Part shown: positions 1 to 64,000 of the stretch, piece by piece | Layout of the letters: every line of letters starts with the position of its first letter | How positions within the stretch are numbered: position 1 is the stretch's first letter | DNA from: Botryllus schlosseri | Lineage: Eukaryota | DNA length: 64,000 nt | Assembly: GCA_051294905.1 (NCBI GenBank) | Contig: CM119379.1 | Coordinates: forward strand, 15,686,001-15,750,000 | Direction of reading: 5' to 3' | Notes under the pieces: model-generated | Databases searched by the model: none | Told to the model about the DNA's origin: nothing | The model's input: only the letters and a program-made list of their open reading frames with translations | Program-made: the position numbers and the translations under genes

Positions 1-1824
1 TGCTTTTATGGTCTGTGTGTCAAGCATCTGTGCAGAGTGCACAGAAAGACTTAAAGTTATGGAGACGTAAGATATTTCCTTGTAAGGTCATGTCATATGG
101 GATCTAAGAAGCAAGGAGTTGAATCGTAGAGGCTTAAAACGTCGAATTATAGCGATTACCAGTAGCCTATATACTGAATCATGACACCGATCGAATTATT
201 ATCTTGCCGAAGACCTGAGAAAAATTGTTTGTCCCATGCAGAAATGCCAATTTTGAACTAAGCCTACTGTCCGCGCCTTTGATTTAGCTTATGGTCATGT
301 ACGTTTGAGCCAAGCCCAAGCCATGACATCGAAGGTATTATAGACACCCTAATCGCTAAAATATATATATGCTACGTGCTACCATTGCACCAATTATTCA
401 ACTGAAATTTTGTTCGTGCTCCGCGAGATTTACCTCCGGCTCTTAATTACTGCTCTGTGTATAGTCCGAATTTCATATTTCAGAGTTGTTTCAACAGTCA
501 TAACCTTATGTGCCCTCAAACTATGCGTTGGGATTGGACACTTTCTGGTTGCTCTTTTTAATATTTCTTTGATTTTACGATAAAGGGGTGCAAAAATTTT
601 CACTATCATCGAGAGGGGCATGTCTGAAAAAGTCTGAGAATCATTGGTCTAAAACAATATACAACGACATTGATGTCATTACCTGACAGTTGACCACATT
701 GCAGTGGTATTTTCGTTTCAAAATATCCCGCTGTTTCATTCTGCTCCTGCTAATCACTATAATTTCACTGATAAGGCACTCTAATGTTATGGCAATCTAC
801 CCGGTATATGTCCCTCGAATGACAGACGCCGATCACACTTGGTTGCTACGACAAAGTCAACAAAGTAGTAGAACTTAAAAAGAATTATAGGATTCAATTT
901 CAGCGAGAATGAAGAAGTGAAAATGATACTTCAATATTGGTATGGTTCACAAAGTAAACATATGTCAGATCGGGAAACACAATCAATCATACGTTCGATA
1001 GTACACAAAAAAGTATCCGATTTCACCAAGATGCAACTAATATCTGCGTAATCATTATGTAGAATATGTACCGCACACTGCTGTACATCAGATGACAATA
1101 AATGTACTTGTAACGACCTTTTTAAAGTATCCAAATCTATATATCCATAACAGTTGCGCAAATTTTCAAAAAGTCGCGATTTTGTTCGATGAAATTGATG
1201 ATTCATGTCTACAAATCAGTATAGTTAGGTTTGAAGCTGGTTCCCCCGTTGTTTTATTTTCCCTTAATACACAAGGAAATCATCATTCATCATAATCAAT
1301 CATCATTTATTTGAGATTAGGCACTGTCGTTAGTATTTTATTATGATCTCATCTACATACCCTTCAGTTATTATTTACACATAGGATTATGAATAGGCTA
1401 AGTAAGCTTAAACCACTTCCACGGCCCATTTTGCATTTATTGTTTGTTTTAAAGACCCTACCGGGGCATTGGGTCGAATTGAGTCTTGTGTTTCCTGGCA
1501 TTTGTCCATTACATATCAATTAAGTGGGATCTGTCACAAAATTACATCTATCGCCAAATGATTGGATCTCAAAAATATTGGAAACTATTGTCGGAAGCCT
1601 GATATTATTCGACGGGAAATAGCACTGAAAAATTCCAGTTTCAAAATCGTAAATTCGAGGCTAACGTACATGAATGAGTCACAAGAATCCATCGTATAAT
1701 TGAAGTTCCGTTCTATCTGCGAAACAAGCATAAATCAATTTCTGTATTTTGCGTGTTTGATCAGCGTGTACTCAGCTGAGTACACGCTGGTTTGATGCGG
1801 CGAGATAGCGCAGTGGTATAATAA

Positions 1825-4717
1825 CACTGTGCTGCGTTTGCAAACTAGTTTTCAAAGGTAAAAGATGTTTTAACTGTTTTTGGATCAGTGTTTCGCGCTG
1901 AACTAAAAAATGCAACCAATTTTTCTCAATTAGGTCAAGTTTTTTCTCCACGGCATATTCAATTATGCTAGCTTTTGGTCATTATTCTACCTACACAAAG
2001 AAACTAATTTCTGTGGTAGCTCGATTGATTATGCGTGTTGTAAATTTTTACAATATGGTATTTTTATTTGAATTCAAGGTTTTTGCCATGACAACCGTTT
2101 TAAATACTTCTAAAATATAATAACACAGTTGAAATAAAGGCAATTACAACTAACCAACAAATCATAATTTTGTTCAATGGCGCTCAACCTAACAGAAGAA
2201 GGTATATAGGTTGATATGTTACACAATAGACACGTAAACACTTCTAACATCACAAATGTGTTTTAAATGCGAAATCCTTGCCAACATCAGTGTGGGAAGT
2301 GTGAAATGAAGACGAAGCATTCAAAATAGCTTAACAAAGAAAGTGTTGTGCGGAACATGATGATAAATTAAACTGATACTAATGCTGATATTCTGACGAT
2401 AAATACAATAACAATATATGATGTAAATGATTTATTCTGACAATAAGCATTAATGTTATTCACGCGAAAAGAACCGTGTGAACGTTAATGTCGCAGTATT
2501 TTATTCGGCATGGTTCATAAAAGAAAAACATGCGCAAAGAATAAATACAGTCGCGACTAAGGTCACCTCAAATATATACATTGTATATATTTGGATCAAT
2601 ACCCGCCATTTACGGTGGAGGGGAAAAGAATTTAATTGAACATATAAATAAATAGGCGAATCACATACATGAAATGCAATATTATTTCGGGACAAAGGAC
2701 AGAAGAGGACGGGGCCAGTTCGCCAGAAGAACATGAAACATAGATAAAGACACCCCCACCAAAAACAACACAACACATGGTGGTGGGGGCCTACAGACAA
2801 CAAAAATAAGGGGCGAACTGGCGAGATCCGACTGCAGGCATTAAAAATATAACTATTGTGGTAAAAATCTAAGTCTTCTGTTACACAGAAAGTTTGGGAA
2901 CTCCTCCCCCTAGCAATTGGGCACCATACTGCAAATTAACTTAATTAAACAAAAGCATACTAAAATGACCCTTTCTTGTTAATATGGGGAGGAGTCCGTG
3001 AGTCAAGCCGGTTACCATGTGCCTGCAGTCGAACCCCGTGATGGCTAGTGGCAATTCATTCCAAGGATAAAAACACACAGGCACTCAGAGTAAGTGATGT
3101 TATTCACACAACTCTCGAATATTGATAATAATGATGATTACAAATGCGAAATCGAGCAGCCAATCAGTAATTGTCTCTCGCCGGTTTCTTGCTTCGCGTT
3201 GACCAACTCGCATCGCGGCAATTATTTGCAGATTAAGGGCGATTTGGACGGCATTGGTGCATTTCCTGATTTACGTTCGCGACAGGGATATCTAGTTCTT
3301 GTTCTAGATATCTCTGGTTCGCGAAGCATTTCGGGGGTACATCGGTCGATTCGTAAATTCAATTTGCATGTCGACGGCCGCCAACACATACTAATTGAAT
3401 TACATGTTGACGGCCGCACAAATGTCCTTCTACAGCAGCAGGTTGGCCACCCCTGGGTTAGAATTAATTCCACTTCCGGGCGCATGCCGCGATCTTATCA
3501 ATAGAAATTCAGTGTTTACCTAATGCCTAATAGTTTATTATTCGATATTGTTGTTCTCGATACGAGTACATCCAGCAATCAAGTGTACCGGAATGTAGAA
3601 GGTTCCCTGTTCAAACGAATCGAATAAAATCAGAATTTGCGCCACCCAGAATCTTGTGATGCATCAATATTTTACAATGGCATATATAGCATGGCCTACT
3701 GCTTCAAAGATTTCCTTCTATGTTTGGAGTTATGTGGATCTCTCTCTTTAAGCACCAACGGTAATCTGCAAACATTTTAAGTCCCTCTATCCTTGATCTG
3801 GCGAAAGTCTTGGTGGAATATCTAATTGTTATTCGCTGTAATCACCACAGTTGACTGGAAAAGTAATCCTAATGAGAAGTCAGAGAGCGCATTTTCACAG
3901 ACATCAGGGTCAGGGCTCCAGAGGATTGAAAGCTTTCAAGCAGCCCTTTGACCTGTGCTTGATAATCAGGGCTTCTATGCTTTTCGGGAAAGTTTAAAAT
4001 GACTACTCGATAAGCTGCCCATGGTCATTTTTCTACTGCACCCATGTGTGCAGTGTAACCTTCGTCTTTGATTAGTTCACAGATTTGTGCCCTATGCCCA
4101 AAGGTGATAATAATCCTGAAACCTCTTTACAGTATACTATAGGACAGTGGTTCTCAAACTTTTTTAGACACGATCCCCTTTTTGATAGTGAAAAATTTCG
4201 CGCCCCTTCTCGTGATATTACGAAATATTAAAGAGAGAAATCAGATTGCTAGCAATCGCAATGGGCATTTGATGGCATTGAAGGTTATGGCTATTGAGGA
4301 GAGAATTCTCAAATATGAAATTCGGACAATAGACAATAGACAATAGATATACCATGAGCATGAGCTGGACGTAAATCGGGCGAAGCGTGAAAAATTTCAG
4401 TTAACAGTGGCTTCGCGCCCCCCTTCAGATGCTTTCGCGTCCCCCACTTTAAGAACCACAGCTATAGGGAATGGTCTTCGTCATAATTGAAATATTTTCT
4501 TAACTTTTCATCAAATCATCATCGCTAAATTCATTTTATGACGTCACAAATCTCAATCGCATAACGCTGAAGACTGCAGTTTTCGAAAATTCAAATGCAA
4601 TTTGGCAAAAATCTAGACCTGATTGAAGTAAACGGATAACAGTTTTGGATTCAGCATCAAAAAGTACACTAAGAACCGTCAATAATTTAGTAACCTTAAA
4701 ATCGACGCAGCACAGTG
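1825..4717 (-). mobile_element. Fossil Chapaev-like (CMC group) DNA transposon
   Basis: 13-bp TIR CACTGTGCTGCGT, TAA on both flanks. A degenerate transposase lies on the minus strand at about 3700-4021 (…SH*DYFPVNCGDYSE…FHQDF…MFADYRWCLKRE…HRRKS). The two flanks rejoin into a tRNA-SINE head. The superfamily name rests on motif recall. Confidence 0.7.
4145..4461 (+). mobile_element. hAT-type MITE (CAGTGGTTCTCAAAC family)
   Basis: TIRs CAGTGGTTCT/AGAACCACAG; 8-bp TSD ctatagga/ctataggg. Related reverse copies at about 430-646 and 62877-63181. Confidence 0.8.
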
Positions 4718-6374
4718 TAATCCACGACTGCAACACCAATGGGTTGCGGTTTCGAGTTCGACCGGGGTCGACTCTAGAATTCCTACCTAAGTGTTGGCGG
4801 TTTATCGAGGTTTTAGAAGGATTTGTCCTCCTTTTTGAAAATTTGTCCTCGCATCGCCGGCCATCCGACAGTCGACGAGCATGTCCACATTCAAGTCGAA
4901 ATACAAGCAATTTATTGCTTTTTTCTTCACTATCTTCTATTACTTTACGCAATCTAGCATTTACATATCATGTCGTAATCTAGCAGTCCATGGCGTGTTC
5001 AAAGGTTGTATGCTAAAACAGGTCTAAAACTAAAAAAGTCAGAGTCCACTTTTCCAGATTAGGACACGCCATGGACTGCTAGATTACGATATGATATGTA
5101 AAGGCTAGATTGCGAAACATCAGTTTCAAACTTTATGATGAGCCATATATAATGTGATGAAATATTTCATATGGGCAACCCGCTACCTAAATTATATTCA
5201 CCGATACTTTCGTGAAGTCTGGTCACACCATATCCACTGTGTGCGAAGCGCGAGGAAAATTCTGGGCTTTATATTCAACTTTTATGAAAATTAAATGTTG
5301 ATACACCGTGAAAACACCCCCGAAATTCATCAGTCTATCTTCCTGATTGGAGGATCAGACTACTTCTACTTGACAAACTGAAAATAGCGAAAAGTAAGTA
5401 AGTAGATCACAAAATATTACGAAGTAGAAGTAGCAGTTTAGCAAAAATAAGATCAACTCGAGTAAGTACCAGAAGTAGAGGAAAACTACTTGAGTACTTC
5501 GAAAAAGTTGAAGTACTTCGTTACTGTCCACCGCTGCTCATTACCAACCGACGTAAATTCAAGTCAGTCTTTTCGCTCGAAAAATTGGCATTAACCGACA
5601 TGCTTCAGTAAGCTCAATAATGCTGGAATGGACTCGGGAAAGGAGAACACTTTTAACAAAAGTATAGAAGTTAGTTCACCGAAATTGAAAATAGCAGATT
5701 CTGAAATATTTACTAAAAGGTGATCACTGATCATCATCACTCTGGCTGGACTCCCGAATTACCCACTTTTTACCTATAGTTCGATCTGTGGTGTTGACTA
5801 AAAAAAGGTCATTTTCCCGATTTGACTCCCGAAAAACTTTCATCTTATATTATCAGTTTTGAATAAAAAAGGTTTTTAAGATTTGACTCCCGCGTAGCCC
5901 GTCATCTATCTTTTAGTTTAGGCCAACATTTTTGGGCATATTAGGCTAAAAGGAGGACAAATTGTGAAAAAAGGGAGGACATTTCATCATTGGTTTATTA
6001 AGAATTCTGATTAGTTCAATGTACCGAAAAATGCGATACAATGAAAATATAGGGAGGTGTTGAAGCGACTTGGAGTAGTCTTTGGAATCAGACACCCACC
6101 TTGGCCTAGGCGAGGTAAAGAGGAGGCATGCACACGTACACTGAATGAAAAGTAAAAGAAGATAGTGAAGAAAAAAGCAATAAATTGCTTGTATTTCGAC
6201 TTGAATGTGGACATGCTCGTCGACTATCAGATGGCCGGCGATGGGAGGACAATTTTTCAAAAAGGAGGACAAATCCTTCTAAAATATAAGCTTCCTCGCG
6301 GTCTACCAAGAAAAGCACACCATAGAATTACTGTAATTTTGTAGTTTAAAAAACAATCGTGATGACTTCATGAC

Positions 6375-6654
6375 CAGAGATGGCCACAGTCCGGTTCAGG
6401 AGCCGGAGCCGGAGCAGGATTTCAATGATTTTTTACCAGGCCGGACTGGATCCGGATTTTGAATTTGGGGTGACGGTCGGATTTTAGCCGGATTTTTTTG
6501 CTGCAATATGATTAATTAGCATTGTTCTGGCCGGATTTTCTCGGATTCCGAACTGGACATTCACCAGCCGGATTTTTTCGGACTCTGAATTTCCAATTGC
6601 CAGCCGGATCCGGATAGATTCGGATCCCGAAATTTTGGAATCCGCCCATCTCTG
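6375..6654. mobile_element. hAT-type MITE with CCGGAT subterminal repeats
   Basis: TIR CAGAGATGG/CCATCTCTG; perfect 8-bp TSD ttcatgac. Confidence 0.85.
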
Positions 6655-7343
6655 TTCATGACTTCATTTTTCAAACGGCAGCGCCGGCTAGCGGCTATAA
6701 ATTCCATGAATTTGAGTTGGAGATACAGCCCCGTGAGATCGTGACGAAACTAAAATTTGCCAAAAAAATAGCAGAAATGAGTGAAATTTCCATAGTTCGT
6801 TATTTTCACAGTGTAAATATTTCATAGTTGTTTCCATATCATTTACGAAGGCTATGGTTATTTCTACACGCCATATTATGCCTCTTCGCTTAGAAGATTT
6901 TGAAACCTTCCAACCTCATTCTAAAGTACGATTCCGTGAATTGACTCATCCTAGGCTTCCCAGTACACTCACTGAGCTATATAAACATACCCCATACTAT
7001 TTGTTTCATAGTTTCGATTCAGGATTCAGGAACGGCTGCAGCAGAGATCCTGATATCTGGATGTGATATCCGGATTTCCGCAATGTACGATTCTGTCGTC
7101 ATAATGAAAATTATGTTGTTGACCTCGTTGCTGTGACAACTGTTACAATGCTACGATATGGAAATCGTCGTAGGTCATGCAAGTAGCAAGCCTCTGCGAT
7201 GGAGTGATTGGTTTCGTCGCCGTGTAAATGTACAGCCAGAATCTTTGATCCGGTCTGCTCATCCTTTTCTCGTTTCTTCCTTCGCCGGTGAGGACGCTCA
7301 TATTATCAACGGTAAGACTCAAGCTTTCTTGCTATCCGATCAA

Positions 7344-7665
7344 GGTAGCGTAATGGTTAAGCGTCTGGCTTCTTGATCGGTAGATCGTGGGTTCGATTCC
7401 CGACCGGGTCAGACCAAAGACCTGATTAGTAATACTGGTATCCATGGCTTCCCTGCTTGGTATATTATTATTACTGGGATAGCATGGAGGGGTGGTGCAT
7501 GACTTGGAAAGCCGTAAGGGCTATATCTGCACTTCCTTGTCCAGCGGCACATGCACATCATGCACTCATGGTATGCATATGCGCAGATCGTGTGTATGTG
7601 TATCATGAGTCGGTGTATATGCCGCAAAAACATCAAGGACAAAAATAAACCACGTCCTTTTCCTT
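7344..7665 (+). mobile_element. tRNA-derived SINE, family 1 (Meta-domain-like core, hairpin 3' part)
   Basis: A-box TAGCGTAATGG, B-box GGTTCGATTCC, then GGGTCAGACCAAAGAC…CTTCCCTGCTTG. Second copy at 19958-20307. Confidence 0.85.
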
Positions 7666-8259
7666 GATCACAACTTGGAAAAACAATTTCTCTGTGACCT
7701 CTTGGTCTTGGTGCATTGCAACTTATAGATGTGGATGATATCTAAACAACAAACGTCCACCGCAGTAAACCAGTGAAATCAAACCATACCAAATCCTAAT
7801 TCTCATTTTGCGAACAGCTACCTATAGGCTATATAATGTAAGGTATTCACTAAATGAACCGTCAAATACCGGTAGGCTGCACTTCATCATTTGACTGGGT
7901 GATTGACTTGTTTTCAAGCTAATGGACAAATTTTGCTGTAATGTTAGTACACGCGTTTTCATTTTCTTGCTTGTCTATTATGCATGCAAGTCAGAGATTT
8001 CTGGAAAACATACGTCTGGCAATCAGAACAAATTATATAATGCCAACAAGTATGTGAATATGGGATGAAACCTTTATTGTAACTTCATAACTCGGAAATG
8101 GCAAACCCATGTCGGGGCAAAACCATGACAACCGATAGCAATTTACTACACACATATCACATTTATTAGGACAATTAGATAACAATGCGCCCGGAGTGGA
8201 ATAAGCGGCAACGGCACGCGCAACGTCACGCAAACATTTGCATCTGATCACGCCAATTA

Positions 8260-8420
8260 TTGAATTATGCTGACGTCACAAAGCGATACCGGAGTTCAGA
8301 TCCAAAATAAGGCGCTTTCGCTTTACAATCAACGCAAGCAAGCGTGGCATTTGCGCAACGACGTAACCCTAGTCTGGCGTATACCAGGTCTATTTTAACA
8401 CATTGTGTCGTTTGGTAAGT
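8260..8420 (+). promoter_or_regulatory. Putative promoter / non-coding first exon of VWA-BRCT paralog 1
   Basis: Locally GC-richer segment with a CRE palindrome TGACGTCA at about 8271 and an otherwise unused GTAAGT donor at 8415, upstream of the acceptor near 9409 that precedes the ATG at 9453. Confidence 0.3.
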
Positions 8421-8644
8421 AATTCAGTACCGATTCAGAGCAGAAAAAATATTTCCGTCAAGCGGATGAAATTTTCCAATCACGCGAGAAATCTGTCTGT
8501 CACGCACAACATGTTGTCGAAAACAACCACCGATTCCAGTCTGGCAATGCGCCAAGCTCTGCAACTGCAAAATTCAGTTATGTTTCTTCACCCAAATTTT
8601 GAGACAACATGATACACAGTATATAAATATAGGTATGTATATTA

Positions 8645-9291
8645 GGGCTCTTCAAAAATGACTTTTTTTCTCAAATCGTACTGGCTACTTGATAAAATTG
8701 TTAGGTTACCTAATTTAAGCCTGCACACAAAATTTGGTTCAATTCCAGCCAGTAACCGCTTAGGAGAACTAAGTTTCTATTTATTATATTAAAATAAATA
8801 ATAAAAAATTTGAAAATTTTCTGTTCACCCCATGAAAGTGTTAGGCTGTCTATAGAAACGATGCTCACCAAATTTGGTACAATTCCAACCAGTGGAAACG
8901 GAGATATTGCCGTCGAGAAATTTGGATTTGAATAAAATAGTATTTACGGTGATCACAACTATAATAAACAAACAAAGAATCGGTCACCGTAAATACTATT
9001 TTATTCAAATCCAAATTTCTCGATGGCAATAACTCCGTTTCCACTGGTTGGAATTGTACCAAATTTGGTGAGCATCGTTTCTATAGACAGCCTAACACTT
9101 TCATGGGGTGAACAGAAAATTTTCAAATTTTTTATTATTTATTTTAATATATTAAATAGAAACTTAGTTCTCCTAAGCGGTTACTGGCTGGAATTGAACC
9201 AATTTTTGTGTGTAGGTTTAAATTTGGTAACCTAACAATTTTACCAAGTAGCCTGTACGATTTGAGAAAAAAAGTCATTTTTGAAGATCCC
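8645..9291. mobile_element. Foldback MITE (near-perfect palindrome, about 650 bp)
   Basis: Arms of about 308 bp around a spacer of about 30 bp, TA on both flanks. A near-identical left arm recurs at 63872-63988 and a diverged relative at about 37090-37210. Confidence 0.9.
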
Positions 9292-9452
9292 TAATGTATA
9301 CATATACATATACTGTGATATTACCAATACATCAAAATGTCTGCGAAAACCTCATCGTCATCAGTTTATTTACACATATACTTGGAAATGAGATATTGTT
9401 ATTATGTAGGGAAAGTTGGCTGGCAGGGTGTGACTATTACACAATCAACATC

Positions 9453-12400
9453 ATGCCAGGACAGAAGAAGATCCGCGTCAGTCGTGGTTCGGGACTAAAA
9501 AAGGATGAGATGCTACGAAGCAAGTATTTCTGCCAAGTCACCAGGAATCAGGTATATTTAGCGAATGCAAACCACAGAAATCATAATTCTCCATTCTCGG
9601 ATCTACTTTCGTTTTCTGTGTGCTTCAGATAACTTCCTTGGCATCTTCTCTGTCCTCTGCTTTCCTTTCTAAATCAAAATGTCGTTCACAGATGTTAGAT
9701 GTCGTCATGGAGATATCAGCTCCACCCAGACCGGATATTAAGCGTCCGCCTCTGCGGTACGTACTAGTGATTGACGTTAGTTCGAGCATGAAGTACAAAG
9801 TTGGTAAATCTACCGAGTCTTTATTGGATCGGGTCAAGGTACAGTGTATATAGATAACCATGTAATTAGATGTTATAGATAACTTTGCATTTCCAGGTGT
9901 TCGCGGAACTGGTGATTAGAAAAGTAGCAAATAAAGATTCGTTGGGTATAGTATCCTTTGCGAAAAATGTCAAAATCGAATTTCCAGTCACAATAATGAG
10001 CAATGACGCCAAAGTATGTTTGCCCTTCCCTTTGTGAATGATGTGAAAATGATAATGATTGGGAAAACATCTTTTATCGAAGGTACGGGCTTTGGGAGTA
10101 GTTCGGGAGCTCACAGTTCGCGGCGGCACAAATCTGGAACTTGGAATGATGACGGGACTAGAAGTGCTGAAAGAGTAGGCTTCTGTTCGTTTCAATTCTA
10201 ATTAGATTATTTGAATTTCGTCGCCTGATAAAGCAGTAGGCCTACTTCGTATGCCATCCACAGGAATGGTGGCTTCCAAGAACTGTAGACCTCCAAGAGT
10301 GTATTGCGAATGTTATTTTCCTATTTATCACTTTTTCTCCAAATTCTAGAATAGGTGACTAGCGGTATTGAACTTGAATATTCAAGTTGAAGTTGAATGT
10401 TTCAAGATTTCGTTTAATAACTCGAAAGAGTTTTCTTGTGCCCCTTATAAGTAGTTAACGGCACAAAGACAAGCATATCAACAGATATTCAAAGAAATCC
10501 ATTTGATAAATAACGATATAACAATATACTTTTAAAACAACGCTAGTCAAAGTTCACTGTACCGGTAACTATGCGGTGGTCATAGCCAGGAAAACGAATG
10601 AGATTAATGGAAATGATTTCAACGTTGTAAAACATATCGCGACAAAATTTCTTGTGTAGCTCGCAATCGGCAGAGAACAAGGACCTGATTGTAATATTCA
10701 CGGATGGAGAAGCCAACAAAGGGAGCACGGATGCCACGGAAATGATCGCGAACTATAATGAAGCTCAGGCAAAATCGGGGAACTCTGCCTGCGTTCCTAT
10801 CTCCGCATTCACGATTGGCGGATACGTACCGGCTCTGCTTGACGAGGTATTATAACAATAATAATTATCGGTGCTATTATTTTCGTCCGCTCAAGACGCA
10901 CACCTCGATGTGTAACACAAGACTCAATGCCTTGTGATGATCAAATAGTAAGCTGTTTGAATGACCAAATGCGGTCCGTCAATCTAAAAACCAGCAAGGC
11001 CTACTGCTCAGTAAAAATTTAGCCTGCATATGCTTTTTTGGAGTAATCAAGTGTGTTTTGCCGGCTTGCAGTACTTCCATGAATGGCTATTTTGTTAGAC
11101 TTCTCACATTTCTAATGGGACATGATTTACGCAAAATGACTTACATTTTACAATTTGGACTTTGAAAATTACAATGTAAGTTTCGAATAGTATATTCATA
11201 TTGAAAGGAACCTGAATATTTTCGGCTGACACTCGTCAGGGGTAATCGTCAGCAACTAGTAGAGAATTGGAAAGAACATTGTATATCAACAATCGTATCA
11301 ATCGTGGTGACGTCATATATTGTGATACGATTGTTGATATACAATGTTCTTTCCAATTCTCCGCTAGTTGCTGACGATTACCCCTGACGAGTGTCAACCG
11401 AAAATATCCGGGTTCATTACAATATGAATATAGTGTTCAATTGTATATTGAAGTTCTGTACCTCCAAGAAGCTCTTCAAATGTAAGTTTTGGGACAAAAT
11501 TCCATCCTTTTTGATTGAAATTGTAATAAGAACCATGTGAAATAGCATCAGAAACTGAATATCTTTTCGAAAATTCTGCCCATTTGTTGTGTCATTAGAC
11601 GTTATGCATTAAACTGGTACCATTTCAAGCGGTTTCTATGTGTTTTTGAAATTGATGGCATTATGTCTAAAATCGATCCGTTCATTTGCGCAAGTTTGAA
11701 TTCCGATGATGTTTTTTTTCCTTTCAGCTCTCTCAGCATTTGGGTAGCGACGCGTTCTACTGGCTTAACGAAAACGAAGAGTTCGAATCGGACATGCTGA
11801 TGCCGATTCTTCTGAGGTATCACCTTGCTTAAAAAATTCCATAGAGTTTCAAATTTGACTTTCGATCGTATTGGCAAGAGAGGAGACGCACGTCACCGAC
11901 GTTAAGATCAAAATGACATGCCTGGAAGGAGTGACTTTCGACGTGGACGCCACATACAAAACTGCGGCAATGGTCAGTTTTCGTGATCCTGAACGTGTTA
12001 TATTCATGATGTAGCTTTACACTTATTAGCATTGGCAATGGTAGTTAGTAGCAATGTGATGTGTTTTGAAGACTCGAGTGTCATCAACAAAGGTGATAGC
12101 GGTCTAGTTCAGGAAATTATTGACATTATTATTGATCAACCTTTCCAAAATGAAAAAACTTCAAGGTGTCATCAGATTTTTCGGACTCCAATTTATAAAT
12201 GTCTAATCGGGATGATAGATTGTGATTCTGGTCGTCAAGAATTCTTTTTTGCTGGTAATAGTAAAGGGGTAGCCTACGTCGGTGTTTTGGGATTCAGATA
12301 TAGGTTGTTTTCGTTGAACCTTTGGATCTGACGACAACCGCATTAATTTACAGAGTTAATAAGCTGGCATATTTACAAGTCATGAACTAGGCGATGGGGT

Positions 12401-15400
12401 GGATCATCTACTGTTTAAAAAACAAAATATTTTTTACACAATGTAATTTATTATCATCAAAAAGATGATACTTGATTTGCGCCTTGATTGAACGTGATGG
12501 GGATTCGGAGATGGGTGAAGGGCATTTGTAGAAGTGTTCTTGATTCGTGTTTGCAAAAATGTCTGGCAAGAAAAAGAGGAAATTTGCTTCATTAAACCAA
12601 ATGTCTATGTTGTTTTAAAATATAGAGCTGGATCTTGATCGAAAGATATTCCGCCACTGTTACGAATCCTTTTTAAACTGATCCGGGCAGAATGTGCTGA
12701 CTTGATAGAGCTCTTCCAATTCAGGGTTGTGACCAAGTCACACAAGGTTCCGATTCACAAGTCAATCTCACTTTTATAGTTTTCACTCGAGTCAAGTCCA
12801 GTCATTTTCGATTCACCATCGAGTCAAGTCACGGAGTAGAGTGTCGAGTCCGGGGCATAGTGTTTCGACTCGAGTCCGAGTCCGACTGTTCAGTTTCGAG
12901 TTGATGTGATGTGAAACCCACTTTTTACAACTCTGCTCGGTGATATCGAACGTTTCGTATTCATAATATACTAATCTTCCTCACTTTTTACAGTTTCTGG
13001 TAGTGATAGACGAAATGATAATACAATTGAATAGTATATTCATATTGAAATGAACCCGAATATTTTCGGCTGACACTCGTCACGGGTAATCGTCAGCAAC
13101 TAGTAGAGAATTGGAAAAAACATTGTATATCAACAATCGTATCACAAAATATGACGTCACCAGCATGAAATTTCGTGAATGAGAACTCCTTTTGTGGACA
13201 GAGTTTTGGTTGGTGCATTTTGATAAAACTCGACTCTAAGGCACACAAATGGAATTGTGAAGGGCGTCGCCCATGCTGGTGACGTAATATTTTGTGATAC
13301 GATTGTTGATATACAATGTTCTTTCCAATTCTCTACGAGTTGCTGACGATTACCCCTGACGAGTGTCAGCCGAAAATATTGGGGTTCATTTCAATATAAA
13401 TATACTATTCAAATGTATATTGAAGTTCTGTACCTCCAAGAAGCTTTTGAAATGATAATACTGTGATAACTTTGCCATTTTTCAAAATTACAATGAAATG
13501 CCTGTCTTGTTAGACCCTGCCTCGAGCCATGTGACTTGGTCATAGTCATGCGCAATGACTCAAGTACAAGTCGAATTGACTCGAGGCGAGTCTTGACTCG
13601 TGTCACTACAACCCTGTTCCAATTCAATGCCGCATATTCGCCAATCTAATCCTTCATTCAGGATCTTACGAAGGATGAGCTCAACTACTTCATACATTCA
13701 TTTCCGCAAGCCACAATGAAACAGATCCCTCTAAAGTTCAACTTGCCTCCAGAATCATCGGTAGTGTATGCTTCTTTTCGCATTGATCTAAATCGGCATT
13801 GTCTGTCGCCGGGCTTGTCTATTTCAGGCTGTTCGATATCCGATCTTGTTTGTATCGTGCTATCCGTAAATTTTGACTGCTTCTGATAGTATTTTAAAAA
13901 AAGGTTAGGTTATCTTGTAGTTAGGTTATCTTGTAGTTAACAAATTCACCTACTACACTACTGAATGATAAGCAAGTGTGTCCAAATCGGTCCTTGTTGC
14001 TACTCGAATAGAGTACATCGTAAAATTCTACTCAATTACAAGTAGATTTCAAATCTACTTTGAGTGGAAGTGGAAATTGAAAGGTCTGAAAGCTGCCCGA
14101 GTAGTTTGAGAAAGTAGATTTGGTGAAAAGGTCACATACTTTTAACGGTTTATCTGAGGTGGCTATTTTCAAAATTGCAAAAAAAAAAAACAGCTTTGCG
14201 ACTAAAGTAAAATGACTAACGACACTATCAATAGGTACGACCTCCCAAAATATATTCAGTTACAGCAGGAGTGGCCAACCCGTGGCCTGCGAGATAATTG
14301 TCAAAACTGATTGTATTATCAAAAAATGTATTGTCCGGGTAACTTATTGTGAACTTGCAAGGCCAACTGAAAATTTGATTATCGTGGCCACGAAATTTGG
14401 GATGTTGACGACTAAAATATTAGTTTTGGCCAGGGTTGTGACCAAGTCACGAGGTTCCGAGTCACAATTCAATCTCGCCTCTATAGTTTTGGCTCGAGTC
14501 ATGTCGAGTCATTTTCAATTCACCACCGAGTCAAGCCCGAATCCAAGTCGGCTGGTAGAGGGTCGAGTCCGAGTCACAGTGTTGTGACTCGAGTCCAAGT
14601 CATTACGTTCAGTTCTCAGTTCAATCAAGTTCCACCCAGTTTTTCAACTCTGCTCGAGTGATATAGAATGGCTCGCATTCGTAATATAGTAATTTTTCTC
14701 GGTGTTAACACACTCCAAATAGGCCTCGGGACTGATGACGAAATACCAATAATATGTTAACTTTGCTATTCTTCAAAGTTACAATGAAATGTCTGTCTTG
14801 GCCACCCTCGTCTCGAGTCATATGACTTGGTTTGAGTCAATCACAATGACAGTGCGCAAAAAATTCTACGCTCTTCACACGGTTTGTTGTCAGTTGATGA
14901 ATGATAGGCGCATGTTGACCGAAACCCTCGATATCGATATGTCCAGGTGCCAAATAGCCCCAAATAGTCCTTGCAAAGTAAGCCCAGCGGTATACAGAGG
15001 CTCTTCGCAATATATGCAAGTAACAATATTCATTTATTAACTTTGAAAACTTTTTGCCTTTCGCTCGACTAGGTCTTATATGCGCATTGGGTTTTCATGA
15101 CATAAATGTTATTGATTTTGAAGTGTAGTAAAATAATTCTTGTTTTCGCCGTCACCAAATCCTGTTCGCTCCTATCAGACGACTAAAAAAGTTCATTAGC
15201 ACTCAGGCGGTCCGCGACATGATTCGTAAGTTGCATGTGACTCTCTGGCCGAAAAGGTTGGCGGCCTCTGAGTTACAGTGAGGCAGGGGCTCTATTTGAT
15301 TCGAGTGAGAATCCTATTTTCTATGCGTCTTTCACAGGCTCTAGACCAGCGCCCAGTGCTGGATATTGAAATCACTTACATCGACGATAAAATGATGAAC

Positions 15401-18400
15401 CGTATTATGAAGGAATCAGTGCTGCTATCGTCGGCTGTTCTTAGCAACGTTTTGGGGGCCAGTCAAATAAACCAACCTCGTGGCCCATTCGGCATTCTGG
15501 ACAGTGTGTCAGCGTATTCAGTGAAGAATAACGCGATCGATACGTCTCTAAAGGCAGCGAACGCAGCTCTTGTTTCGGTCGCCGAAGCGAAGTGCAGAGT
15601 TGAGAGCATGGTGGCGATGGAAAAAATCGCGAAGTCTATCACGTGAGTCGTCCATGTCAGATAGGGAAGGAGTATTGACAGAATGAGAGATAGTCTAGCT
15701 CAGGGGTGGGCATGCGGCCCGCGAAAGCCTCAATAAACGTAGAAATATTGATAAAATGCATGAAAAATATCAAATTTCTGTGGGTACTTGATTCAACTTT
15801 TTCCTAATATATTTCAACATGATAATGATAAATGATATATTCTTACCATAGTATTTTTTTTAATTTTCGTGATGGCGCGATGGCCCGACCTCGCGGCCCA
15901 TGTATTTTGAAAGCTTTCCATTGCTAAACATCACAGAACGTGAATCGTAAATGACTTAATTCGGACCACAACAGTGATTTTAGATTGGAAACACGAGCAA
16001 ATTTAATACATATTTTGCTGTACTTGGATAAACCGATTTGCGAGTGTGTTAGATAGATTCTCTCTTTTTATGTGCAGAAGTATTTATATATATAATATTT
16101 ATATATTGTAGAAGCGTATTTAAAGGTAACGGGGCTATGATGCTGTCAGCATTTTGTGTCCTGAGGGTAAACCAAAAGTGCAAGCAGCAAATCTATGAAC
16201 AGATAGCTGCTCACAGACTCAAATTTACAATAGTTCTAAGAACCGGGACAGGGATATCTAGAGTTCTAGATATCTACTGAAAGCCTGCGACATCCTGCAT
16301 AGAATCTACTTTTTAAAATACTGGTACTCTTTACTTGGACACCTGTAACAGACCTTAAATTTTATACTTCTATGTGGAGCAGTTTTGCGTTTTGACAAGT
16401 CTTGGAAATCACTACTTCTACTTAAGTAGCAATGGTGACTAGTTTGACCGGGTCTACATAAACATCGGTCTCAAATCTCGAAGTATGGGCTCCTTTATTA
16501 GCATGCATTCACAATTTCTCACTCTTCACTTCGTTTAAACTACTTCCATTTCCGTGAGTGCGGGCCTCAAATATCAAAAGAATACACCAATATCGTGCAA
16601 ATGAATGAAAAATTGACATATTTTCAGGATTTCTTTCCAATTGAAGCTCCTCTTTGAACGGTTCACTCTGCTCCTCTACCTACATTTTCTCCCTGAAATA
16701 TTCAGCATTTCTTGTTTCCAAAAGCTTATTGCAGCTCTCAACTAAATTGGCTTGAAGGTACCGTAACCGATAGTGACTCCATCCCGACTCTGATATCACC
16801 AAGAATTCTATCAGCTCAGGTTCATCCTGGGGTCGTTGAAGAGGCTTTATCTGTTTAATTGTGGGAAGTGCAAGCGTAAAGTACCAGCAGCGTTAAATTC
16901 GAGAGCTAGCAGCGCCACAAAACTTGTCGGTTTTGCTTGACGATCGCAATATCCTTTGTCACCATTTCTGTATCTATAAATTTCAAAAGGCAGTTGACAT
17001 CAAATTTGTATGATAAAATTATATTGAGCAAAATCCACCCAAGTGCCATCTCACTCCTTCACTCAGCGGAAATCGATGCTAGCGCATTGAAACAGCAGGT
17101 ATACTGGTATAACGAGATTGCTGTACGACAAGAAGTCGAAAGGGTACATATGATGAATACTAATATAAACACAAAAGTCCGCTCCTAGCGCCACTGATTT
17201 TATTCGCTCAGCAGAACCTCACATCATGAAATAGCGTTTTACCTATATACGAAAGTACCGGTTCTCCGGTAGTTGGCGGGTGTTGCCTACAATTTGCAGG
17301 CTGCTCGACCGTGAAAATTGACACTTAAGTCTGGTGGTGCGATGACTTAACTTTGAGTGCCGATCCGAACGTATTTGAGTGTGAGTATACTTTTTGGCGT
17401 GAGTTGAGTAATGAAATCGTTGCTGAGCAGAGAATCGCTACTCGGCAGAGAAATTGGTCACGACCCTTAGTGTCCAAAGTTACCCTTAAGTGCAAAGTTA
17501 CCCCGGTTTACGGTAGTTAAATTACCTAATGTGTGCTCGTCACATTTTGTTAGGTAAAAACCATTCTTGGATTAGTTGAGTTGGATCCTTTTGTTGATGA
17601 AATCATCACCACATGATGTCGCTGTAGCGCCTGTATCAGTATAGAAACTATATTGGCTTGGATATCATTTTGTAATTCGGAAAGTAGCCAAAACCATCAC
17701 AGGATTGCCTCAAATTACATTTTGAACAAGCTGATTCTATTTTCTGTAGTTTCAGCATGATTCTTGAGGATTCTTGAATAACCGCCGTACAAATTGTATT
17801 CACTTTATTCATCACAGCAACGGGGAGGAGCCATCAGAAAGAGAAGAAGTCGTCCGCAAGGCTCTCTCAGAAATCGCACATGTACGCGACGAATACTCGT
17901 CGATTTATAAAAGAATGGGTAACCGGAAATCAACGGGTCAGCTCGCCAATTCGGCAAATGAATGGAAAGATAAAATTGAATTTGGTGCCACCCTGAACAA
18001 GTACGTATGTTTTAGTGAATTTGTAATATTTAGATGAGGGTAGGCTCGCAATTTCAGTCCAATTGTCCGTTTCAGGCTCAATTTCACACTGTCGTGTGCG
18101 ACATTTATGTACAATGCAGCGTAGAGTATATCCGAATACCTTGTGTTGAATGTAGGTCCAACACTGTGAACTGTGAACAATTGAACATGTTACTAAATAA
18201 TAACCAAGTATTTTTTATTATTTTAACTAAACTTTCAAGTTCTTCAACTGACCGCGAAATTGCCACTGATTTGCAGTTTTGTAGAATGCCCGGAACGTCA
18301 TCTGAAAATACCGGCCAAGACGTGACAAAATGAGTTTCTTTCAATGTGTCGACGCAGTTGATGATTTAAATTTCGTAAGAATATGAACTGAATAATGCAT

Positions 18401-21400
18401 GGAATCTCCTGACCAGTTGACTATTTTTGTAGAATTTATACAGTTCTGAAAAATCTTTTAGGAATCGAGTGAGACAATGTAAATAAATTGGTTGTTCCTG
18501 TCAACACTACGATGTTTACAGACTGATCCTGCAAGAGTTTACACAATTATTTTCACTGTTTACACTTGACTGATTTGGCACTATCGAAAAAACATTCAAG
18601 CGCCGTTTAACTCCAAGTTGAATTCAGTAAAAAAGCACTTGGCCGGCTCTTTGCGATGAGCTCCTCGATCAAAAACCAGATGCCGGCTGCCAAAGGCGTG
18701 TTCAGCGCCAGCCAGAAACGACCTTTCCTTCCCAATAAAGTGGAAAAGAAACTGCACCAGTATGAAAAGGTATGGAGATTACTCATAATGGTCGGTAACG
18801 AAAAACTTTTGCCTACTCAAGTTTTGTTTTTTACTTTCGCTTATACTTTAGAATTTTTTAGGCAAAACTATTCAAGTTTTAGACTTTAGAACTTGGTAAG
18901 TGGAAAGTAGTTTTGGGCTATGTCGCGATCATTCTTATGAAATCAAATTGACACAACGACTTGGCAAAATAGCCCCTGTATCCTGCTCGAGGTAACTGGA
19001 TACCAATCTGAATACCAATTTGTAGTGGCACTAGTCATTTTGGGTTTGTCGCAAAGATGCACGCATATTGCAAATACTTATTTGAGTACTTTTCAGAACT
19101 TCATAATTTACTTGCACTTAAAGTAGTTTTGATGTGTCTTGGAAAATTTAAGTGTAATTTACCTGCTTACATCTACTTAGTATCAATGATGACCACCTTT
19201 GAAATTACTTTACTCTTGTGACGTAGATATAACGGTATAGCAAAATGCACCTTTGCAGCCGTAGAAAATCGGTGTAGAGTAGAAAAAGGGTGGTTTATGA
19301 AGATCAGTATCTATGAATATCAGTACAGGTCGGCGTTGTGTGTGTTTAGATTTTAGCCGTTACGAAAGAGAAGAAGAGGAGAGAAAAAGCGAGGGCAAAA
19401 GAGCCAAAGAAACAATCTATCACCAAGTGAGAGCTAATATAACAGTCGCTGTTGTGTCTTTGTTCACATAGCAAAATAAGCCACCAAACAGAAAACTACG
19501 AGCACTTGTAAGCAACGTAAAGGGACCAATTAGTTAACACAAGAAATGATAATTAGACGTGATTATACTGACGTAATACACCACAGTTGCAAGTAGAAAA
19601 ATGAAAAAAGATGACGCATGTAAGCTTCAGATTATTCCTTAGATCAGCTCCGGTAGTTACAATGAAACTGCATTGCAGCAGTTCTGACAGAGTTAAAAAT
19701 TATACGAGCATACAATCGCAGGCAGGCACTGTAGGCTGATTCGCAGTGAAAGTTATTGATATTATTGATGAAGAGACTGAAAGAAATCATCTTGGTTCGA
19801 GCTGTGGGGAATTGGAGAAAGTCGTAGCAGTTGCAATGTTGAATGATTAGCCATTAGATCAATGGTTCCCAAACTTTTTCGGCTTGTGGCACACTTATGG
19901 CACACTCTCACACTTATGCCGAGGAAAGATGCTTTAAAATAGATCGATGTTTGACAAGATAGCGTAATGGTGAAGCGTCCGGCTTCTTGATCGGTATGTC
20001 ATGGGTTCGATCCCCGGCCGGGTCAGACCAAAGACCTGATTAGTAACACTGGTATCCATTATTTCCCTGCTTGACGCTCATGCATTACTGGGATAGCATG
20101 GAGGGGTGGTGCAAGACTTGGAAAGCCATAAAGGGCTATATCTGCACCATCCTTGTCCAGCGGCATATGCACATCATGCACTCATGATATGCATATGCAC
20201 ATATGATATGCAGATGCAGATGCACATGTCGTGTGTATGCATATCATGAGTCGGTGTGTATGCCACAAAAGCATCAAGGACAAAAATAAGCTACGTCCTT
20301 TCCTTTTTAGTATGTGAACAGAGCATATACAATAAAAAGGCTTAATTCTTCACAAACAAACGCATATTGTCATTAATTCCAAACAGTGTCTCTCGTTTAC
20401 AGCTTTTAATTTCACTCAAAAGAAGAAATGTCATGTTCATCTAGTCATGAAGATGCAAATTTTAACACAATTAGATTGTTTTGCACTGATCATGGAATAT
20501 GATTTGCTAGCAGATAGCTAAAACTCATCCAATTTCTTTTGAAGAATTAGCTTTGAATCTATTATGGGAATTTTGATAGATCTTCTAGCTGATCTTCTGC
20601 TGAAAGATTGCTTGACTTAATAGGATGCCGTAACTGATTTCATTGTCACTTGCGCTTATTTATTAGCTGTTGAAGAAGTAAACGCATCTTGAAGTCGCAT
20701 ATGCTAGTCTTCAGGCCCTTCTCAAAATATTTATACAGTTCTTTTCCAAAACTACAAAAATGTTCGCGCCACAGTTTGGGAATCACTGTATTAGATAGTG
20801 TGGTACTCCCTAATCGTATTTCCTATTGGTAAATTTAATGAATAAATCTTTACATGTTTGCCCACTTCATAGAAAATATTTTTCAATTAATTGGTGAAGT
20901 ATTATGACAGAAGGTTCAACTGTTTCAGCTATACTATTGACTGTGTTGAAATGGACAGCACCATCTAGTTGGGTTGTCAAATGTGTCATGAATGCAACAA
21001 TTCTTGTTATTATTGTGTAATTCTGATTTTAGTCAGTATGACTAGGAATGTGATGCCATATTTATACCTGTCTGTTACGTTGACATGTCGATTTTCTGAG
21101 AAAAATGAGAAATTCACCGGAGACCCCGAGAACAATTTGATGTCCTGCATTTTTTATATCGAATTTGCTATAGTAATCTTATTTCTTCAAGATGAGAGGT
21201 CAATAAAGATTGCTTATGCATCGGCAAAATTTGCCATTTTAACATTACCATGTAACGGTGAGTGCTTGCTCACAGTGCACTCGGATGTGATTTCATGCTT
21301 TCATTCCCACAAGTCATTTCAATCCATGTCAAATTGTAAATTTGATAATAATAAAGTTATTTGAACTGACTTATGGCTAATGACACTACAAATACCTGCA

Positions 21401-23426
21401 CTTGTTCGAAAATAAGTTCAGTCGTCGTCATATAGGGACTGTCCTACAAAAAGGTAGGTGGGGGATCAAGAAAGAGTATATGGAATTGTAAACGGAACAC
21501 ATATCAGAGATCGCAAGTCTTGCTCAATGATGCTCATGTTTTCAATTTCCAGGGTCTTCAAAACTCAGAATGTTCTTTTGTCGGAATCTTTACGCGATAA
21601 AAAGGTCGGCGCCAAAAGAGAGACCTTGTCCGAACTCGTCGTAAAATGCGGAGGAAGACCAGGTAAACTATAGTTGTACGACACATTAGATTCGGAGTAT
21701 CGTCAGCAGTGGAAATATGTCTCCGACGTTCTAACTGTAAAAGTACATATTTTCAAAGACAACCAATTCGCGGAGGTGGTCAAAGTGTCAGCGTTGCTAC
21801 TCAAATAGAATTAAAAGCAGCAATTTCCATGACATGGCAAAACTACTCAATTAGAAGTAGAAAATGAACATATGAAAAGTAGGCCTTCTCAAGTAAGTAG
21901 TTTCAAAGAGTAGACTCGGTCGATGGTTAGCATATTTTTTGCTGTCAATCGGAGGTGGCCATATCCACTTTCGTAAATGGAGGGCACATTTTTGCGACCA
22001 CCACAAAATGACCAATCTCACTACAAATCAGTGTTGGGATCAAGTCACTACCTCCAAGTCGTCTCGAATCGTTGCACATTTTGACTCGAGTTAAGTCAAT
22101 CGATTTTCGGAGGTGACTCGAGTCGAGTCACAATTCAAGTCGAATTGAATTTTCCAAGTACGATTGATGACGCAAAGTCATTTCATTTTGCTAGATGTGT
22201 GAAAGACAGATTGATCGGTCGTATATCTTGAATCAAATAATGAGTATACAGTTCAACATAAATGCAAAAAGACGTTGTATCACTCACCCACACGTAGAGC
22301 TGCTAAAAAAATACATATGCTAAAATAGATGATTGGTTACGAAGCGTGGAGAAGTTGAAACGAATTGATTTGGTACAATACACTTATAGCACTTGACCCA
22401 ACAACTGGTGTAGTAGCATTAGTGAAAGGATAATCACCACATACTGTATGCAGAGACAACTCTATTTGAGCATGGTTAGTCAATGTAGTCGGTAGAAGTA
22501 TATTATTGACCCCCTCTGCATGATGAATTATTCAAATTCATGTTATTCTTGGTACAGCTACTGTCACTGCTCCATATATCTCTCTTGCAGTTCCCAATGT
22601 AAACACAGTGCGGACGGATACTTTCCTTCTTTGTTCCGATAAAGATTTTAAACGCGACAGCATGCTCGTAAGAGATGCGAAGCGCGCCAAAGTAAGTTCA
22701 TTTCCAATATTTATTTATCTACACGCTATTAGAGTTTACAGTGTCAAATTTTCTGAATCATTGTGTCGATATGACGCTATAGATGTATATCATCATCGCA
22801 TGGGTTGGATTTGGAAACATAACATACATTTTCGTATATTGACTTACCAAATAAATATTTTCAAACTCTTGATCATCAAATGCACAATCATCGTAACAAA
22901 CTTATTCTCAATTTATGGCACTTGGTCTCATATCAAATCTAATAGAGGGGTGATATGCCACTCGGGATAACTGTCAAAGATCTGGTGGCTAGTTTCTGTA
23001 GTAAATTGACGTATTGGTAAAGTGCAATCTCGTGCTGTCTTATCTTACTGCAACTATTTATAATAAAGTATTCCGCTCAGAAATGCCCACTTTTTGTGAG
23101 AATACTTACAAATATCACAAGTAGAAGAATGATTCAACAATATAACTTTACAGAGTTTCAAACAAATCGTGACTCAGTATTTTCGCTATCTTGTGATTGG
23201 TGGGATGCTACCAGCTGATGATTGATCATATAAGTCTGTAGACGGAATCACTTTGTTACATCTGTGAATGCTCAAAATGAAGCTGATCCCGTACCAAATT
23301 CTCTGGCCAACGCTATATGAAATCTCCTTTCGATTTCAGATTCCAATTGTTCGAGAGCAATACATTCACGACTGCATCGCCAAAAAAGAGATGCTAGACC
23401 ACAAGTCATACTTGTTCGCTGCTTAA
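9453..23426 (+). CDS. VWA (MIDAS) / Vwaint-like / BRCT domain protein, paralog 1 (about 642 aa, 15 coding exons)
   Basis: Exons 9453-9551, 9692-9838, 9897-10013, 10083-10174, 10660-10846, 11728-11816, 11879-11972, 13662-13760, 15338-15642, 17818-18000, 18628-18769, 19350-19426, 21553-21662, 22591-22691, 23340-23426 splice in frame via GT-AG to a TAA. MIDAS motifs: LVIDVSSSM, RGGTNL, IFTDGE. BRCT-like tail: NVLLSESL...ELVVKCGGRP...DAKRAKIPIVREQYIHDC. The start codon and any upstream exons are uncertain. Confidence 0.88.
11184..11478. mobile_element. Palindromic Penelope-derived non-autonomous retroelement with hammerhead-like motifs, copy 1
   Basis: Inverted arms about 11185-11300 and 11325-11440, plus an unpaired 3' tail. 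Flanking direct repeat aatgtaagttt (11173-11183 and 11479-11489). CTGACGAG…CGAAA motif in each arm. Confidence 0.75.
12722..13616 (+). mobile_element. hAT MITE, GACTCGAGTC-repeat family
   Basis: TIR CAGGGTTGT/ACAACCCTG; perfect TSD ttccaatt; repeated ACTCGAGTC/TCAAGTC subterminal motifs. Confidence 0.88.
13025..13448. mobile_element. Palindromic Penelope-derived non-autonomous retroelement with hammerhead-like motifs, copy 2
   Basis: Arms of about 145 bp, spacer of about 105 bp, same 3' tail as copy 1. Flanking direct repeat gaaatgataatac (13012-13024 and 13449-13461). Inserted inside the hAT MITE 12722-13616. Confidence 0.75.
14266..15270. mobile_element. hAT MITE with a nested partial GACTCGAGTC-family copy (about 14430-14860)
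   Basis: Ends CAGGAGTGGCCAACC / GGTTGGCGGCCTCTG; perfect TSD agttacag. Confidence 0.75.
19860..20788. mobile_element. Buster/Charlie-type hAT derivative with decayed transposase and nested SINE
   Basis: TIR CAATGGTTCCCAAACT/AGTTTGGGAATCACTG; TSD cattagat/tattagat. Broken transposase-like text on the minus strand at about 20340-20720. Confidence 0.7.
19958..20307 (+). mobile_element. tRNA-derived SINE, family 1, second copy (nested in a hAT element)
   Basis: Colinear with 7344-7665 over its full length; A and B boxes intact. Confidence 0.85.
21000..21320 (-). pseudogene. Possible decayed LINE reverse-transcriptase fragment
   Basis: Broken minus-strand reading with an FAD-like motif (…KMANFADA*AIF…); weak. 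Confidence 0.3.
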
Positions 23427-24019
23427 AACGTTCAGTAATCGTAGACCAGACTTGCAGTTGTATGTTTTCGCAGTAAGATAAAAGGTCGATTATACTGAGT
23501 TACGAGTCGTTTGAAATTTCTGGGAGAGGGGTGGGTTGATCACACCATATGACTAATGTTAGGTTTGGTTTGTGTGTATGCTTTCCGAGTCATAGTCATG
23601 AATTGGGTAATTAAATTGAAGTAAGTTCTAACAAAATTGCTGGTGATATGATAGCTCGGCAGGTAACTAAGTAACCATATTGGAATGTCAGGTTTTCACT
23701 CACATAAAATTTTCCAGATTAATGATGTCCTACACTAGGCCTCAACTAAGTCAAACCTTGAACCCATTGACATACTGCACCGGTTAAGTAATTATCTTAA
23801 CTCTTTTCTCTACACAGAATATGAACCAGCACATTTATTAAATATAGCACTTGTATTTTATTAATGAAGCTTTAGATATGGGACACAATCCAGATATGCA
23901 TAACCAATGCATCACCAAATCAATGTTGAATTATGTAATCTGCTGTAAAGAGTTGCATTAAGATTCACATGCACATGATATGAAAATGTAAATTCCCACT
24001 GGAAAAGCACTTGACACAA

Positions 24020-24420
24020 TTTACCACTTCAGTTTTTCATAGACAATGTATGGATGGAGACGGTTGAAAAGAAATGGTTTGGAATCCGAGAAGGGCAATA
24101 TATATCTGACCACATAGCAATATTTAAGCATGATATATGAAGTCAATGAGCTAATGTCCGACCGTTTGTGATGTAAAGATCGAGTCATGTAGCTAGCTGA
24201 ATGAAGTAGATTGTTATAATTCTCAAGCGGAAGTGATGCCTTACAGCGCAAGCTTTGTGAGAGAGTTTTTTCATCCAACCGAAATACATAACAATCGGAC
24301 AGCAATAATGGTGGTACAGAAAATACGCATGCACAGTATTCGGTATCAGATAGGAATGATCAATACGACCTTGGTGGTCAACTAGTCTGATCGCACCTGC
24401 ATCAAGCAGGTACACTTGTC
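24020..24420 (-). pseudogene. Possible decayed LINE 3' fragment
   Basis: Fragmentary peptides (FNRLHPY, PNTVHAY) reminiscent of L2/CR1-group ORF2 C-termini; similar weak signal at about 26440-26700. Confidence 0.3.
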
Positions 24421-25501
24421 TCTACACAGTCTGGCTGTAACAAATGGTAGTTTAAAAAAGTAGGAAATTAAAAAAGAAATATAAAGACGGCAAATCAATG
24501 AAGGAATGTCTGGGTGAGGTAGGGCAACAGTGTTGGTATGACGGCAAGAGGTAATTAAGCAGCTCTTTTTTAAAATCAATTATAAGGTTATTCACGGATA
24601 GGATGTGGTAATGCATTCCAGATGATAGGTCCTGAGTAGTCGATATGACCTATAAAGGCCTTGTTACTCAATACTCATCACCTCCAAAGTTGGTAAAAGT
24701 TGGAATGTTGGCATCAAAAACCAGTGAGCCAGTAATGTTACTCTACACCTGTAGCAATGTGTGTTAGTAGACACGATTTATTACGTTGCTCAGCAAATCT
24801 CAGTTATTGGTGACCTCAGCAATGTAACGGTTCACTGCTGTTCGTTCAGCGACAAACATTTGAGATTGAGGAGAGAGCAGTCGAAAAAACAACCAGTGAA
24901 CCCAGGAAATGTTCTGCTACCAAGAAAAGGTACATTTCTTGTCTCTTAGAAATGAACCATTTTGTGGCGTTCCTCGAGTAGGCTATGTCTTCAGCTGATA
25001 TCGGTCCAGAGTAGTAATCAGTCCAGAGCAGTAGTTTTCAAATATTCTATCGACGGCAAAAAATTTGCCAAGCCAGACTCTGTATCTGATGACCCGCATC
25101 TTTGGCCGGATTCGGACATGTGTTTGGCGATTTCTTAATAAACACAAGTCACTTTTACATGATTTTCAGCAAGAGAATCATTCCCTTGAGTACTTTTGGC
25201 CTGCTTCTATAAGAGTGACATGCAAGAAAGTGTGTCCTAATTGAGCATGATGAGCAGATGCAATTGAAAACTAATGAAATTGATGATTTTATTGCCGTTG
25301 TTGAACACGTCCCAGTTTCAACACAACTCAAAGTCATTTTGAGTTCAAGAATGCATCACGTTTCCCAGAAGACTTCTAACCTCCTTAAAATCATTCACGC
25401 CCCCACTTTAACCACCGGTCTATACTGTGTACTTCTCATCACACATACTATCTATTGGGTATACGTTTTGCAGGCTTTCAGCGGGAAAGCGGCGTGAGTC
25501 C

Positions 25502-28500
25502 ATGCCTGATATAGGAATAGGTGGAATGCTTCCTGTCAAAGTTCCATCCACCGTCATCTTCGAAGATCTACTTCGAACCAAATACTATTGTCAAGTCACA
25601 AAGCAGAAGGTAATGTTAGCATACATCTGATATAAAGTGAAACTGAACTGAACCACCGCCCCCTGACATGTCATGACTAGAGCCTGACTGATATTTTTAC
25701 CGATATCAAACTGTAACATTAATTACTGGCTGTAATTTGAAATACACATCCCAATCACAGATTGATGTTCTATAGATAAAATTACAAAATAAACCTTGAA
25801 ATTTGGCGGGGGTATACGATCACAGGGTTCATCTGTATCATCATCCAGTCAGCTGCACCGGCATTGGAGTTTTAGGTATGGAAAAAAACTAACAAAAACT
25901 GATCATAAATATATAAACAAATAACTATTATCGGGGAACAAGCAAAACTAGCGAAGTGATTTTAAATATTCAAATACGCAAAAAATCAAGGCACAGTACA
26001 ATCTAACTCCAGCCGAGTAAGAAAATAGCACTTTCAATCCAACAGACGTATATTGTAGATCAAAAATAACATCTTTTCAGCATTTTCATCGAGAAGTGAA
26101 CTCCTACGGTCTGCATAAATCAACCCAACAGCAACCACGTGAGTTGGCCAACGTCAATATTTCTGCAGAGAAATTGGTCAGACTCTAGTCATGACATAGT
26201 TACTATGTGATTGAGTCATTGAGTGTAGATGCCTCTTTGTAACACATTCTTCCATTTTTATCTCCATACATCTGCGCCAAGGTGGTAGTTTGATTGATTT
26301 ACTTCATCAAGTTTTTTCAGCTCCTTCCTTTCTTTTCGTAGCATTGATAAAACACATATAGGGCTGGGCACAATGATATGAGTCCTGGAATATTAATTGA
26401 GTATTAATTCTAATGACTTGAGTCGAGTAGAGTAGAGTAGAGAGAGATGATTTTTTCGACTACTGGAATTATGCACTTCTTGCCACTAAGCGTCAATTTA
26501 TCAAGGAGAATTATAGTATCAATACCATTTTCCACTCTGAAAGGCTGTAAACCTCGGTTGGTCGTATTACAGCTGAGGTGGACAACCTTTTTGCTAATCA
26601 CGGCCGCATGTCGATTACTTATGTATCGTACAGCCGCATTCCAGGGCATAGCCGTAATGAACTAACTTGATGCCAAATACCTATGTTAAACTGTCCATGT
26701 CTATTTCTGGTGAACTTTGGACAATTCTACTTTTCATATCGGCCTATTATACGCACCGAAATTGTGAGTGGTAATGTTATGAATAGTCATAAATTTTTCA
26801 GATCACGGATGGATTCCGTCATTAATAGTAGCAGTATCACATATTACTATCAAATGTTTATCCTTTCGCAGCCCATGTGATCAGATTCACCGGTAGAGGT
26901 GATAGAGGGAATGCTTTCGAAAATTTAGGTTAAGTTACAAATGATAATGCATCTTCGGGTGGGCCAATTGCTATTAGTCACTTTGTTGCATGCTGTTATT
27001 TCTTGACCCCTCATCAGGATTGTCGGCAATGTTCCCTCTAATTTTTGACAAGTCTGCGCACACTCACCAACTCACTGCGCAGACCCTTGGACAACAGTGC
27101 GTAACTACTAAAAAAAGGTCATCACTTCGGATGTTTTGTGCGCAACTTGGATTTTCTGTGCGCAGAGACCGTGTCAGCACTGCACATTTGCGCACGTGCG
27201 CAGCTTAGAGGGAACATTGATTGTCGGTATGATAAAAATATATTGGAATCGCCCAAATGTATCAGAAACAACTTTCCTTCGTGAGGAGCACACGATTCCG
27301 ATTCCAGTTGAGATTGCAAAGGACCCTACTATATTAAAATTGAGAAATGAAGTCGCATTGAATAACGCGGAGCGTGAAGAAAAAATTTCAAGATTAATTA
27401 AAATATGTCAAAAATTCGGCAGTGAATTCGTAATTTCAAGTTTCATGTCGACGTCTGCCAACACATACTAATTGAATTACGTGTCGACGGCCGCACAAAT
27501 TTCCTGCTAAGGCCGCAGATTGCCCACCTCTGTATTACAGCATACGAAACCAGTAGTAGAAAGCTCCGTACGCTAATGGAAATGGCATGAAATTAGGTAT
27601 AGTCGCCATTACATTCTTTTTGGTCGCATAAAAGGTACATATTTGAACTTTTCACATCATTTATACTGTTGCGGCATAACATGAATGATACTCAGATACT
27701 TGACTCGGGCGAAATACTCGATTCAGAATCAAATCACTGTCGGATTTGCTCAGCCCTAATGGCAATAAAATCATACTGATACTAAGCTATTGATTATAGC
27801 ATAAGCAGTGCTTCTACTGCGGCTCAACAGGAAAATATCTGGCTGTTTCAGGATGTAGATCTTGTAATGGAGCTCACCGCTGTTCCGTGCACAAGCGGGA
27901 AGCATTCGTGTTTACGGTACGTAATGATAGTCGATGTCAGTGGAAGCATGGACGCCATAGTGGGAAAATCATCCGATAGTATACTCGAACGCATCAAGGT
28001 ATGCGAAGTAGTAGTTTGGATGTGTGGGTTTTGTCCAGCACGCTATGTTTGCTGTTCCAGGTGTTTGTCGACGTGGTGATTCACAAAATTGCTCATGACG
28101 ATTCATTGGCGATTGTATCGTTTGCCGACAACGCGCGCGTGGACTTTCCTCCGACTGCTATGACGGATACAGCGAAGGTGATGGCAGAAAATTACATTGC
28201 CCTCATACAATCATACTACATAATCCAATGAATGTGTACGGACAATGTCGTACATTGTAACTATATCCATCGTGTTGTGTGTGTCGCCATAGTAGGGTTA
28301 CCATATTTTCTAGGCCCCAAATCCGAACGCTCTTCATTATCCATGCGGTGTTGAAAATGAGGTATGAACACATTATCTGTCAATATGATGTCACATTCGC
28401 AATGCTTTGCAAATCCATTAAACGCCCCCCCCCCCCTAAAAAAAATACGTTTGTCTTGGGCCCCATAGGGTGATCGACAAAACAAGACGGGCCAAGACGG

Positions 28501-31500
28501 GCCATTTCAACTCAATCCCCTTTATGCATATCATTCCATAAAACTCACACATATTATATCCGTAGCGGGCAAGTCCGATATAGACTATGTGCAGGTAATG
28601 GTGAACTATAGACTTGTCTCTAAATATCGTCGCTGGAAAGCCAAACAGTCTTATGTCAATATAATTAGGACATAAATCAGTTTTGTTTTCAATTTCCCTT
28701 GAAACTTCAAGTTCAAATGTCCACTTCACTGGATATTCCTGCTATTTAGGAACTTGGAACCCGGTTAACGAAAGATCATCTCCAAATAGTTATAGAAGAT
28801 CAAAATTCTAAAATACGCGAAGTGGACATAGGACAATTTGGTTTTCTAGCGACGGTATTCATATCGGCTTAGTGTTAATGGTATGAAACTTCTTCTTCAA
28901 ATTCATGAATGAATTCCGTCAATAATATGGGTAGTGGCACCTAACACAATAAGGGCCTGACACAATGATTCGAGTACTCGGATCTGAATCTAGTATTAAT
29001 ACTAGTGATTCAAGTCGAGTAGTACATGATTTTTTCGACCACTGAAATTTTATACACTTCTTGCCGTTAAAAGTTACTACATAAATGAGAATGATAGTTT
29101 CTGTACTCTTTTTCTAGCCGCAAAGATACATCTTGCATTGTAAAAAGTAGCCACATTCGATAAACTGCTGAGAGTTTACGACCCCAAAACCATATCCACT
29201 TTTTGAAACTGCTTGTGAAACTTTCAAATCTTTCATTTACTACTTCTACTAGTAGCAATTTTGACATGTATTGGGAATTGCTACTTGTAATTGTGATTGA
29301 GTTTAAATTACGTCACTGCTTTGATCACCTCTGGAAATAATATCACCTATCATACATTATACTGTACGTTCCATACACGTCTCAAGTAACTCTTGCGCGT
29401 CCAGGAAGAAGCTTTAAAAGTCGTGAAAGGCCTACAAGCCGGTGGTGATACGAATCTCGAATTAGGACTCGTGGCAGGCTTGAATTTACTTCAAGGGTTA
29501 GTACCATCTGTACATCCGGTAATTGGAAATAGATCTTATTAGCGCCTGATTTCAGCGGGGAGAAAGAAGATCGAGACCTCATTATTCTGTTTACCGACGG
29601 GGAACCTAACAAGGGTCAGATGGATGCAACCGAGCTGGTGAAGCAGTATCGTCAGACACAGGCGTCATTGGGAAAAGAATCTTGTGTTCCTTTATCTGCT
29701 TTTACTCTCGGAGGTTACACGCCGACACTTTTGCATTCGGTGAGATGGATGATTTTTCAATTTTTGTGAATTTCAACATATATAGCGAACGACAGTTACA
29801 TATAGGGTACATATAGGTTACAAATTGAGTACGCAAGCTGTTTTATTCCGAATTGAGTATGAAGCTTTGAGCAATCAAGCATGACACCATAGCGATATAG
29901 ATGACGTGGAAAGTTTGAAATATCTGACCACACACTATATATACACTATATTGAAGTTTATTTTGTATATTCGGCGGGGGAGATAGTGTAGTGGTTACGA
30001 TAAGCGCCCACCAATCTGACGAACCGGGTTCGATTCCCGTCGGGGATTCATCTGGGCTCCTCCTCCCCCGCCGTTGCCGTTCTTACGGCGACAAAAAGCC
30101 CAGTAAAAGACCCGACGAAGAAAAGCACTCACAAGGAACGGAAAGAACTAGTAGAAAGGGTCCCGGCTTCAAAGAAGATCAACATCGAAAAAGAACTGTG
30201 ACATCGGGCAGTCTAGGCCGAGGTGGATGTTAGAGTAAAGGATCGCTACTGATGCGTGTCGTTCGATATCCTCCTATCTGTTCATGACATCGTATTATGT
30301 CTTATCGCATTGTGCATTGTGTGTGACTGTTCAGATGAAAAATATAACCCAACAATGTTATGTTATGTTATGTTATCTAGTACGGCCTGCCTTGTGCTAC
30401 ATGTTTTGAATACTAAGATGGTTGTAAGGCGTCCTTGGCGAGATGAGAGTATCGGAAACAATAATTCTCATTGAAATTGTAAACATATAATTCTCGCCGT
30501 GGCAAGGAGTCTATGATCACAGTATTAGAAACACATCCTCTCTCTTTGCTTGACTCAAATCGTTACGACTCATTTACGGAAAGCTTTCCGACTGGCTCTC
30601 AACCAGGGTCGTAACCAAATCACAAGGTTCCGAGTCACAAGTCAATATCACTTTTATAGTTCTGGCTCGAGTCAAGTCCGAGTCCAAGTCAGTGAGTAGA
30701 GGGTCGAGTCTGAGTCATAGTATTGTGACTTGAGTCCGAATCCAAGTCATTGTGTTCACCGTTCAGTTTTGAGTTCAAATCCTGTTCAACCCACTTTTTT
30801 CCACTCTACTTCAGTTATATAGAATGGCTCTCATTCACAATAACGTAATTTTCCTCAGTCCTAACAATTTCTTGCCCTATTTTCCAAGTAGCAGGAATGA
30901 TAGATGAAATATCAATAATGTGATGACTTGACTATTCTTCGAAGTTACAATGAAATGTCTGTATTGGCTGTCCTAGTCTCGAGTCATATGACTTGTTTCG
31001 AGTCATACACAATGACTCGAGTACAAGTCGAGTCCATACAAAAATTGATTCGAGTCGAGTCATGTTACGCATTTGAAAAATATTCAAGTCAAGTCATCAA
31101 AAAATCGGGATTCGAGTCGAGTCATGACTGGAGTCATAACAACCCTGCCCTCAACGGTGGTGAACGTTTTCACGTCAGTAGTGGGATGAATTAAATTCGA
31201 AATGTAGGAAATATTTTCTGGCGACGTAATATTGAAATGACTGAACAACTAGCAGTATGGTACACAGTGTATATTTGCATGAAGACTCGGAAATAAATTT
31301 AGAGCATAGAGGTGTGCCTTCTGGCGGCAGATGATTGACTTTCGCAGATTATAATTGTAGACTCTAGCACAGCACAGCAAGTTTAGCTGTGTGATAACAC
31401 TATTATGGTTGTGCGAAATCTCAGCATCTGCAATATCGCTGTATCATTTCGGTGGAGAATATTTCCTTATGATTATGCCGGTAGTCAATGTAGCCGCCGA

Positions 31501-34500
31501 TGCTGCTCAGGTATAAACTGAAGATGAAAGATTTGACAATCATTTAGCTTTTGAAAAAAAATAATAGTTTGAAAATATATTGAAGATTTTGTATTGTACA
31601 TCAACAGCGCTGTGAACTGCACTACCATTAAATACATGGAAAATCTCACACTAAGACTCTACCGTTTTAGCTATCATGTCAGCTGGGAAGTGATGCATTC
31701 TACTGGCTGAATGAACACCAAGAATTCGAGAGGGATATGCTCACGACGATATTTTTAAGGTAGAATTGCACACACTGTCTTGTGACGCGCGTATGTGTAT
31801 TATCCAGCCGGTTGATTCTAAAAAGGGAAAAAACTACAGTCTCCGACGTCGCCATCGAAATGAGCTGTTGCGACGCCGTGAACTTCAATCTCAAGTTAAC
31901 GTATAAGACGGATCGCATGGTGGGTACTAAGTTATTACTGCTGTGAATGTCGAATTCATTCTTGCTGTTTTAAAAGACAATTTTACGGTACTATATATTT
32001 CAATAGTCTCAACCACAATGTCAACACAAATGACACATGCCCATAAGATCCTGGATATGGTGAAGTAGTTGGTATTTTTTATGTCACAGTTCATCTGTAA
32101 CATGGTCAGCCATGTCTGCCTCTGGTGTTTCATGGGGTAGGGATAGGACGAATCACATATTATTATAGTACTGTCACAAAGCATATAGCCTGTTCACGAC
32201 AATACCGATATGCATTTTCGCCAATGATCGTGAATTAAAGTGTACAACTAAATGCATGATGAACAGTTGCTACATTGTTTAGTTAAAACGCAATTTCCTT
32301 GTTGCTTTTTTCAGGAATTGTCTCTGGATAGCATGAACACCAAGATACATTCTATCGTAGAAGGCACAAAGAAGCACATTCCTTTAAGTTTATGTCTCAC
32401 TAAAGACATGCAGGTGATAGTTTAGCATTGATATCTAAATGGAAATGTACGAAACTGTTTAGAGAACTCTCTCTCCGCGTGAACCGAGGAGTCGCGTAAA
32501 TTTCCGTTTCCATGACTTCACTGTCAAGTCTTGTAACATTAAACAACAACACAACTGATTTTGAACTGCGACTAGGGCTCAGATTGTGACTCGTCAAAAG
32601 TGTGACTGCTGTTCTGCTATCTCATAGTATTATGGTTTTGAGATAACTTGAACAGCTGGTGAAGTTGAAATGAAGACATGATTCAAGTCTGGTTGTTTTG
32701 TGGTATTAACAGAGGTGGTCAGTAACGAAGTACTTCTACTTTTTCGAAGTACTCAAGTAGTTTTCCTCTACTTCTGGTACTTACTCAAGTAGACCTGAAT
32801 TTTACTACTTCTACTTCTACTTCATAATATTTTGTGATCTACTTACTTACTTTTCGCTATTTTCAGTTTGTCAAGTAGAAGTAGTTTAATCCTCCAATCA
32901 GGAAGCAAGCCTGAGAAATTTCGGGGCTGCTTTCACGGAGTATCGACATTTAATTTTCATAAAAGTTGAGTTAAGCCTAGAATTTTCGTCGCGCTTTGCG
33001 CGCAGTCTTATCGGAGTATCCAGTGTGATTTCACCAAAGTATCGGTGAATATAATTTAGGTAGCGGGTTGCCGTGGTTCCGTTCACACCGCATTGTTGCC
33101 CTTCGCCATATCAAATATTTCATCACAGTATATATGGCTTATCATAACGTTTGAAACTGATGTTTCGCAATCTAGCATTTACTTGTCATACCGTGATCTA
33201 ACTGTCCATGGCGTGTCCTAATCTGGAAAAGTGGACCCTGACTTTTTTTTAGTTTTAGAGCTGTTTTAGCATACCAACCTTCGAAACTTTCTGGACTAAA
33301 GACATTAAATACATGTTCCGTTTTTAGATTTATATTTCACTTTCAATTCCCAGTACCATATATTTTGATTTCTAAATATCAGTTCTTTTGTCTGGATAAC
33401 GTACATCTTGAAGTATAAAAAGTGTAGTAATGCCTTCAATTTCCAGAAATAAAGCTACATAATATAGCATTTTTACGGTCCACCATATTTTTTATTTACG
33501 TTTACTAATCGAAGAAAGGGTTTACACCGCATCCAACACAACATCTCCGTATTGCTCTTCGACTAAACTACAGGCCTTATAATATGTGGGAGTGCGCAAT
33601 ACCATGATATTTTCTAAAACGTGCTGTTTGAGTAAACAGAGGATTAGTATCGCATTTCCATATCAATACTATCATTTTCATCCCATGATGTGGACGAATA
33701 CTTATGCTATTGAAAACTGGATACCTGTTGGTATGCATTAATATGAATCAAGCTCGTCACCTGTCGCATAGCTCAATTTGCACCTTTTTATAATCCATGT
33801 GAGCGAATTAGGATCGTTTTCACAACTACTTACTTACTTGAGTACTTTTAAAGTCGGTCAATTCTACTTCTACTTCAAGTAGTTTTAGGTTGCTCATGAA
33901 AGAAGTACTTCTACTTGTACTTGAGTAGATTTTTTCGTCGCTACTTCTACTTCTACTTGAGTAGCTTTCTTGACTACTTTGACCACCTCTGGGTATTAAT
34001 GGTGTTTTTCAACTACAACTGTCATTTACACGAGCTTATTTTTTTATGTTGAGTCCGTAGCTGCCGACTTGGAGCACTGCCTTCTAGGGTGGAGTCAACC
34101 TCAACCTATTGATGTTGCAGCCGTGGATTACACCACTGCGCTATTTTGCCACATTCCAGTCGAGTAATGAGAGACAATTGTTTCGAGTACTGAAATTCTA
34201 TTCTCGTTTTCACTAAGAATTATACTATCACCGAGCATTATCTTTTCGTTACTTTTTTCCTACCGTGGAAACATTGAAATCTCAATAGTTCGTTTTAGAG
34301 CTTACAAAACATGCAATGCAAACGCAACATTTTCACAAACCACAATGAAATAAGTGTAGTCAAAAATATCACATTATCTTTAATGTCGTATACAGCTGAC
34401 ATTGTTGTCTTCGTCGTCGCATCAAAGCAGGGCTGTAACCAAGTCACAAGGCTCGGAGTCCCAAGTCAATCCCACTTTTATAGTTGTGACTCGAGTTAAG

Positions 34501-37500
34501 TCGAATCAATTTTTATTTTACCACCGAGTCAGAGTCATGGTATTACGACTCGAGTCTTAGTCCAAGTCATTGCGTTGACTGCTCAGTTTCGAGTTAAAGT
34601 CTAGTTAAAACCACTTTTTATAACTCTGTTTGGTAATATTGAATGTTTCGCATTTAAAATATACTAATTTTCCTCACTTCCAACAGTTCAAGTCGCATTT
34701 TCAAGTACCAGTACTGATAGGCGAAATACAGACAGTGTAGCTACTTTATCATTCTTCGAAATTACAACGAAATGTTGGCCTTGGCCGTCTGTGACTTGAG
34801 TCAAGTCGAGTCATCAGAAAATTGTGACTCGAGTCGAGTCATTACAACCCTGCATCAATTTCTAAATCATTCGTGCTGTTACATCGTCATGGTCACGATA
34901 ATATTGACGTGAAATAGCCATCGTATCGTAGCCTTTCTGGAATGCTAACATGTTTCTGCAGGATATCATCGATAAACCGATCGTGAACGTAAAACTTTCC
35001 TACCTCGACAATATAATGAGGAAAAGAGAGCTAACAGACACAGTGACGCTCTCCTTGCCACCGCCGACGGAAGTGGACGGCCCGACAAAAAGACAAGGTC
35101 AGTGACTAGGGCCTAGCAAGCTACGCGATGACCACCCTCCATGCTCTATTCAGGTTCTTTCTTGCCCGATATCACGGCCTTTTGCGTGACGAACAACGTT
35201 GCCGATACCACAAAGACGGCGGCACAGACTTCGCTGGCGGCTGTCGCAGATTCTAAATGCAGAGTCGTGACCATGGCGGCCATTTCAAGGATAGTGAATT
35301 CGAACAAGTAAGCCGCTTTTTATGCTGATATTAGCACAGGTTATTGGAGATTTTACCTCCACATAAATTAACGAATTCTGTGTATCTGAAGAATATACAA
35401 AGCAATATCTTGCATCTAACCATAAAGTTAGGGTTTGTCATGGATAATACTTATCTGATTGTCACCGTGGATATTACCTTGTAAGATAATATGTTATGGC
35501 TAAGCTTTTCAAAGAAGCTTCTCACACTGCATTTCAGTAATGGAACTTTCGTTCACTAACGAAGTATGTAGCAATCATATTAATATTTCGTCCTTATGGG
35601 TAGATACTATACTATATACTGGCTGTGTTCAAAACATGTTGAAAATAACTTTCACCTAGCTTAGCCAATTATAACTCCAAATGTAAGACCAGCATACACA
35701 ATTTCATACATTGCTATGAAAATGTTGTGAATAAATTTCTTCGGGAAGTACCAACGGAGGTTCAAGCATTACCGATTTAGGATACTTGAGTTTGATGTGA
35801 CCAAAGTTTGAATTTTATGCCTGAATGCGGTATCTGGTTTGGTATTTTTAGGTTGGTTTATTGTCTCGCTTAGTTTTGCTATGTTAGCCCTGTTGGCCGT
35901 ACCACGTCAGTACTAAGACCAGTGTTGTAACCAAGCTACAAGTTCCCATGTCACAAGTCAATTCTACTTTATAGTTTTGACTCGAGTCAAGTCTAGTCAT
36001 TTTCTATTCACCAACGAGTCAAGTCCAAGTATGTGTTCAACGGTTCGAGTCCAAGTCATTGTGTTTGCTGTTCATTTTCGTGTTCAAATTTGTTCAACTT
36101 ACTTTTTGACTTACTGCTTGGGTGATATTGAATCCCTCGCAATCATAATATAGGCATTTTCCTCCCTTTGCTCAGTTTCTGGCCCTATTTTGCGAATGCC
36201 GGTACTGATAGACGAAATACCAATAGCAAGGTAGCTTACAACACTTCTAAGTTGCAACAGAATGCTTGTCTTGGCCGTCCGAAACTCAAGTCATATGACT
36301 TGATCGAGTCACACACAACGACTCGAATGCAAGTCGAGTCGATACACAAAATGCTACAGGTCGAGTCACCAAATATCGCGACTCGAGTCAAGTCATTGCT
36401 GCCCTGACCAAGACTAGTTCGGAAATTCAGATTCATTAAATATTTACATGCAGGGGCTCACAACACATAATTCCAACAAAGATCGCGCGTGAGACCATCT
36501 TAGAGATCAACCGAATTAACAACCAGTACAAGTCAGTGATACAGGAGAGCAGCAAGCAGTCGCAGCAGCTTAGAGAGGACATCGGAAATTGGATAGCGCG
36601 AGTTAACTTTAGCGGAACCTTCAAAAAGTGAGATTAGCGAGAGAGCATAGGCAAAGGCGGGCCACGTCATAGGTCGATTGTGTTCAGTAAGAGAAGGTTG
36701 GGAAGGCTGTTTGCAATGCAATCATCTCTGGAGAACGAGATGCCGGCCGCCAGAGGGGTTTTCGATCCACAGCAAAGGCAACCGTATCTACATCCTGAAT
36801 TGGAAGAACAGCTACATCGCATTGATACGGTGAATTGGCAAGCTTGTTGTTATTTGTGGTATTCATGGTGTTCTTCGACTACAGTGGTCATTTACATCAG
36901 GCCGATATTCAATATTCTGATTCCATATCTGCAAACTTGTAACACAGCCTACTTTTAGGCCTTTGTAAGACCAGAGGGGTTTAAATCTGTAGAAAAGGCA
37001 ACCGTATCTAAATCCTCAGAACAGCTACATCACATTCATATGGTGAATTGGCAAGCATGTAATAATCACAGTATGCAGTGTGGTGATCAGAAGGGTTGCT
37101 CAAAAATAACTTTTTTCTTCAAATTTTACTTGCTTAGTAATTCAATTGTCAGGTTGCCTAAAAAATGCTAAGCACCAAATTTGGATCAATTCTGACCCGT
37201 AGAAGCCGTGCAATCAGGGAAATTACTCAGAAATCCCTATTTCTAATTGTAATTGAATAGTGCAACGCACAACACATTCATATTCGCAATTTATTCACTC
37301 CAAGCTTTTCAACTGACACTCATCGTGAGCGGTCGTCAGTAAATACAGAGATTGCAATTTGAAATTTAAAGATGAAATAGACAGTGTGACGTTAGAACGG
37401 TATAATAAAAACAATGAGAGAATTCACAAAACGATAGCGTTAAGCGCAGATGCAATTAGCCCAATACAAATTGGCTATAATATATAGCCAGATTCGCAGC

Positions 37501-39778
37501 ACTAATGAAATACACGGAGAGAACAGAGACGGTTCTTTTGTCGACAGAGAATCAGTTGTTTGAGTTTTTAGAGTAGATTTGAGAACCTTGAAATTGAACA
37601 GAGCACGTCCGCGAGTAAGAATTGAAAATCTGTTATCGTTATAGGATTTTGCACACTCTGGATGCGTTAGAAGGTGCTGACCTATTGCAGAGTTACATGT
37701 CATGGTCTGGTCATAGTGTTGCAAGAGAGGGTTGTTTGTTTGCGATTGGCTACCTAAAATGGAATTTGCATCCAGTTTTTTAATATGCTTGTATTTGTAA
37801 TGGTTATGAGAAGCTATCTAGAATAGTACTTCTACTTTTAGGAGTACTCAAGTAGGTTTTGTTTATATGCCCTTCTTTCCAAAATGATTTTGATTTTAGA
37901 CTGCTTCTGTCTCACAGTCTTCAGTTTTTCTGGCAAAACTAGGCCTACAATATTTACTTTTTTACTTACTCAGAAATTGTTACTCTCACTTGAACTTGAG
38001 TCAAAATTGATGACATCACTTCTACTAATGGAAATTTATAGTAGTAGTTCTACCTCTACTCGATTACCAATACTTCACTACTTTATTCACCCCTCCAAGA
38101 ATTGTTCCTTGAAGGATTAACGAAGTCCTCAAAGTCCTAAATGAACTGGTTATCACAGCTGACCGACCTGCGGACAGTCATGACTCTATATGTCACCAAA
38201 ACACTGACTGTGTCCTGGTGAATCCAGTAGGCCTACCAGCGTCCGGATTGCTTGTTGAAAATTCTTCGGAAATGATCTTCTGTTTTCAATAATAGATTAT
38301 TAAGAAGACAACAAGGAGAAGGAGAGAAGAGATGTACGCCAAGACACACAAGTGAGTGATGACTTACAATGGATCTTCTTTTGTATTGTTGAAGTAAATC
38401 GGTATCAAAATTGCACCAATTCATATATCTGTAAGCTATTCAGTGCAAGTCTCAAATGTGGTTTAGTTGATGTGGGAACTACATAAAAACCGGTTATAGG
38501 ACAGAATCTACCAGCTACTTTCCTTCAGTACTTTTTAAGCCACTATATACATGATCCATCCTAGTCTTTCAGAATTCAGTTTCAACTTGACGTGATTGCT
38601 ACAAATGTACAGACAACGAAGTTTTTTCATGCTATTTCGAATTCCTTGTATTTCAAACGCTGAGCTCTTGTGACACTTTGTCTTCAGGCCATTTCAACCA
38701 CGAAATGTACTCCTATCGGAATCTCTTCGATACAAAAAAGTTGGCCGAAGGCAAGAGACCTTCTGGGAGCTGGTGATAAGATGCGGAGGCAGACCAGGCA
38801 AGATAAAATAAAGACTTTTATGTCTGTTAGGATCAGAATGGGGTAATCGTTATTTGACATCTTAATTGATTGTTTGAAAAAATTCCAAAATAAATAGCTC
38901 TAACTAAGAATATACTTTTACCAAAAGGTTTTCCGCCACTTGGGCGATAATAGGGAATACCATATTTGCATTAATTTTTCCTGAAACAGTGGTTCTTAAT
39001 CTTGGCGCAAGGCCATGAAAATTTCTGAAATGGGGCGCTGGAGGAAAGAAGCTCAAGAACCAGTGTTCTAAAAGAACCATGGCTTTCTTTTCTCGGTTGG
39101 AACATGAACATGCCAAATGATGGAGTTGCTTGCATGCCCAGTATTTTCTTTCGCGTACCCCTGTTTGAGAACCCCTGGCATACCGAAACTGCAGTTTGGA
39201 AATTGACTCGATGAAGATATGCCGTGTCAACTTGCTCTACTTCAATTGCAGTTCCGAATGTGAACACGTTGTATCACGACACAGTTTTAGTCTGCGCTGA
39301 AAGAGACTTGAAGAAGAACACGCTTTTGGTAAAAGACGCGAAAGCAGCCAAGGTATTACTGACTTGTAGTTAGGCTACGATTACAAAATCGTTAAGTATG
39401 TGTCTCAGTTCAAATAATTCCAGTCTCTAATAGAATGAAAAATATGTTTGCCCTTTTACTTAGTATAATCCGATGAATCAAATGTTGATAGATAGTACTA
39501 TCTGTAGAAGGAAAGCGTGTAGCAAACTGCAATTATTAAGCTTTGCAATATTGAATTGAACTATAAAACAGGCTTTACTTATAATTACATTATCATTGGC
39601 CGGTAATGGTCATTTCATTTATTGAACTGGCTTTACTACTAGATAAGTTATAAATTCGATGAGGATAATAACTAATTTTCTCATCCTTTTTCAGATTCCA
39701 ATACTAAGAGAGCAGTATATCCATGACTGCGTAACTCAAAGGCAGATGATTAGTAAACTGGGCGGGTATTTACTTTGA
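25502..39778 (+). CDS. VWA (MIDAS) / Vwaint-like / BRCT domain protein, paralog 2 (about 628 aa, 16 coding exons)
   Basis: Exons 25502-25609, 27852-27998, 28061-28177, 29405-29496, 29556-29739, 31671-31759, 31826-31919, 32315-32413, 34962-35097, 35154-35307, 36454-36627, 36688-36829, 38296-38351, 38688-38797 (GC donor), 39252-39352, 39695-39778. Intron phases match paralog 1 and many exon lengths are identical (147, 117, 92, 89, 94, 99, 142, 110, 101). Motifs: IVDVSGSM, GGDTNL, LFTDGE, IPILREQYIHDC. Confidence 0.88.
27027..27219. mobile_element. hAT MITE with TGCGCA repeats
   Basis: TIR CAATGTTCCCTCTAA; perfect TSD attgtcgg. Inverted sister copy at 59517-60304. Confidence 0.88.
29973..30376 (+). 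mobile_element. tRNA-derived SINE, family 2
   Basis: A-box TAGTGTAGTGG, B-box GGGTTCGATTCCC; 3' end in (ATGTT)n repeats. Confidence 0.65.
30604..31147 (+). mobile_element. hAT MITE, GACTCGAGTC-repeat family
   Basis: TIRs as at 12722; TSD ctctcaac/ccctcaac. Confidence 0.85.
32710..33991. mobile_element. Tol2-like non-autonomous hAT element
   Basis: TIR CAGAGGTGGTCA/TGACCACCTCTG; perfect TSD ggtattaa; AAGTAC/TACTTGAGTA subterminal repeats. Reverse-complement match at about 4990-5536; further end fragments near 14030, 19060, 21840, 37820, 45770, 48380 and 61000. Confidence 0.85.
34428..34852 (+). mobile_element. hAT MITE, GACTCGAGTC-repeat family
   Basis: TIRs present; TSD catcaaag/catcaatt. 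Confidence 0.8.
35920..36406 (+). mobile_element. hAT MITE, GACTCGAGTC-repeat family
   Basis: Degenerate TIRs; TSD actaagac/accaagac. Confidence 0.8.
37251..37760 (-). mobile_element. Penelope-like retroelement remnant (GIY-YIG endonuclease C-terminus plus terminal repeat)
   Basis: Minus-strand translation SAIGQHLLTHPECAKSYNDNRFSILTRGR…KVL matches my recall of the PLE endonuclease C-terminus. Segment 37251-37360 aligns by eye to the arms of the elements at 11184 and 13025. Confidence 0.75.
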
Positions 39779-40906
39779 CATTGTTTCAATTTTTCTGTCA
39801 ACATCCTCTTACTGCTCCGAAAGCATAATTTTCTATCTATGTTCATCTTCCGCCCTTGAAATATGATCTCAGAAATGAAAGAAACGTGAGGTACTGAGTA
39901 TTATTTTAGACATGTCTCCTACCGATTGACGATGTGGTAAGCTTACACTATTCTATTCTGTCATTCAGACTTTCTCAAGGGTGAGCCAAATTGTAGGTTA
40001 CATTTGAACTCAATTAACACAAGATTGTTGTTAAAATATTGAGCCTTATATATTGCCGTGCACCGTACATATTGTTCGTTGGCGTTTACCACTACGTTTT
40101 CTGGAATAGATTGATACACTACCCATAGAAACTTTCTAAAGGCAATTTTATCACTCAACAAAAGACTTAATATCACTACCAGTAATGAAACACTGGAATC
40201 ACTCAGTTTATCACACACATAACTGGTCTTACTAGCATTGTGTCGGAAAAGGTAGCTTATCACTTTTTATTACCATGTTTCATAAAAAGAAAATTTATTA
40301 CAGTTCAGCAAGTATGAAGTATCACGCTAACACTAATGCAAATAGAATGTAGGCATTATTGTAATCAACACCAATCAGGAACCTTGAAATAACGCTGCAT
40401 CAAATTGGAAGACGTATGTAGCAAAATTAATAAATGTAATTGAATATTCCCACCTTCATGTTCGACTACTCAACGGCCGTTGCAATATTCAAACCAGAAA
40501 ACCCATTCCCGTAAATCGGAACATCTCGTTTACATTTGAGCAATCACATAATCGTCATGGGAATTTTACGGTAAATTTCCTGAGGACCTCAATGTTCTAC
40601 ATAAAGGATCTAGTACTCGGTTATGATATATTGATCTAAGAAATTATATGAATGAGCTCAAGCAGTGTTCATACAACTAAACATAAGACAAAATATGCAA
40701 GCTAGTAACAATGCGTCCTATTGTCGGGTTTCTATGCAATATTGTATCATCTGCTAGCATGTGGTCACATAGTCTTGCAGCTATAGGCTAAAATAATGTC
40801 TTTGATTGGAACGACAGGTCATTGATGAACGAAATCATATTGTACCCAATGGCCAAAATACTAACATAAGTGCTTGATCAAATCCAGCCGTTTTCCCATA
40901 TTACGG

Positions 40907-43900
40907 TCAGAGAGGTGTTTCCTTATCTGATATCACTTGTTTGAGAGGAAAATCATGGAAGCTCGACGACATGACTGGTTGCACCACCCGAGACTTTGCT
41001 GGAGCGCCGACCATTTCACCTTCCGCTGAATAAGAAGCAACGTTGAATAAAATTGCTAGACTTCTTCCTAGCTACATCCAGGGCTCATAAGAAGGAGTTT
41101 GAACAACTTATAGTAGTCTTATTATTAGGGCGGTTTTTTTTTGACATGTCAAAATTTGTCAAAATTTTGTCAAAATTGTAGCGTTAGGTCAAAATTTGTC
41201 AAAATTTTTCATAAAATTAAAAAAATTTTGACGTCTGCATTTTGTTTGTATCGTAGATTTAGCACTGTCGGTGAACTTATAATTTGATATTTTAACGCTT
41301 TTAGCCTATTTTATAGGCCTACCGTTGTAAACGGCTAATCGTCTGCTCATTGTGAATCATAAACGGTAAAAATAAACAAATAATAGGTAGACATGGTGTT
41401 ATGGTCAACGTACCGCAATATCCTAACTGAAGAAAGACTTCTTGTGCATTGCATCATTCTTATATTAAGAAGCGCATGATGAAAAATTGTGATGTAGACA
41501 CAACATTGGCAGAATGAAGCATCACGGTGTGTCACCAGCACCAGCAGTGTACGCACAACTTGAGTGTTGTCGGCCAACAACTGCTGCTGTTGAATGTCCT
41601 TGACAGGCTTCTTAGTAAGGACGTGCACTTTCTACCCAAGAATGTAGGAAAGCATCTCTCGTTGTACTACAAAATATTTTACTTATTTCTACCATAATAC
41701 ATATTGTAACCACATGAATTCTTCATAGGGCGAGATTTCGTTAAAAGATTGTTTTTTTTTCATGTAAAAACATGCCTGTTTCTAAGCCAAAAACGTTTTT
41801 TCAGGCCAAACTACTTCGTTAGGACAGTCAGTTCAAACCAGAAATGAAGATAAGTGGTGCAATTTTAACATTATGTGGGAAAACACCTAATTTGCATACG
41901 TTAGGTCAAAATTTGGTCAAAATTCAGTTTTTTTAGGTCAAAAAAGTCAAAATTTTGATTTTTTAGGTCAAAATTTTCTTTTTTTTAGGTAAAAAAAAAA
42001 CCGCCCTACTTATTATCAAACACCCAACTAGGCCTAGAACATGTACATAAATAGGCCTGTACACTGTACACTGTATTTAAATTAACAGAAAATAATATCA
42101 AAAGGACTAGCGGTCAAAATGAAGTGGCATATGTCATTAGGCCAGTGGTTCCCAACCTTTTTTCACCCACGTACCATTTCGAGGTTTTATGCAGTGCTCG
42201 CGTACCACCTACATAAGTTACGCGCGCCGAAGGCGGCCAAAAATGTTGCTGTAGTTTATGACGTCATAATCACGTATTTGACCTATGCGAAGCGTAATAG
42301 CAAATGCAATTAAACTAGGCATTATCAGCCAGGGTTGATGGGACGCATGGAATTGTTTTTTCATCACCAGTCACAAGAAGAGCAACATAATAATAATAAT
42401 AATGAATGAATGAATTTTAAAAATTTACTCCAATCTCGCCATTTTCCTTTGGGGGCAGGTTGCTCCCCGGATTATGTGTGTATCTACCAGTTTTACTGTG
42501 AATAAAGAATAATAATGAAATAACAGCAAACTACAAACGTTAATTTATTTGATGTGATGGCTGCATTTGTTTATTTTCCACTAGCTCAGCGATTCTTCAA
42601 CATTTTTAGACACGCCCCCTTTTACGATAGAGAAAAACACCCCCCCCCCTTATCGTCACATCACAAAATGCAACTAGAATGCTAGCAATCACAGCGAATA
42701 ATGGTGGGTTATGATAGTTAATAAGATGTTCTCAAACATGCAATTAGGACTATACAGAAGGCAAAAACAATGAGATGGAGGTAAATCGCGCCGAGAGCGA
42801 AAAATTTTTTCAGTTGGCCACAGCTTCGCGCCCCTTCCGATGCTTTCATGCCCCCCAAGGGGAGGGAGGGGCAGTTGGAGAAACACTGCACTAGCTGGTC
42901 GATGCGTGGCATATGTTTGCCCAAAGCGCATCGAAAGTCATGCATTGGCGCAACAAGTCGGTTTCGTTTCTTCGACTTGGTAGTCATCAGAGATGAAAAT
43001 CCTTGCTCGCACTCCCACGTAGAAGGTAAAATTAGCAGCTGGGGAATAGCTTGAGAAGCTAGAGTCGAGTACGAGGAGGTCATGCTAAGTCTGATGTTTA
43101 TTGGAGAACAATCTTTGTGATCAACCCCACCTGAACTAATAACTCCCTTCGATCGAAAAAAAAACAGAATCTGCTCGCGTACCACCTGGAAGACCTTCGC
43201 GTACCACTAGTGGTACGCGTACCACAGGTTGGGAACCACTGCATTAGGCGAACTAGATCTGTCAGATCATAGTGTCCTAAATGGTGTGGACACAATAAGC
43301 TTGAACAGTTCACTGCATTTGGGTTACGTCATACTTTCCATTTGGCCAAAGGCAATCTTACGACCATTTTTGGCGGGCTTGGCGAGCGCTAAATTTGATA
43401 AAACAGGTATCAATGGAAAGCTGCTGTTGGACTGATTACGAAAATATAAACTATATTCTGCTCATGGCCCTGCAACCCCCTCAAATCAGCCTCGAATTTT
43501 GCATTGTTATCAAGTTTTGCATTACGATGTAACAAGTCTGTTTGGGAAAGCGAGACTGCAGCTCAGGAGAAAGAGCCCCGTGTGAGATGAAATATTCTAC
43601 TGTGCGAACTCATTTTAATCGCCAAATTGCCACTGATACAAACGGATTGCTGTTTAAGAGATGTTTTGTTGTAGTTTTGGAATAACTCTGTTTGCAAAAA
43701 TCCATTATCTCCTATGACAGGGGCGGGCAACTTCTCCGGTCGGCGGGCCGGATATGGGAAAATGAAGCACTTGGCGGGCCGGATTACGGAATATATACAT
43801 TATACATTATACCTCAATCGCGTATTTATCCACCTATACAAGGATTCCTTGTATTTAATGTAAACTTCAAGTTTAATGCATAGAGTCTAAAAACAGTATT

Positions 43901-46900
43901 CATTGAATTTATTTACAGCAGCTATTGAAGTCAATCAGAGATCTGTGGTCGTTCAATATTGTCAAATAGTTTTTTGAACTCTGGTTACATGTCGTATGCG
44001 GAAACCCTTACTAAAGACTGAACGCGAACATCAGTTATATTGGAACGCGGCCTTCCTCGTTAATGTTCGTGGCAGTGTTGGGATCAAGTCACTACCTTCG
44101 AGTCATAAGTCATCTCGAGTCGTTGCACATTTTGACTCGTGCCAAGTCAAGTCACTTGATTTTCAAAGGTGACTCTAGTCAAGTCAAGTCACGAGTCAAG
44201 TCACGAGTCAAGTCACGAGTCAAGTCTAGTCGAAATTTCAAATTACTAGACATGATTCAAAGTCATCACATTTTGCCAACTGTTTTAAATTCAGATGAAG
44301 TACCCATTTATTCGGAATCGACGAACGAATAAACAGTTTGTTTGTTTTGAGATATTCGTGATGTCTGTCGACTACTACGGTCATTTACACCAGACCAATA
44401 TTCTTCATATTTATTCCTCAACTGCCGACTTATGGCACGGCCTATTACTTCTAGGCTTTGTGTACGACACCGCTCACGCGGATTAAGTGGCGAGGAGTAA
44501 TGGAATGAAGAGTTGATTTTACTCGTAAAAGGCGCTGTGTCGCTCACGCATACGCAGAACTGCTCAACTACGCAAGTATAGCGGTACAGGATAACATACG
44601 AAACCTCAGAAAGTTTGAAAATGATATAGTTCAATACCCGACCCACCTACTTATCAACGATACACAATTATATACTCATGAGCGATATTCGTTTGATTTA
44701 AATTATATACAAAAGGGCTGGTTGAGGTGAGCAAGTTTACGACAACGTAAGCTATTGTATAAGCTCCAATCACTGCGTTTGAGATCAATTTATTTGTGAT
44801 ATAACAATGGAGGTTTGGCGGTTTTATACAAGATACAGCGATTTATTCAACATCAATTACTTGATGACTTTAAATTGACTCGAAAATTTTGCTTCGACTC
44901 ATGAGTCAATCTACATTTCTGACGCGTCGAGTCAGGTCAAGTCATTTTTCCAAGGTGACTCGAGTCAAGTCAAGTCATACGAAAAAGGTGACTCGAGTCA
45001 TCCCAACATTGGTTCATGGTAGAAAATGTAAGTAGACCCGAACCGAGCAAGTAGTTTAATTTCCATCTTTTTCAGGTTCGCAAACTTGGATTCATTCTGT
45101 GACGCATAAAATTTGTCAATACATTCACTTTTCAATTTCAGAGTAAAAACTCTCGGCGGGCCGGATCCGTATGTTGCCCACCCCTGTCCTATGATATACA
45201 TAACCGCTATATTCCAGAATAACTTCAAGTTGAGCTGCTGGATAGTAATGACTAGGCTGGCTGTTATATTGTTGTCATATGTGTTGTGATAATACCCAAA
45301 GGTGTCGCCTGAAGCGTTACATGTTAACTCGCAATTTTTGTTGGTTCGGTAACACACATCATAGCGAAACAGACATTTACTCACTTTCTCTAATCTTCTG
45401 ATAAACTCTGCCGGCTTCCGCCTTTATTATCATTTGCTTCACGAGATAATGCTCTCTCTTAATTTGATCCTGCAGCTTCCTTGGCCTGTCTGGGATGATA
45501 TAATCCAACAGTCTTATCAAGAAGAACACCACGTGCTGAAAAATGGTAGCAACGATGATGCCAAGACTGTCATCAATTGATTGACGGCAAAATATTACTT
45601 CCATGGCAATAACAAAAGCCAGTCGGCCGGCAACTACGTGCCAGTACTGCATCGTGAGAGAGTACGGTTGAGCGGAATCCGGCGGGCTTCGGTAATCGCG
45701 GTACCTGGAAACGAAAGAAAAAAAAACAGATCATTCAGTGTGGCTAGAATCAAAGTTCCTGAGAGTAGATTCCAGAGATGGTTGGTAACAAAGTACTTCT
45801 ACTTATTTAAAGTACTTGTACTGAAAAAGTACTACGACCTCAACGCAGGTTTGGTTTTTATTAACTAAACGGAGACTCAAGCAACTAAACGGGATACACA
45901 AAAACATCCAATATATAGGTAGGGTAACATGTGCGTGTGCGTGATCAACACAATCATGAGATTACAAAGAAACAATATTTGCCACAGTGCAGTACTCGAG
46001 TAGCTTTCACCTACTTTCACTTCTACTAAGCAGCTTTTATCGAAAACTACTTACTTTTCACATAATGAAGTTTAAAAAGTAGAAAGCGGTTTTCGGACAA
46101 GTTTAAGAGTGAAATTGTCAAAAAAAAACGATTGAAATAACTGTTGTGTCAGGGTATTTGAAGAAAAACTCGTGAGAGAGTGAATATAGTCCAAGAGTGG
46201 GATGGAAACGTTGTAACTTTTTACGATTGAAGTTGTGATAAAAACAGTGTGAAATAGCCCGGGGCCTATGATAACTCGTAGGCCCCAAATAGCCCCTGTA
46301 TCACGGTAACTAAATGTATATTCCAAGATTGTAATGTCATAATTAGTCATTTTAGAGTCAGTCGCGAAGATACAATGTGCAATTTCGAACGTAGCCACCT
46401 TCGATTATCTGCTACGAGTATTGCGACCCACGACCAAATCTACTATGTAAAACTGCTTCCTTGAATATCTTTTATTTTTATTATTTTTATATAATTTTAT
46501 TTTTCCAGATGGGCCAAATGAGAAGTGAAAAATAGTTTGGCGGGCCGAGCCTAAAGTTTGAATTATATTCCGCAGCATATTTTATTTTTAACTAGACGAA
46601 ATTGAATTGACACTTAGCACAAGCTGCTAAGTGGGCGTGTTAAAATCAGGCAATGAGAAAGCGAGGGTTAATTTTCAAAAAAAGTACTAGTTGTTCAGTC
46701 AGTGTCAATATTCAAAACGGCGCGAAACATTAAACATTCTTAACTCATTTCAATCATATTAACCCCCAGATCCCTTTTTCTTCTATTGAAATGCCAAAAT
46801 TTATTTGGAATATTAGAAAGCTGGTCTTCGCCCCGAGCTGTGTGTATAGCTAAGACGACGAATTTCCGGTCTCGACGTTACGAGCAATTTTCAATGTAAT

Positions 46901-49900
46901 TTGCACTCTCAAACATTCGCGGGTTCTAAAAGGAACGCGGGACCCCATTTGAGAGTCACTGCCAGGGTTGCATTTAACCCTTACGAGGTGGTTGTATCAT
47001 ACATGAAATGGCATGTCTCTCTGACCGATTTCTCCCTGTTGACACGCCCTAGACATCGGGTTCTACATTTTTTGAAAAGCTGAGACTTTTCCGATCTATT
47101 TGGTACCTTACTCAAAAATTTTGGTTTGCAAAAATACAAAAGTAAACACGTAAACCGGATAAAATGGTTTTCACCTGAAATTTCTAGATATTTTCCGAGT
47201 GTAAAATACTGTCGGAAATTCTGCCAGAAAGTCAGAAGTCGACTTGTACGGTATTCTGTGTAAATTTTCACCGTTTCGAACAAACGTGTTCTGGGGAGTT
47301 TTCTTAGGGGGTTTGTTAATTGTGGTCATGCTTTAGTGATTTTCAAGATCTAGGTCAAGTTCAAGTCCAAATTCATGACGGCCTTTCAGCCATAAACTGG
47401 TTTACTATGTTTGCAAATGGTTGGATATGACAAAAGTAGGCATACTGCGTTCTTTTATGTCACAAACCGAACGGTCGGGGTTCAATTGGGTCTTGATCAC
47501 GAACTTGACCTTTATGACCACTAACTGACCACGCTATTTGTAAATTTTCCATGTATTTTCCATTTTTCTATATCTGACGAAGCGCGCGGTTTACAACCAT
47601 GGTTGACGGCTTGTTTGAAACCAGGCAACGGTGGCTACGCACTGAAGCATCATTTTCGTCTCTCTGACGCCATCCTGGGGGTCAGCCATGATAAATGAAA
47701 GAGAGAGAGAGTTTTTGCAGAAAAACTTTGTTTATTTAATATTATTTAAAAAAAACTACACATGTCATGGGATGTCGATTAAGGGTGGAATTGATAGAGA
47801 GGTATACTCCGCCCACTTTTAAATCGTACCGGCCCAGATTCAAGTCTTGGTGGGATCACGGTGTGAATTTGAAAACTGATTGTCAGTTCTGCAAAATATG
47901 CCCCCACCTCGTAAGTTTCAAAACAAGAGATGTATTTAAACGCTTTGACAGCGTTTTAAACAGATGCCATTTCACAAAATAAAAATCGCTTTTTTTTCTT
48001 CAAAAGTTGTATAATTAGGGCATAATTGCGTAAATACTTTAGAAAAACATGTAATAAGAACCTTTCAACGATTTACACTACACAAAGTCAAGGAATACAA
48101 TATGGGATGGTTGGAAGAGGGATGGTACGAACCCCTGAAAGGCTCTGGTTTGTGTGAACTCTGACCTTTTTGAAAGGTTCTGTGTGAACAATTGGAAACG
48201 GTGCTTACAACTGCGAATGGTTTTCTTTGCACCGTGCCATTTCAATGTCCACAATTCTATACTATCTAAAGACTATCCTGATGTTATATTTCTCTACCAG
48301 ATATGCCAAATTCAATAACTGGTGTACTGGTATACGGGCTAGAGAGCAATGGTACGATTTCCATTTGTAATTTTCACTGTTACATGTTCTACTTGAGTAC
48401 CAACGGTGACTACTTTGACCACAACTGGTATATGCAATATACATAAAATGGCTTCATGAACTTCTGTAGCGTATCATCATGAAAACTATGTATGCGATTG
48501 TCAGGTTTGAGTTGCAGAACTGAAATTCGCTATGAAACCAATATCATAACAATAAATGACACTATGCGGTATCCGTATATACTCTTATAGCTATATTCGA
48601 AACATAATATTTTATTGCACACCTGCACATTGCAACATTTGTTCCTGTATTGAACGGGTCTTGATTGCTTGGTAAACTTCGCGCATCGAAATCCGAAGTG
48701 TTGAAGTACGACAAGCTGTTTTGCGTAAAGCCCTTGAAATATCAGTCACCAATTGTAATATAAATCTAACTTAAGGCCCTGGACAATGGGCTGTTTCATG
48801 CGTACACTACATGTAATTTCTAGGGCTGAGTAAAATTGAGGACCTGAGTGATTCGATTCTGAATCAAGTATCAGGCGTTGAGTCAAATATCGCTCATTTT
48901 TATCTCATAACCTGGGTGATTTTTTTTACCTAAAAACGGAAGATTTTGACCTAAAAAATCAATTTTTAGATTTTTTCACCTTAAAATCTCAATTCTGACA
49001 AAATTTTGCCCTCATGTATGTAAATTATATGTTTTCTCATATAATGTTGGAATTGTACTACTTATCTTCATTTCTGGTTGGAACTGTCTGTCCTGACGAA
49101 GTAGTTTGGCGTGAAAAAACTTTTTTGACTGGAAAACTGACAAATTTTCGCATGAAAAAACTTTATTTAACGAAATATGAACCTATGAAGAATTCCAATA
49201 GTTACATCACGCATTATGGTAGAAATCATTAAAATTTGTTGTAGTACAACGAAATATTCTCTCATACCTTCTCGGGTAGAAAGTGTCTGTCCTTACTAAG
49301 TAGCTTGCCAAGAATGGAGAAAGAACGTTCAACAGCAGCAGTTGTTGGCTGGCAACACTGAAGTTGTGCGTACACTGCTGGTGACACACGGTGTTGCTTC
49401 ATTCTGACAATGTTGTCTACATCACAATTTTTCAACATGCACTTCTTGATATAAGAAGCAAAGCCCAAGCAGTTTTGCTTCAGTTAACCGTTTATAATTA
49501 ACAATTAGCAGAAAACAGGCCGTCTACAACGGTAGGCTACAAGATGTAAAATGTCAAATGATAAGCTCACCGACAGTGCAAACATCTCCGATACAAACAA
49601 AATGCAGGTTGCAAAAATATTTTGACTATGTAGTTTGTACACAGTTTGACAATTTTTTGACCTAACGCTACAATTTTAACAAAATTTTGAAAATCGCCCT
49701 AGTCATGACAGTTTGGATGATACTTTGATGTGACTAATGGATGTTTCGAGGCTCCCACAGTGGAAAGAAAGTATCGAAACTAGAACTCTCGTTAATAACA
49801 TGACTCTTAGTGGAAGGAGACGTTTAAGATCACATATATTCAAGTACTAAAATCATTTCGCTCAGCCCTAGTTATTGCTGGAATTCGCAACCAGTAATGT

Positions 49901-52900
49901 TTCCAAGTCACTGTCTGGTATTAATGATTTTCACCAATGCTAATTGCAGATTAATGAGTACAGATTATGGGCTTACCAATAGGGTGCTATCGCTATAACT
50001 TCCCAAAGGTGCAACCGAATAAACGAAGTAGTACACCATCCTTGGAATGGCTTCAGACGTGATAGCTATCGTAAATGCCTGGAAGACATGAATAATGACA
50101 GAGATTAATATTCCTGACCGGTGAATGGACAATGTACAAAGCATGCTTACATTAGTGACTACCGAGGCGCCAGCTAGAAATTCCAGTAAGTCGTACCACA
50201 CCCCGATACCTGCACACTTCTGAGACAGCGGTCTCCTGCATTAGAGAGAAAATGATGAGCGTCAGATATCATAGCAGCATGTTCCATTTTAACATTGCGG
50301 TTTTGGGGCAGTCTTAAAGTGATTTAGTCACTGCAGAAGGTAGTTCAGCGCTTTGTGAAATAACATGTTCCTATTAGCAACTGGGTCTGTGAAGCACAAT
50401 TGAGCGTAAATCGAGTAATGTACATCTCACCTAAGCTCGCAAATGAATTTGTTCGCGTCCAGTCTGATCTCGATGATGTTGTTCAGAAGTGCGAAAAAGG
50501 GGGCGAGGGGAAAGGCGCACACAAAAAGTGTAATAAATCCAAATTGGATCACTGTAAACATACGGAATAAGTTGAAATATCCATAAGCAAGTTTCTATCT
50601 CTTGGACTGATTAAGCTTAGGCACTTATTCTGAATTTTCACAAATTCCACCCTACCCATTTCGAGGTATTCGTAAAACAGTCCCAGCTCATCAAACTGGC
50701 CGAGATCGTAATCTTGCTCCCATCTCGTGTACTCATTGTCAGGCTTTTCGTGCGACTGCTTGTTGGATTTGTATTGTCTGCAAATAAAATGATGTAATTA
50801 CAAACGCTCATACAAAGACACACAAGCTGATTTTATTCCATTCAGGAATGCGATAACTTTTGATTTTCGTCAATTCATTACAAGTGTTAGGATTGAGATG
50901 AAATTGGAAACATGAGCCTGGGTACTAGGGTTGTAACCAAGTCACCAGGCTACGAGTCTAAAGTCGAACTCACTTTTATAGTTTTGATTCGAGTCAAGTC
51001 AAGTCATTTTCAATTCACCACCGAGTCAAGTCCGAGTCCAACTCAACGAGCAGAGGATCGAGTCAGAGTCATGGTATTATGACTCGAGTCCAAGTCATTG
51101 CGTTGACTGCTCAGTTCCCAGTTAAAGTCTTGTTTAACCCACTTTTTATAACTCTGTTAGCCTGTTCGGTGATATCGAACGGTTCACGTTAGTAATATTA
51201 ATTTTTCTCACTTTAAACAGTTTCTGGTCGCATTTTCAAGTACTACTACCAATATAGGAAATACCAATAGCTTGGTTACTTCACTATTCTTCAAAATTAC
51301 AATGAAATGTCGGTCTTGGCCGCCTGAATCTCGATACATACAACTTGGTCCGAGTCATGTGCAATGACTCAAGTCCAAGTCGAGTCATTACACAGATTGA
51401 CTCGAATCATCAGAAAATCGCGACTCGAGTCATTACAACCCTGACCTGTACCAATATAGGGAGTTCTGCAAATTCCATATCAACATATAATGCACCACCT
51501 TCTTCCATTACAGAATCATTTTTCACTAAATTTGACTCACAAAGTACCAGTATTACAAAATACCTATTTTTATACTAACTATGATTTTGTGCATGGAGAA
51601 CGCATATTTCAATGTCCTAAAAGTCAATATACCTGTATTTATTAAGAATCCATGGCAAAATAATCTCATACGTATTGTTCCAAAGCTGCTTTCCCAGCAT
51701 TATAATCATGAGTTGAAGCGAAAGTTCGTACATGCACCCACCAGGATCGCACTAGAAAATGCAACAGAAATATCAACTCTGCTTTTACCAGCACATTTTA
51801 GCTTCTCTTACTTGCTCCCATCTCCACTCGCCGAGGTAGGTGTAGTTTCCGGGCCTTCCGGCAATAGTTGTTTTGAAAAAGGCGACGTAGAATAGGTAGG
51901 AATAGTAGTTGACAAATTGGAAGCAGAACATTTTAAAGGTAAAACTGTCGTCGAATTCCTGTTGCGTTCTTGGCAGCTCTTAACACAAATAAAATAATTT
52001 TGACTTGTTATTGTCTGCCGAGTGGGCCTACTAACTTTTGAATTAACCATATTACTGACGTTTGCAACTGATGGTTGGCCGGTCGAAAAGGCTTTAGTGA
52101 CCAGCTTAACAATATAGAGTTATAACTTGTTACAATGCAGAAGTAGACGATGCAAAGAGATGCTTAAAGCACAAATAACATAATAATATGTAAGGAAAAT
52201 TTGGAACATCAAAGCCTTCAGAGAGGCAGAGACTTTATTTTAAACCAGGACTGATAGATGATATTATGTGAGCATAATTGAACCCGGAGAGTATAGATTC
52301 GATGAAACCACTGAAGTAGTGGAAGTGTTTGATGCTTAAAACCATGTATATCTCTTAATTTGATAACCCAACCCTGTATGCATGATTATCATGTATTTGT
52401 ACATGCATTGCCAAAGTAGATGTATTGGGATATTCAGACAGGGCACAGAATAAAGAGACAACCATGAAATCTATGACACAATAACAGTTCCTCACACCAT
52501 TTTCACAAACATCTAAATTTCTGAAAACCAAAACATTTCAGCACGTAACTTACCCTTATGGGTCAGCCAAATCGCCACATACTGGTACAACTGAAATCGA
52601 CAAGCACAAAGTAAGGTGTATGTTCATTGTTCAATCACGCGGATAGTCTTCAAAATTACCTTATTCAGAATCATGATGACGACCAGAGAAAGACACGATG
52701 CTGTAATGGTGGTGAGCATTTGAGGCGTAGCAAACTGTCCAATGATACCCACATCTTGTAAAGCGGTCAAGTCTACAGATACAGCGAAGACTGCCTTAAT
52801 CGCCAAACGATAGACAATAACCGCAAACACGGCCGCAAAGATGAGTATTATCTGTCGAGATAAAAGTTTGCGTGCACATGTTAAGAGCTTCTTGGAGGTA

Positions 52901-55900
52901 CAGAACTTCAATATACTATTCAATTGTACACATGTAGGAAAACTCTTGCTTGCCTCAGCTCAAAGGCATCAAAAACATTCAAACGAATAGATATATTTTG
53001 GTAATAACATTGTTTTCGCTACTACAGAAAAGAAACATCTGTTACCCAAAACAAGACTGTTGTTAAGGAAAATGTGATTCTCCAATATTTCTGTTTCATT
53101 CCAATGTACGGCTCCTTTTGTAACGTCACGGGATTAACTCTTTCTTTTTTAACCTCCGCTTCATACTCTGGCCGAACTACATCCGCCTCTTCATCGTAAT
53201 TTACCAGGTCCCAGTCGTAAGAGAGCTTAAACTGCTTTCTCTTCCAAAATTCCAAGAACAACGTCGCTAAATTGAATTCGGTGAATTTATTACCAGCCTA
53301 CTCTATACGAAAAGATAAGGAGTTTCACATACCCCACATCGACATAAACACGGCAAAAATTATCGTCGAAGTGTTATCGAAGAGATGTGTGATCTGTAAA
53401 GAAATATTCTCTTCAGAGCATCTTTGCAAAAAGATTGAATACATCGCTGTAGTGTACCAGAGACGACAGAAGCAATGTTATTGTAGGGTTACCACATTTT
53501 GAAATCAGGAAAGGATGACACTTTCACCAAATCATAAAAGTTAGTTGACCGAAATTGAAAACAACTCATTTTGTATTATCTACTGGAAATCTTGTTTTGA
53601 CTAAAAAAAGGTCATCGCTTTGACTCAACTTCCGATTTACCCACTTTTTACGTTAATTTTGCGGTGTTGACTGAAAAAAAGGTCAATACTTTTATTTGAC
53701 TCCCGAATGACCTCCTCGAACGTTCGTATTACCTATTTCACGTCATTTATACCGATTTTCAATTGACTCTGTCCATTATCCTAGTTGTAAAGACTGTAAA
53801 GGAGGACAAATTGCAAAAAATGAAAACATTTAGCCGTCCTCGCAGGACATTTTCTATTTCCTGAAAAATGAGGACAAATCCTAAAGGACGTATGGTAACC
53901 CTAGCTTATTGGCACCGAAATTTCGCCTGTTTGAGATAATCGACAAGTAACAAAATAGTTCTCAAATGATCCCATTCGGATTAACGATGCCAAACAACAT
54001 CATGTATGATAAATCAGAAAAGATGCTCACCACCGCAGCTGTACACGACGTGTTTAATCTCCAGTAAGTACAGTCTATGTCACACAGTGGGCACATGATC
54101 TCATTACCAGCGTAGGTAGGAGCGTTCTCATCACAGACTTCGTCACTGAACAACAAGACAGTGCAGTAGAATATCTGGATCAAACCGAGGTATACCTCAT
54201 TCTCTTTACCAAATGATATGACAGAAAATAACGAATTGAAGATCATAATACTGTGCATAATAGCTCAATATGCAACCGGACAGAAAATTATAGAATTCAA
54301 TTCAAACATGCAGATTTCAAATATTCATGCTGTTAAACATTCGAATCATTCTATGATTTTTGTTCACCAAGCACAAGTAAACAACACAAGAAGCTGCTAC
54401 TATGACTCAGTGGTATTGTTATGATTATGATACATTCAATTCCGGTTTGTCTTATTGACCGAATGCGAATTGTCCTAGCGAAATGGGATTGAGTCGATTT
54501 TCAAGCAGAAATGCATATTCAATCACTAAATAGTTACTGTATGCCAGAAGACAGGTGCTGGCAGTAAGCTGCAACAGAAATTATCAAAACTTCACATAAA
54601 CTGATGATACTGAAGAATTACCAAAACGTTTTTTGGCATGTAGCAATAAAAGCCAGACATGTTCAATTTGCGTTTACTTACACCGTTATTTCACCATTTA
54701 GTGTTACAATACTGTAGATCATCCAAAGCAAGCCCACACCGGCAGGGTATAGTAGCATGTAAGTGTAAAATCCCAGCCATGCAAAATATACGGCAATTTT
54801 GTCACCATAATATTTTCTGTCACAGAATGTGAAAAGAAACAATTAGATATATTAAAATTGAATAAAAGAAACAGTCATTGTCGTATATGATATATACCAG
54901 TGGTCGGGAACCTTTTTTGTCCGAAGAGCCATATTAGCCCTATTTTTTCCATCTCAATTCCCAAAGAGCCATACATGACGATAAACTGTTACGTCCCAAT
55001 TGAAAATTCGTGACATCATCATAGCACTAATTTGAACTCACTATAATACTTGGGATTCCTCGTATGCGCCATATTTTCTCTGTAAAAACTGATATTTATT
55101 GTTCGAAAATAAAGCTCGAAACGAGAGGTAAGGCACAGACGGGCCAAGCCTCACCATTGATAACACAATTCATCGTATAAGTAGCTTAGAATTTATTATA
55201 ACTGATATTAATCGAATGTGACAGTCTGACTGATTCTGAAAATCTAAATACTTAACGACTTTTCAATTCCCAAAGTATTCGGCGGTTGCGCTACACGCAT
55301 ACATTTTATCGCCGGCACTACACAGAGCTATACTTACCAATCAAGAACGTGGGGATAGCTATGGCGTTGTTTGTAATTCGAGTTTTTAATTGTGAATGTC
55401 ACATCCACAACAGTTCATTTCGCGCCGTAGATCAGCAAGACAATTTGTATTTGAAAACTGCGTTTTGAAATGGGCGCCCCCATGTTTGCTATGCTCTTTG
55501 ATTAATCAGCGCATCGCACAATTCAAGATTTCGAGTCGGGTACATAGAATTCGCGAGAGACATTGGCCGCCGGTATGACAGCTATTTAAATTTGATCATT
55601 TTCAAAAGAGGGGGTCCGAGCCCCTCAGCCTGAAGACAGCGTTGTCTTTTACCTCTCAAATACATGTTTATACTGCCACGATAATAATTATATTGGCCGT
55701 TATGAAAATTTACCAACAAGTCGCTGCAATGTTGATCAATTCAGTACAACAATACATATTCGTCAAAGAGCCATATCTTATACCCAAAAGAGCCATATAT
55801 GGCTCGCGAGCCATAGATTCCCGACCACTGATATATACATACAAGCAGAGAATGAAAATTATAATAATAATTAGACTGAATAACAGACTGCACCATAGGC

Positions 55901-58900
55901 TGTTATATAAGGCCTTCGTTTGATTTCTAGACCACAAATTTACCTTCCTTAATTACTCATGAATAACACACACGATTGTGATGAGATTGTGAAAATCGTT
56001 GTGGTGTACTGCATGGGCAAACTCAAACGGCAATCCTAATACCAGTACGGCGATAAAACACACACTCACAAGATGATATTTGTTACCAAATATTTAAATA
56101 GGGTCACGGTATATCATATGCTTCGTATTATGTTACTAGCTATGGAAAACAAAAGAAATGTATACCGTATGTCTATCACAGCAAGAAGGTTATGAAAATG
56201 AGGTATTAGTAGCCTACCATGCAGCAGACTACAAGTCAAGTTCAATATAACTATACCACAAATATCAGAGGTGCATGCCATTAGTATCAGGTTGTGAAAG
56301 TGCCAAGTCCGCAATGCACCCATGAATACCTAACGGTCCCTCCAACTGCAACAGATATTGCTCCATACAACACAACGATGATACCAACCAAGGATGGTGT
56401 AAAGAGCATCGTTGTATAATACCCCAAAAATGAAAAGTACATCGCAATCTTCTCACCGTAGTACGATCTATGCAACGGAGATGAGATATTACTAGAAAGT
56501 TCTCAATGGTCAACCAAAATAAAATATGTATTCAATGATAATCAGCGGTTTTATTATTTTCATCCACTCAACACACACCCATGTACAGTACATTGTACAA
56601 TGCAATATAGATGGATGTTGAAACGACCTAGTACGGTCTATCAATTTAACATTCAAGAAGTACTGACACAAAAGGAATTTTAATTTCCTCGCAAATAGGT
56701 AATCGAGAGAACATGTGACATTTTGTACTGTGTCGTTTTATTTAAATAAATATTATATCTGTCAATAAACATTGTTATTATTGATAGATCAACAATATGG
56801 TAAAAATATGATAACACATGATAACAGTACTACATCTGACAAGGGATCACATCAGACACATATACCAAATGCTTGGTAAATACACAAACGGCTGACCTAA
56901 TTAGAACCAACATCACACACAGTTATCATAGCATCCATGATTCACCTGATTGCGTCCAAGGGCTGAAACTTGTACCATCTCCCCCACCTTGCCCACTCCC
57001 AATAAAGCAATCTTCTCATATTGCTGTGGACGGGGAGTTTATAATTTTCTGCAGTATGCTTACCCTGGAACATACCAATTAAACAACTGTCAAGTCGCAT
57101 TGACGATCACTGCATCGATGTATTTAGAGGGAATCAAGGAAATTCACTGTTACACCAATCAATCTCACATAACAAAATGTGCTAATAAAAACAACATTTT
57201 GTACTCCAAGAATAATAATGGATCACACAGATTCGCATATAAGCAATCCACAAGTCAAAAAATTATTTTATGGATTGATCCCTTAGTTCACACCTAATAT
57301 ACTGAAGAGCCTGTACGTACAGAGTGTTCATATTCCAACTGACCAGTGCAACTTGATTGACTAGAAACTCCCATGAAGGAAGGATGATACCACATGTGCA
57401 TATTGTGGAAAGTATATTGCACAGGCTTACAACAACTCGTCGCATATAGCTCGAGCATATAAGCCATACTGGATTCGAGAGACGCATTTCACACAACTAC
57501 ATTGAACGTACCGACATAGTTGATACCGAGTAATTTCTGTGAGGTGAGACTTCACCAGGACTGATTCAAGACTGCACAAGTTGAGTAACAGTATAGAAAC
57601 TAACACATTGGTTGGATACTTACTACTTCAGAAACGCTACAAGTTCATGAACATTGCATCGGCCCTGAGATCAAAGATCAAAAGGCTACTGCAGGATATA
57701 AAAGTGAATAGATGTATGTATTCGGCATTCGCCATCAATAAATGAACTATTGAGCTACCAGACACCATCTATCATATGAATCACAAATAATATCCCACCT
57801 CATGTAACGGAAAAGCAGACCCATATGCGCCTTGACTGATCAGTTTTCGGATTCCGAAATCCAGCTTTTCGTCTCCAAATTTAGTCTCGCTCAACACTCT
57901 GTATGCCTGAAAAAATATATGAACATTTGTGATGAAATTAGCTTCATGTTTGCAAGCAAGGTATTTACAATGCGCGATCTCTCCGCATTCGAAAAGAACT
58001 TTTCTTTATCTTTTATATCGAAAAAGGCTTCTTTGTCTCTTGCAAAATCTGCCGTGTGACAGTTTGGTTCGTCCTGGTCATAACAAAAAAGGAAATTATT
58101 AGAAATACTTTGATTTAATAAAATGCAACACCCCTAGGGCTGCGGCATTGCCAAAAAAAATCAGAAACAACTTGCTAAGGAATGACAGTGACTTAACAGT
58201 TTCGTTGTGTCATCAGATTAATAATACTGATATCACTTAATAATAAGTCTGCTACATCGTGACCAGGAGCATCATTTCTTGCCACCAATTATGCACTAAA
58301 CATCATTTACCTCGAAATACATACAACAGTGAGAGTGAAGAGGATAAGAAGTATTTCAAGGAGTGTTTCAAACAGCAGGTAAAAATGCATGCCACTGTGT
58401 GGCACTGATGGTATAATAAGAAAAGATAGACCTACAGTATATAGAAATACAAATGACCTCTAAGTACGGGCTTCGTAATCGACAAGGATCGCAACAACAC
58501 TTGAACGCGTCCCAGCAAGATCTGCAGCACATGTCTTCAGGCTCCACTTCTTCTATCTGGAGTTTGTCGTCATCTTTCAGCGGCATGTTCATACGCATGA
58601 TTTCCGCATATTTCGTGAGACACGGCCAAGGCGCGTGGACTTTTACAAAGCATGTCTTCCCGTCTTGGGAGGCCTTGTTCAAAATGGATTGCGTCTAAGA
58701 GCTTTATCATTATTATGCAGACCAGGTAGGCTATACAGATTTTGTCAAGTAGGTAGTAGCTTGGGGATAGTTTTGCATCCAACAAAAATAAAAGTCCTTG
58801 CTTCAGACTTGCACAAACTACTCATTTAGTTAGTTGACGGTCAACTAACTAACCTTTTTTAGTAGGTCTAGATCTAGCTGTAGTTGCAGATTTTGAAAAT

Positions 58901-61414
58901 TGAGCTGTTTTATTTCTAGCTCTAGTTTCGGATATTGAAAATTGAGTAGTTCTAGTTGCAGATTTGATAAAAAAATAATAGTTGCCGAACAACTAGAAAG
59001 CACGTGTCGTAAATTTGCGTTAATCGAGATACCAGTGTTCTATTGAATAACGTTTGTTTAATGTTCATCCACTACTAACTCAGACTCATCACTACTAAAA
59101 GTGGCGTAGCCAGCGGGTGGATTATTGGGGTCGAAATCTCTCCAATTTAAAACTCAAAACCCCGTCCTTTTGTAATGTCGATTCTATGTCTGATATTTTC
59201 TATAAAATAAAAATTAATGTGTTGCCCAGGAGAATGAAATCCAGTTCAGTACTGTTCTGTTCCTAACATTTAATGACATGGAAACCCTTACGCCACAGAG
59301 GGGCAATTATTTTTCGGAGAATGAGAAGCAGGAAATAAGTTTGCGAGTCAAGTCTAAAGTTTGCACTATATTCTGCAGTGTGTTAATTTTTAAATTCTTG
59401 TTGTGGGTTTTGATAGTGAGTAGTTCTAGTTCAAATTGCGGATTTTGAAAAGTAAGTAGTTCTGGTTTTAGCTCCAGTTGCGAGTTTTGAAAAGTGAGAG
59501 TTTGACAAGTTGGTAGCAATGTTCCCTCTAAGCTGCGCACTTGCGCGATTGCGCAGTGCTGACACGGTCCCTGCGCACAGAAAATCTAAGCTGCGCACAA
59601 AATATTCGAAGTGATGACCCTATTTTTTAGTCGTTACGCACTGTTGTCGAAGAGACCGCACAGCAGGGTTGTAACCAAGTCACAAGGCTCCGAGTCACAA
59701 GTCAATCTCACTTATATACGTTTGACCCTAGTCAAGTCGAGTCATTTTCAATTCACCACGAGTCAAGTCCGAGTCCAAGTCATCGATCAGAGTGTCGAGT
59801 CCGAGTCATGGTATTATGACTCGAGTCCGAGTCCAAGTCGTGTTGACTGCTCAGTTCCCAGTTAAAGTCTTGTTAAACTCACTTTTTATAACTCTGTTTG
59901 GTGATATCGAATCGTTCGCATTTATAATATACTACTTTTCTTCACTTTTAGCAGTTTCTGGTCGCATTTTCAAGTACCAGTACCAATAGACGAAATCCCA
60001 AGAGTGAGGTTACTTTACTATTCTTCGAGATTACAATGAAATGTCGGTCTTGGCCGTCCGAGTCTCGAGTCATAGGGCTTGGTTCGACTCATGCGCAATG
60101 ACTCGAGTCCAAGTCAAGTCAATACACCGATTGACTGTCAGAGTGTAGTCCAGTCATTTTCGTATTTTGAGAAAATGACTCGAGTCAAGTTGAGTCATCA
60201 GAAAATCATGACTCGAGTCGACTCATGACTTGAGTCATTACAACCCTGCCGCACAGTGAGTTGGTGAGTGTGCGCAGGCTCGTGTAAAATTAGGGGGAAC
60301 ATTGGTTGGTAGTTATAGTTATAGTTGCGGGTTTTAAAAACTGAGTAGTTACGGTTCTAGTTGCGCTTTTTGAAAATCCAGTAGTTGGTACAAGTCTGCC
60401 TAGCTTACAGTCACTGAAGTCTGCTTTTCCTTCGAGCAGCATTAGTCAGGTTCTGTGTGATCGAACTCTGATTTGGCTTGCAAAGCACTACTTCTTCTGC
60501 AGCTCTACTTGCATTTTTACTTTCCTCATACCTCATACAAGACTTTGTTTACCTTTAACACAACATAACATGATCTGGAAGAGTTTGAGTAATTGATATA
60601 CCTGTGGTCTAATTTCCAATTCTGATAACATAGGTAGTTAATAAACGGATGTGGTCAGTCTCAAAGTATTTCAAGTATTCGAGTATATATGCCTACTTGT
60701 ACGGTATACGCAAGTGGTTATGATATTTAGAGTTACCATATTTTGAGATCCCGAAAACAGGACACTTTCCACAGGTCACAAAAGACATAAGAGCAGACAA
60801 GAGAACCGCTAATTAAAAAAAAAATACGGGAATATTATTGGGTCTGTGTAGGCTACAATTGACTGGCTTTCAGAGCTACATAGGATTACGAACTGCCAAA
60901 AAGGATGACATTTGGCCATCCTCGGAGTACATTTTCGATTTCCTGAAAAAGGAGCACAAATCCTCCTGAATGAAGACATATGGTAACCCCAAATATTGTA
61001 GACTACTTTTACCTAACACTTTCAGATTTTTAATCAAAACTAGGCCTAGAATACTATTTTACTCACTTGGAAATTGCTAATTCTATTTGTAGTCTACTTG
61101 AGTAGAAATTTACCAAGTTATTTCTTCTTCTTCCTGAGCATCAACCATGACTACTTTGACCACCTCTGTTAATAAATTATCAGGCTATCGGACACCATAA
61201 GTTGGCCTAAACATCGAACACTACTGCGCTACTGGAATATGATATTATTTACTTCTTTGGGCTCGTGCTCCAATTCCAATCCAGCACCTTCCAAACCACT
61301 TTCGAATACTCGTCGCTTGTTCGATTCTTCCTCCTCCGAATCATCGGGGATGTAGGAGAGAATGAAATCGATCCGCCGTCTCCCGTCGTTAAACGTCAAC
61401 TTAGCCTTCGGTTT
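40907..61414 (-). CDS. ANO: Anoctamin / TMEM16 family Ca2+-activated channel or scramblase (5' end incomplete)
   Basis: Minus-strand exons 61253-61414, 58458-58673, 57969-58073, 57799-57906, 56946-57064, [56330-56467 or 54682-54816], 54031-54145, 53333-53393, 53046-53266, 52660-52851, 52554-52590, 51812-51978, 51633-51751, 50656-50777, 50431-50551, 50151-50235, 49977-50078, 48623-48732, 45599-45704, 45385-45535 and probable terminal exon 40907-41025, all phase-consistent. Hallmark motifs: [70 protein letters not shown] possible upstream coding exon lies at 61716-61790. The specific ANO ortholog is not assignable by eye. Confidence 0.95.
41126..42008 (+). mobile_element. Non-autonomous hAT with GTCAAAA repeats and a transposase dimerization-domain remnant
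   Basis: TIR TAGGGCGG/CCGCCCTA; perfect TSD cttattat; [17 protein letters not shown]… remnant at about 41545-41680. Inverted sister at 48912-49701. Confidence 0.88.
42143..43241 (-). mobile_element. Buster/Charlie-type hAT deletion derivative with C-terminal transposase fragment
   Basis: TIR CAGTGGTTCCCAACC; perfect TSD cattaggc (central TA, typical of Buster elements). Minus-strand ORF text [24 protein letters not shown]…DFRCAL…PRIDQLV. Confidence 0.9.
43718..45186. mobile_element. hAT MITE with nested hAT element 44073-45011
   Basis: Outer TIR CAGGGGCGGGCAAC/GTTGCCCACCCCTG with perfect TSD tcctatga. Inner TIR CAGTGTTGGGAT/ATCCCAACATTG with TSD gttcgtgg/gttcatgg. Confidence 0.85.
48821..49870. 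mobile_element. hAT MITE (TAGGGCTGAG TIR) with nested element 48912-49701
   Basis: TIR TAGGGCTGAG/CTCAGCCCTA, degenerate TSD. The inner copy encodes [23 protein letters not shown] on the minus strand. Confidence 0.75.
50926..51443 (+). mobile_element. hAT MITE, GACTCGAGTC-repeat family
   Basis: TAGGGTTGTAACC…TTACAACCCTG; colinear with the other copies; TSD not clear. Confidence 0.8.
53484..53903. mobile_element. MITE with TAGGGTTACCA TIR
   Basis: TIR TAGGGTTACCA/TGGTAACCCTA; internal GACTAAAAAAAGGTCA units shared with about 5640-5990; relatives near 28294 and 60730-60990. Confidence 0.7.
54682..54816 (-). CDS. ANO: Anoctamin TM1 exon, variant B
   Basis: 135 nt, phase 2-2, CAG acceptor and GTAAGT donor; encodes [44 protein letters not shown]. 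Confidence 0.88.
54898..55830. mobile_element. hAT MITE between the two anoctamin TM1 exons
   Basis: TIR CAGTGGTCGGGAA/TTCCCGACCACTG; perfect TSD atatatac. Confidence 0.88.
56330..56467 (-). CDS. ANO: Anoctamin TM1 exon, variant A
   Basis: 138 nt, phase 2-2, TAG acceptor and GT donor; encodes [45 protein letters not shown]. Confidence 0.85.
58804..60398. mobile_element. Three-level nest of hAT MITEs (58804-60398 > 59517-60304 > 59664-60248)
   Basis: TSDs ccttgctt/cctagctt, gttggtag x2 and ccgcacag x2; each level has its own TIR. Confidence 0.9.
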
Positions 61415-62876
61415 CTGGAAGAAAATTAGCGGTAACGTTTTACCATTTCCGTTGTAGTATCGTTACGGTCATTCGGCAATACTAAATAGGAACGTTATAA
61501 ACATCTCGTTTCCGCGTAGTAAAATCGAATTCGATTCGCCTTATTACTGATTAGAGGTAGTCGTAAAGCTTTTAGTGAATAAAAAAACAAGATGAAGTTA
61601 TTGTTTCTTGAAATTCTGAAGTTCTGTACCCTGAATCGCTTGTTCAAACATTGCAGTTAGCAAAAACAACGCCGTTATGCTGCAAGGCCTAAAACAGACA
61701 TTTTTGTAGTCCCACCGCATTTGTGCTTTCAGTTCTCGCTGTCGGGAACTCGTCATCGATAGACCCAACAATACGGCAACGACGATTCATCGTTTGACTT
61801 GCAGACTGTTCAATTGCCGATAACGTGCATCGAACAGGTGCAGTGCAGTGCTGACTGCTGGCCAAACATACCCCAGCGAATGCACCCGCCATCCAAGGTA
61901 ACAGTGGTCGATTGTTACAGCATAACAAAGGGACTATTCCCGAGTTATGAAATCACAGGTGTTAGAAGCCGCTGCGAACATTGCTCGCAGGAACTGTATT
62001 TTGTATAATAATGTATATTTCATTTAGATTATACGTTATTGACTGTTTTGTATTAGCAGACTGAGGTGCGATTGATCGGATTATACATAGTGCGTCCTGA
62101 GCTGATGAAAACAATAGAACAGCTGATTATTTGTTATTTTGTGGTTGTTCGGTCATCAATTCATCGACGAAGCATTCAAGGTTGCGATAGATTGGCATAA
62201 ATCAGACCTGGGCAAAGTGCGGCTCGCGGGACTATTTTGTGCGGGCCGCGAGAGGATGCTTGGAATTCAAAACATAAAATATGCTTTTTGAATGTTGATG
62301 CGTGGAATATAACCATAGGCTGTATCAAGTGGACAGGAAATTCGATTACCTTGAACCCTGTTAATTTATTCGCCACGATTAGGCCTACGCGGCCTACATC
62401 CTCGCATGCGTATTCCAGATTCGAAATAGAGTCAATGTAGCAAAGTATGAGTAGCAATTAATGTCACAAGAAATCACTCTTTCCATATAGTTTGGTTCAA
62501 ACCTTTTGTTGCCATTGTCACATTACGCATTATACGGGTCAGTATTTCAAATTGTAACGTGATACGTTTGCAAATCCCGAATTCGTAAAACAACTCATTC
62601 AGTGTTGACAATGACTATATAACTCATCATATCTATCACCCATAAAGGTTGAACGTGCATGTCAAAAAGGAAGCTGAAACTCAAACAGCGTGTCACCGAA
62701 ATGTTGGATTTTAAATAAAGTAGGTCTTATGACAGACACTCGGTCAAGGGAAGGCGAATTTCAGAAAAACTGCAAGCTTCGCTCATCATCATGGTTATTC
62801 AAGCTGCACACTGCTCGAAAGGCAGCGACCAAGACAATGTGCTTTGTATGCCTACTATCCCAAATATATTCCAGTG

Positions 62877-63181
62877 CAGTGGTTCCCGAACCGGGGACGT
62901 GAAAGCATCTGAAGGGAGCGCGTAACCGAGGTTAAATGATTTTTTTTCGCTCAAGGCGCGAATTATCCACCCTGCTCATAGTTATTGCTCTGTGTATTGT
63001 CCGATTTTGATATTTCAGAATTATCTCACCAACAGCCATCACCGTCCATGTCATCAAACTTTCCGTTGGAGTTGCTAGCATACTCGTTGCTCTTTTTATT
63101 ACTTTGCGATATCATGATAGGGACGCGAAATTTTTCACTATCATAAAGGAAAGCGTGCCTAAAAAAGTTTGAGAACCACTG
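62877..63181 (-). mobile_element. hAT MITE, same family as 4145-4461
   Basis: CAGTGGTTC…GAGAACCACTG; internal similarity to 4145-4461. Confidence 0.75.
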
Positions 63182-63871
63182 TTTTAGTGTCTTAATGGTA
63201 GAACGTGGATAGATATACAGGTGTAAAGAGAGTTGAATATGTATCATGTTCAACATTTTTTTCGAATCATGACGGCAAATTGATATTTTTTAATTAACCG
63301 TCAGTTTCTCATTACCTAACATCAACTCATTCACTGAGCAGCATTTATTAACAATGTAATTTAAAAATAAAATCAAAATACGCTGCAGAATATAGCTAAA
63401 AATTTTCATGCGCCCCGCCAACTTATTTTCTACTTCTAATTTGGCCCGCGGAGAAAAATAATCGCCCACCGCTGGCATAAATGCTGATTTCGGCCTATAT
63501 ATAGCATTAGAGATCTTTAAATTAGTATATACCCGTTCATAAACTGTCGACGAGACGAAGACTTGTTGCTGAATTAGGCGCCTTGTCAGTTCAACTACAA
63601 TTTACATATGTACATTAGAGAAAGAGACCCTTGCAATCATAACTGTACAGTGTACACTGATTTGACTTGATCAGGTTGCGCCAATACTGTCTACAACTCA
63701 TCTATGACGTGTGTAACTGTGTATACTGTGTTGTTCAGCTAATTTTTCAAGCGCTAGATTTCAACTTTATGTTACCATATTTTCACGGGCCAGGAAAAAT
63801 GGGAGGTCCGAGACTTCTTTGGAGATAGGGGGAAGTTAGTTTCAATCAAGTGTCACCACGAATACACAGTA

Positions 63872-63988
63872 GGGCTCTTCAAAAATGACTTTTTTTCTCA
63901 AATCGTACTGGCTACTTGATAATATTGTTAGGTTACCTAATTTAAGCCTACACACAAAATTTGGTTCAATTCCAGCAAGTAACCGCTT
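63872..63988 (+). mobile_element. Left arm of the foldback MITE family seen at 8645-9291
   Basis: Near-identical to 8645-8762. Confidence 0.85.
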
Positions 63989-64000
63989 TGCTACAGGAGA

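What the first reader, a model, noticed from the sequence alone, without database searches (positions are those of the whole stretch)
11173..13461. Family of palindromic, hammerhead-bearing, Penelope-derived retroelements (retrozyme-like foldbacks) in introns
Seen: two related elements (11184-11478 and 13025-13448) are each an inverted pair of arms plus an unpaired 3' tail of about 30-35 nt. They are flanked by direct repeats of different lengths (11 and 13 bp), unlike the fixed 8-bp TSDs of the surrounding DNA MITEs. Each arm holds a 34-nt motif (11210-11243 -, 11380-11413 +, 13054-13087 -, 13352-13385 +). Its consensus ACCC-CUGACGA-G(UGUCAGC)C-GAA-AAUAUU-C-GGGU fits a type I minimal hammerhead: core CUGANGA/GAAA, a 4-bp stem I, a palindrome in place of stem III, and a UUC cleavage triplet. 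Knowledge: Penelope-like elements carry minimal hammerheads with palindromic stem III that act as dimers, and they often integrate as inverted repeats with a short tail. Inference: this is a non-autonomous PLE family that would be misannotated as a DNA MITE.
Basis: partly seen in the sequence, partly recalled or inferred. Interest (0 to 1): 0.82.

Follow-up and report, generated by a model that had tools for sequence, protein, structure and literature searches.

The report
Dead inverted Penelope retroelement insertions
The two "palindromic elements" are old, dead, head-to-head truncated insertions of an abundant Penelope-like jumping gene, which is ordinary for this class; the one unusual point is that the family's small hammerhead RNA motif builds its second helix by pairing with a strand upstream instead of folding into a hairpin.

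Summary
In detail: arms, one-sided 30-40 nt tail, 11- and 13-bp duplications and four 34-nt motifs sit at the stated coordinates.

- **Origin.** The arms are the last 115-280 nt of an autonomous Penelope-like element (PLE). [quoted passage not shown]
- **Structure.** Head-to-head pairs with a tail on one arm and 10-14 bp duplications are the family's usual insertion form, as published for PLEs.
- **Not a separate family.** Every copy has its own centre. The junctions of E1 and E2 are essentially unique, and motif spacing in pairs runs from 62 to 3,224 nt. They are not retrozyme-like either.
- **The motif.** It is the PLE's hammerhead, 2-70 nt upstream of the start codon in nine lineages. The core is conserved, helix I covaries and helix III is always palindromic. 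Helix II is a 6-bp pseudoknot with an upstream box (97.6% paired, 6/6 compensatory pairs). Rfam misses it.
- **Local state.** All four local copies carry disabling substitutions.
- **Untested.** Self-cleavage is unproven; RNA reads showed no ends at the predicted site.

Earlier follow-ups in this scan reported the same pseudoknotted hammerhead elsewhere in this genome.

The parts
11173..11183 (.). E1 target-site duplication, left copy (AATGTAAGTTT)
11184..11300 (-). E1 left arm: 5'-truncated PLE 3' end without tail (unit positions 2538-2652, 97.4% to a present-day unit)
11305..11478 (+). E1 right arm: 5'-truncated PLE 3' end with tail (unit 2520-2692, 93.6%). The PLE start codon is at 11424-11426. 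The tail, about 11439-11478, is the first codons of the PLE ORF.
11479..11489 (.). E1 target-site duplication, right copy
11210..11253 (-). E1 left hammerhead relic, including the upstream helix II box (11248-11253). Carries G1.1>A at 11213.
11370..11413 (+). E1 right hammerhead relic: box 11370-11375, stem I 11380-11383 with 11410-11413, core 11384-11390, helix II strand 11393-11398, helix III 11403-11408. Mutated at 11397 and 11408.
13012..13024 (.). E2 target-site duplication, left copy (GAAATGATAATAC)
13025..13269 (-). E2 left arm: PLE 3' end without tail. It reaches into the last codons of the nuclease ORF (unit 2380-2661, with a 33-nt internal deletion). This extra length is the 104-nt 'loop'.
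13272..13448 (+). E2 right arm with tail (unit 2515 to about 2692; tail about 13419-13448)
13449..13461 (.). E2 target-site duplication, right copy
13054..13097 (-). E2 left hammerhead relic, with core C3>G at 13083
13342..13385 (+). E2 right hammerhead relic, with cleavage-site C17>G at 13381
52883..52928 (-). Third fragment of the same family: only the last 46 nt (unit 2646-2691)

Best explanation
E1 and E2 are two independent, old, dead insertions of one autonomous Penelope-like retrotransposon. They are 3-9% diverged from present-day copies.

Each insertion was made in one event as a head-to-head pair of 5'-truncated copies, with the 3' ends pointing outward.
- Shown: one arm starts at the distal end point (unit 2688-2692, 'tail'). 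The other starts about 35-40 nt further in (unit 2652-2661).
- Shown: the pair is flanked by a 10-14 bp duplication.
- Shown: the two cDNA-derived arms meet at a point that differs in every insertion.
- Inferred, following Frangieh et al. 2024: the nuclease cuts both target strands with a 10-14 bp stagger. Both 3' ends prime reverse transcription inside the PLE RNA at two neighbouring start sites. The two cDNAs are then joined by template switching at microhomology.

The 34-nt motif is the element's own hammerhead.
- In an intact unit it lies about 105 nt after the stop codon and 14 nt before the next start codon.
- Its helix II is a pseudoknot. G10.1-C11.1 is stacked on six pairs between the strand that follows G10.1 and a box 4 nt upstream of stem I.
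- Helix III is a palindrome that can only pair between two RNA molecules.
- Inferred: in tandem or read-through transcripts it would cut just upstream of the ORF and define a short 5' leader.

In E1 and E2 the motif has no function. Each copy is mutated, and the two copies of an element lie on opposite strands.
For: PLE origin:
- The arms align to the 3' end of a 2,692-bp tandem unit with an 860-codon open frame.
- That frame hits RVT_1.
- The GIY-YIG match is sub-threshold in this copy (E 0.021) but above the cut-off in homologues of 42-59% identity.

Insertion anatomy:
- All 10 complete pairs have one tailed and one tail-less arm.
- Duplications of 10-14 bp flank 8 pairs.
- Among exact motif copies listed on contig 1 there are 13 close -/+ pairs and no close +/- pairs.
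- This matches published PLE structure (PMC8557442) and the two internal reverse-transcription start sites (PMC11167929).

Independent events:
- 17 foldbacks all have different centres.
- Hits to the E1 and E2 centres mostly stop at the junction.

Hammerhead:
- The same architecture lies upstream of the ATG in nine lineages of 41-64% protein identity, and in other families of this genome (873 pattern hits against 1 in the control).
- 92.3% of cells pair, against 69.4% in shuffles (0/500) and 21-36% in slid controls.
- Helix II is 97.6% paired with 6/6 pairs changed on both sides. Helix I has 3/4 such pairs.
- C3-G8 changes to U3-A8 in two lineages.
Against: - Rfam finds no hammerhead in the window or in full-length units, even at E<=10.
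- No RNA ends pile up at the predicted cleavage site. The one raw-read run is single-cell RNA-seq, and its reads come mostly from truncated copies inside other transcripts.
- Nested minimum-free-energy folding prefers competing hairpins in this family (-10.5 kcal/mol).
- PLE hammerheads cleave poorly in vitro (PMC4209133).
- All inserted copies keep 30-70 nt downstream of the predicted cut. The template RNA was therefore uncut at that site.
- The inner ends of the two arms are often within 13-40 nt of each other. Two fully independent priming events do not obviously predict this.
- A few loci align across the E1 centre at 82-93% identity and could not be inspected.
Confidence: 0.87

Rival explanations
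1. One reading: a distinct non-autonomous, retrozyme-like PLE derivative that propagates as a foldback unit using the autonomous element's enzyme.
For: - There are many foldbacks of about 290 bp (3,144 first-look candidates).
- Read depth steps up about 170 nt from the 3' end.
- Four loci align across the E1 centre at 82-93% identity.
Against: - Every inspected copy has its own centre.
- Most hits stop at the E1 or E2 junction.
- Motif spacing in pairs is continuous from 62 to 3,224 nt.
- The same structure occurs in 99%-identical pairs with over 1 kb of ORF.
- The excess of short copies can be explained by turn-arounds near the 8-bp palindrome TGACGTCA, which many centres contain.
- There are no same-sense tandem hammerheads, which retrozymes require (PMC7229834).
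Confidence: 0.06
2. A DNA foldback or MITE whose terminal inverted repeats merely resemble a PLE end.
For: - The arms are long and inverted, with flanking direct repeats.
- Rfam gives weak microRNA-precursor-like hits to the hairpin.
Against: - The arms are collinear with the PLE 3' UTR and ORF start or end.
- The ends are asymmetric by 30-40 nt.
- Duplications vary from 10 to 14 bp.
- The inner boundary varies from copy to copy.
Confidence: 0.02
3. The conserved motif is a structured RNA that looks like a hammerhead but does not self-cleave in vivo. It might instead be a binding or initiation signal for the reverse transcriptase, or a translation element next to the start codon.
For: - No ends are seen at the cut site.
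- Templates of all insertions were uncut at this site.
- Cleavage was not needed for insertion of an Anolis PLE in vitro, and no reads ended at its site (PMC11167929).
- Rfam does not match.
Against: - All canonical core positions are kept across lineages.
- Position 17 is never G in the 14 aligned lineages.
- C3-G8 changes only together to U3-A8.
- The three helices sit exactly where a hammerhead needs them.
Confidence: 0.25

Closest known systems
Canonical endonuclease-positive Penelope-like elements (Penelope/Poseidon type) and their insertion anatomy (Craig et al. 2021, PMC8557442; Frangieh et al. 2024, PMC11167929)
   Same: [quoted passage not shown]
- Partial tandems.
- Frequent 5' truncation.
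- An adjacent inverted 5'-truncated copy.
- A 30-40 bp tail at one end only.
- A hammerhead next to the ORF start.
- The tail lies inside the ORF start, as in the Anolis element.
   Different: Nothing essential differs for E1 and E2. I did not place the family in a named clade by phylogeny.
Minimal hammerheads of metazoan PLEs (Cervera & de la Pena 2014, PMC4209133; Lunse et al. 2017, which I could not read)
   Same: - Type I order of the parts.
- A short stem I of 4-7 bp.
- A conserved G10.1-C11.1 pair.
- A palindromic stem III that implies action as a dimer.
- The U3-A8 core variant.
   Different: Described PLE hammerheads have a long hairpin helix II (6-8 bp). Here only one pair closes the segment. 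The other six pairs are made with a box upstream of stem I, so the structure is a pseudoknot.
Non-circularly permuted hammerheads (Eckert et al. 2023, PMC10085705)
   Same: - A pseudoknotted hammerhead core.
- One side of stem I is joined to one side of stem II by a linker of about 3-5 nt.
- The structure is not matched by Rfam's hammerhead models.
   Different: Those variants permute three intact blocks (types SGC, CSG and GCS). Here the block order is the ordinary type I (CGS), and only the 5' strand of stem II has been moved.
Metazoan non-LTR retrozymes (Cervera & de la Pena 2020, PMC7229834; Li et al. 2026 preprint, 10.64898/2026.07.22.740005)
   Same: - They carry hammerheads.
- They are proposed to derive from PLE terminal repeats.
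- They are non-coding.
   Different: Retrozymes are head-to-tail tandem repeats of 150-450 bp with same-sense canonical hammerheads, expressed as circular RNA. E1 and E2 are single inverted pairs with opposite-strand, mutated motifs.
L1 twin priming (Ostertag & Kazazian 2001; from my own knowledge)
   Same: Both target strands prime reverse transcription, which gives inverted, truncated insertions flanked by a duplication.
   Different: In L1 it is an occasional by-product that yields an inversion within one copy. In this PLE, head-to-head pairs with two distinct start sites are the usual product.

Membership tests
Penelope-like element (endonuclease-positive) | Reverse transcriptase domain in a single long ORF | tested here: met
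   An 860-codon open frame in several copies. RVT_1 hit at E 7.8e-9, above the cut-off.
Penelope-like element (endonuclease-positive) | C-terminal GIY-YIG nuclease | tested here: inconclusive
   This copy scores 15.6 bits against a cut-off of 22.6, on the right residues (VVYEYRCHCDCGYVGRT). Homologues P0012 and P0087 score 27.5 and 25.9 bits at the same position.
Penelope-like element (endonuclease-positive) | Partial tandems, inverted 5'-truncated copies and a one-sided 30-40 bp tail | tested here: met
   A tandem of 2,692-bp units in L046. All 10 complete pairs have one tailed and one tail-less arm. The feature is described in PMC8557442.
Penelope-like element (endonuclease-positive) | Target-site duplications of variable length | tested here: met
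   10-14 bp in 8 insertions.
Hammerhead ribozyme | Conserved core (C3 U4 G5 A6 N7 G8 A9, G12 A13 A14, A15.1-U16.1, H17) | tested here: met
   These are the invariant or near-invariant columns in 14 lineages. C3-G8 changes together to U3-A8 in two lineages. Position 17 is never G. None of the four copies in this window meets it.
Hammerhead ribozyme | Three helices around the core, supported by covariation | tested here: met
   Helix I: 3 of 4 pairs changed on both sides. Helix II: 6 of 6, 97.6% paired, but formed as a pseudoknot. Helix III: palindromic in 92.9% of cells.
Hammerhead ribozyme | Match to Rfam hammerhead covariance models | tested here: not met
   No hit at the gathering score or at E<=10 in the window or in full-length units. 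This is expected, because the models require a nested helix II.
Hammerhead ribozyme | Site-specific self-cleavage | tested here: inconclusive
   No pile-up of read ends at L046 5842/5843. The only raw-read run is single-cell RNA-seq with almost no coverage of the ORF. A bench assay is needed.
Metazoan non-LTR retrozyme | Head-to-tail tandem repeats of 150-450 bp, each with a same-sense type I hammerhead | tested here: not met
   E1 and E2 are single inverted pairs. Their motifs lie on opposite strands. Features taken from PMC7229834.
Metazoan non-LTR retrozyme | Expression as small circular RNA | tested here: inconclusive
   The reads were laid on 1.1 kb of the autonomous unit in L046, not on E1 or E2. 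No back-joint was seen at the hammerhead site there. The data type is unsuitable for detecting circles.
Non-autonomous family with a master copy | Copies share the same internal junction | tested here: not met
   17 of 17 centres differ. Most genome hits stop at the E1 or E2 junction.
DNA MITE / foldback transposon | Symmetric termini and a fixed-length duplication | tested here: not met
   The ends differ by the 30-40 nt tail. Duplications are 10-14 bp.

The most novel reading that the evidence does not exclude
This clade of PLEs, found in this genome and in marine metagenome contigs, carries a functional dimeric hammerhead of an undescribed topology. It is a type I ribozyme in which the 5' strand of helix II has moved upstream of stem I. 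Helix II is therefore a pseudoknot tethered to stem I by a 3-5 nt linker. The ribozyme sits 2-70 nt upstream of the start codon and sets the 5' end of the translated RNA.
Probability: 0.35. Interest if true: 0.6.

Novelty: new variant of a known kind. Interest (0 to 1): 0.4.

Why it matters
The two elements themselves are ordinary. They are textbook Penelope-type insertion relics, and showing that removes a supposed new family of hammerhead-bearing foldback elements.

There are two practical lessons.
- Such inverted pairs, with TIR-like arms and flanking repeats, are easily annotated as DNA MITEs or hairpin-RNA genes. The one-sided tail and the variable duplication are what identify them.
- The family's hammerhead escapes Rfam because its helix II is not nested. 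Genome surveys based on covariance models or hairpin descriptors will therefore miss thousands of copies. There are 2,539 exact copies in this genome alone.

If the pseudoknotted form cleaves, it adds a further rearrangement to the hammerhead permutations described in 2023. It would also tie the ribozyme to the start of the PLE reading frame.

Tried and rejected
- **Rfam.** At gathering and permissive thresholds on the window and on full-length units there were only spurious microRNA-like hits to the hairpins.
- **Hairpin helix II.** I tried to read the 9-nt segment after the CUGANGA box as a hairpin, as an intermolecular palindrome, or as pairing with the CUGA box. None of these is conserved across lineages. 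I also rejected an alternative register that uses the upstream CUGACGA as the core, because it leaves 6 unpaired bases at the base of helix II.
- **RNA reads.** There were no ends at the cleavage site and no circular joint, and the ORF body is almost unread. This is not evidence of absence.
- **Nested folding and cofolding.** These prefer competing hairpins and cannot model the pseudoknot.
- **More genomic copies.** I could not inspect four loci that align across the E1 centre, and I could not make a genome-wide table of junctions.
- **Literature.** Lunse et al. 2017 is not held. Prior description of the pseudoknotted form cannot be excluded, although three full-text searches found none.
- **Not done.** I did not establish the host species or confirm the intronic position.
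Full report
**Observation**

- E1 (11184-11478) has arms 11185-11300 and 11323-11438 that are 92% complementary. The right arm continues about 40 nt further.
- E2 (13025-13448) has arms of 147 nt that are 95% complementary, with 104 nt between them and a one-sided extension of about 30 nt.
- The flanking direct repeats are 11 bp (11173-11183 and 11479-11489) and 13 bp (13012-13024 and 13449-13461).
- The 34-nt motif lies at the four stated positions.

**What the arms are**

A whole-genome search with E1 found thousands of candidates (3,144 in the first look). These include many copies of one arm alone at 94-96% identity.

Upstream of such single arms the sequence is coding. It ends in a GIY-YIG-like block. 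A protein search found copies with open frames of up to 860 codons, head-to-head pairs, and a tandem array with a 2,692-bp period.

In that array (L046) the open frames run 3132-5711 and 5824-8403.

- The product hits RVT_1.
- Its C-terminal part gives a sub-threshold GIY-YIG match.
- Homologues of 42-59% identity pass the cut-off at the same position.
- Relatives in metagenome contigs carry the same domain set.

This is therefore an autonomous, endonuclease-positive Penelope-like element (PLE).

In the tandem unit the order of parts is as follows.

1. Stop codon.
2. About 105 nt of untranslated sequence.
3. The motif.
4. 11 nt.
5. ATG.

The tail of E1 and E2 is the first 15-18 codons of the ORF.

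**How the insertions are built**

I aligned one genomic unit to all held loci. Recent copies (about 99% identical) are nearly always head-to-head pairs. In all 10 complete pairs, one arm ends at unit position 2688-2692 and the other at 2652-2661.

- E1 fits this rule: 2652 on the left arm and 2692 on the right.
- E2 fits it too: 2661 on the left and about 2692 on the right.
- The 104-nt 'loop' of E2 is simply its longer left arm, which reaches unit position 2380 in the last codons of the nuclease ORF.

Duplications in eight insertions are 10-14 bp.

The 44-nt master motif occurs exactly 2,539 times in the genome. Among the places listed for contig 1 there are 13 close -/+ pairs and no close +/- pairs. 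The spacings run from 62 to 3,224 nt.

This is the published PLE anatomy: strong 5' truncation, partial tandems, an adjacent inverted truncated copy, and a 30-40 bp tail at one end (PMC8557442). In the Anolis element the tail was shown to be the stretch between two internal reverse-transcription start sites. That protein cuts and extends both target strands (PMC11167929).

**Family or independent events?**

- An alignment of 17 foldbacks similar in size to E1 shows a different centre in every one.
- Searches with the E1 and E2 centres return hits that mostly stop at the junction. Four loci align across E1's centre at 82-93% identity with different lengths. One of them, L011, has a different centre by inspection.
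- I therefore find no sign of amplification from a master foldback.

The apparent family of about 290-bp foldbacks probably reflects a preferred turn-around near the 8-bp palindrome TGACGTCA, about 170 nt from the 3' end. Many centres contain this palindrome, and read depth steps up there. This last point is inference.

**The motif**

Rfam finds no hammerhead anywhere, even at E<=10. The 9-nt segment between CUGACGA and GAAA cannot form a hairpin.

Yet the same architecture lies 2-70 nt upstream of the start codon in nine lineages with 41-64% protein identity. It is also present in other PLE families of this genome. A pattern that excludes our own family gave 873 matches, against 1 for the reversed control.

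Earlier follow-up reports of this scan, on other pieces of the same genome, suggested that helix II pairs with an upstream box. I tested this on an alignment of 14 lineages.

| Element | Cells paired | Pairs changed on both sides |
|---|---|---|
| Helix II (box with inner six bases) | 97.6% | 6 of 6 |
| Helix I | 81.8% | 3 of 4 |
| Helix III (palindrome) | 92.9% | 2 of 3 |
| G10.1-C11.1 | 100% | 1 of 1 (the one departure, U-G, is an alignment artefact in lineage L057) |
| Whole structure | 92.3% | 12 of 14 |

- Examples of box and strand pairs are GCUGAC/GUCAGC, ACUAAC/GUUAGU, UCUAGC/GCUAGA, UCCAGC/GCUGGA and UCAAGG/CCUUGA.
- In shuffles the whole structure pairs in 69.4% of cells (0 of 500 shuffles reach the observed value). 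With slid partners it pairs in 21-36%.
- The invariant columns are the hammerhead core.
- C3-G8 changes together to U3-A8 in two lineages, a variant known from PLEs (PMC4209133).

The motif is therefore a conserved hammerhead-like RNA with type I order, a pseudoknotted helix II and a dimer-type helix III.

The geometry is plausible by analogy, which is inference on my part. A single nucleotide crosses the deep groove of a 6-bp helix, as in classical pseudoknots. A 3-5 nt linker joins the top of helix II to the far end of stem I, much as in the type-SGC hammerheads (PMC10085705). Those permute whole blocks, which is a different rearrangement.

I found no description of this form in three full-text searches.

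**Activity**

Activity is not shown.

- Raw reads of a single-cell RNA run gave no pile-up of ends at the predicted cut.
- About two thirds of the laid reads run on into unrelated sequence. They therefore come from truncated copies inside other transcripts. The ORF body is almost uncovered.
- All inserted copies retain 30-70 nt downstream of the cut site, so the template RNAs were uncut there. This agrees with the Anolis result that cleavage is not needed for insertion (PMC11167929).
- Nested folding of this family's motif prefers competing hairpins.

**The local copies**

All four motifs in the window differ from the master at positions that matter.

- A broken 1.1-2.1 pair (E1 left).
- A helix II mismatch plus a broken 15.1-16.1 pair (E1 right).
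- C3>G in the core (E2 left).
- G at position 17 (E2 right).

The two motifs of each element lie on opposite strands. No transcript can therefore bring two sense copies together, and a retrozyme-like life cycle (PMC7229834) is not available to them.

**Verdict**

E1 and E2 are ordinary dead PLE insertions. The 'non-autonomous, retrozyme-like family' does not. The hammerhead is real as a conserved structure, and it is unusual in how helix II is made. Other follow-ups in this scan have already noted that feature in this genome.

Noticed in passing
window 37262-37330 (-) and 37569-37745 (-): Relic of a different PLE family. It has a nuclease remnant (46% identity over 59 aa to our ORF) followed by a decayed copy of the same hammerhead architecture, with box ACUGAC pairing with GUCAGU and stem I ending in GAGUG.
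   Followed up: partly
loci L032, L041/L042, L043, L044, L047; window E1: In many pairs the inner truncation points of the two arms lie within 13-40 nt of each other (1626/1612, 1177/1164, 1450/1464, 1413/1374, 1635/1608, 2538/2520). Others are very unequal (L039: 2543/1570). Near-symmetry would fit two reverse transcriptases of one dimeric particle working for the same time, but this is speculation.
   Followed up: partly
L046 5741-5748 (unit about 2522-2529); window 11308-11315 and 13280-13287: An 8-bp palindrome, TGACGTCA, lies about 170 nt from the 3' end. Many foldback centres fall in or next to it, and read depth rises about threefold there. It may be a hotspot for the turn-around.
   Followed up: partly
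flanks of E1, L032, L039, L043: Several duplications begin with AAAT or AAAA, which matches the bases that follow the tail in the tandem unit (AAATATT). This suggests microhomology between target and template, or a nuclease preference.
   Followed up: no
start of the ORF in L046, L049-L054, L057: The first 20-30 codons (consensus around LKFCTTK.LFKYFRKRY) and their nucleotides are strongly conserved between lineages of 41-64% identity. The tail ends inside this stretch, so it may hold the reverse-transcription start signal.
   Followed up: no
window 12786-12876 and 13556-13604: Repeats rich in GAGTCAAGTC form weak inverted and direct repeats on both sides of E2. E2 may therefore sit inside another foldback-like repeat.
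   Followed up: no
L086 1480-1680: Truncated 3' ends of two different PLE families lie head-to-tail 110 nt apart. This is an example of PLEs inserting next to each other.
   Followed up: no
L033 4772-5863 (-): A 363-aa ORF with a DUF4371 domain (E 3.6e-19) lies next to a PLE fragment. It is probably part of another transposon.
   Followed up: no

Follow-up and report, generated by a model that had tools for sequence, protein, structure and literature searches.

A VWA domain joined to a beta-sandwich and a helical module is found in the intracellular plant E3 ligases WAV3, WAVH1, WAVH2 and EDA40 (RING-VWA-Vwaint) and in intracellular wheat Lr9 (kinase-kinase-vWA-Vwaint), for whose vWA/Vwaint module, fused to tandem kinases, an immune role as integrated decoy has been put forward (PMC10260399). 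Archaeal ArnB, Sec23/24 and WAV3 have their domain arrangement in common, and phospho-threonines in the helical domain of ArnB are read by the FHA domain of ArnA (PMC12852372). Vint proteins of fungi and protists are built as (U-box)-VWA-Vwaint-Vint (Bürglin 2008, PMC2362128). In animals, the only well-known combination of BRCT and VWA is that of PARP4 (vault PARP), with the order BRCT-PARP-VIT-VWA.

The 64,000-nucleotide stretch of Botryllus schlosseri DNA analysed here (the window) contains two tandem genes, A and B, which encode a VWA domain, a helical middle region, a basic linker and one C-terminal BRCT. This order, proposed earlier in a sequence-only reading, was borne out by Pfam, an AF2 model and profiles. 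The outer coordinates and the intactness of both genes likewise held, since the spliced models, guided by Styela, Ciona and Clavelina homologues, were open throughout:

9453..23426, +, gene A coding span: 15 coding exons, 642 aa; ATG 9453, stop 23424-23426
9453..9551, +, A exon 1: start codon, conserved N-terminal strand (…KYFCQ…)
9692..9838, +, A exon 2: VWA start, MIDAS DxSxS; top junction score with four guides
9897..10013, +, A exon 3: VWA; sub-threshold Pfam VWA_2/VWA match on the exon; junctions
10083..10174, +, A exon 4: VWA, MIDAS Thr (GGTNLE)
10660..10846, +, A exon 5: VWA, MIDAS Asp (FTDGE); 55% identity to the B exon, E 7e-27; junctions
11728..11816, +, A exon 6: family-invariant LGSDAFYWLN…DML; VWA end, helix into beta-sandwich
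11879..11972, +, A exon 7: beta-sandwich
13662..13760, +, A exon 8: beta-sandwich
15338..15642, +, A exon 9: beta-sandwich end and bundle helix 1
17818..18000, +, A exon 10: bundle helices 2-3; tblastn to P0032 residues 423-468; junctions
18628..18769, +, A exon 11: conserved motif LGRLFAM.SS…MPAAKGVF…P(F/Y)L (Vwaint-like)
19350..19426, +, A exon 12: NLS-like basic linker rich in K/R; predicted from phase and composition
21553..21662, +, A exon 13: BRCT part 1; 68% identity to P0032; junctions
22591..22691, +, A exon 14: BRCT part 2
23340..23426, +, A exon 15: BRCT part 3, stop; Pfam BRCT_2 E 4.7e-4 on the exon alone
25502..39778, +, gene B coding span: 16 coding exons, 628 aa if every exon is used; ATG 25502, stop 39776-39778
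25502..25609, +, B exon 1
27852..27998, +, B exon 2: VWA, MIDAS DxSxS
28061..28177, +, B exon 3: VWA; Pfam VWA_2 E 0.0016 on the exon; junctions
29405..29496, +, B exon 4: VWA, MIDAS Thr
29556..29739, +, B exon 5: VWA, MIDAS Asp
31671..31759, +, B exon 6: LGSDAFYWLN segment
31826..31919, +, B exon 7: beta-sandwich
32315..32413, +, B exon 8: beta-sandwich
34962..35097, +, B exon 9a: A exon 9 divided in two in B only
35154..35307, +, B exon 9b: bundle helix 1
36454..36627, +, B exon 10: helices 2-3; open, conserved; missing from assembled transcripts
36688..36829, +, B exon 11: conserved Vwaint-like motif; missing from assembled transcripts
38296..38351, +, B exon 12: basic linker; both junctions in RNA contigs; translation
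38688..38797, +, B exon 13: BRCT part 1; donor site GC
39252..39352, +, B exon 14: BRCT part 2
39695..39778, +, B exon 15/16: BRCT part 3, stop

Exon 1 of gene A was placed by homology to B and the guide proteins, with a GT donor in phase 0. Exon 12 is the best K/R-rich AG…GT exon with a phase 0 start and a phase 2 end, and its counterpart in B is confirmed by RNA. An alternative acceptor of A exon 2 at 9629 is unlikely; the start at 9692 scores best against four guides. In blastp, stop-to-stop pieces of A and B paired up exon for exon (lowest E 7e-27), and the proteins are 46% identical. As had been noticed from the sequence, intron phases are shared: every intron position and phase of A is common to both genes, and B adds one intron of 56 nt (35098-35153) that is spliced out in an RNA contig. 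Nine exon pairs are equal in length (147, 117, 92, 89, 94, 99, 142, 110 and 101 nt), and all introns are GT-AG with the sole exception of a GC-AG intron in B (38798-39251).

The MIDAS is complete in both proteins, in agreement with the sequence-only reading, and no family member in the alignment departs from its residues (DxSxS, T in G(G/D)TNLE, D in FTDG). In full-length homologues, VWA/VWA_2 and BRCT_2/BRCT exceeded the Pfam cut-off, while no Hint/Vint domain or U-box was found. As predicted, A and B have no signal peptide and no TM segment (maximum 19-residue Kyte-Doolittle mean 1.48 in A and 1.22 in B; the A N-terminus is hydrophilic), which supports a predicted intracellular location. The PARP and VIT domains were indeed missing from A/B-type proteins in the domain analysis. 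PARP4 differs in its catalytic PARP and VIT domains and in its reversed order; its VWA, one of the VIT/ITIH type, matches the tunicate profile along the VWA but no further. The tunicate BRCT profile matched the solved BRCTs of Mdb1 (4e-10), Chs5 (3e-6) and PARP1 (1e-4), and more weakly TopBP1, Lig4, REV1 and PARP4 (E about 0.1). When the phosphoserine pocket was inspected by eye in the alignment, the Ser of S-G and the Thr/Ser of T-x-K were conserved, Glu stood invariantly in place of the Gly, and the position of the Lys was variable. Since the canonical pocket is only partly kept, phosphopeptide binding is uncertain.

In the AF2 model built for the Styela orthologue (pLDDT 76, pTM 0.72), strands lie at residues 21-43, the VWA at 55-246, the sandwich at 247-378, helices at 381-486 and a further helix at 506-525; the first ~520 residues are thus modelled as a VWA domain, beta-sandwich and helical bundle. 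Residues 537-615 have a BRCT-like beta-alpha pattern, which, together with the profile matches to solved BRCTs, agrees with the BRCT assignment of the tail; against it, pLDDT in this part is just 55-70. Foldseek searches of the PDB with this model matched ArnB (8s05; E 1e-18, TM by target 0.65), the Catenulispora vWA protein 4fx5 (3.5e-17) and the ArnB paralogue 5a8j (7e-14); ITIH1 and, at about 1e-10, Sec23/24 also matched. VIA-align of the middle region gave Z 8.3 for ArnB and 7.5 for 4fx5. ArnB, 4fx5 and the Sec23/Sec24 core were the best solved-structure matches and have the sandwich-vWA-helical layout in common with A/B, but the likeness is one of fold only (about 13% identity), and Sec23/24 have extra zinc-finger and gelsolin domains and no working MIDAS role. 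In AFDB Swiss-Prot, sll0103 and the top-matching WAV3 family (WAV3/WAVH1/EDA40/WAVH2) aligned over query residues 1-525, and the top five matches of the post-VWA middle region alone were sll0103 and four WAV3-family Vwaint halves. Unlike the WAV3 family and Lr9, A and B have a C-terminal BRCT instead of a RING or kinase, and identity to them is 9-14%.

The nearest sequence profile to the N-terminal module was that of the Vint proteins. In hhalign, the tunicate N-terminal and middle profile aligned with 53 VWA-Vwaint-Vint proteins over columns 24-467 (E 2.6e-28), whereas alignments with YfbK-type, VIT-VWA-type and protist VWA proteins ended with the VWA at about column 218; only the fungal/protist VWA-Vwaint-Vint proteins aligned past it. 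Both groups are without a signal peptide, and the GR…S..H/S…Q/E motif aligns in register; the tunicate proteins differ in having no Hint/Vint or U-box. The most conserved non-VWA family motif, GR..A(M/L).SS...EMP.A.GVF...QP, lies in the last bundle helix and the loop after it. The earlier description of this region as Vwaint-like is supported by structure, with the PF14624 cluster ranking first in a language-model search and the hhalign result in its favour. By sequence it is weak: the Pfam Vwaint model matched none of the A/B exons or homologues in any Pfam search, and the motif-region (Vwaint-core) profile match alone had P 0.003 and probability 11%.

Searched exhaustively as a profile, the motif exon returned 31 proteins, and all placeable full-length ones are tunicate. 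A flat claim that no gene has this order was not sustained, because public databases already contain predicted same-order orthologues and paralogues from Styela clava (LOC120346726/120346725/120346391/120346390/120341230), Ciona intestinalis (LOC100178306/LOC108951000) and Clavelina lepadiformis (LOC143463104). These closest relatives are 32-47% identical to A/B over the full length (47% between A and LOC120346726) and have the MIDAS, the LGSDAFYWLN segment, the GR..AM.SS..EMP motif and the BRCT. All are computer-predicted 'uncharacterized protein' entries without name, paper or function, and we found no publication on any family member. The motif-exon profile and homologue searches found no other animal protein with the VWA–helical–BRCT order; beyond tunicates, the proteins nearest in sequence to the N-terminal module come from protists and fungi.

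The best explanation, to which as a whole we give a probability of roughly 45%, is that A and B arose by tandem duplication within their own lineage, belong to a tunicate-only family and encode soluble intracellular adaptors. The family assignment and the architecture are established: an ArnB/WAV3/Sec23-24-core-like module (short N-terminal strand pair, VWA with complete MIDAS, beta-sandwich and four-helix bundle) is followed by a helix, a K/R-rich NLS-like linker on its own exon, and one BRCT. In the manner of other VWA domains, the MIDAS module would bind a partner protein via an acidic residue that coordinates the metal, and the BRCT and basic linker may bring or anchor the complex at a phospho-, PAR- or chromatin-marked nuclear site; alternatively, the BRCT may regulate the MIDAS module in cis. 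By analogy, the BRCT might act as ArnA does in reading the phosphorylated helical domain of ArnB, although ArnA and ArnB are two proteins and the reader is FHA, not BRCT. Alternative splicing near the helical and motif exons, seen in B and in the Styela orthologue annotation, may yield BRCT-less or shortened forms. The ligand, localisation and BRCT role that we infer are those of a MIDAS adaptor, probably nuclear, targeted or regulated through its BRCT.

In the tree, A and B formed a clade (support 100/99) sister to the Styela 346725/346726/346391/341230 group, and Styela, Ciona and Clavelina had separate pairs on long branches, so that duplication is independent per lineage; A and B have their own in the lineage of Botryllus schlosseri. 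One chromosome-scale contig carries at least four full family genes and two VWA loci. These observations, and the decoy proposed for the Lr9 module, would also fit an innate-defence sensor, decoy or effector platform instead of a DNA-damage/chromatin adaptor, with the VWA-Vwaint-like module meeting non-self or pathogen factors and duplication and fast divergence reflecting an arms race. We consider this role, which like one in DNA damage had been raised earlier as a possibility, somewhat unlikely. Between A and B, dS is saturated and dN is 0.46, so that selection on average is purifying, not diversifying, and the MIDAS, motif and BRCT residues are invariant across roughly 65% divergence. Besides, animal immune receptors are not known to carry BRCT domains as a rule.

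Four B junctions were present in RNA-derived contigs (35097/35154, 38351/38688, 38797/39252 and 39352/39695), the joint 38794→39249 with 3 ambiguous bases corresponding to the GC…AG intron. All B transcripts assembled in two independent studies joined 35307 directly to 38296, skipping exons 10-11; full-length B mRNA was not seen among them, and contig depth was zero across 36473-36669 in both studies. As a result of this skip the reading frame changes, a stop falls within the first BRCT exon and the BRCT is lost. The skipped mRNA might be the normal product, gene B no longer yielding a full VWA-…-BRCT protein; VWA, sandwich, one helix and a 47-residue frameshifted tail would then be a truncated regulator's make-up or that of an NMD target, B being a paralogue heading to decay, and B does have a GC donor and a longer branch than A. 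This is unlikely, given that the skipped exons are open, have good splice sites and keep all family-invariant motif residues, and that the BRCT exons are open and 57-60% identical to those of Styela. Moreover, assembled contigs show the dominant form and drop rare ones, coverage was low (depth 5-13), and Styela annotates isoform X2, which omits exactly the exon 10 homologue, and isoform X3 without BRCT alongside the full-length form. In gene A, just 17-20% of the words of 17818-18769 were present in RNA-like runs.

The protist/fungal affinity of the N-terminal module and the confinement of the order to tunicates could point to recent horizontal transfer or recent exon shuffling in Botryllus schlosseri, a horizontal or shuffled origin having been suggested earlier, or to a two-gene assembly or annotation artefact, but these are very improbable and largely refuted, because the intron-rich family is found in three ascidian lineages with the same order over the full length, 14-15 spliceosomal introns sit where they are conserved, RNA contigs physically link the B sandwich/helix exons to the linker and BRCT exons, and GC content is uniform (about 0.37-0.42) across the region. 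Under the preferred reading as tunicate adaptors, A and B represent an unstudied intracellular protein type, so far tunicate-only, in which a MIDAS module is joined to a BRCT.

Genes A and B encode soluble proteins in which an intact metal-binding site (MIDAS) lies within an ArnB/WAV3-like three-domain module, followed by a basic linker and one BRCT domain, and we put the probability of this architecture and of the family assignment of A and B at about 0.9. The source assembly comprises 495 Mb in 219 contigs, and the GC content of the window is even (0.37-0.42). When the forward strand from 9 to 24.5 kb and from 24.5 to 40.5 kb was cut into stop-free pieces and the two sets were compared, a collinear series of pairs was obtained (E down to 7e-27). 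Splice models were then built with tunicate proteins as guides, enumerating at each junction the GT/AG pairs that kept the frame open:

9453-23426, forward strand: gene A, 15 coding exons, 642 aa, uninterrupted spliced model
25502-39778, forward strand: gene B, 16 coding exons, predicted 628 aa with every exon in use, uninterrupted spliced model
19350-19426, forward strand: linker exon of A, small, separate and K/R-rich, picked by phase and composition
38296-38351, forward strand: linker exon of B, small, separate and K/R-rich, both junctions present in RNA contigs

The outer coordinates equal those proposed for an intact tandem pair (9453-39778) by the sequence-only reading, whose basic linker is recovered as a small exon of its own in both genes. 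The two proteins are 46% identical, nine exon pairs are identical in length, and the phase is equal at every common intron, as had been claimed. Gene B has an extra 56-nt intron (35098-35153) without a counterpart in A, and its intron 38798-39251 is of the GC-AG type; the GC donor (CAG/GCAAGA), which closes the first BRCT exon of B at 38797/38798 and is used according to RNA contigs, is a GT in A. An Rfam scan of the region gave no match. The remaining matches between the A and B regions were intronic repeats: common repeat-derived open pieces lie in introns of A (12701-12906 and 14216-14658) and of B (30529-30730, 34299-34557 and 35917-36150), and their translations are 49-79% identical, these being interspersed elements and not exons.

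Full-length homologues scored 35-72 bits against the VWA profiles PF00092/PF13519 (Pfam cut-offs 23.8/27), which places them in the VWA family, while the exons of the window taken singly gave sub-threshold VWA_2/VWA matches (E 0.0016-0.016), as expected of fragments. All five MIDAS positions, including the Thr and the Asp, are present in A (D-V-S-S-S, GGTNLE, FTDGE) and in B (D-V-S-G-S, GDTNLE, FTDGE) and are invariant across the tunicate family alignment, bearing out the complete MIDAS noted from the sequence. Neither protein contains a segment hydrophobic enough to span a membrane, and the N-terminus of A is strongly hydrophilic, consistent with the proposed lack of a signal peptide and transmembrane segment. 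An identity as an extracellular adhesion protein was rejected on the same ground.

At the C-terminus, BRCT_2 scored 35-40 bits in the proteins P0002, P0010, P0020 and P0040 (Pfam cut-off 27.3), the BRCT profile scored 34 bits in P0020, and the last exon of A alone matched BRCT_2 in Pfam with an E of 4.7e-4. A family profile of the C-terminal region matched solved BRCT domains of S. pombe Mdb1 (4e-10), Chs5 (3e-6) and PARP1 (1e-4), and more weakly those of Crb2/Rhp9, TopBP1, Dpb11, ligase IV, REV1 and PARP4. These matches support the single C-terminal BRCT-like domain that had been suspected. Inspection of the family alignment by eye showed an invariant Ser after beta1, next to which an invariant Glu stands instead of Gly, and in the T-x-K of alpha2 the S/T is kept and the Lys position varies. 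Because of the Gly-to-Glu change and the unconserved Lys, the classical phosphoserine pocket is predicted to be incomplete.

The structure of the family was examined with an AlphaFold2 model of the Styela clava orthologue P0032 (LOC120346726), based on an 8-sequence alignment (pLDDT 76, pTM 0.72), in which the following segments were distinguished (P0032 residues):

21-43: N-terminal strand pair
55-246: VWA
247-378: beta-sandwich
381-486: bundle of four long helices
about 487-505: loop bearing the EMP...GVF...QP motif, well ordered
506-525: helix
537-615: beta/alpha pattern resembling BRCT, modelled with lower confidence

The order of secondary structure at 537-615 fits BRCT at a pLDDT of only 55-70. 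In Foldseek against solved structures, the archaeal VWA protein ArnB (8s05) was the best match (E 1e-18, TM 0.65 by target, 478 columns), followed by the Catenulispora vWA protein 4fx5, the ArnB paralogue 5a8j, ITIH1 and, further down, many Sec23/Sec24 chains. Among AFDB Swiss-Prot models, the best were cyanobacterial sll0103 (TM 0.71 by hit) and the Arabidopsis ligases WAV3, WAVH1, EDA40 and WAVH2, which have the order RING-VWA-Vwaint, with the alignments to sll0103 and the WAV3 group spanning residues 1-525. When the post-VWA region was modelled on its own (pLDDT 80), the five top Swiss-Prot matches were sll0103 and, from the four WAV3-family proteins, the C-terminal halves that bear Vwaint, then Sec24; in the PDB, ArnB was again at the top, with VIA-align Z scores of 8.3 for ArnB and 7.5 for 4fx5. 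A wide VIA-align search of the middle model was swamped by generic helical bundles, and the ArnB and 4fx5 rows were the only ones to span both sandwich and helices. In the ESM atlas, the post-VWA model matched VWA clusters and a Sec23_BS/Sec23_helical cluster (TM 0.5-0.67). The predicted structure therefore has the layout of ArnB and the Sec23/24 core, with a beta-sandwich, a vWA domain and a C-terminal helical bundle in one chain. ArnB, YfbK, 4fx5, the Sec23/24 core and the WAV3 ligases share one common layout (PMC12852372, 2026 ArnAB paper), and phosphothreonines in the helical domain of ArnB are read by the FHA domain of ArnA (PMC12852372). The phosphopeptide reader of ArnB is a separate protein. 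A Ku70/80-like identity was rejected, Ku being absent among the fold matches.

The middle region had also been credited with a Vwaint-like motif, which lies in exon 18628-18769 of A and 36688-36829 of B. The Vwaint profile PF14624 matched neither the window exons nor the full-length homologues in Pfam, and at E <= 10 it was absent from the window exons and from seven homologues over their motif regions; chance matches obtained there (DUF6735, RapH_N, SOAR etc.) were set aside. Searched against the whole genome of Botryllus, PF14624 gave nothing at the A/B locus and three sub-threshold matches elsewhere, and the positive controls P0045 and P0049, both Vint proteins, scored 74 and 64 bits. A language-model search with residues 215-520 of P0032 ranked a PF14624-bearing cluster first (0.93), and chytrid/protist VWA-Vwaint-Vint proteins were among the best non-tunicate matches of a profile of the tunicate N-terminal and middle regions. 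A first hhalign comparison with two Vint proteins only found nothing; repeated with 53 Vint proteins, it aligned columns 24-467 of 518 (E 2.6e-28), far past the VWA domain, whereas alignments with YfbK-type proteins, VIT-VWA-type proteins and two VWA proteins of protists ended where the VWA does, at about column 218. The post-VWA part alone matched the Vint family with P 2.9e-4 (probability 40%) and the helical part alone with P 0.0027 (probability 11%); in the latter, GR...SS...EMP...GVF...QPY was in register with the Vwaint core WGRHY...AH..Q...NFKDPG.Q.YG. A low-mact extension of the long alignment placed the motif out of register and was not used. The tunicate helical region did not match the protist proteins P0042 and P0043 significantly (hhalign P 0.23). 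These proteins of about 510 aa are the best non-tunicate matches of the N-terminal profile, and hhalign matches their end (...EGRRGTKMAMQTHMVQRSAMASG...) to Vwaint of the Vint type (P 2.8e-5), with no Pfam Vwaint call there. Divergent members thus seem to escape the Pfam Vwaint model. In our reading the tunicate module is homologous to the VWA-Vwaint module, and the motif resemblance is probably real; since the divergent form fails Vwaint's own profile, it is not filed as a Pfam Vwaint member.

A profile of three motif exons, searched exhaustively against 1.84 billion representative proteins, found 31 proteins in all. Full-length matches came from Styela clava, Ciona intestinalis and Clavelina lepadiformis, and further ones were Logan transcripts and a fragment from a marine metatranscriptome; every database entry of the family is labelled 'uncharacterized'. 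Above the Pfam thresholds, the tunicate homologues contain VWA and BRCT_2/BRCT alone. Unlike PARP4, which has a catalytic PARP domain, VIT and an N-terminal BRCT, they have no Pfam match to PARP or VIT and carry BRCT at the C-terminus, so the contrast drawn with PARP4 from the sequence stands. They also differ from the Vint proteins, which end in a Hint-like Vint domain: Vint/Hint (PF14623) was found by Pfam in no tunicate member (controls, 136-149 bits). A and B align collinearly over their full length with the tunicate VWA-BRCT family (Styela LOC120346726-like), at 45-47% identity over about 625 columns, and belong to it. The view that no gene with this domain order was known does not hold in that form: A and B are not orphans, as predicted orthologues are public, so that orthology to a family of this architecture applies in a weak sense, although no member has been described or characterised. 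Literature searches on the LOC-numbered tunicate homologues and on BRCT plus VWA in Ciona found nothing relevant, and no publication turned up in which a VWA module of the ArnB/WAV3 type is linked to a BRCT at the C-terminus.

Maximum-likelihood analysis placed A and B as mutual closest relatives (100/99) and sister to a Styela-specific group (85/93 for this grouping; 100/99 for the whole stolidobranch group), and Ciona and Clavelina each had their own pairs. These lineage-specific pairs indicate that duplication recurred separately in each lineage; the branches are long. Further loci were found on the contig of the window (G000:C9):

G000:C9:15668700-15686000, reaching window 1-623, reverse strand: gene C, third paralogue, head-to-head upstream of A (loci L003, L009-L012)
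G000:C9:6391698-6400272, forward strand: gene D, fourth full-length member, orthologue of Styela LOC120346390, same contig
G000:C9:25029039-25029498, reverse strand: VWA locus with VWA and LGSDAFYW-type exons
G000:C9:25050382-25052245, reverse strand: VWA locus with VWA and LGSDAFYW-type exons

Gene C has exons for the MIDAS, for the motif (...IGRIYAIQSTLETGMPTARGVF...) and for the BRCT, the last with a PYDPQPRWYV-type insertion, as in Styela LOC120346390. Motif or BRCT exons were not detected at the VWA loci at 25.03 and 25.05 Mb. The recurrent tandem duplication, together with the precedent of plant Lr9, suggests a possible immune role of the family, which is the main alternative to the adaptor mechanism discussed below. 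An origin by recent shuffling or horizontal transfer, which the sequence-only reading had entertained, is less likely for a family with this distribution among ascidians. The protein P0041 (L016, a transcriptome contig of Logan SRR32906199; 787 aa) has the same VWA-sandwich-helical module with a degenerate motif; where the others carry BRCT, it continues into a long coiled coil and ends in a hydrophobic tail with several spans. On this evidence the C-terminal module of the tunicate VWA-BRCT family appears exchangeable.

Transcription of B was examined by comparing two RNA-like contig sets from two studies (X1, X2) and two raw RNA runs of 2026 (X16, X20) with window 34700-40600. The contigs confirm splicing at the intron peculiar to B (35097/35154), on either side of the linker exon (the joint into 38296, and 38351/38688), at the GC-AG intron (38797/39252, given as 38794 to 39249 with three ambiguous bases) and at the last intron (39352/39695), and they physically join the sandwich/helix exons to the linker and BRCT exons. 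Unexpectedly, 35307 was joined straight to 38296 in both X1 and X2; the record coordinates leave no space for extra letters between the two sides, and contig depth over 36473-36669 was zero in both sets. Exons 36454-36627 and 36688-36829 (316 nt) are thus skipped in the contigs, which report the dominant form only, the raw reads of X16/X20 being too sparse over B for isoform calls. Skipping shifts the frame, and the protein ends 47 residues on, within the first BRCT exon. In gene A, 17-20% of the words from 17818-18769 occur in some RNA-like runs, which is compatible with expression of one or both exons there. Among the annotated isoforms of Styela LOC120346726 (P0032, P0033/P0034 and P0036), X2 is without residues 413-470 (58 aa, in frame), the homologue of A 17818-18000 and B 36454-36627, and X3 stops past the linker without BRCT. 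Taken with the skip in B, these isoforms suggest that splicing variation at the helical/motif exons is a trait of the family. That B is instead a decaying, exon-skipped paralogue is less likely: its skipped exons are open, have consensus splice sites and retain all invariant motif residues. Allelic differences in the B exons number only three (two synonymous and one T to S). A dN of 0.46 between A and B, with dS saturated and the ratio unusable, implies purifying selection on the genes on average. Within B introns, 34700-34896 and 35882-36078 are very abundant repeat segments with word depth in the thousands in X1/X2. A backward joint from 35999 to 34791 occurs in the contigs as well as in 11+11 read starts of the raw RNA data, the pattern expected of a circular or tandem repeat RNA.

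That the MIDAS binds an acidic residue on a partner is established for VWA/I-domains generally. We tentatively propose an adaptor mechanism, at somewhat less than even odds, in which the MIDAS would bind such a residue, the linker would drive nuclear import, and the BRCT would target phosphorylated, PARylated or DNA-end sites; alternatively, by analogy with ArnA/ArnB, the BRCT might regulate the module in cis. Alternative splicing may tune the protein by removing the helical/motif exons or the BRCT. It is also conceivable, if unlikely, that these genes are the sole animal survivors of an ancient eukaryotic VWA-Vwaint(-Vint) lineage, in which the self-cleaving Hint domain gave way to a BRCT in the tunicate ancestor, yielding a single-chain counterpart of ArnB/ArnA; the BRCT would read phosphorylation of its own helical/motif region or of a partner, switching nuclear MIDAS binding, and regulated skipping would yield BRCT-less antagonists.

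Known carriers of the VWA-beta-sandwich-helical module are Sec23/24 of COPII, ArnB in the control of archaeal motility, the plant WAV3 E3 ligases and Lr9 in wheat rust resistance, and its Vwaint-bearing form was considered to have mostly disappeared from animals (PMC2362128). In practical terms the gain is modest, namely a structural and evolutionary annotation for 'uncharacterized protein' entries and a flag on the unusual splicing of B. The tunicate genes show the module in chordates, fused to BRCT, in an unstudied family duplicated independently in several ascidian lineages. If the BRCT does bring a MIDAS adaptor to chromatin that is damaged or marked, or phospho-gates that adaptor, the family would represent a new kind of BRCT effector and, if the exchange of Hint for BRCT is also true, a tractable case of domain replacement.

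Follow-up and report, generated by a model that had tools for sequence, protein, structure and literature searches.

A tandem pair of alternative TM1 exons, very probably mutually exclusive, in a predicted ANO5-like anoctamin gene of Botryllus schlosseri

A gene on the minus strand of the window, a stretch of 64,000 nucleotides of the Botryllus schlosseri genome, reads as an ANO5-like anoctamin (TMEM16) and carries two adjacent homologous exons, A and B, each encoding its own version of the transmembrane segment TM1. We consider it very probable that the full explanation of this arrangement is a mutually exclusive tandem exon pair, in which each mRNA would take up a single copy of the duplicated exon between the donor at 56946 and the acceptor at 54145. 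The outcome would be two full-length proteins, different only in TM1 and in the initial residues of the extracellular loop. The switch is real and conserved, it is of a familiar kind and already visible in lancelet genome annotation, and in splicing terms it is unremarkable.

Gene structure and the two TM1 exons

Positions are given in window coordinates, with the anoctamin gene read on the minus strand, and the features around the pair are collected in Table 1. Searching with full-length anoctamins by tblastn, we obtained alignments from 61450 to 45416 in 15-16 pieces that extend from the N-terminal domain as far as the C-terminus. Further exons of the same gene match positions 58-441 of the Pfam family PF04547, at 53040-53267, 51629-51982, 50430-50561 and 50064-50252 of the window.

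Table 1. Exons and introns around the TM1 pair, in window coordinates.
Feature	Position (strand)	Length and phase	Description	Evidence
Upstream constitutive exon	56946..57064 (-)		donor 56946 joined to A or B	sequence, translation, contigs
Intron 1	56468..56945 (-)	478 nt	GT..AG	joint 56467/56946, ends CT..AC on + strand
Exon A	56330..56467 (-)	138 nt, phase 2-2	TM1 version	sequence, Pfam and PDB matches, spliced contigs
Intron 2	54817..56329 (-)	1513 nt	separates exons A and B	
Exon B	54682..54816 (-)	135 nt, phase 2-2	TM1 version	sequence, Pfam and PDB matches, spliced contigs
Intron 3	54146..54681 (-)	536 nt	GT..AG	joint 54145/54682 in runs X1, X3
Downstream constitutive exon	54031..54145 (-)		first extracellular loop start, conserved cysteines	joints 54145/56330 (runs X1, X4), 54145/54682 (runs X1, X3)
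Next two constitutive exons	53042..53393 (-)	53393-53333 (61 nt), 53266-53042 (225 nt)	66-nt intron between	

On re-reading the sequence, the coordinates, lengths, phase, splice sites and uninterrupted frames that an earlier note had given for the two exons proved exact, and its flanks, an upstream exon ending at 56946 and a downstream one starting at 54145, were confirmed. Exon A is bounded by the acceptor ...ttgcatag/ and the donor /gtattc, exon B by ...tgtgacag/ and /gtaagt, and translation finds no stop codon in either. The encoded segments are identical at 19/45 residues (42%). Both match the Pfam Anoctamin family at profile positions 3-39/3-38, exon A with 49.9 bits (E 3e-13) and exon B with 47.4 bits (E 2e-12), each above the curated cut-off of 28 bits. 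Both also align with TM1 of mouse ANO1 (323-360) and ANO6 (290-325), which together with the Pfam matches bears out the TM1 homology proposed earlier; among PDB entries exon A matches the ANO1 channel best and exon B the ANO6 scramblase. Adjacent, homologous, similar in length, equal in phase and matching the same Pfam columns, the two exons are tandem duplicates.

Each copy departs from the family at one highly conserved position. In exon A an F replaces the W of the AWLG motif, and in exon B an S replaces the G of the YG motif; across 159 TM1 segments the W occurs in 93% and the G in 96%.

Conservation in a deeply diverged relative

Departures of this kind at near-invariant residues (F for W in A, S for G in B) would suit a reading in which one of the exons is a decaying or non-functional duplicate, occasionally spliced in as noise. 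We used a single relative, represented by contig L023, for the close-relative comparison, and it speaks for function in both copies. The counterparts A' (388-525) and B' (1159-1293) lie on this one contig in the same order, at 138 and 135 nt, with intact AG/GT sites and about 633-636 nt between them (the relative's intron 2). Exon A and A' share 84% of their amino acids (dN 0.08) and exon B and B' share 68-70% (dN 0.16), compared with a dN of 0.10 over 990 nt of constitutive exons; the downstream constitutive exon is 74% identical in the relative at the amino-acid level. Third-position identity between the window and the relative is about 47%, and dS is therefore saturated. The introns of the two are not alignable, and the comparison yielded no conserved intron blocks. 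The unusual residues are themselves kept in the relative, as FAFLG in A' and VYS in B'.

These values show purifying selection on both exons since a deep species split, and the conservation that the earlier note had named as a check is found for both. Decay of one exon, already largely refuted, is thus highly improbable: frames and splice sites are intact in two species with saturated synonymous sites, the dN values of 0.08 and 0.16 fall within the range of the constitutive exons, the deviant residues are conserved, and each exon is the sole form in one of the sequencing runs described below.

Protein searches were also made for the species' own protein and for other close orthologues. An exhaustive protein search with the 45-aa segments gave mostly short fragments, two profile searches with scaffold proteins gave relatives at about 43-46% identity only, and the A-type exon alone as query matched P0002 and P0003 only. 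P0003 (on L024) was considered as a third alternative exon and rejected, since it is a distinct paralogue, from the sample of the relative, that has a single TM1 exon; we found no counterpart of this paralogue in the B. schlosseri genome.

Transcript evidence for exclusive use

We used spliced contigs from three independent studies (runs X1, X3 and X4, whose RNA label is presumed) to follow how the two exons are joined. In run X1 the upstream exon is joined to A, A to the downstream exon and B to the downstream exon, at a depth of about 10 each, and the two forms are present at similar depth. In run X3 the upstream exon is joined to B and B to the downstream exon, with zero depth on exon A; in run X4 exon A and three downstream exons are joined in one contig of 1050 nt, and the depth on exon B is zero. 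The joints recovered are thus 56946>56467, 56330>54145, 56946>54816 and 54682>54145, the upstream>B joint being carried by a single X3 contig at depth 4.7 with 50 letters on its shorter side. Further downstream, the joints 53266/53333 and 53393/54031 are present in all three runs. A and B are each transcribed and joined by splicing to the two flanking exons, and their usage differs sharply between samples.

Depth over the introns was also recorded. Intron 1 has a depth of mostly 0.5-3.2 in run X1, against 7-18 on neighbouring exons, and zero depth in runs X3 and X4, and intron 3 has zero depth at 54196-54627 in all runs. Intron 2 contains an element of about 947 bp with terminal inverted repeats (54891-55837, with arms of 23 nt), and its very high depth in the runs identifies it as multi-copy. 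A bulk RNA run, X22, of which 6% of the reads were used, gave no reads on the exons of the gene and only reads on the intronic repeat.

Among the contigs of the three runs covering the region, we found neither an A>B joint (56330>54816) nor a joint skipping both exons (56946>54145), with the qualification that assembled contigs drop rare variants, and low-level double inclusion or skipping, both in frame, could escape. The exclusive use suggested by the earlier note is supported to this extent, by four single-exon joints and the lack of an A>B joint.

Another way to view the pair is as two independent cassette exons, with transcripts that carry both or neither at appreciable levels. Both exons together (273 nt) or neither would keep the reading frame, as had been claimed for double inclusion, 138 and 135 being multiples of 3 and the junction codons being AG/A and AG/T. 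Nonsense-mediated decay (NMD) could therefore not police the choice, and this reading gains further from the loss of rare variants in contigs and from the fact that our analysis of mechanism, set out below, found no device that enforces exclusivity. However, all four single-exon joints were recovered from the same three runs in which the A>B and 56946>54145 joints were missing, a protein with two or zero TM1 helices would have its ten-helix topology inverted or broken, and both exons are conserved as versions of TM1. We therefore regard independent cassette use as unlikely.

A different account would derive the two transcript forms from two loci, either paralogues or collapsed haplotypes, rather than from alternative splicing. 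The population is highly polymorphic, with most contigs 95-99% alike, and other anoctamin loci exist in the genome. The A and B contigs nevertheless show 0 mismatches to the window and have common flanking exons, the three other anoctamin loci differ in TM1 sequence and have one TM1 exon each, and the relative carries both exons on one contig, which leaves a two-locus origin with hardly any probability.

How one exon might be chosen

Under the mutually exclusive arrangement that we favour, the choice of exon would be made by regulated splice-site selection with trans-acting factors. The two exons differ in their splice sites: exon A has a weaker donor (GTATTC) and an acceptor tract interrupted by purines, and exon B has a consensus GTAAGT donor.

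Three other ways of enforcing exclusivity were considered and do not fit. Enforcement through reading frame and NMD fails on exon lengths divisible by 3. Steric hindrance of the alpha-tropomyosin type fails on the size of intron 2, which measures 1513 nt in the window and 633 nt on L023. Incompatibility between U2 and U12 sites fails because no donor fits U12: the U12-type donor consensus is /RTATCCTT, and the donors are GTGAAT, GTATTC and GTAAGT in the window and GTATAT and GTAAGT in the relative.

The earlier note had also named the flanking introns as a place to look for docking/selector complementarity, and the search gave no support for it. In both species the best intron-intron duplexes stay within the range of shuffled controls, and the introns share no conserved blocks; one complementarity of 13 bp, pairing 56188-56206 with 54192-54210, is marginal (z of about -2.3) and absent in the relative. 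Docking/selector clusters such as Drosophila Dscam exon 6 and human ATE1 exons 7a/7b reach the same outcome of one exon per tandem array, but they rely on competing RNA structure, whereas the window gene is without conserved intronic blocks or an above-control duplex.

A likeness is found in exons 8/8a of CaV1.2 and exons 5a/5b of sodium channels, which are likewise adjacent, homologous and equal in phase, of near-equal length, used one per transcript, ancient and conserved, and swap one transmembrane segment. The window gene differs from these in belonging to another protein family and in that the swapped helix would be a peripheral helix of the dimer cavity, not a helix of the pore or voltage sensor. 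The title of a paper on the subject names PTB as a regulator of CaV1.2 exon 8/8a, and tandem duplicated exon substitutions have been characterised in general terms (PMC9741552, PMC8373072).

Comparison with vertebrate and lancelet anoctamins

The closest full-length relatives of the window gene are vertebrate ANO5 (TMEM16E) proteins, at 45-46% identity over exons. In the tree the gene and ANO5 group together at SH-aLRT 85 (52% identity over 599 aligned columns), and the two have the same exon boundaries around TM1. Single TM1 exons are found at one fish ANO5 locus and one fish ANO4-like locus, as they are in the three anoctamin paralogues of the B. schlosseri genome, each with a different TM1 sequence. 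Two catalogues that list mutually exclusive or tandem-duplicated exons in human do not contain ANO1-6 in their accessible portions. In a nemertean, molluscs, a brittle star and spiders, annotated isoforms have one TM1 each among the members listed, a result of annotation only.

A Branchiostoma gene named 'anoctamin-4-like' resembles the window gene in having tandem phase 2-2 TM1 exons between the same flanking exons. At the B. belcheri locus these lie at 31065-31199 and 32249-32383 (L034) and are both 135 nt long. The B. floridae RefSeq isoforms X1 and X2 (XP_035662313.1 and XP_035662314.1), both of 1020 aa, differ only in the TM1 segment, a switch that rests on automatic annotation. The earlier note knew of no description of TM1 switching in anoctamins; this stands for the literature searchable, where we found no paper, but not for RefSeq, where the Branchiostoma isoforms differ by exactly this exon.

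Identity between the two Branchiostoma copies is 43%, compared with 42% in the window gene, and unlike the window gene both copies retain the consensus W and G. In a full-length tree the Branchiostoma gene and the gene of the window share one chordate group, which has weak support. In a tree of 44 exon columns neither tunicate exon groups with its positional lancelet counterpart. Whether lancelets and tunicates inherited the switch or invented it twice is a datable evolutionary question.

Possible consequences of the TM1 swap

In anoctamin dimers the walls of the lipid-filled dimer cavity are formed by TM1, TM2 and TM10 and by TM3 and TM5 of the partner subunit; TM1 lies outside the TM3-TM7 groove (Falzone et al. 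2019, PMC6355197). From fungal TMEM16 scramblase structures it has been suggested that TM1 and TM2 contribute to membrane bending at this cavity; in these scramblases both helices are short and rich in aromatics, and the TM1 of the TMEM16A channel is longer with fewer aromatics (PMC6355197). The swap would most likely tune the way the protein is seated in the membrane and bends it, or else its folding and trafficking, and would probably leave the ion or lipid pathway itself unchanged.

A more ambitious scheme would make the TM1 pair an ancestral chordate feature, which lancelets and tunicates retained and vertebrates lost once their anoctamin genes had multiplied. In the same scheme the switch would toggle the dimer-cavity helix between a longer, aromatic-poor A and a shorter, aromatic-rich B, thereby setting the strength of membrane bending and thinning and, through it, scrambling activity. 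We hold this scheme as a whole to be unlikely. A contrast in aromatic content between A and B is weak in the window (9 vs 11 aromatics), weaker in the relative, with overall counts of 9 vs 9, and absent in amphioxus (9 vs 9), and was rejected as a distinction between the copies.

A conserved natural pair of isoforms differing only in TM1 would be a ready-made experiment on the contribution of this helix in a single protein background. With it, TMEM16 joins the membrane-transport proteins that diversify one helix via tandem exon duplication.

Separately, we observed many tandem exon pairs of this kind in the B. schlosseri genome.

A conserved, exclusively spliced pair of TM1 exons

Exons A and B are a real, expressed and conserved mutually exclusive pair that swaps the first transmembrane helix (TM1) of an anoctamin. 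The layout was read on the minus strand from 57100 to 54000 of the window (G000:C9:15686001-15750000) and is collected in the table. Both exons are free of stops, bordered by AG and GT and of phase 2-2, with one base closing a codon at the start and two left over at the end, and their translations of 45 and 44 amino acids share 19/45 residues. Each matches the Pfam Anoctamin profile (positions 3-39 of A, E 3e-13; 3-38 of B, E 2e-12) and aligns with the first transmembrane helix of the solved mouse structures of ANO1 (323-360) and ANO6 (290-325). The earlier note had described duplicated TM1 exons here, and every detail of that description is correct, in coordinates, phase, splice sites and homology. 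Further along the gene, spliced contigs in three runs confirm a very short intron of 66 nt (53267-53332) between a 61-nt exon (53393-53333) and 53266-53042.

Features of the TM1 exon pair, in window positions except for A' and B', which lie on a contig of a diverged relative (L023)
Feature	Position	Length	Strand	Remarks
Upstream exon	end 56946		minus	ends ...CAGCCCTTGGACGCAATCAG, donor gtgaat
Intron 1, upstream exon to A		478 nt	minus	
Exon A	56467-56330	138 nt	minus	sequence reading
Intron 2, between A and B		1513 nt	minus	
Element in intron 2	54891-55837	~947 bp		23-nt terminal inverted repeats TATATACCAGTGGTCGGGAACCT / AGATTCCCGACCACTGATATATA
Exon B	54816-54682	135 nt	minus	sequence reading
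Intron 3, B to downstream exon		536 nt	minus	
Downstream exon	start 54145		minus	
A'	L023:388-525	138 nt		84% aa identity to A; AG/GT borders
B'	L023:1159-1293	135 nt		68-70% aa identity to B; AG/GT borders

Exclusive use was examined over 52900-57200 with assembled contigs from three runs, each of a different study, and with the raw reads of a fourth run. The RNA label of the runs is a guess, and we take the contigs to derive from RNA because the introns missing from them have CT..AC ends on the plus strand (GT..AG on the gene strand) and most intronic bins are empty. In run X1 a 226-nt contig (depth 9.6) links exon A to both the upstream and the downstream exon, and a 197-nt contig (depth 10.5) links B to the downstream exon. 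Run X3 joins the upstream exon to B (shorter side 50 letters) and B to the downstream exon and the next one, with zero depth on A; in run X4 a 1050-nt contig links A with three exons downstream, at zero depth on B. Neither the A to B joint (56330>54816) nor a direct joint of upstream to downstream exon, skipping both, is present in any of the contig runs, in which rare forms may be missed. The raw-read run has zero reads on the anoctamin gene, and the usage pattern is drawn from contigs. Within the limits of contigs, this is the pattern expected for mutually exclusive exons with sample-specific choice, and it supports the exclusive use that had been proposed, with single-exon joints found and neither the A to B joint nor the double skip seen in the contigs. 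Identity of most contigs here to the window is no more than 95-99%, and in one run the downstream exon occurs as two alleles, so the population is highly polymorphic.

Conservation was assessed through P0002, a 40-residue fragment found with exon A as the query, which led to L023, a genomic contig of 6.7 kb from a different species. Both exons have orthologues on it, arranged as in the window and followed by the downstream exons at 73-98% identity. The two species are far apart, since third codon positions are ~47% identical, dS is saturated and the introns cannot be aligned. Between window and L023, A has a dN of 0.08 and B one of 0.16, against 0.10 in the constitutive exons (990 nt), and purifying selection on both exons is therefore as strong as elsewhere in the gene; the check on conservation in related species came out in favour of both in this relative, A' and B' being intact. 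Each type also keeps an unusual residue in the relative: F in A at the W of AWLG and S in B at the G of YG, positions at which W and G stand in 93% and 96%, respectively, of 159 anoctamin TM1 segments.

How one exon is chosen

Four mechanisms that might impose exclusivity were ruled out. Enforcement by reading frame fails because both lengths are multiples of three, and double inclusion or skipping stays in frame. Steric hindrance is ruled out by the length of intron 2, 1513 nt in the window and 633 nt in the relative, and a U12-type intron by the lack of any donor sequence that fits. Conserved competing RNA structures are excluded by the absence of conserved intronic blocks and by intron-intron duplexes no stronger than shuffled sequence in both species; the search of the flanking introns for docking/selector complementarity suggested in the earlier note accordingly returned nothing conserved and nothing stronger than shuffles. 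With these four eliminated, we infer that A or B is picked through regulated splice-site choice. Donor and acceptor are both weaker in A, and B has the consensus donor GTAAGT. Tissue- or stage-specific factors may direct the choice, and the all-or-none difference between X3 and X4 would fit.

Two complementarities near the downstream exon are marginal and serve as a lead only. One, of 13 bp, pairs 56188-56206 (~125 nt downstream of A) with 54192-54210 (~50 nt before the downstream exon); its energy is marginal, ~2.3 sd beyond shuffles, and it was not found in the relative. The other is a 21-nt imperfect complement between the acceptor of B (54811-54831) and 54210-54230, adjoining the 54192-54210 site, and is likewise not seen in the relative.

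The element within intron 2, for its part, reaches a contig depth of thousands in one run, and it therefore belongs to a multi-copy family that is probably transcribed. The relative's corresponding intron is 633 nt only.

Possible effect of the TM1 swap

In TMEM16 structures helices other than TM1 form the pathway for ions and lipids, with TM4 and TM6 delimiting the open lipid pathway, and TM1 belongs to the lining of the lipid-filled dimer cavity, together with TM2, TM3, TM5 and TM10 (PMC6355197). TM1 and TM2 of scramblases are short and rich in aromatics, with membrane bending proposed as the result, and TM1 of the TMEM16A channel is longer with fewer aromatics (PMC6355197). The cytosolic halves of A and B are nearly identical (YYG-KIA-YF--LG-YT-ML), and the differences lie mostly in the outer half and at the helix end, where A has a long stretch of small residues; B adds a W and a Y and has a polar end, TLNGEIT. 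The best match among solved structures is ANO1 for A and ANO6 for B. This would suggest that the swap tunes packing, or the deformation of the membrane, at the dimer cavity, a specific reading that we consider improbable: the difference in aromatics (9 in A vs 11 in B) is small, and it is absent from the relative's totals and from the lancelet pair.

Distribution among anoctamins

Tandem exon duplication in a membrane-transport protein is well known as a kind. The earlier note knew of no description of TM1 switching in anoctamins, and this stands for the searchable literature, in which we found no paper on it, but not for annotation. The 'anoctamin-4-like' locus of Branchiostoma belcheri (L034, KV411916.1) resembles the window gene in having a tandem pair of 135-nt, phase 2-2 TM1 exons (31065-31199 and 32249-32383; 43% identical to one another) between corresponding flanking exons. 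In B. floridae, RefSeq isoforms X1 and X2 share a length of 1020 aa and are distinguished solely by the TM1 segment, as are isoforms in two hybrid assemblies, and anoctamin TM1 switching is therefore already present in automatic annotation. The B. belcheri model XP_019638132.1 omits the intact upstream exon L034:31065-31199, which other Branchiostoma annotations use in X2.

Elsewhere, a second TM1 exon was not found within 10 kb at the other three anoctamin loci of the window genome, which have one each; one fish ANO5 locus and one fish ANO4-like locus have a single TM1 exon each, and the RefSeq isoforms among those listed for a nemertean, several molluscs, a brittle star and spiders have one TM1 apiece. 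Two catalogues of human exons of this kind leave ANO1-6 unmentioned in their text and in some of their supplements.

In a full-length tree the window gene, on a long branch, adjoins vertebrate ANO5 within a weakly supported chordate group that includes the lancelet gene and ANO4. The exon tree (44 columns) does not settle the homology of the window and lancelet pairs; in it, exon A clusters with the TM1 of a paralogue from the relative's sample (support 96/98). This paralogue (L024, a Logan SRR23343704 contig, 751-1948) is an extra anoctamin gene whose TM1 is encoded by one exon only, and its counterpart was not found in the window genome. A predicted protein, P0001 (2374 aa, from the representative library), has three anoctamin TM1 segments ~450-740 residues apart, as if three anoctamin genes in tandem had been fused into one model.
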